Positions 1 through 64,000 of a stretch of DNA of 64,000 nt are shown in pieces. Source of the DNA: Moniliella sp. 'wahieum' (Eukaryota); assembly GCA_003971905.1 (NCBI GenBank), contig RSEE01000024.1, positions 558,001 through 622,000 of the forward strand, given 5' to 3'. The translations under genes and the position numbers were made by a program. The first letter of the stretch is position 1. Each line of letters opens with the position of its first letter. The notes under the pieces are model-generated. The model worked only from the letters and a program-made list of their open reading frames with translations. It had not been told where the DNA came from and did no database searches.

Positions 1-226
1 AGAGCCAGCCACTCGCAACGTGGAAATGGCGCGGGGCAGAGCCGATTACATAACCATTGTCTATGACCCCTTGCCTAGCATGCCTTCGGTTTGTCTATGC
101 AAAACACCGCACGTGCGCAGGGTGACCTCACCGGTGAGCGGTGGCAATGGGAGCATCATCGGTCAACGAAGGGTAGGTCGGTATTGGCGGGGACCGAAGG
201 GACAGAGGGCATGCCCCCCATTGCAG

Positions 227-1759
227 TTAGGGGAAAGACGGCTGGCCTGGCAGAAATGCATACTGTGGGCCTATGACTTGGGGCAATTGGTAGTGGTGCG
301 GAACCATAAATTCTTCCTCCATATCCTCATTCCGTCCTTCAGGGAAGAGAGCGGGGGGTTCGGCGATGGGTTGAAGACTAATTGAGGCAGAAAAGAGCCT
401 CGCCAGGGGATTGGAATGGAGCAGGGGTTGGGCACCAGGCCATGGGTCTTGTGGAATATGCTGGAGAATCCCTCCACCTCCCCCGATAGGAGCATCTGCT
501 GGCACCAGGTTTGGAGGTGTGAAGGCAGGAGGAACGGTGTGCTCACTTATAATTGACGTAACGACGAAGGAGCAACGTGGGCTGAAAGAACATCTGGTCA
601 AAAACCAACTCTGCATCGAGGACTCGAAAGGACCCTGCAGATCCCCCCCATATCATCCTAGTGTGGGACCACATGTCAGAAGCGACATTCCACTCAACCG
701 CATCCTGATTGGTAGAAACAGATGGGGGGGCATCGTGCGTGAGAAAAACAGGCTGGGGCTTATCCTGTGGGATAGGCAGATCTTTCTCCAAACGCAAGCT
801 GGCGAGGACAGTACTCTCAATATCTTCTTGGTCAGGCGGCATGATCTCTGATGGACCGCGCTCAAAGAGCGAGAGCTTCATACCCCGACCAAAACCACCG
901 CTATGGTCAGGCGTGGAACCCACTGTCTGGCATTCATGCTCCTGCTTCGCTGTCCAGGTTGATCCCGACACGGTGGACGAGGCAGGAGGGCGATTGGCCT
1001 AACGAGACAAATGCCAGGAAGGTGCGTTGAGTGGATCGTCAACTGCATGGCACGATCAGTGAGGGCTAGTGCGGCTAACCAAATGCAACCATCAAGAAAA
1101 AGAGAGGGTTGCACGAACCTTTGTCCCCCGACAGGCACGGCCAATCTGAGCCCGGAGCACGCCTTGGAAACGTGGCTTGTCTTCACCAGACCCAGGGCGG
1201 GGCGGCGCAGGAGGGTCCGCCTGGGGAGGGATGCACTCCCCCGTATTCAGGACGCAGGCTACTGAGATTCAGGCCAGTACCAATGGGTACGCGTCTCATA
1301 GCCGATTCTTGCGTCGACCGCATCGGATGCTCCCGTGCGCCTAAGCATGTGCATGCTCAATACGGGCACTTTGGTATTGGAGGCAACTAGTAGTAGATGG
1401 GCTTGTGCGACTGTGGTGGGGGAGACGGCTGGGCTGCTGCGGCGGGAAAAGGCATACCAGGCGTCGAGGAATTATGTTTGTGAGGGGCATCGCGCATCCC
1501 CTCTGGGCCCAACTGGAGGGGGGCGGAGGAAGACATGACGAGGGAAGTGACAGCAGCAGTAGCAGCCAGCAGATACCAGCCGCCTTGTCAGGCCTTGCTT
1601 GCCCGCACCCGTCCGTAGAACAACAGAAGAGAACAACAAGCTAGTACCTTTGACGTTTATAACAACCCAGCGCTCGCCTGTCCTGTTAAGATCCACGCTC
1701 CATGTGCTCATGTACGCAGTATTCCCGTGCAAGTTCTTCGCCACGCCTTCCATTTCCAT
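227..1759 (-). CDS. Possible hypothetical protein, fragmented; may continue off the window start
   Basis: Successive minus-strand ORFs (1472-1759, 543-971, 227-616) with protein-like composition, divergent from the D-lactate dehydrogenase gene. No recognisable domain. Confidence 0.25.
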
Positions 1760-1774
1760 ATCGATTGGTTAAGG

Positions 1775-1809
1775 GGTTACCGGTTACCGGTAATCGATAA
1801 TCACCGGTT
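1775..1809. repeat. 7-bp-period palindromic array ACCGGT-T-ACCGGT-A-ATCGAT-A-ATC
   Basis: Read directly: units at 1779, 1786 and 1793, upstream of the D-lactate dehydrogenase gene. Confidence 0.85.
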
Positions 1810-2066
1810 TTAGGCCAGCCAGCCAACGCGGGGTAAATATGCCATGTGTTCTTCTCCCCACCTCCTTTCTCCGTCTCGCTGTCTTTCTCCGCATCTTCGG
1901 CAGAGCAGCCCGCACAGCTGTGTGACCGTCACCGTCGCCAGTCATATATCACCACTGATTAATGATAGTGGGCCCGGCCATGTCTTGAAGTAGCCCCTGC
2001 CACCCACGCAACCCCTCTTCTCCCCACCACCATCTCCCCCCCTCATCCACCACTCTTCGCTGCGCC

Positions 2067-3759
2067 ATGAGGCCGGCGATCGTGCGTTCTCTGCTGCCTC
2101 TCCGCGCGGGGCGTGCAGCCTCGGCCTTTGCCTGGGCCCCCGCGCGACTGCCCATCACACGCTCCATGCATACCAGCTTCTCCCCCCATACCGCTCCAGT
2201 CCCACCCTGCTCGCTACTGCCCTCGCCTTCGGCACGGCCCTTGGTGCCGGTGTGGTGTACTATTCGTCCCAGCCGGTGCGCATTCAACATGATCTTCTTT
2301 CTGCACTGGCTTCTCTCCAGGCCGCCCTGCGCCCAGATCAAGTCAGTGTTCGTGAAGGCGATATCGCCGCCCACGTGTCCGCATGGAGCTACGACGAGGC
2401 CTTTCCCCACGCCGCAGTTGTCTACCCGAGTCAACCGAGGAGGTGAGCAAGATTGTCAGGATCTGTGCGCAGCATGGTGTGCCAGTCACCCCCTACGCTG
2501 GTGGGACCAGCCTGGAATCTCAGACTTCTGCCCCCCATCCCGACGAAGATCCGCGGAGGAGCATTTGTGTCGACCTAGGGCGGATGCGAAAGGTACTCCG
2601 CCTCAGTGTTGGTGACGGCGATGTGACGGTACAAGCCGGGATGGGCTGGGAGGAGCTCAATACCTACCTACGAGAACAAAATACCGGTCTTTTCTTCCCC
2701 ATGGACCCGGGCCCCACAGCGCGGATTGGTGGAATGGCCGCCACCTCGTGCAGTGGCACCAATGCTGTTCATTTCGGAACGATGAACGGAAACTATGTAT
2801 TGTCTCTTGAAGTTGTCCTGCCGTCGGGGGAGGTGATCCAAACCCGATCTCGAGCGCGCAAAAGTGCCGCCGGCCCAGATCTGACCAAGCTTTTCATTGG
2901 CTCCGAGGGCACAATGGGGATCATCACATCTGCCACCTGCGTTTAGCTCCCGTTCGCCCTAACGCAGTGGCCGTCGCCTCGTTCGAATCGATTGACGAGG
3001 CCTGTGCAGCTGGCAACGCTTTGTTGGCGGCGGGGGTAACCCCGCAATGCCTTGAGCTGGTCGACACTGAATTTGCTCTGGCTATTAACCGGGCGATGGA
3101 GGCGGATCCCACCGAGAAACGACGCATGCCCGAAAAACCTAGTCTGTTTATCAAGTTTGTTGGAGCCAGCACGGCTCACCTGAAAGCGGACTGGGGAGTG
3201 GCCCACCCCTTGCTCAAAGCCCGGGGTGGAAGTGGGATCCAATATGTGGATGCACCACAAGCTATGGATGGCCTGTGGAGCATGCGCAAACTGGCACTCG
3301 TCTTTGTGCAGCAGTATCCTCTGTCTCCCTTTGCTGGGGACAACGACGATGACAAAGGGTCATGGCGATTTGTTGGGACGGACGTGTGCGTGCCGCTGAA
3401 GGAGCTGCCCATGCTCATCGCAAAGGCCAAGGCCGCCTTTTATGAGCGGGAGATCTACGCGCCCATCCTCGGCCATGTGGGCGACGGTAACTTCCATGCG
3501 GGACTCATGTGGCGGGAGGGAGACACGGACAAAGAACACAAGGTTCGGGAAATGCTTTCCCACCTTGTTCGGACCGCTCAGGAGCTGGGAGGGACGTGCA
3601 CGGGTGAGCATGGCGTTGGATTGGGCAAGCGCGAGTTTCTGCCTGCCGAACTCGGGCCGGGCACTGTCTCCCTCCTTCGGCAGTTCAAGATGCTGTTGGA
3701 CCCTCAACGTGCTCAACCCTGGCAAGCTTTTGCCGCCAAAAACGGATGCGGACGCTTGA
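2067..3759 (+). CDS. DLD1: Mitochondrial D-lactate dehydrogenase (cytochrome), FAD-linked oxidase family; several apparent frameshifts
   Basis: Arg/Ala-rich presequence MRPAIVRSLLPLRAGRAAS. Motifs PYAGGTSLE, FFPMDPGPTARIGGMAATSCSGTNA, RARKSAAGPDLTKLFIGSEGTMGII, GHVGDGNFH, GTCTGEHGVGLGK and terminal NVLNPGK, spread over overlapping ORFs. Confidence 0.9.
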
Positions 3760-3951
3760 TGGGCAAGGTCTGGAAGCGATAAGCACGATTCGCGCTCAAC
3801 TCTGTACCCGGGACTCGGTGCGTACCCTGTACCCAACACAGCTACGTGTGTATGAGGAGGTAGAGGGTACAGTCCAGAGGGCCTTCTTTGGCCTTATACC
3901 CTGGCAGCAGCTCGCAACTAGTAACAGGTACAAAAAGTGGGTGACAGCATC

Positions 3952-3980
3952 GTGACTAGTGACTAGTGACTAGTGGTGAC
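3952..3980. repeat. (ACTAGT-G)3 palindromic heptamer array
   Basis: gtgactagtgactagtgactagtg; units at 3955, 3962 and 3969. Confidence 0.9.
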
Positions 3981-4148
3981 ATCGGCCGAACCAGAGGGAG
4001 ATGGGATTCAAATTGCATGCAACATTGAAATCATGGCTGGCTGGGCGTTGGTTGACGCGGTGGCGGCGTCTGGGTCGGACAGCGAGCGTAGATGGTCGCC
4101 TAGGCGGCCACCGCCCCCTTGACGCTTATCTACCACTTGCTCAGGAGC

Positions 4149-4485
4149 ATGTTCGGCAAGTTTTTCCACCTGCTCGTGGATGCTGCCCTAGTGTCCATGG
4201 TGCTAAGCGGGGTGCGCAGGACGACAGGCCTCTCCCCCTTGATTCAGCTGGTCCCCAACAAGGATGTACGCAACCTCTTGCGTGCCTACCTCGAGACGGG
4301 CGAATGGGTACGCTCCTCCCCCAGTCCTGGCGCCCCTTGCGGCTTCGTGGAACCTGTGCGCGCCCTGTACTGACACACGTGGGTTGGGTCAGATGATGGA
4401 CTTTACCATCGTATTCCTTGGCCGGTCACGTTACTTTGAGCGGAGGATTATGCCCCCTCCGCCCCCCCAAGTGGGGCGCGAGTAG
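4149..4485 (+). CDS. Small fungal DUF1748-family protein; one intron 4308-4392
   Basis: MFGKFFHLLVDAALVSMVLSGVRRTTGL...YLETGEW spliced (gtacgc...tactgac...cag) to MMDFTIVFLGRSRYFERR, the typical DUF1748 pattern. Confidence 0.8.
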
Positions 4486-4682
4486 CCCACACGTACTTCT
4501 GTCTTGTCATCGCCCTCGTCTTCGCCACCATTCTCCCGTCATTTTTTCTTCCTCAACCTTTACCCCGGCAGCATAACTTCCCCTTGGACGTCTTCGGGGC
4601 CTACCAGCCTGTGTGTTCCCGCCCCAAATCTTGTTTCTATTTCTACTCCCACAGAGCTCTGCCTGCTGTACTCCTGTACTTG

Positions 4683-4730
4683 ACGCTTGAAGCTTGAAGC
4701 TTGAAGCTCGAAGCTCGAAGCCTGACTCAT
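4683..4730. repeat. (AAGCTT-G)n palindromic heptamer array, 7 units with degeneration
   Basis: ACGCTT G AAGCTT G AAGCTT G AAGCTC G AAGCTC G AAGCCT G ACTCAT. Confidence 0.9.
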
Positions 4731-5299
4731 ATTCAGCTGGGTTCTGAACAGGAAAAAAGCAATTCCGCTCGATAGGCTGCAGATGGGCAATACCAGTACA
4801 ACACCTATACTAGGACGCGGCGTTCTGTGAAATGAGACGATGTGACTAGTGACGCGGACTAGGGCATACTATCATGTGACGCGGTGACGCCCGACAGCAT
4901 TCTGACCCTCTGAGCTTGTGCGCGCCCGCCCCGGGTCTGGCCTTCGGCCAGGATGAACTGATGCACGTCGGCATCACGTGCTTCACGACCCGCCTCTTTC
5001 ACCGCCCTACGTCCACTTGCCTGGGCTGGCGGTTGTTGATTCCATGGTGGCGTCGAGTGGAATTGTTGAAGTGGGGTACATCTATAGGGCGGCCAACTTT
5101 AATTCCAACTCGCCGGCACCAGCACCAGCTTCCAGCCCATCCAGGCACACATTCCTCCTTCGGCCCCCACATACCCCCTCTTTATTTCGCTACGTCTTTC
5201 GAACAGTCCGCCTGCAAATTCTCGTTCTGAATGAGGTACACAACCCACAATTACCTCCCTCACCTCACCAATTTTCTCCCTCCTTCCCACCTTCCCGCG

Positions 5300-6615
5300 A
5301 TGGAGTCTCAAGTGAAGGAGGGCGGTAGGTGGAAGACGTTTTTGCTGGGTACGCCGCTGGGCCGGTTGCGCAAACCACCAGATTCTTGCGTCCCTTCCCC
5401 GCCATCGACGTCGCCACTTCCGCTATCCGCGTCTTCTCCAACCTTGATCTCAACCAAAGCTTCCCGTCCTTTCTCTTCGCTTTACTTTAAGCAGCCATTC
5501 CAGCATAGAGGACGGAAGGATTGCATCCATCATGGGCCCCACTCTGCCTCCTCCCTCTCCGTCTCGATACCTTTGAGTGAATCCTCTGCACCACCCCTAA
5601 CACTTGATATTCGTCCCAACACCTCACAGGCCCTCATCGATCCCCACTCTGCGGTCTTCCACGATATGGAAAATGACCCTGATTGGAAGGATCTGGTCCC
5701 TGTAATCCCCATTAGCCCTACGACCAACGAGCGTCGGTCCGGGCTTCCCTCTCCTCGACCTTGCCTGGCTCCACCAGCATGGTCGCCTCCATCTCACGGA
5801 ACAGCCTTCCGCCCACACGGGGAGAGAGGGTGCACACTCGCCGGGCCCTCTCCGAAACGGTACGCAGCGTGAAATCGGCTTTCTTTCCAAGCGAGCAAGA
5901 ACGTGCTCACCAACAGCGCTTGGCCCCCCCGTGTCACGACAGTGGGAGTGAAGCCCCCTTTCTTTGCGATGACGGGGAAGGAATTCTAGGAACACGTCGT
6001 ACACCGTCTGTGCCTGAACCGGTAGCCCTAAAGTCCATTCGACCCGAACTCAACACCAACGAAACGCACAACCCTCCAAGTCTGAAGGAGGAACACTGGC
6101 TCAAACGGAACATGTCTTGCAGCAACATGAATGTGCCGGCGGCCTCTACACCGGGAGTACAACCCGTGGAGCGGGCGTCATTGAGGGCAGATGTGTTTCT
6201 TCCGTGGAGAGAAAATGAGCAGGCGCGTCCTTCCTCTCGGGACCGGAAGATGGAGACCCCTTTGTCTCTCTCTCGAAGCGGCGAGGGTCCTCGTGCCGTC
6301 CACAGTTGTGAGGCCATGCGAGAACAAGCTAAGAGCAATCCGAATAAAGCTCGAAGTATTAGTCGAGAGAGGTACAGGTATAGCCTCGGTGCTGCAAGAA
6401 GGGGGAGCGATACATCCTGGCCTCAGAATGCTGTGGCCACAGACCGTGACGGCCACCGCCTCCATCGAGAGGCACGCAAGAACCCTCCCGCCTCTCTCTC
6501 ATCAGGCGCCGCTCATGCCCACGTGTTCATCAAGATGAACACGTCCCACGGGAACCTTGGCCGAAGAGGCAATGCAGTGCATCCTCTTCCCACAGGGACG
6601 AGGGCCGATTTTTGA
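5300..6615 (+). CDS. Hypothetical Ser/Pro-rich protein, probable frameshift near 5760-5870
   Basis: ATG at 5300 after a pyrimidine-rich leader. ORFs 5231-5872 and 5761-6615 overlap with disordered-protein composition. No domain recognised. Confidence 0.45.
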
Positions 6616-6860
6616 ACCTTCGTCCCTTGAATGTATCTTCCTCCTTCCCACCTCTCGGTGGAGAGAAAGGAAGAGAAAGTTCTCGATTATCTATTTTCTT
6701 ATTCCCATCGTGACACCCAATGGTGACACCACTGTACTGCCATTGCAGAAGCAAAGGTAGCACCGCTACCGCTCGCTTCAGTATGTGACCAGTACTCCTG
6801 GCTCCTTATTGTCACAACAATCCTTGCACATACTGATTTCGGCAGCCGTCGTCCCATTGA

Positions 6861-6890
6861 GATAACCGCTAACCGGTAACCGGTAACCCC
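6861..6890. repeat. (ACCGGT-A)n palindromic heptamer array
   Basis: ACCGCT A ACCGGT A ACCGGT A ACCCC; units at 6865, 6872 and 6879. Confidence 0.85.
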
Positions 6891-7364
6891 ACCATCCGTC
6901 TACTATAGGCCACAAAAGAGAATGATTAATGAGGGTCGGATATACCTTGTGTGAGACAAGTACGCCAGGGCTCTCCATATTATGCGACAGAAAGGTTAGC
7001 AGCTAGTAGTGGCCTCTGGCGGCTTGTCGGCTGTGGTTCTTCGTGATCAAGCCTACCCTAGTTGTGCTTACGCGAGCTTCAGGCCATGATAATCGTGGTA
7101 GCAAAGCCTGATGAAAAAACCTCTCAACAGTGGAAACTTGCCCCGTGCGGGTCTTGGCAAGAAGGGGGGGCAGCACTGCCCCCATGCTGTGATGGGCGCG
7201 GTGCCGGAGGGGCGCGCCGGAGCAGCCGGCGCAGGTGATCGAATAATCAACACGACTAATAACCGAAGAGGAAGAGGCTGTGTCGGGGCTGGGCGATCAC
7301 CCCCTGGCTAACGCCAGCGGCAAGACATTGCCGGCCACCACCACCACACCCCCACCTGCCCCGC

Positions 7365-7706
7365 ATGTCCTATCCCGCCCCCCGAGCCGCCATCATCGTA
7401 CGGGGGGAAGGAAGCGCCTGGCACGCAGGGCGGGTACTACCCTCCCCCCAGCCAGCAGCAGGGCGCCTACGCGCCCCAAGGCTACTATCCCCCCAAGGCC
7501 CACAGGCAGGCTATCCCCCACAGGGTGGAGCCTACCCTCCGCCCCCCCAAGGATACTACCCGCCCCAGGGAGGCTATCCGCAGCAGCCTCCAGCCCCTGT
7601 ACACCTGCCCCAGCAGTCGCACACCCCTACTGCAAACGACTGTTGCTCGATGATTGCCACCAGTTTGCTCTGCTCGGCCTTCTGCACTCTCATCTCCAAG
7701 TGTTGA
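7365..7706 (+). CDS. CYSTM-like protein: Pro/Gln/Tyr/Gly-rich N-terminus and Cys-rich hydrophobic tail
   Basis: GYPPQGGAYPPPPQGYYPPQGGYPQQPP repeats followed by DCCSMIATSLLCSAFCTLISKC. The N-terminal part reads better in another frame (PEPPSSYGGKEAPGTQGGYYPPP), implying indels. Confidence 0.75.
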   Translation: MSYPAPRAAIIVRGEGSAWHAGRVLPSPQPAAGRLRAPRLLSPQGPQAGYPPQGGAYPPPPQGYYPPQGGYPQQPPAPVHLPQQSHTPTANDCCSMIATSLLCSAFCTLISKC

Positions 7707-10315
7707 GGTCCGCACTCTGTTTGGTGTTGCTGGGAGGTGAGGAACATCGCTTCCCCCATCCATGTTCAGTTTCTTCCAAGCCTCTTTCTCCCAAGTCTAC
7801 AGTGCCGCCCTGCTGTTATCAATTCCCACCCGACAACGGGCTGATCGGGTCTGTGGGTTTGCCTTAGCCCCCGGGCCATACACAGCGCACCTTCTCTGTG
7901 CAAACTCCCAATCCAAGCTTGTTTGCTAAACTGCTTTCATGAGATGGTTATCGATGATTCCGCCATCGAACCACCTTGCATGCCCACCTCATATGGTTTC
8001 GGAAGCCTTGTCGGGAAAAGATGCCGAGCTGATCCCGTCCTGATCTGATTCCCATTGAGGCTATATATATGGCTCTAGACTCCAAGGTCTGCATGGAGGC
8101 AAGTGGAGTTTTGACTACTAATAATCAACGGGCCAATGAGCTTAATGAGCACCAAAAACCCTATATATATCCTACGCAGTGTTAGATGAACACCCCCCCG
8201 TCTAGGTCGAGTCGGAAGCGCTGTCCAACGGAGTACTGAGTGTACTGAATCCCCCTCCCTAAGTAAGCCGTCCACTCCCACCTCGCACCTCCGACCTGGA
8301 GGCCTCTGTCCAGAAGGGGATGGTGGACCCGGTGTGCGAAAAGCGCAAGTCGGCCACACTTATGTTGGAGAGGCAGGTGCGGGACCGCAGCGCCGCATTG
8401 ATCAGACCCGCACTTTCGCGCCGTTCAGGTGCGACACGAACGCATCTTGCCAATGCAGGCGAGACATAAGAGACTTAGCGCCAGACCCAGAGTCCGTTGC
8501 GGGGCAAGGACCCGCCGGTCTATGCAAAACGTCGGCTGGCGGCCGAACAGGATGTCCAGCAGCTTGCCCACCAACAAAAGGGGAACAAAGAGAAGGAGCG
8601 TGGAAACGAGGAGGAAGTGTCGGGATGGCAACGAGGAGACGCATGCTCCTCTGAATGAACCACACAACCATCTCCTCTCACTTCCCCTTAACACGCACTG
8701 CGCTGTGGCGGAGGGCATTCCCCGCGGGCCAGTGGGTAGCCACGGTAAGGTCCGCTCTCACGTATTCACCGCCGGGTCGAAGATACCTCTGTTGTGTGCC
8801 AAGGACAGTGGAAGGTAGCAATGGTGGGACATGGAAAAAGGTTGGGTGGACAACATGGCCAACAACCCAAAAACCATTACTCAGGCGCTCAGGCCAAAAG
8901 TCGCTGCGGTATGTAAGGCAGAAGCCTGCATCGGCTAATTCAGTTGTACTTGAACGTTTTGAACTTGACAGTGGTGAGATTGGTCATGGGCGTGGGCGAT
9001 TGTTTGGATCGTCGGTTTGAGCGTCTGGATGGTCGGCTTGATATTGCTTCAATGTGGCCAACTTTTCAGTGATGATCGCAAGAGCCCATTGCCCATCGGT
9101 CATCGATCGGTCGCACCGCCGGCGTCATTGGTGTTGACGACTTGATAGACAATTGGGACGTTAAATTTCAAACCAGACTACTAGTCGCGCGTGAACCTTG
9201 TGATCTCCCCCGCCCCACGTGAGCCGTTTTTGCGGGCTATAGCCTGTTATAGCAGGCTGTAGGATTTTTTGTTTGTAGATCGCTGGAAAAGCTTGAAGCT
9301 CGGACCGGATCATCTGCTTGAAGCTTCAATGGTCGGAATCAACTTAAACGTTGGAAGCTTTATTTCGAAACGAGGTCTGAGGGCCTGAGGACGGAAGGCC
9401 TTGACGTGCGAGAATGACAGACACGGAGGATGTCAGCGCGGCGCGTTTTTTTTTTGTCCGGAGGTGAATCAGACTGGCAAGTTGACTTGTTGACAAGAGT
9501 TCTGGCAAGTGCGGCTGGCAGGAACCGGGGCAACCGGTAACAGATGACCCAAGGTGCTAGTGTAACGACGCGTAACGATGGTGCTGGTAGCCAGGAGCAC
9601 AGAGTTAATGACCACAGGGGAGCTTATACTTATACGCCTCACGCTTCGAAGGCAACCATTCATAATAGCTTGTCTGTGTCAAATGTCGATGCCGATGATC
9701 GATGATTGGTATGATCCGGTGACAGCACGGGACCGTGCGGAGCGACGGCAGAGGAACGGCGTAGCAAACGTAATGGACAGCCTGTCACCATGCCCACTTG
9801 TCAACCGCGAAAACAAATACCACCGTTGTCAGCGCGCACCGTGGCGGCGCCTCAGCGGCGCTGAGCCAGTGATACACGATCGCTGATGGCTGGTTACTTG
9901 CAGGCTTCGCGAACGAACCATCAGCGATGGGATCGATGGCCAGCGCCCAGCGCCCAGGTGACCGGTGACCATCGTCGAGGCTGTCGCATCCGGGCAGTGT
10001 GACTCCAACAACGTCACGGCACGGCACACTGCCGCCCTGCTGACCCCCTGAGTGCCGGCTGGATCGGGCACGCAGAGTGGCAGACGCACCCGGCCGCACC
10101 GCGCCTGTCATCGGTCCGCTCCAGCAAAACTTTGGGCCAACCGCCCGATGCGAACTGGCCAAGGCGGGCTGAGACTGCCCCCCTGCGTGTCTGCTGAGTC
10201 AACCCTTCTCAGTAATGCTCCTCGCTCCCTCATATATCCCCTGTACTTCTCCGCCCGACGCAAGTTCTGCCTTTCTTTCTCCCCACCACTACTGCTCCCT
10301 CCTCAGGTGCTCGCC

Positions 10316-10612
10316 ATGTCCTCTTCTTCCTCGCTTGCCATGCTCCTTGCCTTCTTCGTGCTGTGCGTAGCGCTCTTCAGCACGCCTGTCCTCGGCGCGC
10401 CCGAGGGTGTTGCCCAGGCTGCCGACACGCATGTGTACACCAAGCGTCACATCCCACCTGCTGGTATCGCCACCCTTTCTGTCGGTCTTCCCATCTCGGT
10501 CATCCCCGTGGGCGGCGCCATCATTGTCATTGGCTACCAACACATGAAGCAGTCTCGCAACCCTCAGCCTGAGGAGGTCAAGGACGAGGAGCAGGAATTG
10601 CAAGAGGCTTGA
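10316..10612 (+). CDS. Small secretory-pathway protein (98 aa): signal peptide, dibasic KR site, second hydrophobic segment, acidic tail
   Basis: MSSSSSLAMLLAFFVLCVALFSTPVLG-APEGVAQAADTHVYTKR-HIPPAGIATLSVGLPISVIPVGGAIIVIGY...EEVKDEEQELQEA. ATG context gccATG; strongly C/T-ending codons. Confidence 0.7.
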   Translation: MSSSSSLAMLLAFFVLCVALFSTPVLGAPEGVAQAADTHVYTKRHIPPAGIATLSVGLPISVIPVGGAIIVIGYQHMKQSRNPQPEEVKDEEQELQEA

Positions 10613-11969
10613 TCGTCCCTCTTTGCCATTTCATCCTGCCCCTCTTTTCTCTTCGTCCTTGTTGAACACTTCCACTCCGTCGGTGTCCCTCTGGGTGTCG
10701 TCCTGCCAAGCCACCCGCCCTCGGTCGGCTCTGGGCTCATGACACATGCTCATTGTTTGAGCTTTAGGCCCATCCTCACTTTTTTGATTCCCCGCTGCCG
10801 TCCACCTTTTGGCCGGGACATGGACTGCACAACTGTTGTCATGCTTCCCCTCACTTCCCACTGCCTCCCGTACTCTCACCTTCCTATGCATCTTTTCGTG
10901 CCTGCCCATGAATAAGTTTCCTTTAGATGGACTGGGACTATAGTTATGTCGCTAAGTAAATGGATGCCCACGGTTCTATGTGTTTTCATATTCGCTTCCA
11001 AATTGAATGTAGCGTGCATGGATACGAATGTAAGTGAACTGCCAGCCGTCTACAATCAGACACGACGATAATGTACGGGGCCGGTCTTGGAACTCGTGCA
11101 CACAAAACACCCATCGAGACACACGGCTGTGGAGGAAGACGAGACGCGGCGTGGGTGGAAGGCCAGGCGTACAGGCTCTACAGGATGTGGGGACCAGATG
11201 CGTTCGGAGGATCAGGAATGGCGGTGGACCACACCCTGAGGGACTTGAGCACAAAATAGGTCGTGGTTCGTACCGAAAGGTGGTACACGAGAAGAATCCG
11301 CAACGCGGCTGTGGAACACCATGAGAAGGAGCTGCTTCTCGACTGTTGGAGCAAGCAGAATATGCCAAGAACCATGTGCCAGGGATGCACTCATTAGCCA
11401 TTCTTGCCCCTGGTCTGCATGACGGCGCGCGGGTACAAGGCCACCGGAAGACGGCCTGTTTGCAAAAGCGGAGAGTCTCATTTTGGAAATGTGCTTCAAC
11501 AGCTCATCTGTGTCTACCACGCCGCTCAGTGCTCATGCGTATCCCCGCATGCTTCATGGGAGCGAATGGTGGAAGCCAGGTGGGAGCCAGATGGTCCCAG
11601 CCTGACGGCACGCCACTGGTCTCCTAAGTGGGTTGGCACGAGCAAGCAGCACACGCCGAATGAGCTCGATAGGCTGAGCGAGTCTGAAAATACGCGCAGC
11701 ACTTGTCCCAGCCTCAAGCTTGAGTCTCTGTAAAAAGGAACAATAAACACCCAATGTTGTAGATGCATCACCCATGCATCACCGGAAACCCTAGTCTGCG
11801 ATGTCAAAAGCGCACAGACCGATCAATAACTTCGGTGTTACGCTCGATAAGCGTCGCGCTGCAAAGCATAATTAGATGGCGTCGGAACGGGGGACAGATG
11901 CAGGACAAATAGTTTGCAACCCGCCACTTCGCCTGCCATCACCTCCGCTTCGCCTCATCCGCGCGCACG

Positions 11970-14220
11970 ATGCCTGCTGAGGATCCCAAACCCCAAGACA
12001 CCCACCTTTCCCACCTCCCACAGCCCAACTGCAAGCCCGAGGTCGAGCAGGACTGGGAACTCGTCTTGCTTCCAGAAACGGACCCCGTCGTCGACGTGCC
12101 CCCCCTTTCCCTCTTGGTCCAGGTTGGCAAACCTTTCCATCTCCCTCTGTATACAGCGGTACGCCTCAAGTCGGGTCTGTTTGTCTCCCGCCCTATTCTT
12201 TGGGACGGTGGTATCGACCACACACTTTTTACATCTGGAGAGCATGGATACGCTGGCACCTTGGCCCCGCCCGCGTCGGAGGCGAGGGCGGTGCAGATTA
12301 CTGTCACTGCCTCTGTCACCGACCCGGAAGAAACCGAACTTCCTGATCCTCAGATTCGCATAGTGGGTCTAGCTTCGGTACGCTTGAGGGGAAATGGGCT
12401 GCTGGCACGCACCCAGCGCGCCCGCACTGTCGCCCTGTTGGCCATCGACGTGGACCAGATGTTGTATGCGTTTCGCCTTACCTGCGGACTCGACACCCGC
12501 TCTGCCCCGCCCTTGAAAGGATGGGACTCGATGGATTGCAAGCTCCGCGGGCACACCACGGGGCATGTGCTCTCCGCCTTGGCGGTTGGTTATGCGGCGA
12601 CTGGTGAAGCCGGGCTCCGGCATAAACTCCTGGACCTGGTCCAAGGTCTTGCCCAATGTCAAGACACCTTTTCCCAAACTCCGGGCTACCATCCCGGCTA
12701 TGTTGGTGCCTTTTCCGAGACCGCATTTGACCTGCTGGAGCAGCCAGGCGCAGATTACCCCGCCATCTGGGCGCCATGGTATACCCTCCACAAGCTACTG
12801 GCGGGCCTGCTTGACGCAGTTGAACATGCAGGGGTCGCGGATGCGCTCCCGGTTGCGGTGAGATTGGGAGGGTGGAGTTATACTCGTTTGGCCAAGTTGG
12901 ACCATGGAACACGGCAGCGAATCTTCTCTATTCACATTGCCGGCGAGTTCGGTGGGATGAACGAATCACTTGCCCTGTTGTATGGGTACACGTCGGACGA
13001 CCGGTTCCTCCGTGCAGCCAGTGGTTTAACAAAGACCAGCTTCTCTATCCTCTTGAGCAGGGTGTCGACGCCCTCGCACCCCTGCATGCAAATACACATG
13101 TCCCTCAGATTTTGGGCCTGGTGGAGGAGTACCGCCAAACAGGCAAGGTGCGTCTGAGCACCTCGCACGTCGCTTTTGGGATATTGCCGTGCCCGCCCAC
13201 TGTTACGCGATCGGAGGGATTGGGCAAGAAGAAAGATTCTTCCCGCCCAATGTGATTGCTGCGCAAAGGGGCGAGGAGACGGCAGAGACGTGTGTGTCCT
13301 ACAACATGCTCAAAATGGCCGCTAGGATGGCCCAGTACATGCCCCGGCCCGAATGGGGTGACTTTTATGAACTGGTCACCGTCAACCATACCCTGGCCTC
13401 GGCGGATTTGGGGCGTGCCGCTCGCTAGCGCGCAGGAGCAGGACCTGCGCAAACGGAACCTGACCCGCCCGAAAGCGACAAGACAATTTACTACTTCCCT
13501 ACCCAACCGGGTGGAAAGAAAGAGTTTAACTCCTCCTGGGCCGACAACACCTGCTGCCATGGAACTGGGCTCGAGGTCCACTACCGCTGGGGCGAGGGCG
13601 CCTTCTACCTTTCCCAGCAGGCGCTGCACATTTCTCAATTCACCTCGTGCCACCTCAAAGCCAAGGGGTGGAACTGACAATGGACACAGCCGATGAACAC
13701 CCAGACCAGGTGCGCATATTCGTTGCCCAGCTCGAGCGGGACGAAGTGCACATTCGCGTACCCAATTGGGCGCGGGGGGCCTACGTCACCCTCGACGGGA
13801 TGCCTGTCGCGCTGGACCCTAAACCAGGGAAGGAAGATTTGGTTCTAGGCCGGGTTGCACTCGACCTCGTCGCCCGCTCCGACTGGGTAGGGCCGAGGTG
13901 GCAATCAACTTTGGGATTGGCCTGGGCCTTGTGCGGGCGCCCACCAGCCCGAGTTGGCGGCAGTTAGCTACGGTCCGTATGTGCTGGCGGCGCTATCGTC
14001 AGCCACAACCGATATTTCAGTCCCCATGGAGAAAGCGAGATGGAGAAGGTGCTGACACGGTCCGGATCCAGCTCTGTTGGACCACTGTTCGGGCATCGTC
14101 TTTGTTCCGGTCAATCTGATTTTGGAAGAAAATTACACCTTGTATGTCAACGTCACGTCCCCTCCTCCCCCAAGTGCACAGTGCAGTAAAGGAGCGCGCT
14201 CCCTGGTCAATTCACTGTGA
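11970..14220 (+). CDS. GH127/GH146 (DUF1680) beta-L-arabinofuranosidase-like glycoside hydrolase with N-terminal bacterial Ig-like segment; intronless, several frameshifts
   Basis: Motifs GWDSMDCKLRGHTTGHVLSALA, IWAPWYTLHKLLAGLLD, IAGEFGGMNE, LHANTHVPQILG, TAETCVSYNMLK, NTCCHGTGLE, IRVPNWA and C-terminal FVPVNLILEENYTLY; stop at 14218-14220. Confidence 0.85.
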
Positions 14221-14448
14221 TGTTACCTTGCCCTCAATTCCTATCCATCAACTTCAAGCTACCTTCGGTTCAACTTTTACCGCTTTGAATGTAACATGAT
14301 ACCAGACACCCTACCAGAGCGAAAGTACTAGAAATGATCCGCGTCGGGTAAGCATGTAATAGCGATTCAAAACAAAGTAGTAGGGAGGGAGGTGGCAAAG
14401 GCACGGCTGAAGCGGTAGATGGGCATCTGGTATTTAATGTCGCTCCTC

Positions 14449-15606
14449 TCACAGTGTCTCGTCAGGGTGCGACAGGTCGACCATTGTAGGCCACCTCATA
14501 CACTCGGTGAAAAGCGGGTAATCTTGTGTTCGTCCTCTGGCAGCGAGGAAGAGGTGAATCTCCTTGGCGGTCACGGTGCCCTGCAGCTTCTGGCCATTGA
14601 GCAGCTCCGCTTCCAATTCGTCAAACGACTTGCCTGTCTTGACGAACGCTTCGGCCACCCGACGGTTTCTCCACCGTAGCAGGTGGTAATCAAGTCGGCC
14701 ACGCCAGCCGAGGTCTCGGTAAATGTCTCTGCCTTAACGGCGGAAAAACTCTTGCGAAATTTTTCATTCTCCAGCAACCCAATCCGCATGATGGCCGCCT
14801 TGGCGTTCTCCTCCCCATCCCAGTCCATCCACAAGACCAGCTGCAATGGCCACCACGTTCTTCAGTGCGCCCCCGAGTGAGCACATACACATCCTCCACC
14901 AGCCCACGCGACTTGGGCGTCTCGAACATCTTGTGGAACACCTCAGCCCAAGCCGCTGGCCTTCCCGGTAGCCAATCGTCGTTTCGGAAAACTTGCCACG
15001 GGCAACTTCGAAGCAATATTGGCGCCCGACAGCGCCGAGCACTTGCACCCCAAGTACCCCTCAATCACTCGGCAAACACACGAATGTGTGTCGCTGTACC
15101 TCCACACCTTTGATCATGGAGATGGCATGGGGGGGAAGCAATATGACCCTGGAGCTGCTTGCACAGCCCATCGATAAACTGATGGGGGTGACAAAGATCA
15201 GCAGATTCGCGTCCCGCGCGTCTCGACGGGGTCGGGGCACGCGTAGATGTTGAGGGCAAGCGGACACCGGCAGGTACTTGACGTTCTCTATGGTCCGAGT
15301 TGATAATCTCGGTGAGCTTACGGCCGTTGACCTCCTCCTCGTACACGTACATCCATACCCGGTCTTGGACAGGTGGGGGAACAGGCGTACGTTATCCCCC
15401 ACAATCTTGGCAATAGCGCTGCCCCTGCAGATGGGAGAGGAGACAAGGTAAGAAAAGGCAGGTGCTATCGTCAGCGGGAGTACCGAGGCGGAGGGACGCA
15501 GGCGTAGTGGCTGTGTTCGCTTCGACAAGAGAGGGGTAACGCACCAGTTTCCAGAGCCAATGATGGCGATCTTGAACTGCGTGTTGGCTGGAGGGACGGC
15601 GGCCAT
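14449..15606 (-). CDS. GPD1: NAD-dependent glycerol-3-phosphate dehydrogenase; intron 15425-15544; frameshifts; 3' end approximate
   Basis: [117 protein letters not shown]. Confidence 0.93.
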
Positions 15607-16017
15607 GGTTGTGGCAATAGAGGGCAAGCAGATGGAGAGAGGAAAGAAGGGGAAGGCACAAACGTGCAGGGAGCAGGAGGATACCGCTGAAGGCCGGACA
15701 GGGGAACGCAACGTGTGAGTGTTGTTTCGAGAAGCTCCAGATATACAGAAGTGTAGGCAGTCAGCTGCCGTGCTTTTGGTATAGCCATCGAATATGAATG
15801 TGAATAGCAGTATCGGGCGGTGCGCACTGTGGATGGAGGCACTGGGCCAGCAAGCACTGTGATAAGGTCGGCAGCCACCGCCCATCCCTGCTTCTGTACC
15901 GGATTCCGGCTCGTGCGGGCCCGGCGTCATCGCGTCATCCGAAGACGCGAGGGGGGGCAGCGAAAACGTGGGTTTGCAGGTACAGGGTACGGCCTGGTAC
16001 GGCGCATACCGGGTGCC

Positions 16018-16060
16018 ACACGTCACGCGTCACGCCTTGTCAGCGCTCAGCCTCAGCGCT
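16018..16060. repeat. ACGCGT/AGCGCT palindromic heptamer arrays in the divergent GPD1/omega-amidase promoter
   Basis: ACACGT C ACGCGT C ACGCCT...AGCGCT C AGCCT C AGCGCT. A further ACCGGT-type array lies at about 16335-16363. Confidence 0.8.
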
Positions 16061-16937
16061 GGAGGGCTATCAGTAGGTGTGTGTTGTCCAGAGTCAGTAC
16101 TCGGTCTAGTCAGTACACTCAGTCCGAGTGCTTAGCACCTCTGCGTCCTATCGTGGCGTTGTCGCGTGCGCGTGAACGTACAGCACATGAACATCCGCCT
16201 CGTTTCCAGCCGCCAGCCCGTCGTCAGCACGGCGCGTGAAACCGCCGGCAACGATTATGGGCACCGGTGAGGTCACCGATCAGCATTCCATGCTTGGGCA
16301 GCGCGAGATGCTCCAGCGACGCTGCGCTGGCTCCGGTGACCGGTTAAGCCTTAGGTAACCGGGTACTCCCCTACCCCCCCGGCTCACAGCGGCACCCTCT
16401 TCATTTCGCAGCACCTCCATGTTAAAGCTTAAAGACAAGAGAGCAGGCAGTTGACGGTGTATTGCGTTGCACATGAGCTACAGACGCTGGAGAATATTCC
16501 TACTCTCCAGGAAAGAGTATTGGAAGGAATGAACCGGCAGGTTCCGGGCTGGGGCTACCGACCGTCACTACACAAGTGTGGCGTCACACTCCGGGTGCCT
16601 CACCTCCACCACGGGCTTTGGAAAGCTTTGGATGGAGGCGAGATTGAGACCGGACATGGTGACGTGAGGCCGAAGTGATATCGGCCAAGAGGCCTGCGAA
16701 TCAGGTTGGCTCGCCAGGACATTGATCAGGCCGATCAGGTGGCTCGTTTGCACCGGTGGCGGAAGAGCAACTCCCGCTACTGTTCCGGCCTGCTGCCATT
16801 CCGCCCTGGCCCCTGCGTATGTCCGATCAGGCTTCAAGCCCAGGATGTCGCCGGCAATCGACCCGTCCGCTGCGGCTCGGACTTGCGTCACGCGTCCGGC
16901 CCCGCCCTCTGCGCCACCATACTATCTCCAGTCCAAC

Positions 16938-18029
16938 ATGTCCGCTGGGCCCAAGTTTGTGCTGCACAAGACGGTGCGTCTGGCGCTCGTCCAACTCGGC
17001 AAGACCAGCAGTGTCAAGGCCGCCAACTTGGCCCGCGCCGAGCGGCTGGTGCGCCAGGCCGCCCAGCAGGACGGCGGGGCGGACTTGGTCCTGCTTCCCG
17101 AATGCTTCAACAGCCCCTATGGTGTTTCCCATTTCCCCGCCTACGCCGAGTCCCTGCCGGGGCTGTGGGAGCAGATCAAGTCTCGCCGCGCTTCCACCGA
17201 CTTCTCTCACTGGCCCGTCGACGGCCCCCGGTCAACGTCGACGCGGTCGCCAAGACTTCTGAGAGCGTCAGGGTGCTCTCCAACGTGGCCAAGGAGGCAG
17301 GTATTGTGCTCGTCGCAGGATCTATTCCTGAGCGGGACGACGCCACAGGACGGCTGTACAACACCTGTCTCGTATTCAATGAAAAAGGTCCGTCCCGCGT
17401 CCCCTCCCCCCCAACCCTTACTCGTCCGCTGTAAAGATTTTGCTAACGGGGTTGGTGATATTGTAGGCGAACTCATCTCGATGGAGCGTAAGGTGCACTT
17501 GTTTGACATTGACATTCCGGGCGGCATCACGTTCAAGGAAAGCGAGACATTAACAGCAGGAGATCAGGTCACAGTGTTTGATTGTGCGCTGGGTCGCTTT
17601 GGGGTGGGTATCTGCTACGACATGCGCTTCCCTGAGCTGGCTATGATCGCTGCCCGGCTGGGTGCGGCCGCGATGCTATACCCCGGTGCGTTCAACACCA
17701 CTACCGGGCCACGCCACTGGGAACTGCTTCAGCGTGCACGCGCGGTCGACAACCAGATGTACGTTGCCACTTGCTCCCCTGCCCGTGCGGCCGAGGAGAG
17801 CACGACAGACGAAAGCGGCCATCCGTTGCAGGGCACCAAGGACGGTGCTTATCCAGCATGGGGGCACTCCACCGTTGTCGACCCCTGGGCCGCGGTGATC
17901 AGCACCACTGGGCATGAAGAAGGTATTGTACGCGCCACCCTCGACCCCGAGGTGATTCGCACCGTCCGTAGCTCCATCCCCATCACCACCCAGCGCCGAT
18001 TTGACCTCTACCCCAATGTTGGCGCCTAG
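16938..18029 (+). CDS. NIT3: Nitrilase-superfamily omega-amidase (mammalian NIT2 / yeast Nit3 type); intron 17388-17466; one frameshift near 17230
   Basis: Catalytic E-K-C motifs [34 protein letters not shown] and [11 protein letters not shown]. Also [25 protein letters not shown] and [11 protein letters not shown]. Intron gtccgt...tgctaac...tag. Confidence 0.92.
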
Positions 18030-18825
18030 ACTGCACCGGTTTTCGTCCTCCTGTGCGGCTTCACCGTCCGCAAACCTATGCATGGTATACTAAATACTGT
18101 CTGATTCATATCGTTAGCAGACCTTTCTGAGCAAGGACAGAAGCAAATTTCCGCGCACACCAACAGGCTGACTCATTCACGCTTGCAGGAGCTCGTTCCC
18201 GATATTGAAAGGTAAATGGTGTGGCCAGTCTGTTAGAGGGCCTCCCAACTCCCACCACTCGTCTTCAACTTGGATGGAGCCCGAGTGCATGCCGATGAAC
18301 ACCATATCATTTCGAGTGTCGTTAAAGGCTATCGTTAAATACGTGCATGTTGCTTACTATCTGCAAGACGGAGGGAAGCGACGACGACTAGTCGTGTTGA
18401 ACAATTTCCGTCACATCGGAGGAGTCTCTCCAAAGGTTTATGTAAAAAGAGTCCGGGGCGAATCGAGGGGTTCAAGATGGCACGGTTACATCTATTATAG
18501 CCAGCAGTCGCCGTGTTGGCTCATGACTGCATGACGGACAGGTCTCCATCAGATTGCCCCGACTGACTGAGGGGGCCATATATTACGGAACTGATTACGA
18601 AAGAACAGAGGTGCCCAAAGTGTCTCTAGGTTGCGGAAGCGATGTCGGTCGTGCAGTGAAGACAAAATAGAAGGGTGGGGTGCGAACACAGGCGCACAAA
18701 TGATCGAAATGATGGAAGGCACAGTTACAAGGACCGTGGGCGATTGCTTAGCTCCAGCACCGCAGAGGGTTGTATGTTGTGTAGGAAAGCTAGTATGTCT
18801 CCACACGGAGTTACTGACGGTACTG

Positions 18826-21800
18826 ACGCGTGACGCGTGACGCGGTACAAAGGCACCTGCGACATGTATGAAGAGACTCCCAATCAATCGAAAGCGATGA
18901 GGTACTGACTGGAGTATACTCACCTAGTAAATGGTAACGGGTTACCGATATCGCTGCACATGGCACAACGAGCAAATTACTAGTGGGAAGCTCCTCAAAA
19001 CACCGATGATGCAGCTGATGCGGGGGTAGGAAACAAAGGGCATGCATAGGCTCGAAGAGCAGGAATGACCGCGTCATGTCATGCGTTATTACGACAGGAC
19101 TGCTCGGGTATGTCTTGCATTGCTTCAACAGCCGACTATATAGCTACTGTTGTAATATAAGGTTGAACGTTGTAAGGTTGTGGAACGTCGTAGTACGTAC
19201 TCCCGCCTTCGGCCATGCATCGATATAACCGCTAACAAGCGCTTAGCGCCGCTTGCGCTAACCCTTCCTATGTTGCTTTTGGGGATGCGGTGGGGAAGCC
19301 ATGGGGGAACCAGGGCCTTGTGTTCAACAACAGCGCTGATAGTATCGTTCCCCATGCAAGAGACGCAAAGCAACGTCTCCCCTCTCCGCAAGCGAGAACG
19401 AGTACACCCTATATCCTATTGCGCACTTCAATGCACCCCACAGTACTACAGAAGAGACACACGTACCTGCGGGGCCCCAGTTGCCCTGAAAAAGGTGTAT
19501 GCTCCGTTTTATCGGTTGTATAGTAAACAGGAGACACAATTGTCTCTGTGACTCGATCGACGAAAGAAAGCGGGAATGCTTCGCGCGCTCAGCTTCTCAG
19601 GCTGTGTGAGCTGTGAGCGACTCAGCATGCTCAGGCTCATCAGCGCTCAGCCGCTCAGCGTACCATGTGCAATCAAGCATTGTCTCGGACCTAGCTACCA
19701 AGGCTGGCGATAGGCAAAGGGCGATAGGCAACGAAGATTGTGTTGCAGAGCAAGGAGAGCTACAGACATATTATAGGCCGTGATGAGTTCTTTTCCGCGG
19801 AGGCGAAAGCCAATGGAAGTCCGTGGAAAGGTCCCCAGGGCGCGTTTCATCGACGCACCGCGCTGAGTGTCGGGCCATGTGTCCCTGATGGGCTCTTCTG
19901 GACCAGATAGTTAAAACAAGCATCATTCGTGAACTGTGGACTGGGGTATTACATGTGATGCATGATGCAGATGCGAGTAGAGACTCCCAAGTAGTGTGCG
20001 CTATAGCTGTCATCCATTGGGTTGATCGAGATTGAAAACAAGACGTTGAAGCCTGGTGCATGCAGCAACCGGTCAGTCAGAACAACAACGCGCCAATATA
20101 GTTAACACTACGCCAATCGCCGCAGCGTACCTTTCCTCTTTGTGTGATGATCGTCTTCAAAAACGCCATCGAGTCATCTCCACATTCAATATTCAACCCT
20201 GTTCCTTCAATGCGTTGGCGGCAACATGTGATCGATTTTGTCGTGACTGTCACAGGCCTCTCAGATAACTGGTGCAATAGGCAATGAGGGTATTGCAGAG
20301 AAAGGAACGCTAACGCTGTGTAGAGTTCCGAAGCGGCCAGTCCGCGCAAGGTCCGGAACGCGCTGCCCCGATACACTGTGTGTGCCGGGCTGTCGGGGCC
20401 AAGTGTCGCTGAGGCTCTGGACCACTGGTGATCATCGATCATTGAAGTTACATTCGGCACTGATCGTCTCCAAATTGGATGCAGCAGGATGGAGCAGGAT
20501 ATAGTAGCGCGAGGCTGGATGTGGTGCGATCGGCATCACCCCTGGTATCCACCCCTATAATAGACGCTATACCCCCGGCTACATTGAAAGGGCACTACCC
20601 TTCTCTTATGGTCTCCTGTACCTCTCCTTAGAACAACATCCTCCATTCACATCATCGCAGGCCCTCAGTGAGCCCCTGAGGCCAGGGCCTCGCATCGCCT
20701 CACATCTCACAGATCCATAAGATGAGCATCGGTGCTCAGAAATTACTCTCACGACGTCATTAATCATTTTAATCATCATTGCCAGGGGGTACCACTCAGG
20801 TACTCATGGTTCCTCTCTGGTATTGCCAGGGGGTTATCCGCGGCTATACACGCACGTCGTCAATGATCCTCTTCAGGCCCCGGCATTGATCCTCTTCAGG
20901 CCCTGAGGCCTCAGGGCCTCAGGGTAGAAGGAGCGCTCCCCGCGTTTTGAACGTTTAGCGCTTAGCATTAAACATTTAACGTCGTACTTGGGTGCTTTCT
21001 ACTAGTGTGCTCTATGCACAGAAAAATATGTCAGGAAAACATATGCGTCTCCCGTCTTTTCAACAACACCTTCCAGTGCCAAGCCCTAGAGAAGGCTTTT
21101 GGGGATCGAAGTGCCACCGCTTGGCATCCAGAGTCCACCCGCCCTAATATAAGAAGCTTTCAATTCACGCCATACGACGGCACTTTCGGGCCTGTTCTGG
21201 AAACGTGCGAGAAGGAGCTGCATCGTTCTGCATCGCCATGTTGGTCAGAACTATTCTTACAGAGGAACAGTTTAGATCGGGTGATTTTTTTGGACTTTTG
21301 CCACCGGTGGTCCCCTACCGACCCCGGACCTCTATACAGCTCTACCTGACTACATGTGGCCTGCCACCTCCTGTGTGCAACGCGTCGAGCATCCTGAGGG
21401 GCCCTGAGGCCTGAGTCTCAGGCCTGACCCTGTCCGACTGACCTCTCTGCGGCGCTTCAGGTCGTCTCGTCTCCTGGCCGATCTGACCTCGGGGATTGTA
21501 TGCGACGCCTCCACATCGGTGTACCGAACTGTTTTCCGTGGCAAAGGCAAACAGGAGTGCGCCCCAAACCAAGCCAAGCTCGCATGTGATGAATGATTTC
21601 ACACGTCACACGTCACACGTCACACGTCATCAATTGGTCGCGTGAGTCGCGTGAGTGGCTGAACGTTGGCTGAACGTTGAAATGTTGAACTCTCGAGGGC
21701 GGCAATTCGATCCCCACCCAAAAGGCAAAACAGGCATGGGGGCACTTGCGGGCATTGCGGGCGTTGCGGATGTCGCGGATGTTGCGGCGGGAACTAGCAC

Positions 21801-23612
21801 GAGTGGGACAGGGTGAGTCTCCGGGTCTCAAGAGGCGGCGCCGGTGATGTGGTCAGTTCCGCTGGTGAAACAGGCATAACACCGCTGCGGGGCAGCAGTA
21901 GAGCTAGTAGAGCGTTACAAGTCTCTCCGCTTAGACTGACACACATGTGAGCGCCTCAGCGCCTCAAGGTTTCACCACCTCAGGAGTCACTATTTCCAGC
22001 CACTAGCCACATGTCACATGCCGCGTGTCACATGTCACATGCCACATGCCACATGCCATGTTCAACGCTAGAGCTCTGGAGTACCTAGTTGAACTTGATA
22101 CGTTGAAGATCTGAGGATCTGAGCGCTGAGCGATCGATCAGCAACTAGATTTGGAATTCATATCGATCATCGACATCATACAACTGCATCAATGAGCATC
22201 GATCACACATCATGCATCATCCATCATGCGTCATACCATGCGCCATGCACCATGTATCATGCACCATTCACTTGTGCACCCTATCTCTTACCTCCACCGC
22301 TCCACTATGGTGCTGTGGACCTGGGGAGAGGGATCGTGGGAAAAGCCTGGGGTTGTTGTAGTGGCAACACCCTTTGTGAGCGAGACCGGCCCCGAGCAGA
22401 TCGCGCTGCCTGGCTGGATCTCAAGATCTCAGGGCCCAGGATCATAGAGGTGCGGAGGGGCGCCATCTCCACCTTGCTTGGCGCCTGCGTTCCTAATGGG
22501 GTCTCGTTAATCATTCCCCCAAGTATGGCGTTCGCACAAGGTACAGCCAGTGCCACATCCCGCGTGTGAAGCACGCACGATGCGTGTCAATAACCACTGC
22601 TCACTAGCACTTGCGGTCAACAAGTGAACTAGTAGTGATGCAAATGATCGATGATCGATGATGCCGTGCAACAGAGGTGGGGTTGGACATTGGCCCCTGT
22701 TGCAGCAGAGCAAATCAGTGGTCATCCGGTCATAGACCACAAATGTATCGCACACGGATGTTTCTGCTGCAACGGAGCGGGGCGCGTTCTGTGCGCATTG
22801 CACTACATGAGGGAGTGACTAGTGGGGCACCGTTACCGGGTTGCCTGGAGTGCGTTTTGTGGTTGATGCGTTTTGGTAGGGGTTGGGGCCTGGGAGTACT
22901 GAGAACTGGATTCGAATCCTGGATGATCAATGATCAACGATGAACGTTTAACGTTTAACGTTTAACGAGTAGGAGTACTTGGTATTGGGGTAAAAAGGCC
23001 TAAAAGGAGCATACAAGACAGAGGGAATATACATCGTACGCTATCGTATACTGAGAGGCGACCAGTGACGTGTAATGGGTGACGGATTATGCTCGGCTGT
23101 GTGGGCGGGAGTGTCGGCAATAATGTGGCCGTGCCGGAGCCGCATTGCGCCGTGCCCGGTTCCACCTTGTTCCACCCCGCTAGCAGGCGGCTCTTGAGGC
23201 TGTGTCGGTGGGGCTGGGCCAGCCACACGCCACCCAGCCCAGGCTCGCGCAGAGTCCTGAGGCCTGACCGGCCTGACGAGAAGGGGGGATGGGCGGGCAT
23301 GCCATAGGGCTGGGGGTGGATCTCCCGGTTCGATCCTGCTCGATTGTCAACTACGTACCGGCGGACATGTCTCACTCTACTTTTTTCGACTGGGGGTGTG
23401 GGGAGAGCAGAGCGCCAGGGCGCTGTTGCAGTGCCGCCGCAGGAGGCTGCCCGCAAAATCATCCGCCGTTGGGTTTTTTTGCGGACTGTGCAACGTGCAT
23501 TTGTGTCATCACCGCATTGCCACGACGGCCTGTGACCAGCTTGATGCGGGGCTCTCTATAGAAGGCGCGCTGAGCTCAGCGGCTGAGCGCTGACAGGCGC
23601 TGACGCGCTGAC
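18826..23612. repeat. Dense field of 7-bp-period palindromic hexamer arrays in the gene-free interval upstream of STL1
   Basis: Examples: (ACGCGT-G)n 18826; ACATGT-G-ATGCAT 19951; AACGTT-T-AGCGCT 20950; (ACACGT-C)4 21601; (ACATGY-C)n 22009; (ATGCAY-C)n 22198-22271; (ATCGAT-G)2 near 22646; (AACGTT-T)3 22943. Confidence 0.85.
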
Positions 23613-24383
23613 GGGCCCCACGCTGCTCGCGCACAAGTCCGTTTCCCCGCTCGGGGGCGGTGTTCGATGTCGCATACCGCCGGCAACAACGTGCGATGAT
23701 GAGGTGACCAGTGATATTGGATCGCTGGGACTCTTCCGCGCTTTAGCCCGGCCTCCTCCCGCGCACATCTTGCATCACGCTTTGAAGGGTGGGAGCGCGA
23801 CTAGACTGGCGCGCTGCGCTTCGCGCCGACCGCCGGTGATGGGGGAGTGTCACATCTGCGAGACAAGTCAGCTCGCTCCGCTCGGCTGCTTGGTTGCGGG
23901 ACCGGCAGGGGGGAGTCGTGGGACTTGCAAGCTGAAGCGGGAGGCTTGAGGGGGCGCATGCGGGGGCGGCTTACCGGTCACCAGTCGGCGGGAGCACCGA
24001 GCGGGGGTGCAGCCACTGGCCGGCTCTTGCCGGCGCCCCCGCTCTCCCTGCACGGGGCCGCGCGGGAATAATGGTGGCGGGCCCGGCTGCAGAGCCGGCA
24101 GGCGCGCTGGTGCCGGGCGCAGGGGCAGTGTCCGCCCCGGTTGCTCTTCGCCTCGCCGGCGCGCTGCTTCTCGGGGGCGGCTAGCACGCGTGTGGTAGCC
24201 GCCGCCCCCCGTCCGCACTGGCCCAGTCCTTGCCTCGCCCCTCCGGCCACCCCGCGCGCTTCGTCCTGTTCCTCCCGTTCCTCTCGTTCCTATGGCCCCT
24301 CTGCCCAAACGTGTATATATATCACCGCATTCGTCCGGGCCGTTCCCTCGTCTTCCATCTCCCCTCTCCACACCTTTCCCATC

Positions 24384-26111
24384 ATGTGGACCACCACTGC
24401 AGGCCTTTCCGGCCGCAAGCTTCAGCTTGCCATCACTGTCACAGCCGTCATGGGGTTCTCTCTGTTCGGCTACGACCAGGGCCTCATGTCCGGCATCGTG
24501 AACGGTCAACAGTTCACTGACGAGTTCCGTGCCCTCAAAAACCGCGACGTTCCTCTTTACGGCCCTGTCAACCCTGCCGACGCCGCGTACAACAAGCATG
24601 TCTCCGTTCTCCAAGGCGCCGTGACGGCCTCCTACGAGATTGGGTGTATTTTTGGTGCCGTGTTTATCCTTCTATTCGGCGAGAAGTTTGGTCGGACCCG
24701 CAGTATGCTCTGCGGTGGCTTCATCATCATCATCGGCACTGTCATTTCATGCAGTTCGTTTAGGCACGCTTGGGGCCTGGGTCAATTTGTCACCGGACGT
24801 GTCATTACGGGTGTGGGCAACGGGATGAACACGGCGACTATTCCAGTATGGCAGTCGGAGCTGTCAGCGGCCCACAACCGTGGCTTCCTCGTCTGCTTTG
24901 AGGGCGCCATCATTGCCGTCGGCACTTTTGTTGCTTACTGGGTCGACTTTGGTATGTCCTACACCACGAACTCGTCGCAATGGCGATTCCCTGTCGCGCT
25001 CCAAATCCTGTTTGCCAGCTGCACCTCCATTGGTGCATTCCTCCTACCGGAATCCCCCCGTTGGTTCATCAGCAAGGGTCTCGACGAGGAAGCACTCTAT
25101 CTCATGGGCCGTTTGCAGGGTTTGGACTCTCCAGATGAGAAGGCCCTGCACAACTTCGAGATTATGAAGGCGGACCATATTGCCAAGGACAGCGCTAAAT
25201 CGGCTTGGAGTCAACTTTTCCAGTTCGGCAAGGGGAAAGAGTTTGAGCGCATGATCGTTGGCGCTTCGACCCAGTTCTACCAACAATTTACTGGCTGCAA
25301 CGCCGCCATCTACTACTCTACCATTCTATTCCAAGATTTCCTGAAGCTGCAGGGCAAGCTGCCTTTGATCATCGGTGGCGTGTTTGCTACGGTGTATGCA
25401 CTTTCTACCATCCCCTCCTTCTGGATGGTTGAGCACATTGGTCGTCGCAACCTTTTCTTGATTGGCTACGCTGGGCAAGGTCTGAGCTTTATTATCACAA
25501 TGGCTTGCTTGGCCGCGACGAAAAACCATGCCGGTCATGTCGATAAGCAGACTCCTAAGGGTGCTGCCGTTGGTCTCTTCCTCTTCATTATCTTCTTTGC
25601 CTTGTCCCTCCTTCCTTTGCCCTGGATCTACCCCCCGGAGATCAACCCTGCTCGCACTCGTACCGCTGGTGCCTCGGTCGCGACCTGCACCAACTGGGTT
25701 ACCAACTTTGCCGTTGTCATGTTTACTCCCGTCTTTTCCAAGGCATCCCCCTGGGGTATCTACCTGTTCTTTGCGCTGATGAACTTCAGCGCCCTCCCGG
25801 TTGCCTACTTCTTCTACGCCGAAACCGCTGGGCGAACATTGGAGGAGATTGACATCATCTACGCCAAGGCCTACACGGAAGGCAAGTGGGCATTCCAGGT
25901 GGCCAACGAAATGCCCAAGCTCGACCATGAGGAGATTCTTCGCCTTCAGAACGAGTACGGCTTGGGCGCATCAGATTCTCCTACCTACTCTGACAACACC
26001 TCGGACCGTGTTGAGCCCGACGCGGGCAAGAAGTCTCCCACTCAGCTGGAGGACCGCGACGAAATGATGGAGAAGACAGCTACTACACGTCTTGAGGACC
26101 GTGACGCTTAA
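24384..26111 (+). CDS. STL1: MFS sugar-porter family glycerol/H+ symporter, STL1-like; intronless, intact
   Basis: GLSGRKLQLAITVTAVMGFSLFGYDQGLMSG, GNGMNTATIPVWQSE, WRFPVALQ, LPESPRW, ASTQFYQQFTGCNAAIYYST, LPWIYPPEINP, ETAGRTLEEID: STL1-subfamily signatures. Confidence 0.9.
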   Translation: MWTTTAGLSGRKLQLAITVTAVMGFSLFGYDQGLMSGIVNGQQFTDEFRALKNRDVPLYGPVNPADAAYNKHVSVLQGAVTASYEIGCIFGAVFILLFGEKFGRTRSMLCGGFIIIIGTVISCSSFRHAWGLGQFVTGRVITGVGNGMNTATIPVWQSELSAAHNRGFLVCFEGAIIAVGTFVAYWVDFGMSYTTNSSQWRFPVALQILFASCTSIGAFLLPESPRWFISKGLDEEALYLMGRLQGLDSPDEKALHNFEIMKADHIAKDSAKSAWSQLFQFGKGKEFERMIVGASTQFYQQFTGCNAAIYYSTILFQDFLKLQGKLPLIIGGVFATVYALSTIPSFWMVEHIGRRNLFLIGYAGQGLSFIITMACLAATKNHAGHVDKQTPKGAAVGLFLFIIFFALSLLPLPWIYPPEINPARTRTAGASVATCTNWVTNFAVVMFTPVFSKASPWGIYLFFALMNFSALPVAYFFYAETAGRTLEEIDIIYAKAYTEGKWAFQVANEMPKLDHEEILRLQNEYGLGASDSPTYSDNTSDRVEPDAGKKSPTQLEDRDEMMEKTATTRLEDRDA

Positions 26112-27102
26112 ATACGCGCCCCACGCGTCCCATTTTGATGACCCCTCCTACTATTCACCATACACACTCTCCCTCACTCCTGTCAATTGATGATAAACCT
26201 GCTCCCTCGGCATCCTCTCTACATTTTGTCCCATTGTCATAGAGCCTGCGGCCAACCTCCTTCTGTTCCTTGACCTACCCCATACCACACAGTGTTCCTC
26301 CAGAGTCCTCTGGCTAGTTAATCATTGTGCGCATTAGCAGTGGTCGTCGCACTTGTTAATCATTAATCCTTCCATTGATCACATGGTGGCTGTCATAGTA
26401 GTCTGGCTGTTCTTGCTCCCTTATCCATTTTGGGTCCATGCTTTCAATGCTGTCGCTTGCCATACGAACTAACGCTACATTCCTTCTGACTTTGGCTCGA
26501 CTGGTGGGATCAGACTCACTTGGTCACAGTTAGTTGATCACCAAGGTGACCAGTCCCCGAGCGTTCCAGACCCTGTTTTCTCCCTTTGGCTATGCTCCCA
26601 GTTCATCCTCCGTGCGACTCTCAGCTCGCATGTTCTCTTCTTCTCCGAGGCATATATACCTCGCCCTCTTTCCACTCGATGAATATGATCCTCATCCTTT
26701 CCCCCATCTCCATCTCCTGTTAGGTTTGCTCCCACTCAGCCTTCCTGGTTTTTTAGCCCACCCATCCACCCCATCTTGTTGCACATCTCTCTCCGCCCTA
26801 CATCACTCCCCTCCCACCCCAAGTACAACCGCCGCGCCGTTGAACCCAACGCGGCTGGCCCCGAGATGGACGATGTCTCCCACGGCAACGACTCTTCCTT
26901 GACCCCACCGCCCTCCGACCATAGTGCCTCAAGGATCGCCCCCCCCGCCCCCGTGGTCCCGACATGCAATCCATTGTCGCCGCCACTAGCCTCTGGGCTC
27001 CCTCGCTTTATTCGAGACTGCGGCATTCATTCTTGTGGGCACTGGTTTGGATGGTAGTTTGCCTGCGACCGGCACAGGAAGGCAAATTCGACGACAAAAA
27101 AC

Positions 27103-27208
27103 TGACGAGAGTGGGATTCGAACCCACGCCCCGGAGGACTGCGGTTACATGATGTGAGCGTTCACAACCACCTTAACACAGCGCGTTAGACCACTTCGCT
27201 ATCTCGCC
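27103..27208 (-). tRNA. tRNA-Leu(AAG) with a 26-nt intron (27145-27170)
   Basis: Reverse complement folds as a cloverleaf: acceptor GGCGAGA/TCTCGTC-A, D loop AAGTGGTCTAA, anticodon stem CTGTG/CGCAG with loop TT-AAG-G^C, long variable arm, T loop TTCGAAT. Followed by a T6 Pol III terminator. Confidence 0.93.
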
Positions 27209-27868
27209 TTCGCTGGTTGTGTAGCCAGAATCCGAGATTCGTTGCTCATCGTGCTGCATAGAGCTGAATCTGAATTCTGAATGGCGTCAGTTCGTCTTTG
27301 GGCTCGCAAGCACTCTCAATGCTACATTTAAATTGGAAGCGAAGGGAATGGTGTGGGAGCCAGACGGGTCCCAAGCTGCTGGCGACTCTGCTGGTCTCCA
27401 GATTGGATTGGCACTCAGGCAGCAGCACATGGGGGATGTGCAAGCCGCCCTGATCGGCGCAGCTTTTCTTTGTTCCAGCCTCAAGCCCTGTTGTAAATGC
27501 AAGTGACAAAAGAGGAAGATGAAGGAATGCGTACAGCTTGGCGGAACTGGAATTAGCTCGATTGATCATAAGCCCCAACGCTCTCCCTCTCATCGCAACC
27601 TGCTTGCTCCATCCGACAAGTGGCTCGAGAGCGCATAGGGGTTGTCTGTAACACTTCTTGAGTTAGTGGGATGGTCTGTGAGACGACCGAACCGGGCTGC
27701 CCATAATGTGGACGCTGAGGGACTGATTAATGGGGGTCCGTGCACCCTGTACAATTTCCGCCCTAGGCCGCCCCCAATCATAGAAATTTTCATCTCATTT
27801 TGTCCGTGGCGGGTGATTTTTTCGTTCCACCACCACCCCCCGGTTACCGCCTATCTTCTATCCCTGTC

Positions 27869-29734
27869 ATGGATTCCCGCACTGTTGGTCTCCTGGGCGC
27901 AGGACAACTGGGCCGCATGTTTGTTGCCGCCGCCCAGCGGCTCAATGTGCGCGTGCTTTTCCTCGATGTCGGCGATCAAGCGCCCGCCAAGCAGCTTGCC
28001 TACGAGCCCGGCCCACCCGGCCAGGCCTCAGCCCACGTCGATGGTTCCTTTGCGGACCCGGCCAAGATTGAGGAGCTGGCGAGCAAGGTGGACGTGTTGA
28101 CGGTTGAGATTGAGCACGTGGATGCGGACCAACTTCAACGTGTGCTTGACCAGGGCTGGGTGCAGGCCGTTCACCCTTCCCCCCAGACACTCAAGACGAT
28201 CCAGGACAAGTACCAGCAAAAGGTCCACCTTTCCTCGCAGGGCATCCCTGTCGCCGAGTATCTTCCCATTGAACCTGATGTCCCCAAGGGCCAAACACCC
28301 GACCCGATTCGCCTCGAGGAGAGCACCCGGGACGCCATTGAGGTATTTGGCTTGCCTCTGCTGCTCAAGTCTCGTCGGCAGGCATACGATGGAAAGGGCA
28401 ATTTTGTTCTGCGCAAGATTGAAGAAATTCCAGAGGCTATCACTGCTTTGAGTGCTGGCAAGGCGGGACTTTACGCTGAGAAGATGGTCGACTTTGTTGC
28501 TGAGGTGGCTGTTATGGTCGTCCGCGGTGCGAACGGGGAAGTAGTTAGCTACCCTGCCGTTGAGACGGTGCACCGGGACAACATTTGCCACACTGTCTTT
28601 GCCCCCCTGCGAAGCGAGGACCCGGATGTCGAGCCGCGGGCACGAGCGATCGCAGAGCGTGCAGTAGCCACCTTCTCGGGTGCCGTGTGTGTTTGGTGTT
28701 GAGATGTTCCTCCTCGGTGACGGAGAGCTGTTGGTCAACGAAATTGCCCCCCGCCCCCACAACTCGGGTCACTACACGATCGAGGCATGCGAAACGTCGC
28801 AGTACGAGAACCACTTGCGTGCAGTGTTGGGTCTCCCGCTCGGATCCACTGCTCTCTCTGTCCCGGCAGCCGGTATGATCAACATTCTGGGACTGGCGGA
28901 CCTGGACAAGGATGCGGCGGCGCTTCAGCGTACCTATCTTCGGCCCGTGCCAGCCTGCAGGTACCTGGAGCGAGTCTGCACCTGTATGGAAAGACGGGTT
29001 GCCGCAAGGGACGCAAGATGGGTCACATTACGGTCGTCGGACCAACGGATGCAGCGGTGCGTGCGCGCATCAGTGCATTGGACACCATGCAAGAGGCTGG
29101 CCGGACCGTTCCCGGATCCGAGCTAGAGAACCGGCTGCTGCTCTCGCGTGCTGCACTCGAGGAGGCGGGGGACGCTGCTCCCGAATCGATTTACCAACCC
29201 AAGTCCCCTGCCGACTTCCAAACCCCGCGCCGCTCGTTGGGATCATCATGGGTTCGGACTCTGATCTGCCAGTGATGCTGGCTGCGGCCGAGGTGATGAA
29301 GGACTTTGGTGTACCCTTTGAACTCACCATCACTTCGGCTCATCGCACACCAGACCGGATGCGCGACTATGCCAGAGGTGCGGCCCGCGGGGGTTGCGTG
29401 TGATTATTGCTGGCGCTGGGGGTGCGGCCCACCTTCCTGGGATGGTGGCCGCTCAGACGGCGCTGCCAGTGATCGGGGTGCCAGTCAAGGGATCGACGCT
29501 GGATGGTGTGGATTCGCTGCACAGCATTGTGCAGATGCCGCGCGGTGTGCCAGTGGCAACGGTGGCGATCAACAACGCCATGAACGCGGGGCTTCTCGCT
29601 GTGCGTATCCTGGGGGCGTCGAACCCTGTCTTCCTGGTGCGCATGCAAAGTATATGGACGACATGTGCCAAGGCGTGTACGACAAGGTGTCGCGACTGGA
29701 GGACCTGGGCTGGGATTACACCCTGAAGAAGTGA
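27869..29734 (+). CDS. ADE2: Phosphoribosylaminoimidazole carboxylase (PurK-PurE fusion); frameshifts
   Basis: [133 protein letters not shown]. Confidence 0.95.
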
Positions 29735-30904
29735 AGCAAATGCTCAAACGGAATGTTGGTTCGCAAAAATCAGCATTGTCAGTGCCTTCGTACACCTATT
29801 GGACTGTTAATGTGTATTAGCCAAGTTGCGCATGTGTACTGCAATAGTTGAAAACTGATGTACATCCATCTATGCGCCAAGCTATTCCTCCGCATAATCG
29901 GCGCTCAGCCTGAGCGCTATCCAGCTGCCAAACAAGGACGAAACATATACTAGACATGTCATGCAGCTTGGCAATTGATGTGATCCCGGCTAAATAAGCC
30001 TCTCTTCCATCGCTTTCGGCACTAGGGTACCGTAGCATACTAAGAGCATGTCCCATCTGGCACACCTGATAGTATCTCCACTCCTTTTACCCTCTTTCTC
30101 CCCGTACTCGGATCTCTCTTCGACTTCCGAACGGTGAAATGGAGGGAACGGGTATGGCCTTGTTGGCTACTGCATGGCGTAACTTTTGTAGAATATTGAT
30201 GGGATGATCCGTCTCCGCTACCGTTGAAAGTACGCCGTACTGTGACTTATACATCAGTTTCTCCTGAACAACTCAAATGAGGTTCTCACACTTAGTTGTC
30301 AAACATAGAACTAGTATAAGTACACCGCTCCTTGACCATACATCTTGTTATTAGGAATTCCACGGATATGACAGACTCCAGCGGGGCTTTCCACATACAA
30401 AAGGGGGTCTGTACCCTATGCTACGGCCCACCATCGTCATTCTCTGGGCACAGTGCCCACTCGTTCGCGCGAAGATGGGGTCTGAAAGACCAGGCCATCA
30501 GGAGTGGATTTCTTATGGTGTCTCCAAGAAAAGCACTGTACTTGTGAATGATGATCTGCTCTCGCGCTGTGATATGTGGCTGAGGGACGGCGGAGAACTC
30601 CTCTCTATACGGTAGCCCCAGCTTATTTGGAGGTTGTACTGGCAACGGTGGGGCGCACATCGCCAGTGCATGGTTCAATCGCACCACAGGGACTCTGCAA
30701 TGGACGCCCACAGACAGTACTCCTACAAGGGGTGTGCAGAGCGGGGAGTCAAGAGCAACGATAGGTAACGAAGGACGAGAAGGGCGAGAGAAGAAGATTG
30801 GATACTGGCCTAATAGAATACCGCATTGCTGCCTCCTGGGGCCGACAGGCATGGATGTTTGTTACCGATGGCTAGTAGATGAGCAGCGGGTTGTCAAACC
30901 CCGT

Positions 30905-30965
30905 GTCAGCGTCAGCGTCAGCGCCTGACATGTGACATGTGACCTGCTGACATGAGACGCTGAAG
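30905..30965. repeat. GTCAGC tandem repeat followed by (ACATGT-G)n array, upstream of 14-3-3
   Basis: gtcagcgtcagcgtcagcgcctgacatgtgacatgtgacctgctgacatg; ACATGT units at 30928 and 30935. Confidence 0.8.
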
Positions 30966-31402
30966 CAGCTGGGCGGTGTGCCATGGGCCATGTGACGTCA
31001 GCTGAACCCTAGCCCTCCTGGCGCGCCCCCGCACGGCGCCTCTGCCACGTTGGCACAGGCGCCCCCTGCAGGGTGCGGCGGCTGGGAGCAAGGTGGGCGC
31101 GGGGCGAGTGTCGCGGCAGGCGGCCTGTTCACTCCGAGGCCGAGCGCAGCGCTTAGGGCTGGTGCGCTTAGAGCCAGCGTCGCCACGGCGGCTGCGTGGC
31201 CTCGGACCCCACGCGTCCACACTGGCCCCGTGCCCGCCCCAACTCGCCCTCCCGCCTGCCGTCTCGCTCTCGGCTGGCGGCTTACGTCTCGCCTCCGCCC
31301 CACCACTGCCGCCTCTGCTGTCGCCCCCGCGCTGTCTCTTCTCTTTTCCTGGTCCGTCGCCCCCGGCTCCCGCCCCTCGCCCTCTCTGACCCTTCTCCAG
31401 CC

Positions 31403-32224
31403 ATGTCTGTGCCCCGTGAAGACTCTGTCTACCTCGCCAAGCTCGCCGAGCAGGCTGAGCGCTACGAGGAGATGGTTGAGCAGATGAAGGCTGTTGCTTC
31501 CACCGACGAGGAACTCACTGTCGAGGAGCGCAACCTCCTCTCGGTCGCCTACAAGAACGTCATTGGCGCCCGCCGCGCCTCGTGGCGCATTGCCTCCTCT
31601 ATCGAGCAGAAGGAGGAGAGCAAGGGCAACGAGCACCACGTCACCATGATCAAGTCGTACCGTGAGAAGATCGAGGCTGAGCTCGCCAAGATTTGCGAAG
31701 ACATTCTTGCTGTGCTCGACAAGCACCTCATCCCTTCGGCCCAGTCTGGCGAAAGCAAGGTCTTCTACCACAAGATGAAGGGCGATTACTACCGCTACCT
31801 TGCTGAATTCGCCACTGGCGAGCGGAGGAAGGAGGCGGCGGACAAATCGCTGGAGGCCTACCAAGCCGCCTCTGATGTCGCCGTCACTGAGTTGCCGCCC
31901 ACCCATCCCATCCGCCTGGGTCTGGCACTAAATTTCTCTGTGTTCTACTATGAGATTCTCAACTCGCCCGACCGCGCCTGCCACCTAGCCAAGCAGGCGT
32001 TTGACGACGCCATTGCTGAGCTCGACACGCTGTCTGAGGAGTCGTACAAGGACTCGACACTGATCATGCAACTGTTGCGTGACAACCTTACCCTTTGGAC
32101 CTCGGACATGCAGGAGAACGAGCAGCGGGCGCCCGAACCGGAGGCCGCTCCTGCCCCTGAGGCCGCTCCTGCCCCTGAGGCCGCTGCTCCCGAAGAGGCA
32201 CCCAAGCCGGAAGAGGCGGCCTAA
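31403..32224 (+). CDS. BMH1: 14-3-3 protein; intronless; C-terminal PEAAPA repeats
   Basis: [89 protein letters not shown]. Confidence 0.97.
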
Positions 32225-32729
32225 GCTTTCGTCTAGTCCTTTCTGCCTCCTTGGTAACGGACCAAGACTGCAAGCACCCCCTTTCCTCCCTTCTCTTTTC
32301 TCGTACCCTTCGGGGAACAGAGATATATACACCCTTGACTGGTGACCCACACTCCCATCACCCCTTGCTACTGAGGCACTTGATTGTGTTGTGCGCCTGT
32401 TTGTCTCTTTTCTTGTCTCCCTACTGGAGTGGGCCTCTCCGTTTTGCCTGCTTGGTTCTTCCTATGCCTTTTCGCACAAAATGGATGGCGGGTTAACGCC
32501 CCCCCCTTTCTTTCCCCCACGTTCCTAAGGATTCCGCGACCCCCCCCCTTAAGCCCAACCCGACACCCAACTCCGCATACACATACAGTCTCAGTTCTCC
32601 TTTTCAGGGTTATCGGGCACTACACTTGTAGATCTACATTCCTGTCCCTTCATTTGGAGGATGTGCTAGCCAGGAGAAGAAAGGAAGGTGTTATCAGTGA
32701 TCAGTAGTAAGCATTGAGCGCGAGTGACA

Positions 32730-33550
32730 TCAGAGCTTCGCCACATTCTTCTCAAAAAACTCGCTCCACTCTTTGGCGCCAAAGGAAGAGGAGACCGAGC
32801 CGTCCACGATCCCGTTCCACAGCACGGTGGGAGTGACATGGATTCCATTCTGGCGCCCAAGCTTGTTCTGTAGCAGTAGCGAAAAGAGAGGCGTCAGCGT
32901 TGCCGGTCACCGGTCAGGAGGTGCAGGCGAGACACAATGGGCCTCGGTCAACAGAAAAAGGGCAAACAACGTACGCAGTACTTGATTTCGTTCTGCAATG
33001 CGTTGCCCGCGTTGCCTTGGGGCTTGACATTGAGAAGCTCTCGGACGGCCTGGCCCAATGGGACGCCAGCACGGCCGGAGCTCAGCAACTCAGCTTTGAT
33101 CTCGCCCGAGGCGGCGCCCTGGCCATGCCCGCCCCCACCAAACAGGCCCACCACCAGCTGGGTCAGTTCCGACCGAATCTGGTCCGCCGACTTTTCCCGC
33201 GCGGCCGCCTCGAAAAACGATTCCTGGGCTTGCATCAGCGCGACGGTGAAGAGCCAAAAAGCATTCGTCTCGGGCTGAGCCAGTTGAGCGGCCGAGGCGT
33301 GGGTGCCAGCCAACCGGGCGACCGCCAGGGCCCCCTCGGACGTCAGGGTCGACGGCCAATGCCAGGGCTGCACATAGGGCCGAACAATCACCTTAAACTC
33401 CCCCTGCGCCAGGCGCGGCAGCACATGGTCGCGCAGGCCCAGCACTTGTTTCTTGCTGAACGGGCAGACATAGTCGACGTACACTTCCAGTACGTTGGGC
33501 GCACTGGCCGAACCAAGCTGCAGGGCACGAAGCGTGGGAGGAAGCGCCAT
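32730..33550 (-). CDS. Thioredoxin-fold (DsbA-like) protein with CPFS motif; intron 32868-32974
   Basis: MALPPTLRALQLG...LEVYVDYVCPFSKK...VQPWH...EIKYC spliced (gtacgt...gctgac...cag) to NKLGRQNGIHVTPTVLWNG...SSSFGAKEW. Confidence 0.82.
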
Positions 33551-34293
33551 GGTCACCAACACGTTCCACGGCAGAAGCGGCGAGGGGAGAGGAGCGAAGA
33601 GGAGGGGGAAGGGGGTGGAACAGCGTACGATCCGCTTGAGCGCAATCCTCCAGCAGGCTACTGCCCACTACTGCTCTTGGCACGCCATCGCTCGCCCGAT
33701 CCTTAATCATTCGTCAGCGCCATCAGCGTCATCGATCTCTGTCGGCCTTGCTCTTCCCTGGCCGGCCGCCGCCCACGGGCCCCATCGGCCATCGGCCAGC
33801 GCCCATGCCTGTGCGCCTCCAACCTGGTCTGTGCGTCGGCGTCCGCCTACGTCAGCGGGTCACGTGCCGCTCGTGCCCCGCTCCTCCCGCGCCAAAAAAA
33901 CGGCAAGGCCGGCGGATGGGCTGGACAGTCCAGCGCAGGCCAGGTTCAACGTTCAACTCAACGTTCAGCCCGCTCGCTGGCCGCCTCGCCCGCCCGTAGA
34001 TGCACCCTATCCAGCTCATCTATCGAGTCGTCTATCGATCCATCTACCGGGCTGCGTATGAGTCGTGGTAGCCAAGTGCATCGCAGATATGTACAAGGTG
34101 GTGAAGGGGAGGGGCCACATACACCCCAGTCGTCATAATAAACAAACGCGAAGCCCGCGGGGTGGAGAAGGTATATAATGCCGAAGGCGTGGGCGGCAGA
34201 GCCAGATTGGATGAATGGGCAAGTTCCACAGGTGGAACGGCAGGAGATTGGGTGGAATCGAAGAGAAATCGACCAGGTCGCTGCGCAAGAGCG

Positions 34294-36037
34294 TTACGAT
34301 TCCAACCCCGATTCCGATTCCGATTCCGGTGCGAGAGCGTGCGACGTCTCATCGCCCTCGCCCTCACCCTTGGCCTCCTTGGCTCGGGTCGGAACTGGTG
34401 TGGGTTCTGGTTCCTGCACCGAAATCAGGCTTGTCTTGATCGGGATAGACAGCCTCGCCCCCTAGGGCCGGCTCCTGCCCGCCTGGCGCGGCTGAAGCGG
34501 GCGGGGGCCTGGCGCGGTGCCCCTCCCGCCGCGGGGACGGGGTGCGAGAGCGGTCGTGGTCGTAGTCAGGGTCCGGGTAAGATTCCGAGTCGGTGCCGGT
34601 GGTCGAGTCGGGGTCATGGTCAAAGACATCGGCCAAAGCGAGTTCAGCTTGGCGCGCCGCCTCCACTTCAGCACGGAGTGCGTTGAGTTCTTTCTCAAAC
34701 CGACGTCCCCAGACTTCGACATAGTACGACGCCCCGTTCCAGGCGGCCATCAGCTGCACCACAAACACAAACACTGACGCTGCCGTCTTGGATCGAAAGT
34801 AGAGCCGGGGCGCAGGCAGGGTGGTGACCATCGTATAAAAGAACTGGGTCAACATAAACCACCGTTCGGCGCGTTCGTAGCGGTACTGGCCCAAGAGCGG
34901 TGCCAAGGCGCCCCGGCCACGGACCATGGTGATAAACGAGTTGGCTCGCTCCCCTGCCTGAATCTTGGCCTTTTTGGGGCGGGAAATAAAGGTCCAGTAC
35001 AGGGCCTGCCATATGCCATAGACCAGGACGGAAAAAGCAGACTCTTGCCCACCGGCAACGGCTCCCCGGGCCCTGGCAACTTTGCTAGGGCCGGGTACCG
35101 CTCTACCGCCACCTCTCGTGGGATGGCATGGCGAACGGTGTGCATGACGAGCAGGGGGTAAATGTGAATGAAGAGCGAGGTGAGTTTCTCGGCCGAGTGG
35201 AAGACCATGGAGTTTTTCCACACCACCACCGAGTGGCCCAAAGGGCCATAGGCGCAGCAGAAGCATACGCTCAGCAAAAAGGGGGAACTGGGCAGGACCC
35301 AGAGAAAAAGGAGAATGAGGATGTTGGCCAAGTAACAAAAATCAGCAAGGTAGTAGTGCCATCGCTGGCGGGAATACGTGTAGAACCGAAGCGGCAAGAA
35401 AAAGCAACACTGCAGCGTGTACAAGGTGGGAATCCAGTGGGGCCGCAGAGCAAAGACGAGCGAGGTAACCACCAAATTTTCCACCCCAATCACGAAACTC
35501 AACGCATCCCGAATCCGAACTACCTTGGCATCGTTCCATTGCCGCTGCAGTTTGTCCACACGCGCGCCTACCTGGGCCCGAACCCGACTGGCGTCCATGT
35601 GCAGCGCCCTCATCTCCAGCCGGGTGGCGGTGGCAGCGCGCTGGGCACGAGAACGCGCTTGTCGGCCCGCCCGCTTCAAGGGCGGTGGGACTCGGTCCTG
35701 CACACCGCGAACCAACTTGTCCCTTCGCGCTCGGGCGGCCGACTTGAGCTCGGCGGAAAAGTCGCGCCATTTGCGGTCCAACAAGTCCACACGCGAGTCC
35801 CAGTAGGTCTCAAGAAGCTCTGCAGGGGGGATTGGAGGTGAGCTGGATGGGGATGCGCATGGGTGGAGGGGGGGGATACACACCGATTAGGGGCATGCCC
35901 GACTCGCTGTCGCGCAAGTCAAAGCCATCCAGTTCGGGGCCCATGTCGGGGTCGAAGACGGGCGTAGGCGGAGTGGCGTGCGGGGGAGCCGGGCCGGGTG
36001 CGGTGGCGGACAAGTCGGGACTGGGAGGATCGGACAT
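34294..36037 (-). CDS. GPC1: Glycerophosphocholine acyltransferase (DUF2838) membrane protein; intron 35820-35883; 3' end uncertain (34364 or 34294)
   Basis: LPLRFYTYSRQRWHYYLADFCYLAN, VVWKNSMVFHSAEKLTSLFIHIYP, YGIWQALYW, WNGASYYVEVWGRRFEKEL. Confidence 0.88.
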
Positions 36038-36722
36038 GGGAAGAAAGACTGTTGGTGGCGCTCGAGGACGACGGTGCGGCGGCTGGGGAGCTGCACCACC
36101 CAGCCCTCCCATTTCCATCGCCGGTTTTTAGCGCCTAGCCCTCCAAGACGGCCAGAGCGCACGCACACGTGCGGCCTATTCAAACTTTCAGGAGCACTGG
36201 CGCGCCCGCGCACCGCGGCGCCTGTCTCTCTCGCCTTTCACCTTTCACTCGGCTAGGCTAGGTTCTAGTTACTACTGCCACCCCGCCATTTCTTGCCATG
36301 TCAGGATCACCAAACAAGCGTGCAGCGCTCAGCAGCCGCTTCCAACAAAAAAGGGGGAGAGGCAACGCATGGGCCGACAGCCAGCGAAGCGCTTGGGGGC
36401 CCAACGTGGATTACAGGGGTGGTGAAGCAGGGGGGGGGGGGGGGGGTAGAGCGGGCCGGAGAAGAGGACAAACAAAAGGAAAGACTGGAAGGGAGGGACA
36501 GGAGACTAGAGACCGGGCGCCGGGCGGTCGGGAAGCAAAAAATGGGGAGGCGGACAAGGAAGGGACAAGACCGAAACAGCCGCAGGGCACAACCACCGGT
36601 CCAAACGCTCAACGTGTTCAACACGCATGGCCAGCATGAAGGAGCAGGGCAAACACTGTCTGCAATCGTTGGAAAAGAAAGCACATGATCACGATCACGA
36701 TCAAAAAAAGGAGGCAAGCCAA

Positions 36723-38158
36723 TCAGGAGTCGGTAGGACGATCAGAGTCAAGGGGGGTATAGGATGGAAGGTCGGGCACCGCGGCACCAGGCGGTCGGCG
36801 CGGCCTATGGTACACACCCAAAGAAACGTCGCCCATGGGCAGCGGGATGGGGTTGATCATGCTGCGGTGAGGGTAGTGATGCTGGGTGCTGTTACGGCCC
36901 AAGACATTGTAGGAGCGCATCGAGGCCAATCGGGCTTGCGCGCTGGGCATCTCCGGGATCTGGGCAATCGCTTCTGGAATCGTGCGCGCCCGTAGGGACA
37001 AGTCTTCAGAACCCTTGCGTTGTGTAAAGGAGATCGGGGTACGGGTCTACACAAATGTGCCGCGTTGGGTCAGTTCAACAGGTCAAGGGATCCAGGAGAG
37101 AAAAGGACGTACCGGCACAGCCCACGGCTCCACCTTGCTTACCACTGCACAACGTTCTTTCCCCTGCCCGACCGAGTAGTGGTACAGGCCAATACGCTGA
37201 GCAGCGAGGTGGACCAGGCGGCGTTCCGACGGGGTGAGGGACTTGGAGAAGGTCAGCTCATCCCGCAAGCGATCGTCCCGAAAGAGGAGGACGCGGGAGT
37301 AAATGTCGAGCGTGATGGGGTCATTCAGATTGAGTTCGTCCCGAGGGGACTTGTCACCCAAACCCAACGCCACTCTTTCGGCCTCGGCCATGGGAGGGAA
37401 AAAGCCGCTACCCATGGGTGTGATGGGAGACGCAACGCTGGTCGACGACGGTGTTGGAGGGGTCGAAGCCTCTTGAACCGATACGCTCGACTGCAGAGGA
37501 CGATGTCGCTCGCGTTGCTTTTCAATGTGAAGTGATTGCATTCGTTTCAGCGCCTTGGCCTTCTCGATCCGTTCCTTTTCCCCCTGTTGCAGCACACGCT
37601 TGTGCTCGGTCCGCAGCCTGCGACCGGCCACATCAAACCCATTCAGAGCTGCCACGGCTTGGTCCGCATCCTCGGCGGCATGGAAATTGGCAAAGGCAAG
37701 TCCACGGAACTGACCTTGGTCGTAGTGGTAATTGAACGCATAGGGCAGCGGAAGCTCGAGCTCAGCCATGAGCGTCGTCAGCGCCTCCTGCGGCAAACTA
37801 AAAGGAATGTTCTTGATCACAATCGCGTTGGGAATCACGTCGGTCGGCTCCTGGGCGGGCGAAGGGGGGGTAGTACGGGGATGGGGGCCAAATAACCTGC
37901 TGTGCTCGGGGAAGCACTCAGGATTGGCGTCGGCAGCCCAAATCGCGGGTGCGACGTAGGTGAGACAATGTAGTTGTTGCGCTTGGGAGCTGGCGCCCAC
38001 ATGGAGGAACGGGTGGAGGTGGTGGTAATGGGGAAAGGGGAAGCGGTTACTGTTGGAGAAGGTGTTGGAACAGGAGATGGGACGAAGGAAGATGTGCTTC
38101 CCCGCGTGCTGCTGCTGCGACGGGAGCCGTGAGAGGGGGAGGGACTCGGAGCAAACAT
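36723..38158 (-). CDS. PIN4: RRM + R3H RNA-binding protein (Pin4/Cip2-like); frameshifts
   Basis: IPNAIVIKNIPF, LPYAFNYHYDQGQFRGLAFANF, LNGFDVAGRRLRTEHKRVL, LNLNDPITLDIYSRVLLF, ERRLVHLAAQRIGLYHYSVGQG. Confidence 0.88.
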
Positions 38159-38241
38159 GAGGCGTCGGGATGGGGAAGGAGGAGGAGTCGTTGGGATTGT
38201 CGTTGTCGTGGCTCGTGGCTGTTGTCGTGGTCGTTAGATAT

Positions 38242-38327
38242 GGAGGGGGAGGGGGGGAGGGGGGGGGAAGGGGAGAGGGAGAGAGGGAGGGAGGAGAGAG
38301 GGGGGGGAGAGGGGGAGGGGAGAGGGG
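38242..38327 (+). repeat. About 85-nt pure G/A homopurine tract just upstream of the PIN4-like gene
   Basis: Only G and A from about 38242 to 38327, with many G runs. Confidence 0.85.
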
Positions 38328-38817
38328 CCGCGCAGCAGCAGCAAGATGGCGATGGCAAAAAGACAAAGACACGCCAGCCAAGCGGCTTGGACTGCAAGTT
38401 GTCCAACGTGAGCAGCGCTACGCCTCAGTGAAGTAGACACTGGAGCCTGTCAAAAAAGCATAGTGGCTGCAGTGTCAGCTTCAGCGCCAGCCGCAAGTGC
38501 GGACGCTGCCCCTGCGCGGGGGAAGCAGGGGCTTCTGAGATGAGGCAAGTGGGGCAGTGGGGCACGGAGGCAGTGTACGTACCCTGGGGGGCTACAGTTC
38601 GGCAGCCTAGCCGCCCGGCCATGCCCCTCGCCAGCCCCTGCAACCCCTGGAACCAGCAACAACAATAACTTTACCCAGGGCCTTAGTCCGCACGCCGAAA
38701 GGAACACGAGGCGGTGGCGGCGATGGCCACAATCGTGATGTGTGATTGTGTGAGCATGCGGCTCTGTTGTATTAATAGGCGTTGTCGCTGCAACAGGGGG
38801 GGGGCTCACGCGCTCAC

Positions 38818-39315
38818 ACGCGTGAAGCTTGAAGCTCTTGAAGCTTGACCGGGATTGGTGCATCACCAACATCACGTCCCAGGGACGCGCATCACATTTC
38901 AAACGGGGCTCTGCACGGCTCTGCCTCGCCCTGCTGGTCCACTTTTCGGCTTGTGCGCGGTCCGCTTGCCAGCCTGCACGTCACCGCGTCACCCGCCATG
39001 GTCCTTGACCAGCTGGATCCAGCAGCCAGCAATCCTGCCTGGCCAGCGCGAATCCCCACATCCGTCTCATGCGCCACCTCGTGTACATGTGCACGCACAT
39101 GTGCCTGTGCCTTATTGCAGCTCCTGGATCCGGCCATCTGCCTGTACCAGCAGCTGGGTGGGGTGTGTCAGCCGCGCTTGTCTGTTGTGGGTGATTAATG
39201 ATTTCCGACATTGGCCTCGTGTTGCGTTTATGACCCCCAAAAGCTCTCACATCTCGGGTTCAACGTTCAACGTTCAACACGGTCAATGTACGCTCAAGCT
39301 TCAAGCTTCAAGCTA
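38818..39315. repeat. Palindromic heptamer arrays upstream of the PIN4-like gene
   Basis: ACGCGT G AAGCTT G AAGCTC at 38818; (AACGTT-C)2 at 39262; (AAGCTT-C)2 AAGCTA at 39296. Confidence 0.85.
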
Positions 39316-40657
39316 GCGCAGTGTGATCTTTGAGCGCTTACGTGGGACCCTGTGGCGTGGATGCGACGGGTGGCGATGAATAAGCGCGCAACAAGCCCCG
39401 AACAAACGTGCAGCACACAGGGGCGAGCTGCTTAAGCGTGCGCAGCCTCCAAGTCCATTCAGAGTCAATAGTCAGCTCCCCTCGCTCCCCAACACCTCCC
39501 GCCCCTGAATTGGAATGGGATCATCCACTTTCCCACCGTTTCAAACGCGTGGGTGAACACGCCTTGAATCTTCAAGCTTCAGGCTTGACTATATATAGCC
39601 GTTCAAATTGTGCCCATCCTTTGGTACCTGTTCCTCTTCTGCCTTGGGCCATGCTGTCTTTTTGTGGTTTTGGAGCGCACGTACCTAACCCACTGTGAAT
39701 GATTCTATCTGTAGCCGATGCCAACCCACCATCGTGTACTACCACCCATCTTGCGCCCATGACCGAATGCTGTCTTGGCGCCATCTTTCTGTCGTAATGT
39801 CTTTGTCCATACTCTCATAGAAGGCGGTCTGGCTCCGTAGTAATGCAATACAATGATGCACCCACGTGCCGTTCTCACTGGGCACACGAGACTCCACGAT
39901 CGGAACGGATGCATGAGAAGAGGTGTAAGACTCATAAAAGTATTCTACAAAGGATGGATGGCGCAACGGCGATTGTCCAAGAGGAGTACAAGTGCGGGAG
40001 ACGATAAAGACATATTGACAAAAACTATAAGAGGATTGTGGGACTGGAATCCTTCGTTGGGCAAGAGGGTATAGAACAAGAGGTAGAAACCACTTGGAAA
40101 ATCTTGAGATGCATTAAGAGAGAGCACGGATGCAGTATTACGCTTCGGATGGATTTTTTAAGGTTGAGTGAGTACTAGCATCAGGCGGATTGTCCTGTTG
40201 GGACCTGTGGTCCCTTACATAGGCCAAGGCGCCTTGCCTTATCACCCTTTGTCCCTTATTTGACCTCCGAAGCCTCCACATGTATACTCTGGCTTGTTCG
40301 AACCCCTGTCTCCTCTTGGTGTGGCAGAAGACTTAGAGTTCAGCACCACCGCGATTGCATTGCTCTCTATTTCCAGAGGTTCTCCACCCAAATCCTTGGG
40401 TCCCTCCGGTCTTACATGGTCGTCTTGACGTGCTAGAAACAAACCCTTCCCACAAAGTGAAACCAACGTCCGTGTGATCCGGAGGCGGAGCAATGGGATG
40501 GGGGCTACGATAGTTCATTCACTCCTGTTTGTACAATTCTTTGAGGATTGGGATGCTTAAGGAACCAGATAGACGCAGCGAATCATCACTGCAAGAGGTG
40601 GGAGATTGCGAGCGTGGGGCTGAGCGTGGGAGGGGGGATGTACGCGGACCAAATGCA

Positions 40658-42495
40658 TTAGCTGTCCAAGACGGAGCGCAAAGGAGGCAATTGCGTTGGG
40701 CTAGGCCCCGGCGGAGACGGTCGTACGATGGGCGTCATTGCCACTAACGGGGCTAGTTGGGGAAGTAGTTTGGCCTTATGGGTCATGGCCGGTGAAGTAG
40801 ACCTTGATGCGGGCAAAGAAGCTGGCAAGGAAGCGGGAAACGACGAGGCTGGTTCAGCACGAGGGGAAGAACCGGAACTATTGGGCGGGAAGAAGGATTG
40901 AGGGCTAGCGGCAGAACGATGGTAGCTCAACCCAGGCGTGGAGGGAATGGTGCTCGGATAGTCGGACATGGGAGAGGAAGAGGTGGAAAGGGGCGTAAAG
41001 GATAGCGAAAGCGGAGCAAGTCGAGGCGAACCAGGCGCGGAGCGAGCCCCACGAGTCGGCAAACGAGTGCGCATAGGCCCAACAGTCGGGCCCGAGGGGC
41101 CAGGAGCACCCGAAAGAAGGTCCACAATGCGGGCACCACCCCTTGGACGTTGAGTCTCGTCAACCTTCTGATTGGAAGTACCATACGAAGGAGAACGAAC
41201 GAGATGTGGGCGGGAGCCACCAACGGGCGTGATCGCCAAAGCACGAACTGCACGGCCTCGGGATGTCGCCCCGGGGCGAATAGGGATAAGAACGGACGCG
41301 GTAGCTGTCCAGGTGTCCGGGCGGGTGAATTGCACCCGCCTCCCACGAAGAGGAACCAACAGAGGGGGATACAGAGCGGCGCTCGACGGATTGGGAGATC
41401 CCGGCCGCGACCCAAATGGCGTGTTTGGAACGGTATGAGCCATGCGGAGTGACATGTTGCGCAGCGATCCCAGGACAGGTGAGCCGGATGGGGTGTAGGC
41501 GTGTGGCTTGGGCAGCTCACGGTTACTAGCCAATACACTTTCCTCGTCCGATACCTCGTCATTGAAATTGGGACGGGTGAATGGGGCAAGATGGGGTGAT
41601 GTTGCGACGCTCGACACGGCTGATTCGGCAGCGTTGAGAGGACGGTAGGCAGGCGTCTGATAGGCAGAGTAGCGCGGTGCAGCATCAAAGTTGTTGCGCA
41701 CTGCACTGGCAATCTGCTCGTGATATGAGTTGAGACAGCCGGAATGGTCGCACTGAGGCGGCGTGGGAACCGGTCCATGGGGGTGGGCATCAGTGTGCGT
41801 AGGAGTGTGAGAATGGGCATGGCCATTGGGGCAACCAGGGCGGTGGTCCAACTCGTGGAGCTCGTCCGATGCGAGCTGGGCAAGCGTATTCATGGTGCGG
41901 GAGGGGCGGTAGCCATCATAGCGAGTACGGTACTCGGTGCTGGGATAGCCCTTGTCGTACTCCTGTCCATGATGAGGCAGGGAAGGCATGGCGGGGGCGG
42001 CCTCGCGGACAATGCCTACCGGCACGGCGGGCTGGTGGTCGTCCCAAGGGGTGTAGGCGGTGGGATAGGGCGATGGAAGCATGGCCATGCCCATGGGTGC
42101 AGGCTGGCCGACAGGAGGGGGAGGCTGGGCGAAGCGGTTGCGTTTGGGGTTGGAGTGGATGCGCATATGGCGTGTGAGCTCGTCAGAGCGAGAGAAGCGT
42201 TTGCCGCAGCCTGGGTGCGTGCACGCATGAGGCTTCTCGCCAGTGGGGTGCGGATGTGGCGGGTCTAGCAGAAGGGGCAAGCGTCAGTACACTCTGCTGA
42301 ACGCGAGCTGGCCGGAGGCCTGGGAAGAAGGGGAAGAGATGGCAGCCGGCGTACCTGATGCTCCAGACGGTAGAAAGCGCGTGGGCAAAGAGGGCATTTG
42401 TAGGGGCGGGGGATCTTGCTGCGATCGGATGTGCCGGCAGCGAGGGCGGCGCTAGTGGCAGCAGCCGCGGCGTCCCTGTCGTCAGCACCAGACAT
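40658..42495 (-). CDS. creA: C2H2 zinc-finger carbon catabolite repressor CreA/Mig1; intron 42265-42354; frameshifts
   Basis: [25 protein letters not shown](H)[31 protein letters not shown]-terminal LPPLRSV resembles the Mig1 effector motif. Confidence 0.92.
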
Positions 42496-43223
42496 GGTGG
42501 GGGCTGTGGTGGCGATGGTGTGTGGTGGTGGTGTCCAGGCGGGAAGAGGGCGAGAGACGGGGAGGCGACGGTTGCGGATTACGCAGCTCTTACAGCCCGA
42601 GCGAGCGAGCGGCGCGGGCAGCAGGCCCAACTGAATATTTGAATCAATCGTTTGAGGCGGGCAGCGGGGGGGGGCGCTTGGGGGCAGTGTGCTGCATCTG
42701 GGGGACCCGCAAGACTTGTGCTGCCCTGGGCGCGCACGGCGCCAGTCTTCCCCGGGCAGTCCCCGCTGCAGGAGAGCGTGCGGTGTGGTGCGGCTGCCGA
42801 GCTAGCCCCGGCCGACGGCGCCATGCACGACAGCGGTCCCGCGGGGGCTCTTACGTAGCGCCGCACCAGCCCGCAGCCGGCCCGGCAGCCGGCGTCTGCG
42901 CTTGCGAGTGCTGCCGCAGTGTGCCCCTTGCTGCCACCGCCCGTCCCAGCCCATCCCCCCGGCGCATGGTGTGATGGGTGATGGGTGTGCTGCGTCACGG
43001 CGTCACCCCATCTCCACCCGCACTGGTGCGCTGTCTCTCGCGCCCGCCTGCCCCCGGCTGCGCTGGCGGGTGGAGTGGGACAGGGACCAGCGCGCTCTGA
43101 AGCCAATTTCAAACCCCAGATGATCGAGTGCCTGGGGTGGCGTTGCAAGCAGGGCCTGCCCAGTACCCATCGACCATCGAACATCGTGCATCGACCATCC
43201 TGCATCCCCTGTAGTTGCTGCTA

Positions 43224-45603
43224 ACCAGTCACGAGTCACTAGTAAGGTCGAGGGAAGCAACCGCTACTATGTAAGTGACAATACGTGACAGTCACCAAGT
43301 GGCTACTGGCTGCGACGCACGCATCACGCGTCGCTAGTCACTATAGCACTCGTGACCAGATCGGTGACCGGTGATCGACGATTGAATGAGAAATGCACAC
43401 CGTTGCTGACCATCCCGCCGGCAACCATCACACGCCCGCCCGCCGCCACTATGTATACAAGTGCACAAGCCTCCATGTCTTTCTGCTCCCTCGTCTCCAC
43501 TTTCGTGGATTTTCGCTGCATTCGACCTGCGTTTCTCCGATTCTGAGACCTAACCCTTCGATGCTTCAAGCTTCACTTCCCTGCCAGGACCGCACAGAAA
43601 AGCACTCTGCCTGGGTGGAATCGAATTGAACGCAACGGACAAAAAACGTATTACCCCCCAGTGGTGTGTGTATACTTCGCTACCGCGCGTGGAACGCATA
43701 AAGCTTCCGCTGATTTAAGCGCTAAGCTCAAGAATCACGCCCAGGGGAGAGGGCGTTCGCGGCCTTTTTGGTACAAGTTTTGGTACAAGTGTCAAATCGT
43801 TGGGACATTATATAATGGTGGGAATTGCCCAGTGCTTAGCTCAGGCGCTCAGATCTCAAGCGAGGCCTCAGGTCAGGCTGAGAACGCTGAGCCAGTCCGA
43901 GTGCTGAGACCCATCAGCGCATCAGCAGGCACATTCAGATCTGAGTAATACTCCTGACTCTGCACTAATAATGGCTACGTGCCTCGTCAAGCGCTCGGGC
44001 CTCGGCCCCTCTCCTGAGGCCTCAGGCCTCAGGGGCCTCTTGAGCATGACGCGTGACGCTTGAAGGCGATTGAGAAAGAGGCCGTATTAAGGGCGCAGCG
44101 GTTGGGCAAGGGGGACGACGGAACGTATTTCGAAGGTATGTCACATATCCATCCTCTGAATCTGAGGTCTGAGGGATTTGAGGCCTGAGGCTCAGGCCCT
44201 GAGGCCTCTCATCCATCGATCATCTCCCGGAGGTATCGAAAGTACCAGGCAGCTATAGAGGAGGGAAGAGGGTATATCTTGTTTGACTTTATCTCGACGC
44301 ATTCGGCCTTCGTGTGCACGGCAGGAGGGCTGGACAGGTTACCGGTTAGCCTTACTATATAGAGCTTGTTCGCGCCAAACTAAGCGCGAAGTGTCAAACG
44401 CGGATTAAGAAGAAGAAAAGCTTTCATAATAAACCACAAGTGTCTAACGGGGCGCCAAATGGTGCATGGACCAACTAGCTCCTCTGCGAGGCGCTCACTT
44501 GGGGCTCCGCGCCCCACGGACGTGCTCCGCCGTTTGTACTGTGTGTGAACGCTGAACGAGCAAAGCACAGGCCAAGCACACGGTAATTGGTACCCTTTAA
44601 TCGGTAAAGTTTCTTGATGCTGAAGTTTGACGTGTGATGTGTGATGCATGATGGTGCGACGAGCCCTCCGGCCTCCCGACGGTGTACGGTACCTGGCTTT
44701 GTTAAGGTGATTTTCGGGGGGTGTTGTGTGGAGTGTGGCAGACGGAGGGCAGGCGAGGCAGAGCGAGGCCACGTGGTGAAGTTTTAAGTATGTGATACCG
44801 TGACGGGTTTGATGCTGTCGGCAGCGCATAACGCGCAAGGCGCAGCGCATAACACGTGGACGGTGCCGTCTGGTGCCGGCATGGAACAGCTGGGAACCGC
44901 TGGAACATCCGCAAGCGCCAGCGCTCAAGCGCTCAAGTGAGCGAGTGACTAGCAGCTAGTGATTTCTGTAACCATGTACGTACTCAGTCTCGGTGGCCCG
45001 TGCTGCAGATGCATGATGCATGATAGCATGATGCTGCAGTGTTAGTCATGTTAGTGAAGCGTGACGCGTGAAGCCACTGATGCATGATGCATTGCATGCT
45101 GCAATTGCGGCGATACTGAAAATGTTGGCGGTAATGCGGTAACCGGTACACGTTAAACGCAACCGGCGGAAGAAGAGGAAGAGATTCGGTAATCAGGAAT
45201 CCTGATGAAGTAATCGATAAACGCTGTTCGATGACCAGCGACAATCGATCATCGATCACTCGATCACAGGCCATTAGTAAGTAGGGGTGCCATGCATCAG
45301 GTAAACCTTCAACTAATTTCACTAGTCACTAGCTCTTCGTCGATCCTGTTCTCTCTCCCTCTACCAGTGGATCTTTTGCTGCCCTTGGTACTTTTGGTCT
45401 CCCTCGCATCGCGCGACCCTTAGGCCTTAGGCCTTACAGAGGGCAACTTATTGATATCCGTGATAGATCAGATGATCAATCTGATTGGTCAGGCTGTCAG
45501 GCAACTGTGGTACTGGCTGATGCGCTGATGTCCCTCTCTCTCGCGTGGAGGATAGGAATAATCAAGAACAAGTGACCGGCCGGTGTCCGGTAACCGGTAA
45601 CCC
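43224..45603. repeat. Dense field of 7-bp-period palindromic hexamer arrays upstream of creA
   Basis: Examples: ACCAGT C ACGAGT C ACTAGT 43224; ATCGGT G ACCGGT G ATCGAC 43360; (AGGCCT-C)2 44017; (ATGCAT-G)2 45009; (ATCGAT-C)2 45244; (AGGCCT-T)2 45422; ccggtaaccggtaacc near 45586. Confidence 0.85.
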
Positions 45604-46211
45604 TTGGTCGTCCTCCTTCGCTCACTGATGTTACACTTCTAAGTTTTAACCAATTGCATCAGAAGTTTAGTACAAGACGTCCACCCTTGTGGAACGCCAA
45701 CAAGAGAAAAAGAGGGAGAGCTGCATCTCTCGATTCTTATCTATACACTCTCTCGAGCGCATTCTATGGAAGACGCACTCAAATTCCTTTCATGATGCAT
45801 TGCATGAAGCTAGCGTACCATTACACCAAAAATTCCTAAGATGTTTGAACCATTATACCCTTTTTGCTCTGCCAGGCTTTGAGATGAATGTGGAGGTGTT
45901 CTTGCAGGCGAAAGGGCTAGTCAACGCGCGTATCATTCACATCTTCTATCTGAATGATTTGATGCAACAGCCTTTCCCTTGGATGCACCCTTGAGCTTAC
46001 GACCTGTACAGCAGTTTCACATTACATTCTCAGCAAGAGCCCCACTAACGCATTGTACTGATCCTCTGATCCTCCCATTCGATGTGTTCAAAAAGGTACC
46101 AATGCTACTGACGTTGGCCTCATCACAGTTCGCCTGCGCCAAAACCAGGACGTGGGCAAGGAAGATGTAGTAAGAAGGGCATAGAAGGATTCGGCTGTAG
46201 CCACCTCGCGC

Positions 46212-47950
46212 TTACGGCTCCAGACGCTTGGGGTCACGGGGGAACATGGAGGCAAGTCGAATGTTGCCAAGGCCGAGGTAGAACTCAACCACACGCTCGA
46301 GCCCAATACCGCCGCCGGCATGGGGCGGAGCGCCAGCTTGAAAGCGTCCACATAAGGTTGGAGCGACTCGGGGGAACGCCGAGTTCCTTCATGCGACTCA
46401 CGAGCAGATCCGCGTCGTGGATACGCTGGGCACCCGACAGCACCTCTTGTCCGCGCATAAACATGTCGAACGAGTTGGAGTAGCGAGGGTCGGCTGCGTT
46501 GGGCATCGTGTAGAAAGGACGAACGGCGGAAGGGAATTGGTCCAGAACGTAAAAGTCAGTCTGGTATTTTTCCCGGACCAGCGCACCGAGCTTCTTTCAG
46601 TGGGCGTGTCCAAGTCCTCAAAGTCCGGCCAGTCAATACCGTTCTCCCGCAGCAGCTTGATGCCGTCAGCCCAGTGGAGGATAACAGGCTTCTCAGGACG
46701 AGGAACTCTTCCCGGGTACTGACGCTTGACAATGTCAATCTGCTTGGCGTAGCGCTTAGGCAGCTCGAGGAAGATGTGGTGGAAAAGACCAGCAATGAGC
46801 TCGAGCGCCTCGTGGTAATGTTCCTTGAAAGCCATCTCGAGATCTAGACCGATAAACTCAGTCAGATGGCGCGCTGTATTCGAGTTTCCGCACGGAAAAC
46901 AGGGCCAATCTCGTAGACACGGTCAAAGTCAGCAGCAATGGCCATCTGCTTGCCCAGCTGCGGGGACTGGGCCAGGAAAGCTTTGCCGTTGAAGTACTTG
47001 ACCTCAAACACGGTCGCTCCTGACTCTGTCGCACCACCTTGGAGCTTGGCTGTGTGAATTTCAACAAAGTTCTCGTTGGTCAAGTACTCGCGGAAGAGGT
47101 TGCCAACAGCCGCCTGCACCTGGAAGATGGCCTGGTTGGTGGGGGTACGCAGGTCCAACACACGGTTGTCAAGACGCGTGTCCAGACCAATGATGGGCAT
47201 GGGCTGAGCCGTCGACTGCGACGCCTGCACCTCGGCGTCGGAACGGGTCGCATCCTGCACCGAGAATTTTTGTTCCAGCGTAGGGATGACCTTGGTGATT
47301 CGAATGGATTCTCAATCTTGATCTCGGCATCCTTGACCGTAATAGCAGCCGAGCTGATAGGCGTGTTGACCTTGTTCACCACACCCTGAACAATGACAAG
47401 CGTCTCGTTGGGCAGACTGCAGGCCACTTGATCATCTTGCCGCGAAACCTTCTCGGGCGTCTCCGCGAGGACAGCCTGGGCAACATCCAGGCGGTCACGA
47501 AGGACGAGGAAGACAAGCTTGGCACTGGTAAGACGCGCTGACTGGACACGCACCTGGAGGTGCACGCGCTGACCATCCTTGCTGGCGTCGATCTCGTGCA
47601 GGTTGGCCCACTGGAGGCGCGGGCGCTCTGGGATTGGTTGAGCGGGGCCTGGCCGTAGTACTGCGACGCAAAGTCGGCCTCGTTCTCGCGAGCAGCCTTC
47701 TCGGCGGCCAGTTTAGCGGCACGCTCCTCCTTCTGGCGCTTTCTCAGCCTTTTCGGCGCGCTTACGCTTCTGCTTGTCGGACGAGGCGTGCCATCGGGGC
47801 TGGAGGGGGGGGGGGGTTAGTCTCGGGGCGGGGGGCTTGAGGATGGCAGGGAACGCACTTGAGCTCTTCGCCGGCGGCGGGAGCAGCCGCGGCAGGAGCA
47901 GGGGCAGCGGGTGCGGGGGTAGGGACGGTAGGCTTAGTCTCGTCGGCCAT
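46212..47950 (-). CDS. DPS1: Cytosolic aspartyl-tRNA synthetase; intron 47800-47858; many frameshifts
   Basis: [77 protein letters not shown], terminal [19 protein letters not shown]. Confidence 0.95.
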
Positions 47951-49710
47951 GGCGAATGGGGGGGTGGTGTTGGTGGGGGCGTGGAAGGCACGTGGCGCTG
48001 ATGGATTGTGAGCTAAGCTGCGAGGTCCAACGTTCATACACAGCCGCAGACAGGGGGCGGAATGCAGGTGGTACCTGCTTGACTTTGAACGTTGAACTTC
48101 CACGGCGAGTCTTGGCCGGCCGGGGCCGACATTGGCTACACTCGCTCCATGGGAACAAACAGGCCCAGGAGAGAACACACCGCCTGCGCCCCACTCTACC
48201 CCCGCTCTGGTGGGGGTGCCTGGCACAGACTGGCTGGGCTTGGCGTCCCCCCATCCTTTCCGGTCCCTGCCCATCGATGGCAGCCAATCCGGCAGGCCCG
48301 TCTTGGATAAGAGGTGCAGGCGGAAATGCTCCATGGAGTATTTGTTCTTTTTTCTCGTCCGACTCACGCAATCGAACAGCACCACAGATAAACCAAGTGC
48401 AATCATCCTCACTCTATCTATGATGGAGCCCCTGGCGCTGGTATTGGCCACGGCAGTACTTCGACTAAACTTCAGCGGGAAGGAGGGAGTTGGAGTCGGT
48501 GGCTGCAATAGGAACGGTGCCCTGGAGCGGCCCACACAGACGGAGCTGAACCCCGTTACACGCAGGACACTCTGCGGCCTGAGCACAACGGACAGTGGAC
48601 CGATGCTGTTGGTGGGCTAAAGGATGCTGTACCCGCTTGACTCGATGAACGTTGACATGATACCGCTGGACGAGGGAGTGCACGGACCAGGAGAGCTGAA
48701 CCTGGTATACGCGCTCAGGCGATGGGGCGGCGTGGGTAAACCGCAGCTTAGCCGCTAATATGCTTCAGGGCGATTGTCAGCCAGAGGGTATATTGGCGTA
48801 GAATCAATTCCACAGCACCACCACGGAACACTATCGACCTCCGTCACTGCACCGCATGGTTGTCGGGTAGGTCTCGTCGTGCCACGGCGAGTCAGCCCTC
48901 CGGAGAACACGCTCGACCTCTTCACAGGCTATCGAAGGCTGCCAACCAAACACGAAGCGAGAGGTCGTTTTTGGGAGAGCAAACTGTTCGGCCTTACGTC
49001 CATTGTTCACGTTTTGGACTTGAACCTTGTGGTGTACTCCACGCTCCTTGGACAATGAGATCGAGCAGCTGGGCTTTGCGGGCAAAGTGTACGGCGCCTA
49101 TTATGTGCGCGGCCAGGCGCTCAAACGAGGGTTTCTACGGCGCGCCCCCCGCACTGACTAGTGACTGGCCTCAGCAACGATGACGCGTGCAAGAGGTGGA
49201 GAGCGATGAGTAGGTGCTGATTTGGCCGTGCTGCTACGGCGCGCCTCCTCCCGCAGGCGACTCGCCGGAGCTGACGACGAAGCGGTTCTAACGGGTACCA
49301 CACGATCACAATCCCTCCCTTGCCGAGGCGGGTATACGACGGGGCTTGCTGTGGCGCACATGGCGACTCGCTTCGATCGCCCGACGAGCAGGAGTCGGAG
49401 AAGCTGGCAGACGAGCAGATGGCCAAGCGCGAGCTGGCTATGCGCGTGCGCTGCATCTGCTCGAGGACGGCATGGGCATCCCTCTCACCGCCCGCGAGGC
49501 CCGCATGCCAGCGTGTGCACCGTTATTAGGCGGGCGAAGCCAGCTGCGGTCGGGCGAGCGCCGACAGCCACCGCTTACTGACGAATGACGCGTGACGTGG
49601 CAGCCGGGGCAGATTGCTTACGTACTGCTCCGGCCCGCCCTGCCTTCTTGGTCGGTCGCTGTGCCAGCGGACGCGTGAAGCGCAGCCACCACCGCCGGAC
49701 GATCGCCGCC

Positions 49711-51301
49711 ATGTCTGCTGCCGCCGCTGCGCCTGGTCCCGGCCAGTTCATTGGCCAATGGATCTCCCTCACCAGCAAGTCGGAGCACCGCTACAAGGGC
49801 CTCCTCGCCGCCATCAACCCTACCGACGCCACCATTTCTCTCGAAAAGGTCCGCAGCTATGGCACGGAAGGCCGTCTTGCTGCCAAGGGCCGCCCGGCAG
49901 AGGAGCTGCCGCCCAACGACAAGGCCTTTGACCTTGTCGTGTTCCGCGCTTCCGATGTCCAGGACCTCAAGATCGAAGATGCGTCCCGCGCCCGCGCCCG
50001 CCGCCCCTCTGACCGACCCCGCCATCCTCAACGTGCGTATCCCTTCCCCGTTCCGTTCCATCTCCTCTCGTGCGTGAGGTACAGAGTGTTGATTCTCGTG
50101 GGTTTTGGACCTTGTAGCAGAGTGGAGGCCCACCGCCTCCCGCTCCGGGGTCCTGGGGCGTCCCGCCTCCCGCCGGCGCTCCCTCCGGCCCGTTCCCTGG
50201 GTACGACGCGCCTTATGGCTACCCCGCTCCTCCACCTGGGTTTGGAGGGCCGGGCGGGTTTAATGCCTTTATGCCCTGGGGCCCGCCCCCCGGGCCGTAC
50301 GGAATGCCTCCTCCGGGTCAATCCTATGTGTCCCCCCAGGCACCGGCTAACCCTCCGGCTGCAGCGCCGTCGGCGGCTACCCCATCTTTGCCTGGCACTA
50401 CCAACCCAGCTCCGGCCCCGGCTCCGGCCCCTGCATCGGCTCCTGCCCCCGCTCCTGCTCCTGCCTGCTCCTGCTTCGGCACCCGCCGCTGCACCGGCGA
50501 CTGCGCCTGCGCCTGCCTCGGCCCCGCCCCGGCCCCTACGCCAGCTCGTGCCCCAGTTTCTGGATCTCGGAAGCCTACTGAGCCTCAAGCCGCAGTTAAG
50601 GCGAGACTTCCTAGCAAGCCCGCCACCCAGCAGCCTGTTCCGCAGGCTACTCCTGCATTTAGACCTCCGGAGGGTACGGTCAACGCAGAAGATACGAAGG
50701 CGCGCAATGCTGGTGCGGCGCAGCGGATGAGTTGGTGAACGACTTGATGGGCCTGACGGTTGGACCGCGCAGCACTCCTGCTGTGGACCAGGCAGGCGCG
50801 TCTGTACCGGCTGCGCCCAGTGCCCCGCACGGGTTGCCCCCCGTCCCTCATGCCGCTACGGCGGCGGCTAGTTTGGCCCGGCACCCCCCTCCCCCGCGGC
50901 GGGCGGCTGACAAGCCCCCCACCGACTTGACCACCGACTTTGACTTTGAGAAGGCGAATGCCAAGTTCAGTAAGGACAAGTTGGATGGGGACGTGGCGCC
51001 CTCGGCCGTGCTTACCTCCATCCCGGCTGCCGACGAAAAGCGTTCGTTCTACGACAAGAAGAGTGGGTTCTTTGATGACATTTCGTCCGAGATCAAGCAG
51101 CGCTATGCGGCGCCGGAAGACCGTCGCGGATTCCGCCAGCAAGAAGCCGCGCGCAACATGGCTACGTTTGGGGACTCGGGACATGCGTATGGCCGGGGCC
51201 GAGGCCGGGGTCGCGGTCGGGGCCGCGGCCGTGGAAGGGGACGTGGGCCTCGTGGGGCGGAGGACGCGTTGGGATCCTACCCTGCTCAGCCGAGTGTGTA
51301 G
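49711..51301 (+). CDS. SCD6: Scd6/Lsm14 mRNA-decapping activator (LSm14 domain, FDF/FFD/TFG motifs, RGG tail); intron about 50033-50120
   Basis: FIGQWISLTSKSEHRYKGLL...EKVRSYGTEGR...VVFRASDVQDL; DFDFEKANAKF; FYDKKSGFFDDIS; RNMATFG; (RG)n. Confidence 0.92.
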
Positions 51302-51870
51302 CGTTGTTCTGGGTTCCCAACGACCCTCTGGGCACAGTGGTCGAACCTGGTCTGCACCGAATCTCTTCGGCGTTGTCTCTCTCTTTCCAATCTCTTATGT
51401 TTCTTCCCCCCCCGCGCTTGGCCCCCCTTCCCCCCAGCTTCGTATGAATGCAAGTTGCGTACCATCTCTGTTCTGTGTAGTTACTTTCTGGATCCTTCGC
51501 CTACTATGTGCAAGCCAAGCCACCAAAAAGAAAGGGCAGAAACGCATGGATCCTATAGTCTTCTCCTGTTGGTTCAACTCTTGAATTGGTACAAGGCCAA
51601 AGGAAGACACTTCGGGCCTCAGGTCTCCTCCGTGCAGGCGTAAACACCGGCATGCATGGAGAATGATTCAAGAGCATGGCGCAAAACGACAGGGCGGCTG
51701 CTGGTGGGAGAATGCGAGGCAAATTGGGGCGGAAGAACACTTCCCGATCTCACCAAAGGGGGAACTCCATGGCGAGAAGGAGTAGAGATCTGAAAGATCT
51801 CTTGAGAATTAAGAATTGAGAACAAGGTCGTAATTAAAGCGGGGCAGACAAGATAGTGGCTCGGTACCAG

Positions 51871-51903
51871 GGTTAGCGGTTAGCCTAAGCGCTTAGCGCT
51901 AAC
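51871..51903. repeat. AGCGCT-type palindromic heptamer array upstream of RACK1
   Basis: AGCGGT T AGCCT A AGCGCT T AGCGCT A AC. Confidence 0.8.
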
Positions 51904-52183
51904 GACCAGCTCTGGCCAGCGGCCACGTGGCAACCCTAGCAGCAACCCTATATGTTTGGGCAAGTAACTGCTGCGGATTTGCATTTGCTCTTGATCTTAC
52001 GTGGGGTTGGATGGATAGAGGGCAGGTCGAAGGTGGTTGAGAGCATCGACCGCTGGTTGACCTCATATCCAACTAGTACGTGCAGATGTCCCGTCTCTGT
52101 ACTCGTGTCTGGAGCATGCCACCCCAGCATCCGTTGCGACGCACAGGGAGGCTGACTTCCTGCGGTTCAGATTGCCCAACATC

Positions 52184-53115
52184 ATGAGTGAGTCTCTACA
52201 GTTCAAGGGTAGCCTTGTCGGCCACAAGGGCTGGGTCACGGCCGTTGCGACGTCGAGCGAGACCCAGACCTGCTTGTCTCCGCTTCGCGCGACAAGCACG
52301 TCATTGTATGGAACCTAAAGCGGGGCGAGGACGACATTGGGTACCCCAAAAAGATCCTCCATGGCCACAACCACTTTGTGTCTGACGTTGCCCTTTCCTC
52401 GGACGGCCAGTTTGCGCTCTCGTCGTCGTGGGACAAAACGCTGCGCCTGTGGGACCTCAACTCAGGCAACACTGTCCACCGCTTTGTCGGCCACAAGTCC
52501 GACGTCCTGTCGGTCTCCTTCTCGGCTGACAACCGCCAGATTGTGTCGGCTTCGCGCGACAAGGCGGTCAAGCTGTGGAACACGCTTGGCGAGTGCAAGT
52601 TTGACCTGGCCGACAAGGGCCATACCGAATGGATCAGCACCATCAAGTTCTCGCCCAACCCGCAGACGCCCATTATCGTGTCGGGTGGCTGGGACAAGGT
52701 GATCAAGGTGTGGGATCTGTCGCAGATGCGCGTCCGATCCAACCTGTACGGTCATTCGGGCTATATCAACTCGGTCGCCATCTCGCCCGACGGTTCGCTC
52801 TGCGCTTCCGGCGACAAGGAGGGCGCGGTTCTGCTGTGGGAGCTGGCCAGTGACTCGCACCTCTACTCGCTGGAGGCGGAGGATAACGTCAATGCGCTCC
52901 TCTTTTCTCCCAGTCGGTACTGGCTGTGCGTGGCCACCTCGTCGTGCATTAAGGTGTTTGATCTCGAGTCACAGTCGCTTGTCGACACGCTTGTGCCCGA
53001 GATGGAGGGAAACGGCAAGGCGCCCGAGGCCCTGTCGCTTGCCTGGTCGGCTGATGGCCAGACACTCTTCGCTGGCTACTCGGACAACCTCATCCGCGTC
53101 TACTCTGTTCTCTAA
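52184..53115 (+). CDS. ASC1: RACK1 (Asc1/Cpc2) 40S-associated WD40 protein; intronless CDS; probable 5'-UTR intron 52076-52170
   Basis: [103 protein letters not shown]. Confidence 0.93.
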
Positions 53116-53533
53116 GGCAATCATACTAAGCAAATGCTGCTACGGCGTTTTTCATATTTTTTTTTTCCTGTCGATCGTCCACGACGAACCGAGTGGGGGT
53201 TCGTCGACTGATGCGCCCCCTCCGCACCCTCACGACCTGTTGTTTTCCTATGTCAAGTTGTCTCGGCGCCCGCCCTGAGGGCCTGATGCCTGATGCCTAC
53301 AGCCCCATGGACGTGTGGCTCACAAGGAGCAGGCGCTTGGGGAGCCTGCGATGCACATTCACCAATTTCATCAATTGACCACCTTTGACCCCGCGAGTTG
53401 GGGGGGCACATGAGTCTTGGGATGTAGGGGCATAGTGTGCGTGATGCAGCAGCGGACACATGCGACGGTGTGGCGGTAGTAGGTGGCGGCGCGTGGGGCT
53501 TGTAGGAATGAGAGGCTGCCTATGCGCCGTGTT

Positions 53534-53972
53534 ATACGTTACGCGTTACGCGATGGCGCGTTCGGTTGCCCAGGCCTCCCGGCATACCGTGGGCACCGGA
53601 GGGTGCGGGGGAGGACGACATGAGGGCGGCCACCCCTATTTGCCCCCCTAGATGTAGTCTGGATAAGGGCACGCAGGTCAAGCTGACCCCTATCCTGGGC
53701 CTGACATGCTTATCAACCAACCTCAACTTTCAAACGCAGACATCATCCAATTTGAAACCGACCATAGAGACAGAGGTCACGTGGACGGGGGCACCGCCCG
53801 CCGGCCTGCCTGTTGGGGCATGCAAGGGCAGGCAAGGGCATGCAGTGACAGTGGGAGTCACAAGTCACGTGTGACTCCGGACGCATGATGCTTCCATGCA
53901 TGATCGATGATCTCCCGGCTTCCGCATCCCCGCCAACGCGCTGTGATGCATGATGTGCTGGGACGTGTGATG
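53534..53972. repeat. Palindromic heptamer arrays upstream of the SAPS gene
   Basis: ATACGT T ACGCGT T ACGCGA at 53534; ATGCAT G ATCGAT G ATC at 53896. Confidence 0.8.
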
Positions 53973-54162
53973 TGCTGCGTCGGGATGCGTCGCCTCGCAT
54001 CGGCTGCTGTCGCCCGTCGCCCGTCGCAATGCTCCGACACACGAGCGGATCCTCGTCATCGCCATCACCGCCAGCACACGCGCTTGCTGCTCTCCCTCCA
54101 TCGGTCGTCCGCCTGCCTCCGCGCCACCCCTCTCCCCGCTCGGCCCCTGCCCCCCGCCCGCC

Positions 54163-57100
54163 ATGTACTGGGACTATGCGTTCGACCCCGCCACGGCCGC
54201 CGCCATCGACACGCTCCTGGCCCAGCCCGACGTGTCTGTCGAGCAACTGCTGGACGAACCCGACGTGCTTTACGAGACCAAGAACCACCACCCGCAGCTC
54301 GTCGCCTTCTGGTCCCAGCCCTCTACCGCATCTCGCCTCCTCCAGCACGTACTTGGCCAAGCGCCGCTGCCCGCCCCCTCCGAACCCTCGTCCGAGTGGC
54401 ACGAAACAGTCTTCTTCCGCTATCCTTACCTCGCCACCGAAATCCTTACCGCCGACGTGCCTGCTCTTTCTGCGGCACTCCTCGCACACTCCACCGACAC
54501 GCTCCAGCCCTTCTTCGATGCTGCTCTCCCCTACCGTTCGCCCCACATGGCCAGCCCATTGCCCTACCACAGCCACCCCTCCTTCGCCCACCAAGTCCAG
54601 ATGCCCCAACGACCTTCCTCCCGCTCTCCTCTCTTTCCTCCTCCTTCCCCTCCCCCTTCTTCTGACCTCCCATCCAACCTTGAGCTAGGGCCAGGATGGA
54701 ATGTGCTCCTCTCTTATGGAGCTCGCGTTCTTGCCCATCTTTTGGACACCAACCGTGCTGAGGTTCGTATTGCCTTTTAAGCTATGCTACCCTCAACCGT
54801 TAACGCTGTGTTTTCCTCTCCAGATGACTGCATTCCTCCAAGCCCAGCCACATCTTGTGGACCGGCTTGCAGCCAACGCCGAATCGCCCGTGGTGGCCGA
54901 CTTGATTTATCGTATCATCGAGATTGACTCTGGCGTGCTGGTGGACGAGCCGAGCGGAGGCATGATCACGTGGTTCTCTCAGCACCGCCTGATACCCACC
55001 TTGGTTGCGCTCCTCCTCTGTTCACAGCCGCACGGTGCACAATAATGTTGGGTTGCTTAGGAACATTGTTGAACGTTCTGGGCATGGGTTGGCGGCCATG
55101 CAGCAGGAAGAGTTGTTGCCCGACAGCGAATCGGGCTTGCGGCCACTTCCCTCGGCTACGTCCAATGTCTTGGTGCGCGATTTGGCCTCGCCCGAGGTAG
55201 CCGACATGCTCGTATTGATTATGCTTGACGAGTTTCCGGACGACGACGTGCCTTTGGCTCTACCACCTTGGCCCGACGCCCCCGACCAGAAGACTGAGTT
55301 GCATGCCCCCCCCCTCGAGACTCCTTCCTGTGGAGACCACCTCCTGAGCGACGTTGAACCGGACCTGCGATTGGAGGGAACCCCCCATCCCGCCCTAGCT
55401 GCGCCGGAGGGTTCTTCCATGTTGCAAGATCCATCCCCACCTCGGGCTCCGCGAGTAGCCAAAACCCAAGAGACGATTTCCAGCGCACTGGTATCGTCAG
55501 TGGAGATCATGATTGAGCTCATTCGCAAGAACAATTCGGACTATTTTGAACAAAATCTGTTCCACTTTCTCCGCCAGACGATTATCTTTCAGCAGCAAGC
55601 TCTCGCTACGCGTCGAGCGGAACTTGCCATTCGGACGGCTTCTCCCGATTCATCTCTAGCGTGTTCTCCCTCGGAGGCGCACCCTCCATCACATTCGGTC
55701 GGATCGAGATTCGGATGACTTTTCACCAGAAGAGGTGACCGAAATGGACGAGGCGGTTCGGCAGGCATCGGGAGAGATGGGCATTGTGCACCTCGGACCC
55801 CTTTTGCACTCGGTCTCCTTGCGCCTCAGCGATTTGCAGAGAATTGTACTCTGTCCTCATGAAAAGGCGGGCATGGACGAAGCCTCTTCGGTGGGCGACA
55901 TGGGTGACCACACCGATCCGACCTCACCCCCCGGCTGCTGGAGTGCCGACGATACTTTGCCCTTGACGGTTGGTGCGACGGAGCCATTGACGATGGATCG
56001 TTATCGGGTGTGTGAATTGTACGCCGAGCTGCTCCATTGCTCGAACATGGCACTCGTCAATCGGCCTTCAGGCTCCGGTCCGCAGTATGATCCCGAAACT
56101 GGCGCTCTGCTGGGTGGCCTGGATGGCTTCCAGGCCCTGACCGATGCGCTCAACTTGGCCCTTGGCGACTCGGTGACTGAAACTGAGGAACAGCTCTCGG
56201 AGATTGAAGGAGAGGGTCTACAGTCCGTCCAGGTCGGAACCCCTTTAGGACGTTCTACTGAGCTAGCCTCGCCCGTGTCGCCTGTCGCTCGAGCCGGCTC
56301 TCTCTCAACCGATGGCCCATCGTCCCCGAGGGCGTGGGAAGAGTCGACGGTTGGAACGACCGTTCCGCCTTGCCCCGACGATCCCAAGTCGATTTCGTAT
56401 GAAGGGCTGACTTGGGACCATCGTTTTGCCCTTCAATCTCGGCTCAAAACCTTGTCGGTACCTGTGCCGGACGGCTTGGTACCCGGGGATTTACTCAAGG
56501 AGCGTTTTCTCTCCTTGGGGGTACCCAACACACTTCTCGACCTGTTTTTGCTGTATCCATGGAACAACATGCTGCACAATGTGGTCTATGACATTGTGCA
56601 GCAATGCTTCAATGCTCGCCTGACAGCCAGCCTGCCCGATCTGAGCGAGGGGGACCCTTCCCAGCCCGAGCAGGATCAGCAGTCACCTCCTTTGGACCAC
56701 TTGGACCATCCTGTGGATAATGTGGAGGAATTGGGGCTCATTCGTCGGGGGCAGTACAGCCGCGCACTCGCGTTGGAACTATTGGGCCCGGCGGACCTCT
56801 GTGGGCTGATTGTTAATGGGCACAAAGTCAATGACCTGTCTGAAGCCGGGCCTAGGCGGATTCGGCTGGGCTTTATGGGGCATCTCAACCTTATTGCTGA
56901 TGAGACAGCCAAAGTGTTGGACAAGTACCCACAATCATTGGGTGTGCCATTAAAGCAACAATATGGCTTTGCGTGTCACTCTTCGGAGTGGGATGCGCTG
57001 GTGGAGCGTCTTCGTATGGCTCAAGAAACTGCCGAGTTGGCAGACCCACCTCGGCTGGTCCCCGGTGCCGACACAAGTGAGTCTGAGGAGGAGGAGCTCC

Positions 57101-57786
57101 ACCATCCATCCCAGGTTATTGGGTCCTTTGATGATTTCGACGAGGCTCAAGATGGTGCGGCATGGGCGGCCAACGTTCGTCAGCACTATTCCGTTGGAGC
57201 AGCTTGGCGTTCTCGTCCCACGGGTGTGGGTGAAGATGAACCAAACAGGCCCCGTGACCCCTTCTATGACCCGCTAACCGCGGCTGACTGGGACGCCGAG
57301 TTCCAGCTGCAAACGCAAGAGCAAGATGAGCGCAACGCTGCGCGCATGTACGATACCTCCTCTGACGAATCGAGCAACGAGAGCGAGGAAAGCTTGTCGG
57401 ACGATGCCTCTTCTGATTCAGACGATGAGGAAGGGTATGCACCCTTTGTCGATCTTCTTGATCCCCGCGCTCGGGCTGGTGTACTGCTCCGGCAGCAACG
57501 CGAATCGCTCGCCTCGCCTGAACCTGTTCCTGCCCCCGCCTCGCCCATGGGCACCCCCCCTATTCTTATCCCTCTCCCCGGTCATCGGCGGTCGTCGGCG
57601 GCTAGCTCGTCAGGCTCGAGCCTCGAGCTGGTGGCCGACCCTCAGTCTCCGCTGGGGCTAGGTGTGGACCGCGAGTCGACGGTGGGTGTACGTGCTGACT
57701 CCAGGCTGCCCGCTTTTGGCGAAACTGACACACACGTTGCTGCAGGACCACGGCATTCTTGTCCACCGATTCGACCAGGCTCTTGA
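54163..57786 (+). CDS. SIT4/PP6 phosphatase-associated (SAPS domain) protein; intron 54763-54823; frameshifts
   Basis: IDTLLAQPDVSVEQLLDEPDVLYE, FRYPYLATEIL, IELIRKNNSDY, RYRVCELYAELLHCSNM, LDLFLLYPWNNMLHNVVYDIVQQ, RLGFMGHLNLIA. Confidence 0.9.
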
Positions 57787-58035
57787 GCCAAGGAGCATCC
57801 AGGCCCCCTTGGACGATGTGGCGCTCGCCTTGTCCGAAGCCCAACACATGGCCCTCTCATGAGATCTTGGCTGTTAGGCACATACCTATGAGAACTGTTA
57901 TCTATTTTCTCCTTCCTCGCCAGTCCTCTTGATTGCCCTTGCTTGATGCTGTAGGTTGTGCCCAGCCACCGGCCCTGGTAGAAACCTGATATCGACCTTC
58001 TTATTGAGGTCAAGCCTGGGATATGCTTAACAGCG

Positions 58036-59660
58036 TCACGCCTTAGAGCGTGCATCGACCAATCGACATACCACTCTGGAAGAATACCCACCCGCTTGGG
58101 TTCGTCCGCCTCGGCATTCGTAGGTTGCCGCACCGCCGCGTCCACGTTCATCTTCTCCACCTCGTCCTCGGGCAAAGGGTTGATTTCCACCTGTGCCCCC
58201 CCAGCCGAGCGGGAAATGCGAAACACCCTTCCGGCTCGCACCGCTTCGCCTCCGCGGGCAAAGTGATTGGTTTTCAAGTCGTCGGCCAGCACGCGCTGGA
58301 TGTGGTCCAACAAGGTCGAGGCCAGGTTCAAGCAGGCCTGTGGGTCCCAGCCATGAGGTTTGTTGCGTACCAGACGAGGAAGTTCCAACGTTTTGAACAT
58401 CTCCCCCCACCGCACCGTTCCCCGACGAGTCTTGTATCCGACGTAGATGTTGGGCACGCCCAGGAGGAAGGATTGAAAGTCTGGGCAGCACTGGGGTCAG
58501 TCATACCCTTTTGGCACTACGTTCGGTACCCGAATCAACGCATGGCGCACTTACAAAAGCGTACCAACTTCTTCTCGAAGAACATTCGGTCCCGTTGGGA
58601 GGTTAGTTCTGCCGTCGTCTTGAGCTCCACCAGCTTATTGGATTCGTCAACACAGTCCACTTCGCCTCCCATGATCTGTCGCCCCTGAGGTCAGCTGCCC
58701 AATTCAACCGACAAGGGGAGAAGTTCGTACGATGCGCGTGTTTCCCAGCCATGATCGCGTTAGTATACACCATTGTTCGTTCGTGTTCACATTCCCGCCC
58801 CAGCCTGGAGGCGGCGGGGCGCGGAGGTCGATCGAAGGCGCGGACGACCTAGGACTGCCCAACCGTTGGTCCGACTTGGGCGCCGTCGCCTGCTCGTCAA
58901 CCGTGCAATACGACTCAAAACTGTATCCTTGGTAGGTACCCCTCCGTCGCGCAAAGTTCTCCATCTCGGCTACCTTGGCCACGTAGCTTTCCTGGCTGCA
59001 GTATTGCTCGAGGTAGACCGTTTGCCCTAGCTGGGAACACAAGCGGAGTAGTAAGCACCAACACAGCGTCCTTACGGAGGTCAAGGTTTGGCGGGGGGGG
59101 AGAGGGGGCACGCACCATCTGTGCATTGAACTGGAACCCATCGCGATCGTCGTACAAGAGCGTGCAAAGTTTGGTCATGATCCCACGAAAGGTCAGCAGG
59201 TGGAGGCCCGACAGCTGAGCCGCCGCGTGCGAGTCGGCTTGGCCACGCGCACGCACCTCCAACAGAGAATCCAAGCGATCCGGCGCCAAGTGGCTGGGCA
59301 CAAACCGTTCCAAACCATAGTTGAGATCGAGCTCGCGCGGGTGCGGAGTCTCCTGGCTCGGCGCAAATGGGTCCCGGAAACGTTTGCGACCGCGGTTGTC
59401 CACGTGCATCTTGCGCTCGGCGTCGTAGGAGAAGGCGCCCCACCTCATTGGCTGGCCCACCTGCGTCCGAGGCTGGTGCGTCCAATGCCGGACGGACCCA
59501 ACAAGAAAGATGCGTGGGTCGGACATGCCCAAAGCGTGGCAGGGGTGGTGCGGGTGGTGGACAATGCGAGTGGCGATGGGGGGGGGCAGCCACTGGCGTC
59601 TGTATGGGTGCTGTGTTCGGATTTGGGGGTTGGAATCGATGTGCGTGCGGCCTGGGCCAT
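58036..59660 (-). CDS. RAI1: Rai1/DXO decapping exonuclease; introns 59031-59115, 58676-58730, 58481-58554; both ends approximate
   Basis: TFRGIMTKL, YQGYSFESYCT, VNTNEQWC, IMGGEVDC, VELKT, FYFQSFLLGVPNIYVG, ILPEWYVDW. All three introns are GT-AG and restore frame. Confidence 0.88.
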
Positions 59661-59993
59661 CTCACGCGTCTTTGGATATTACGAAAGTTTTACCGGTGGA
59701 CGGCACCCTTGCCACGCAGCTGGTTCCCCATGGCATGTGGCACCCCTAATTAAAAAGAGACAATACGCCCTGAAAAGTGTGCACATTGTCCTGCCACAAC
59801 GACTGATTGGTTAGGTACGCGCCCCACCCCCGCCCAAGACGCCAACCACGCTATCCCACTGTAACCAGCAAAGCTACAGCGCTCTTCAGTCCACTTTTCT
59901 CCCCGCTCAGTCCCAAAGAAAATAACAGTATGACCATGATGCATGACGTATGTGATTTTGAGGGGTAGGGCGGGGAGCCAAGTCCACTTATAA

Positions 59994-60804
59994 TTAGGCC
60001 TCGACGGGGGTCGCCTCGGCCGGGGCCGCCTCAGGGGCAACAGCAGCAGCTGGAGGCGTGAGGTACGACACGGAGGAAGGCTGGGTAACCTCGACCTCGG
60101 CCTTGGGCTCGAGGATGGTGACAGCGTCTGGAAGGGGGAAAGGCTTGCCGGCCCGGCCGGTGGGGTCCCACGCGTGCATGATTTTGACCTTGATGCCGAG
60201 CACGCCCTGCTTCATCAATACGTGGCGCACGGCAATGTCCACGTAGTCCTTGTGGGGCTGACCGGTGTGGATCATGAAACCGTCGGTGAACTTCATGGCC
60301 TTGGCTCGGGCTGCACGCAGCTTGCCTGACACAATCACCTCGCAGCCCTTGGCGCCCGACTCCATCACGTAGCGCAGCACACCATACGCAGCGCGGCGCA
60401 CGGCAAGACCACCGAGTAGCTTGAAGCGCAGCGACTCGCACTGGGCCGTGGCGTGCAGGCCACGGTTGTCAATCTTCTCCGCGTAGAGCTCCAGCGAGTT
60501 GTCCGGGAAGCGGAAACGCTTTTGAACCAGCGCCGTCAGCTCCCGAATGCGGCGGCCACGCTCCCCAAGCACGAGTTGGGTGTGGGTGGCGCGGATGATG
60601 ATCTCAGTCGTGGCCTGCGTCACCCGGATCTCGCAGCCCGAGTAGCCCTCCTCCGACAGCTCACGCGTGAAAAACTCATTGAGCTCAGCGGCAAAGACGC
60701 CGTCCGCGACAAACTGAAAAAGAGGCAGTCAGGCTGTGTTCTTATACCAGACACGGGGACGGGATACACACCTTGCGCGCCTTGGAGCCGCCAATGTTAG
60801 GCAT
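59994..60804 (-). CDS. RPS3: 40S ribosomal protein uS3 (S3); intron 60714-60771
   Basis: [24 protein letters not shown]...[25 protein letters not shown]...[23 protein letters not shown]...[12 protein letters not shown]. Confidence 0.97.
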
Positions 60805-60944
60805 GGTGGATGCGTGGTGGAGGCGTTGCAGCGGCCCACGCCCAATGGCCATCCATAGGCTCCACTCCTGGGGGAGAGACGGGGCAGCAACCCTACGGCC
60901 AATTCGTGGGGCGCCCTGCCGCAGCAGGGCTGCTGTGCTTGGGG

Positions 60945-61050
60945 GTGTGATGAGTGGTGAGTGATGAGTGATGCGCGACCGGTGACCGGTGATGGTCGAT
61001 GGGCTGGGGTGCGTTCACACATTCAATCTGAGATCTGAATGTTGAAGCAG
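60945..61050. repeat. Palindromic heptamer arrays in the RPS3/RMD1 divergent promoter
   Basis: ATGAGT G ATGCGC G ACCGGT G ACCGGT G ATGG at 60964; AGATCT G AATGTT G AAGC at 61031. Confidence 0.8.
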
Positions 61051-61988
61051 GCCACTGGCCATTCCCTGGTCCCTGCCCTTCCCCATCGCGTGGGCTGGGT
61101 TGCCGCCTTGCCTTTGCGTCCGCCCTCCCCGGGCTGAGAAAGTACGGTATCATATATCATTCCTCCTGGCCCACTATTGCCTCTGGGTGCGGGTCCTACA
61201 GGAGTCCAGGACGGCGGGTCGCAACAGGCGGTCACAGCATGTGCGCCACAACTCCACCAGGCTGCAGTTCAATATAAACGTCCTCGTGATTTTCTCAAGC
61301 TCAGTGGTACAGCGGGCCCCTGGACGTCCTGGACCATTGACAGTCGACGTTTTCAACTGTCGATCAACGTCCCCCGGACCGGGGTGCCGCCACGACTCAT
61401 TCAAGGGTATTGCTTGCACCCAGTGCTGCTATCCCTCTCTATCCTCTGCGACTACCACCGACCGCGAGCCAGTTGCCCAGCCAGACCGTCATGGTTACCG
61501 TGTTGCGCAAGCGCTCAAGCCTCTTCCATTGATTCCCCCCCGGCTTTGAGCTATATGAGCACCCCGGGCTTGATGGCAACTGTCAGTTCTCTGTCCCAAC
61601 TGTATCGCGCACTGGGCCGACTACATAATAATTGCCTTCCAGGACAGCAACACTGCTGTCACTTCCTGTTTCAACGCTGGGGCAGACTGTCCCGTTCGGC
61701 TCCCTCACTCTGGCACCCTTCGTGCCCTATGCCCGTCAGAGGTGGGAGCGCAGCGCTGCGAGACCACGACTTGGAGGCACGACGAATGGGGAAGACAAGG
61801 GCAGCAATAATCGTGCGTGCGCGCATATGACGTAAGACGGCGTGATCCCAGGCCAGCGACCCCCCTTTTATTGGCAAAGTCAGCGAGCGGTTCAGGTTCA
61901 GTTCGGGTGGCCGGAATCGACCAAAGACCATCACCATCTACCTGCTGGGCCTGTCTGCGCTCTGCTCGCTTCGCCCTCCTGCGTTCCA

Positions 61989-63554
61989 ATGCCAGCCAAG
62001 CCAATAGGCGCGAGGGACAACCCACGCCCTGGCCCCCAACGCTCCACCAAGGCCCTCGGCAAATTCAAGATCCTGCCCGATGGCGCTGATGTGCCATCTG
62101 CCCCTCATCCACCACCCTCGGCCGACCCCGGTCCTTCCCCCGACGAAGACAGCAGCGACGACATGGACGACAACGACGAGCTCTCCGAGCAGCAGGCTTT
62201 CCTTGACCGCATCCCCGAGGGATCCATGCGGCGCGATGCGCGCCGCCTCACCCGCAAGGCCCGTGCCGAGCTCCCCCGTGTTACGGCGTATTCCACCGCT
62301 ACCTCCTACCGCATGGCCGACCTGGTTACCTGGCTCACCGCACGCAAGGCGACCCATCATACCAACCCAATGACGTTTGATGAGTGTGTCTATTCCACCT
62401 ACACGTACAAAACCATGCAAGACATTCTCAGTGGCACCAATAAACCGCATCCTCCCCCCCTTCCCCAGGCTAGTGCGGACAACCATCCGCCTCCCCGTCG
62501 CCCTCCACCTTACTGGCCTCCACCCACGGGCAATCTTATCGGAATTCCAGAACTGAGCGAGGAAGCTGAGGCTGAGGCGGAAGCTGAAGCGCAAGCTGAG
62601 CTCGCGGACGAAACACACGCATTGCTCAGTGGCCATGCAACCGACTCTGCTACCGAGAGCGGGACAGATCACTGGGCAAATGGCTTTGGCTTTGGAGAGG
62701 CGCGTGCTCTTGCCGTGGGCAAGGGGTTGGAACAGACCGTTAAACCGACCACCGAGGAAGCAGGCGAGCGCTTGGAGCATGCGCGGCGCCGTCGCCGCGA
62801 GCGTTTCGCCGTTGACAACCATATTCCCGAGGTCTTTTTTATGGAGTACGGGGCGGTGGTTATTTGGGGTATGACAGAACATGAGGAGCATCGTTTACTC
62901 CGAGAAATCCGCCGGTTCGAAGTGGAGCGGGTGGCATCCGATGACATTGAGTCGGAAGACCTAAACTGGTATTTGGCCGACTATTCCCGGATCTACAATG
63001 ATGTGATCACGCTGCGTAAGGGTAGTGGCTACATGACCAAACTTTCCCTTTCGCATGCTCTGGCTCAGTCGACCAAGATCTCGTTCTTTGAGGGGGTGAT
63101 TGACAACACAATTGACAGCACCAAGGATATTCCTCAATCGATCGCCGAGAGTGGTACCATTGGGCTCCCACCGAAGGATATCATGAAGCAGATTGGCCAC
63201 CTGTTCATCCTGCGTATGAATCTTCACCTTGTTGGCTCTATTGTCGACTCCCGAAATCTTTTGGGCACAACCTGATTTGGAACCGCTTTACTCGGCGGCT
63301 CGCTCCTATCTCGAAATTCCACAGCGGATCGATCTGCTCAACACGCGCGTGGAGGTGCTGCAAGACATGCTTCAACTACTTAAGGACCAAGTGTCCACGG
63401 TTCATTCCGAGTGGCTCGAAATTATCGTCATTGTGCTCATTATTGGGGAGATTGTGCTGGGTTGTGCGACCAGTATGTTGATATCTTTGTCATTTGCGTT
63501 ACAAAGTTGGATACTGACAGGACTGCTGTAGTGTTCGTCGACCTGTACGTTTGA
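61989..63554 (+). CDS. RMD1: Rmd1/DUF155-family protein; frameshift near 63250; intron 63473-63531
   Basis: GPQRSTK, LPRVTAYSTATSYR, EVFFMEYGAVVIWGM, RIYNDVITL, KLSLSHALAQSTKISFFE, IGHLFILRMNLHLVGS, PEIFW, ARSYLEIPQRIDLLNTR, LEIIVIVLI. Confidence 0.9.
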
Positions 63555-64000
63555 GTAGAGCTTTCCCCTCCTCCGTTTTCCCTCTGTATACCAATTATTT
63601 TTATCTTTTCCTGCTCCATATCAACGTTCCTGCTCCATGTCAACGTATCAGACTTGTACATTTTGTGCTTTCTGCATTCAGGGCCATTCACTCCGGTCCC
63701 ACGATGCAGCTGATGATCCGCGGCTCAGACGCCTACAACTTTGTACATCCTTGTCGTCTGCTCGAGCGTGCAATTTTCTGTGGGTGCGCTCAAATACCGG
63801 GATGACCATGTTGAGCCGCAACCTTCACACATTGCAACCGTAAAAACCAAAAAATGGTCGGATACCTTCAACTGTCGCGGGCCAGGAAGTGGCCACGGCT
63901 GAGTGAGCGCTCACGGTGAGCCTCACGCCGAGGTAGGCATGGCGAGGTACCACGGCTTGAAGAATCAAGCACAAAGGAAGGTCCAAAAGATTGAGGCAGC

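What the first reader, a model, noticed from the sequence alone, without database searches (positions are those of the whole stretch)
1775..63925. Window-wide intergenic grammar: 7-bp-period arrays of A-NNNN-T palindromes with variable sequence
Seen: almost every intergenic region holds short tandem arrays whose unit is a palindromic hexamer starting with A and ending with T, plus one spacer base. By eye there are several dozen. Examples: ACCGGT (1779, 6872, 60978), ACTAGT (3955, 43238), AAGCTT (4690, 39296), ACGCGT (16025, 18826, 53541), ACATGT (22009, 30928), ATGCAT (19958, 45009), ATCGAT (45244, 53903), AACGTT (22943, 39262), AGGCCT (44017, 45422), AGCGCT (16042, 51888), AGATCT (43851, 61031). 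That is at least 11 of the 16 possible ANNNNT palindromes. I saw no comparable arrays from C-, G- or T-initiated palindromes and none inside coding exons. Such arrays have a dyad axis every 3.5 bp, because the junction (GGTNACC, CCTNAGG, GCTNAGC) is an interrupted palindrome too. Inference: ordinary slippage microsatellites would not converge on one period, one symmetry and fixed A/T ends with unrelated cores. Candidate explanations are (i) a mutational or repair process that copies by fold-back around T-N-A, (ii) a protein or chromatin factor reading a TNA-N4 lattice (3 x 3.5 = 10.5 bp, one helical turn), or (iii) excision scars of an element targeting TNA. I know of no description of this pattern.
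Basis: partly seen in the sequence, partly recalled or inferred. Interest (0 to 1): 0.92.

Follow-up and report, generated by a model that had tools for sequence, protein, structure and literature searches.

The report
TNA-anchored 7-base insertion scars
The DNA between the genes of this smut-related fungus is peppered with tiny, rule-bound 7-base insertions next to T-any-A sites, which look like repair scars of an unknown DNA-breaking process rather than ordinary repeats or protein-binding sites.

Summary
All 24 coordinates check out. A...T palindromic hexamers repeated after one spacer base occur 19 times, against 0.07 in shuffles. C-, G- and T-initiated classes give 1, 0 and 1.

The "arrays of palindromes" description is not the basic unit. 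Of 82 TNA/4-bp-palindrome chains, 67 hold a single palindrome. The elementary object is a 12-mer, [T-N-A-a-b][b'a'][T-N-A-a-b]. It is a 5-base direct repeat starting with TNA, separated by 2 bases that are the reverse complement of the 2 bases before them.

This 12-mer occurs at 89 positions (56 loci), against 0.25 in shuffles. Two of the 89 positions lie in coding-like DNA. The inverted dinucleotide lies on the side away from TNA in 89 of 90 cases. One- and two-mismatch relatives are about as common as perfect copies. Variants with 1-2 extra junction bases exist. There is no strand bias relative to genes.

My best reading (about 0.45) is neutral scars of a lineage-specific break-and-rejoin process: a 5-base target duplication plus 2 P-like nucleotides, iterated or slipped into short arrays. 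The enzyme or element is unknown. No relatives' DNA could be obtained, and seven literature searches found no description.

The parts
1775..1803 (.). Mixed chain TTA-CCGG TTA-CCGG TAA-TCGA TAA. It contains two nested 12-mers, TTACC GG TTACC and TAATC GA TAATC.
3952..3975 (.). Array (TGA-CTAG) x3.4 between the FAD-oxidase and mitofissin genes.
4679..4725 (.). Array (TGA-AGCT) x3.4 running into a mutated copy, (CGA-AGCT) x2.7. The variant unit was itself duplicated, which shows slippage-type growth.
6863..6888 (.). Array (TAA-CCGG) x2.7. It starts at the T of TNA and ends at the centre of the palindrome.
16040..16051 (.). Single elementary 12-mer TCAGC GC TCAGC, next to a TCA-CGCG unit at 16021-16035, upstream of the glycerol-3-phosphate dehydrogenase gene.
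18824..18844 (.). Array (TGA-CGCG) x3.
21599..21629 (.). Array (TCA-CACG) x4.4. It has period 7 and TNA but a non-palindromic core, so it is a variant class.
22006..22058 (.). Degenerate array mixing TCA-CATG and CCA-CATG units.
22923..22968 (.). TGATCAA x2 followed by TGA-ACGT and (TTA-ACGT) x3.6.
30926..30958 (.). Array (TGA-CATG) x2.6, upstream of the 14-3-3 gene.
39258..39314 (.). Two arrays 15 nt apart, (TCA-ACGT) x3 and (TCA-AGCT) x3.
43700..45720 (.). Gene-poor stretch with the densest population. 14 perfect 12-mer loci lie in the 3486-nt C2H2-aaRS interval, with many different cores (GGCC, CGCG, TGCA, TCGA, CTAG, CCGG, GCGC, GATC).
18027..24071 (.). Second gene-poor interval, with 15 perfect 12-mer loci spread evenly along it.
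49155..49166 (.). Single elementary 12-mer TGACT AG TGACT.
51873..51902 (.). TAA-GCGC TTA-GCGC TAA. Neighbouring TNAs have complementary N, so this belongs to the minority class.
60947..60992 (.). (TGA-GTGA) x2-3 abutting (TGA-CCGG) x2.3, between the RPS3 and RMND1 genes.

Best explanation
These are neutral mutational scars, not reading matter.

Shown from the sequence: the elementary structure is a 5-base direct repeat beginning with T-N-A, whose two copies are separated by 2 bases. Those 2 bases are the reverse complement of the last 2 bases of the first copy: [TNAab][b'a'][TNAab].

That this arose as a 7-base insertion beside a T-N-A site is inferred. No empty site could be examined.

Inferred cause: a staggered, oriented break at TNA+2 duplicates 5 bases, as a target-site duplication does. 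The end that does not carry TNA at its tip passes through a hairpin or fold-back state that is opened 2 nt off-centre. This adds two P-type nucleotides before end-joining. One or two extra bases are added occasionally.

The palindromic hexamer A-ab-b'a'-T and the 7-base period then follow automatically. Every event creates a second TNA+2 site. Repeated events, and slippage once two full units exist, therefore build the short arrays.

Such insertions shift the reading frame and usually carry a stop codon, so they survive only outside coding sequence.

The agent could be a transposon that excises through flanking-DNA hairpins, a domesticated transposase or nuclease, or a replication template switch. 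It is not identified.
For: 1. Only one architecture is enriched. For TNA-X-TNA, X as a 4-bp palindrome occurs 99 times vs 7.1 in shuffles. A non-palindromic 4-mer gives 129 vs 117, a 2-bp palindrome 26 vs 28.1, and a 6-bp palindrome 2 vs 1.7.

2. The periodic match extends exactly 2 nt beyond a chain, and on one side only. 'Exactly 2' occurs 23 of 82 times on the left and 23 of 82 on the right, against about 3.8 expected. When the right flank matches at both positions (38 of 82 chains), the left is (0,0) 14, (0,1) 7, (1,0) 6 and (1,1) 11. The first three are in the random ratio. The 12-mers are therefore not decayed 14-mers.

3. The perfect 12-mer occurs at 89 positions (56 loci) vs 0.25 in shuffles. 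With shuffles confined to non-coding segments it is 87 vs 0.17. Coding-like DNA gives 2 vs 0.18.

4. The lag-7 run-length excess peaks at 5 matched bases: 113 runs, against 45-66 at lags 4, 5, 8, 10 and 11.

5. The inverted dinucleotide is on the TNA-distal side 89 times and on the proximal side once.

6. T and A are required. The TNA class has 89; every other first/third-base class has at most 12, against 0.2-1.1 in shuffles, and some of those are other-phase readings of the same arrays.

7. There is junction diversity typical of end-joining. Among TNA+2 direct repeats, 19 of 44 at period 8 and 15 of 33 at period 9 begin the spacer with the same 2 inverted bases (expected 1/16; p = 4e-12 and 3e-10).

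8. There is a birth-and-decay continuum: 0, 1 and 2 mismatches give 89, 103 and 281, vs 0.25, 9.2 and 103 in shuffles.

9. There is no strand bias relative to genes (28:21, p = 0.39). Spread is even at 0-4 loci per kb over 22 intergenic regions.

10. From a paper (passages read): hAT, Transib, MULE and RAG1 cleavage leaves hairpins on flanking DNA. Host enzymes open these and end-joining joins them, leaving footprints (PMC5499845).
Against: - No transposon, terminal inverted repeat or transposase domain was found in the window. Of 71 inverted-repeat pairs, the 25 longest were shown; none flanks an element, and several lie within the arrays themselves. Pfam scans of 80 ORFs gave housekeeping genes only.
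- Symmetric hairpin transposons should add P nucleotides at either flank and in variable number. Here it is one flank only (89:1) and almost always exactly 2.
- The duplicated 5-mer is not symmetric (TNA at positions 1-3), unlike the targets of dimeric transposases.
- Insertion polarity is inferred, not observed. No relatives' DNA, reads or polymorphism could be obtained.
- Array boundaries do not all fit pure iteration of the 12-mer rule, so a second process, slippage, has to be invoked.
- Neutrality rests on mismatch-class counts within a single 64-kb window.
Confidence: 0.45

Rival explanations
1. A replication error without a double-strand break. The nascent strand copies TNAab, switches to the complementary or displaced strand for 2 nt, then switches back 5 nt upstream. 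This would be a nano-scale duplication-inversion-duplication (flap or template-switch mutagenesis).
For: The topology direct-inverted-direct matches the 12-mer. Small inverted triplications tied to FEN1/rad27 loss and to Okazaki-fragment ends are described, though at about 150 bp scale (PMC13334657; abstract and outline read). One-sidedness comes naturally from a moving polymerase.
Against: It gives no reason for strict T and A, when ANT, CNG and GNC are equally self-complementary. It does not explain a fixed 5+2 geometry. The 1-2 extra junction bases at periods 8 and 9 look more like end-joining.
Confidence: 0.17
2. Ordinary microsatellite-type slippage of 7-mers, biased towards units that can form hairpins.
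For: Period 7 dominates the exact arrays (51 vs 0-25 at other periods). A mutated unit was itself propagated at 4703-4721. Heptamer arrays with a different unit at each locus are common and unexplained in prokaryotes (earlier scan notes).
Against: - 67 of 82 instances have fewer than two full copies.
- The modal periodic run is 5 bases, not 7 or more.
- Non-palindromic 4-mers between TNAs are not enriched (129 vs 117).
- Stronger C/G-ended palindromes are absent.
- Predicted hairpins are weak: z from +0.06 to -3.6, energies -2.6 to -8.7 kcal/mol for 6 arrays.
Confidence: 0.12
3. Selected cis-elements: binding sites or a structural lattice for a dimeric factor or chromatin component that reads TNA-N4.
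For: The structures are confined to non-coding DNA. They are dense in the long upstream regions of a regulated transporter gene and a zinc-finger gene. Each unit has dyad symmetry.
Against: - At least 15 different cores occur, with only complementarity conserved, which a protein cannot specify.
- The one-sided 2-nt flank match has no binding logic.
- Mismatched relatives are as common as perfect ones.
- There is no orientation or position preference.
- Most instances are single units.
Confidence: 0.1
4. Footprints of a PIF/Harbinger- or IS5-like element with a 3-bp TNA target duplication. It would leave 2 nt of each inverted terminal repeat behind: TNA + xy y'x' + TNA.
For: From recalled knowledge of that superfamily, TNA/TWA is its target. 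The arithmetic 3+4 = 7 fits. Inverted termini would make the 4-mer palindromic automatically. The same N on both sides (78 vs 1.9) fits a duplication.
Against: - At least 10 different cores in arrays and 15 overall would need as many families with different termini.
- The 2-nt match of one flank to the core is unexplained.
- N is mostly G or C (22 of 28 arrays), not A/T.
- No element is present in the window.
Confidence: 0.08

Closest known systems
Excision footprints of hairpin-forming DDE transposons (hAT, Transib, MULE) and V(D)J coding joints with P nucleotides
   Same: There is a fixed-length direct duplication of the target. There is a short palindromic addition templated by the adjacent flank. 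Extra junction bases occur occasionally. No foreign sequence is left behind (mechanism as described in PMC5499845, passages read).
   Different: Here the palindromic addition is on one flank only (89:1) and almost always 2 nt. The duplicated 5-mer is asymmetric, with T-N-A at its start. The density is about 2 perfect 12-mer loci per kb of non-coding DNA (56 loci, almost all within 28.9 kb). No element is in sight. From recall, a 5-bp duplication is known for Transib, but with a GC-rich, not TNA, target.
PIF/Harbinger and IS5-group elements (3-bp TNA/TWA target duplication; recalled, not from a call)
   Same: T-N-A is the anchored trinucleotide and is duplicated.
   Different: The duplicated stretch here is 5 bases. 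N is mostly G or C. From recall, Harbinger excision is reported as mostly precise.
Prokaryotic intergenic heptamer repeats (cyanobacterial STRR, Xanthomonas GGGAATC; Rehm et al. 2015, PMC4692102, search-listing abstract only; Mrazek 2007, cited in earlier scan notes)
   Same: Period 7, a different unit at different loci, intergenic, unexplained. Seen here in metagenome contigs L048, L054, L059 and L076.
   Different: Those are long arrays, often in inverted pairs, with non-palindromic units. They have no TNA+palindrome rule and no 5+2 structure. The 120 metagenome loci held about 20 perfect 12-mer loci beyond the seeded arrays in 556 kb.
Small inverted triplications / DUP-INV-DUP and snap-back synthesis in alternative end-joining (PMC13334657, abstract and outline; PMC2943611 and PMC5728401, search listing only)
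   Same: Direct-inverted-direct topology created by template switches or fold-back priming at a break.
   Different: Those involve hundreds of bases or heterogeneous junctions at induced breaks. Here the geometry is a fixed 5+2+5 tied to one trinucleotide.
Mobile G+C clusters of yeast mitochondrial DNA with duplicated TAG targets, single or in tandem arrays (recalled, Weiller et al. 1989; not seen in a call)
   Same: A trinucleotide target is duplicated around a palindromic insert, and arrays grow by re-use of the duplicated target.
   Different: Those are 30-40-bp elements of fixed sequence families in mitochondria. Here the context is nuclear and the 4-bp palindromes are templated by the local flank.

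Membership tests
Slippage microsatellite (simple sequence repeat) | Several head-to-tail copies of one unit | tested here: not met
   67 of 82 chains have one core. The modal lag-7 run is 5 bases, about 1.7 copies.
Slippage microsatellite (simple sequence repeat) | No constraint on unit sequence beyond composition | tested here: not met
   28 of 51 exact period-7 arrays obey TNA + 4-bp palindrome. Non-palindromic spacers are not enriched.
Hairpin-type transposon excision footprint (hAT/Transib/MULE-like) | Direct duplication of fixed length flanking the junction | tested here: met
   There is a 5-base direct repeat with 89 perfect instances vs 0.25 in shuffles, and a run-length peak at 5.
Hairpin-type transposon excision footprint (hAT/Transib/MULE-like) | Junction nucleotides palindromic to the adjoining flank (P nucleotides) | tested here: met
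   The spacer is the reverse complement of the preceding 2 nt in 89 of 134 period-7 TNA+2 repeats. This is also so in 19 of 44 at period 8 and 15 of 33 at period 9.
Hairpin-type transposon excision footprint (hAT/Transib/MULE-like) | P nucleotides possible at either flank, with variable length | tested here: not met
   The split is 89 distal vs 1 proximal. P of 0, 3 or 4 nt is not enriched (6 vs 5.1, 3 vs 0.2, 0 vs 0.1), and P of 1 nt only slightly (8 vs 1.0).
Hairpin-type transposon excision footprint (hAT/Transib/MULE-like) | Resident elements or a transposase in the genome | tested here: inconclusive
   None was found in the 64-kb window. No whole genome is held.
PIF/Harbinger / IS5-group footprint | 3-bp TNA (usually TWA) target duplication | tested here: not met
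   The duplicated stretch is 5 bases. N is G or C in 22 of 28 arrays.
Prokaryotic heptamer repeat class (STRR-like) | Long period-7 arrays, often as inverted pairs, in prokaryotic intergenic DNA | tested here: not met
   The window is fungal nuclear DNA. The arrays have 2-4.4 exact copies. The unit rule differs from that in the metagenome contigs.
Transcription-factor site cluster | A conserved recognition sequence | tested here: not met
   15 of the 16 possible A...T palindromic hexamers occur in the frame. Only complementarity is conserved.
Transcription-factor site cluster | Conservation in related genomes | not testable with these tools
   No relatives' DNA was reachable.

The most novel reading that the evidence does not exclude
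An endogenous, oriented DNA-cleaving activity of this fungal lineage nicks or breaks non-coding DNA at T-N-A sites genome-wide. It could be a domesticated transposase, or another nuclease, that makes a 5-base stagger and a hairpin on one end. By my rough estimate, the rate per site would be about half that of a point mutation. Its repair would write a deterministic 7-base signature, a new and dominant source of indels and short tandem repeats, and a natural generator of palindromic sites in promoters.
Probability: 0.25. Interest if true: 0.88.

Novelty: new variant of a known kind. Interest (0 to 1): 0.76.

Why it matters
If the reading holds, roughly one perfect scar per 500 bases of non-coding DNA (about 56 loci in 28.9 kb), plus at least as many decayed ones, comes from a single rule-bound process. 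It would be a major lineage-specific source of insertions, a seed of short tandem repeats, and a steady supply of new palindromic 6-10-mers in promoters.

It would also be a rare case where the chemistry of a DNA break can be read directly from a genome sequence: the stagger length, the hairpin opening offset and which end is processed. That gives a concrete handle for finding the enzyme.

If it instead proves to be selected, it would be a sequence-independent, symmetry-only cis-code, which would be stranger still.

Tried and rejected
- Whole genome of the window: none is held.
- Sequencing runs: none was listed for 18000-23000, and no RNA holder was listed.
- Earlier scan notes on this genome or on look-alike sequence: none.
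120 loci were stored, totalling 556 kb. 111 of the 120 showed at least one such array by my exact-run test. Only 2 (L069, L008) had a grammar array with a different core. No contig shares the multi-core grammar, so it gives no relatives.
- Three-frame stop-codon arrays (TGA/TAA on the gene's sense strand): my first by-eye tally was 17:6. The full count is 28:21, p = 0.39, so I rejected it.
- Phase of array ends as a test of a 7-base target duplication: inconclusive. Starts at T in 9 of 28 and ends at mid-palindrome in 10 of 28, but joint classes are mixed.
- Heterogeneous palindrome-TNA-palindrome neighbours: 30 vs 4.7 in non-coding shuffles. By my estimate, about 12 more are expected simply because each scar has two outer sides with a 1/16 chance of a palindrome. 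This is weak evidence of a wider 'grammar'.
- Unexcised elements: 71 inverted-repeat pairs were found and the 25 longest shown. None looks like terminal repeats around an element.
- Flank logo around 44 one-sided single units: no conserved base outside T, A and a C/G preference at the palindrome centre (34 of 44).
- Hairpin stability of six arrays: weak.
- Triloop (T-N-A loop) stability in a high-throughput melt study: the passages read gave no loop-specific values.
- Literature: seven searches found no description of this pattern. A tandem-repeat survey (PMC3152781, passages) had nothing relevant.

Full report
WHAT THE WINDOW IS

The window has 58% G+C. Pfam scans of 12 and then 68 ORFs found ordinary eukaryotic housekeeping genes. 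These include an FAD-linked oxidase, mitofissin, GH127, glycerol-3-phosphate dehydrogenase, a nitrilase-type hydrolase, an STL1-like sugar transporter, ADE2, 14-3-3, an R3H/RRM protein, a C2H2 zinc-finger protein, a class II aminoacyl-tRNA synthetase, Scd6/LSM14, a WD40 protein, a SIT4-associated protein, RAI1, ribosomal protein S3 and RMND1.

A 300-residue ADE2 piece is 62-64% identical to most of the best named hits, which come from several Ustilaginomycotina lineages (Testicularia, Violaceomyces, Melanopsichium, Sympodiomycopsis). It is 57-60% identical to Malassezia and 84% identical only to unnamed assemblies. The window is therefore nuclear DNA of a poorly sampled lineage of the smut-fungus subphylum.

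From ORF codon-bias scores and Pfam hits I drew 23 rough gene intervals. These cover 35,147 bases of 'coding-like' DNA and leave 28,853 'non-coding' bases. They are approximate and ignore introns.

- Every one of the 24 coordinates given carries the stated hexamer.
- The same palindromic hexamer twice with one spacer base occurs 19 times for A-initiated palindromes. It occurs 1, 0 and 1 times for C-, G- and T-initiated ones, and 0-2 times at every other spacer. In 200 dinucleotide-preserving shuffles the A class has mean 0.07 and maximum 1.
- Exact arrays of at least two copies number 51 at period 7, against 0-25 at any other period from 2 to 15.
- Of the 51 arrays, 28 are T-N-A plus a 4-bp palindrome. 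Another 7 are TNA plus a non-palindrome, 12 have a palindrome but not TNA (several are CCA- or CGA- variants), and 4 are unrelated.
- TNA autocorrelation peaks at lag 7 only in non-coding DNA: 2.7x, against 0.8x in coding-like DNA.

THE REAL UNIT IS SMALLER AND ASYMMETRIC

I scanned TNA-X-TNA for X of 0-10 bases. Only a 4-bp palindrome is enriched, at 99 vs 7.1 in shuffles (maximum 15). Non-palindromic 4-mers (129 vs 117) and 2-bp and 6-bp palindromes (26 vs 28.1; 2 vs 1.7) are at background.

There are 82 maximal chains TNA(palindrome-TNA)k. Of these, 67 have k = 1, 13 have k = 2 and 2 have k = 3. 79 lie in non-coding DNA. The typical instance is therefore not an array.

Looking outward from each chain, the period-7 match continues for exactly 2 bases in 23 of 82 chains on the left and 23 of 82 on the right, where chance predicts about 4. 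It usually does so on one side only.

With both right-flank bases matching (38 of 82 chains), the two left-flank bases are (no, no) 14, (no, yes) 7, (yes, no) 6 and (yes, yes) 11. The first three stand in the ratio expected of random sequence. These are therefore not 14-mers that lost a base to mutation.

The elementary object is thus the 12-mer [T-N-A-a-b][b'a'][T-N-A-a-b]. It is a 5-base direct repeat plus a 2-base inverted copy of the two bases before it. The evidence for this unit is as follows.

- It occurs at 89 positions on both strands, in 56 loci, vs 0.25 in whole-window shuffles.
- With shuffling confined to non-coding segments it is 87 vs 0.17. In coding-like DNA it is 2 vs 0.18.
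- The run-length spectrum at lag 7 has its excess at 5 matched bases: 113 runs, against 45-66 at lags 4, 5, 8, 10 and 11. The tail fits chance extension.

THE RULES OF THE 12-MER

- T and A are obligatory. The TNA class has 89 instances. The next class has 12, and some of those are other-phase readings of the same arrays.
- N is copied, not complemented. The same N appears 78 times, the complementary N 12 times and another N 9 times, vs 1.9, 1.8 and 3.0 in shuffles.
- The inverted dinucleotide always lies on the side of the repeat that is away from TNA: 89 vs 1.
- Inverted tracts of 0, 3 or 4 nt are not enriched, and a tract of 1 nt only slightly (8 vs 1.0 in shuffles).
- TNA+2 direct repeats at periods 8 and 9 are enriched about eight-fold. 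Of these, 19 of 44 and 15 of 33 begin their spacer with the same two inverted bases, against 1/16 expected. They are the same structure with one or two extra junction bases.
- The two variable bases are nearly unconstrained. 15 of the 16 possible A...T palindromic hexamers occur. There is a preference for C or G at the palindrome centre, in 34 of 44 one-sided single units.
- Nothing is conserved in the flanks.

DYNAMICS

Versions of the 12-mer with one or two mismatches number 103 and 281, against 9.2 and 103 in shuffles. The excess of about 94 one-mismatch and about 178 two-mismatch versions compares with 89 perfect ones. That is the shape of continuous birth and mutational decay, not of purifying selection. 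This is an inference from one window.

On a simple steady-state argument (my own estimate), the birth rate per non-coding TNA site would be about half the per-base substitution rate.

Perfect loci lie at 0-4 per kb in 22 intergenic regions. They are evenly spread along the two long gene-poor intervals (15 and 14 loci). Orientation relative to flanking genes is unbiased (28:21, p = 0.39).

Arrays with at least two full units also grow by unit duplication. At 4703-4721 a T-to-C variant unit was itself copied. Array ends are not all in the phase predicted by iterating the 12-mer rule.

Predicted single-strand hairpins of six arrays are weak: -2.6 to -8.7 kcal/mol, with z from +0.06 to -3.6.

WHAT IT MOST LIKELY IS

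A short direct duplication of fixed length joined through nucleotides that are palindromic to one flank, with occasional extra bases and no foreign sequence, is the classical signature of two steps. The first is a staggered cut, which gives a target-site duplication. The second is repair of a hairpin-capped end, which gives P nucleotides.

This is known from V(D)J joints and from the footprints of transposons that excise by forming hairpins on flanking DNA. hAT, Transib, MULE and RAG1 all do this, with host enzymes opening the hairpin and end-joining sealing it (PMC5499845, passages read).

I therefore read the 12-mers as scars of a break-and-rejoin process anchored on TNA. Each event makes a second TNA+2 site, so iteration and slippage give the short arrays. 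Selection against frameshifts and stops explains the absence from coding sequence.

The structure is shown directly by the sequence. The insertion polarity, the break, the hairpin and the neutrality are inferred.

WHAT DOES NOT FIT A TEXTBOOK TRANSPOSON

- P nucleotides are on one flank only and of one length.
- The duplicated 5-mer is asymmetric.
- No element, terminal repeat or transposase was found in 64 kb.

An oriented, perhaps domesticated, nuclease is therefore a live alternative. So is a replication template switch giving a nano-scale duplication-inversion-duplication; compare the FEN1-linked small inverted triplications in PMC13334657 (abstract and outline).

A PIF/Harbinger-type footprint (3-bp TNA duplication plus 2+2 terminal bases) explains the 3+4 arithmetic. 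It does not explain the 15 different cores or the flank rule.

A protein-read lattice is the least supported. Only complementarity is conserved, most instances are single, and decay is visible.

COMPARISON AND NOVELTY

Period-7 intergenic arrays with locus-specific units are a known, unexplained feature of many prokaryotes. This rests on earlier scan notes, on PMC4692102 (seen as a search listing only), and on contigs L048, L054, L059 and L076.

Those units are not TNA+palindrome. The 120 metagenome loci (556 kb), fetched by seeding on one array type, held about 20 perfect 12-mer loci beyond the seeds. The fungal window holds 56 such loci, 87 of 89 positions lying in 29 kb of non-coding DNA.

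Seven full-text searches found no description of this pattern. Supplements were not consulted.

I file it as a new variant of a known kind: target duplication plus P-nucleotide scars. There is a fair chance that the agent is something new.

LIMITS

- The analysis rests on one 64-kb window.
- The gene intervals are rough.
- No whole genome, reads or relatives' DNA were available.
- The organism is placed only to subphylum.

Noticed in passing
window 27103-27208 (- strand): Rfam finds a tRNA at 46.6 bits. The match spans 106 nt for a 71-position model, so it probably contains an intron. ARAGORN reported no tRNA in the window.
   Followed up: no
window 18027-24071 and 42802-46287: Two long intervals have no convincing ORF. 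They lie upstream of the STL1-like transporter gene and of the C2H2 zinc-finger gene. Together they hold 29 of the 56 perfect 12-mer loci, at a density no higher than several short intergenic regions.
   Followed up: partly
L048, L054, L059, L076 (metagenome contigs, GC 0.63-0.65): Contigs fetched through one seeded array turn out to have period 7 as their dominant tandem period (7-11 arrays each). The units often contain TGA or TCA but are not palindromic. This is the prokaryotic heptamer-repeat class noted elsewhere in this scan.
   Followed up: partly
window 128-137, 20904-20913, 43935-43944, 63904-63913 and 8 others: There are perfect 10-bp palindromes of the form TNA + 4-bp palindrome + TN'A, with complementary N. 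They occur 12 times vs 1.8 in shuffles. This is more than point mutation of N alone would predict (9 with other N). They may be a second junction outcome with a longer inverted tract.
   Followed up: partly
window 36430-36446; 38242-38327; 32141-32185; 50405-50537: A G17 run and an 86-nt purine-rich low-complexity tract lie in and next to the R3H/RRM gene. An 18-bp repeat (x2.5) sits in the tail of the 14-3-3 gene. Pro/Ala-type 6/12-bp repeats occur in the Scd6/LSM14 gene.
   Followed up: no
window 24435-26111 (+): The STL1-like sugar transporter is 62% identical to its best named hits, and nearly all the named hits are from Eurotiomycetes (Penicillium, Aspergillus). ADE2, by contrast, places the window in Ustilaginomycotina. 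This could be paralogy or an old transfer.
   Followed up: no
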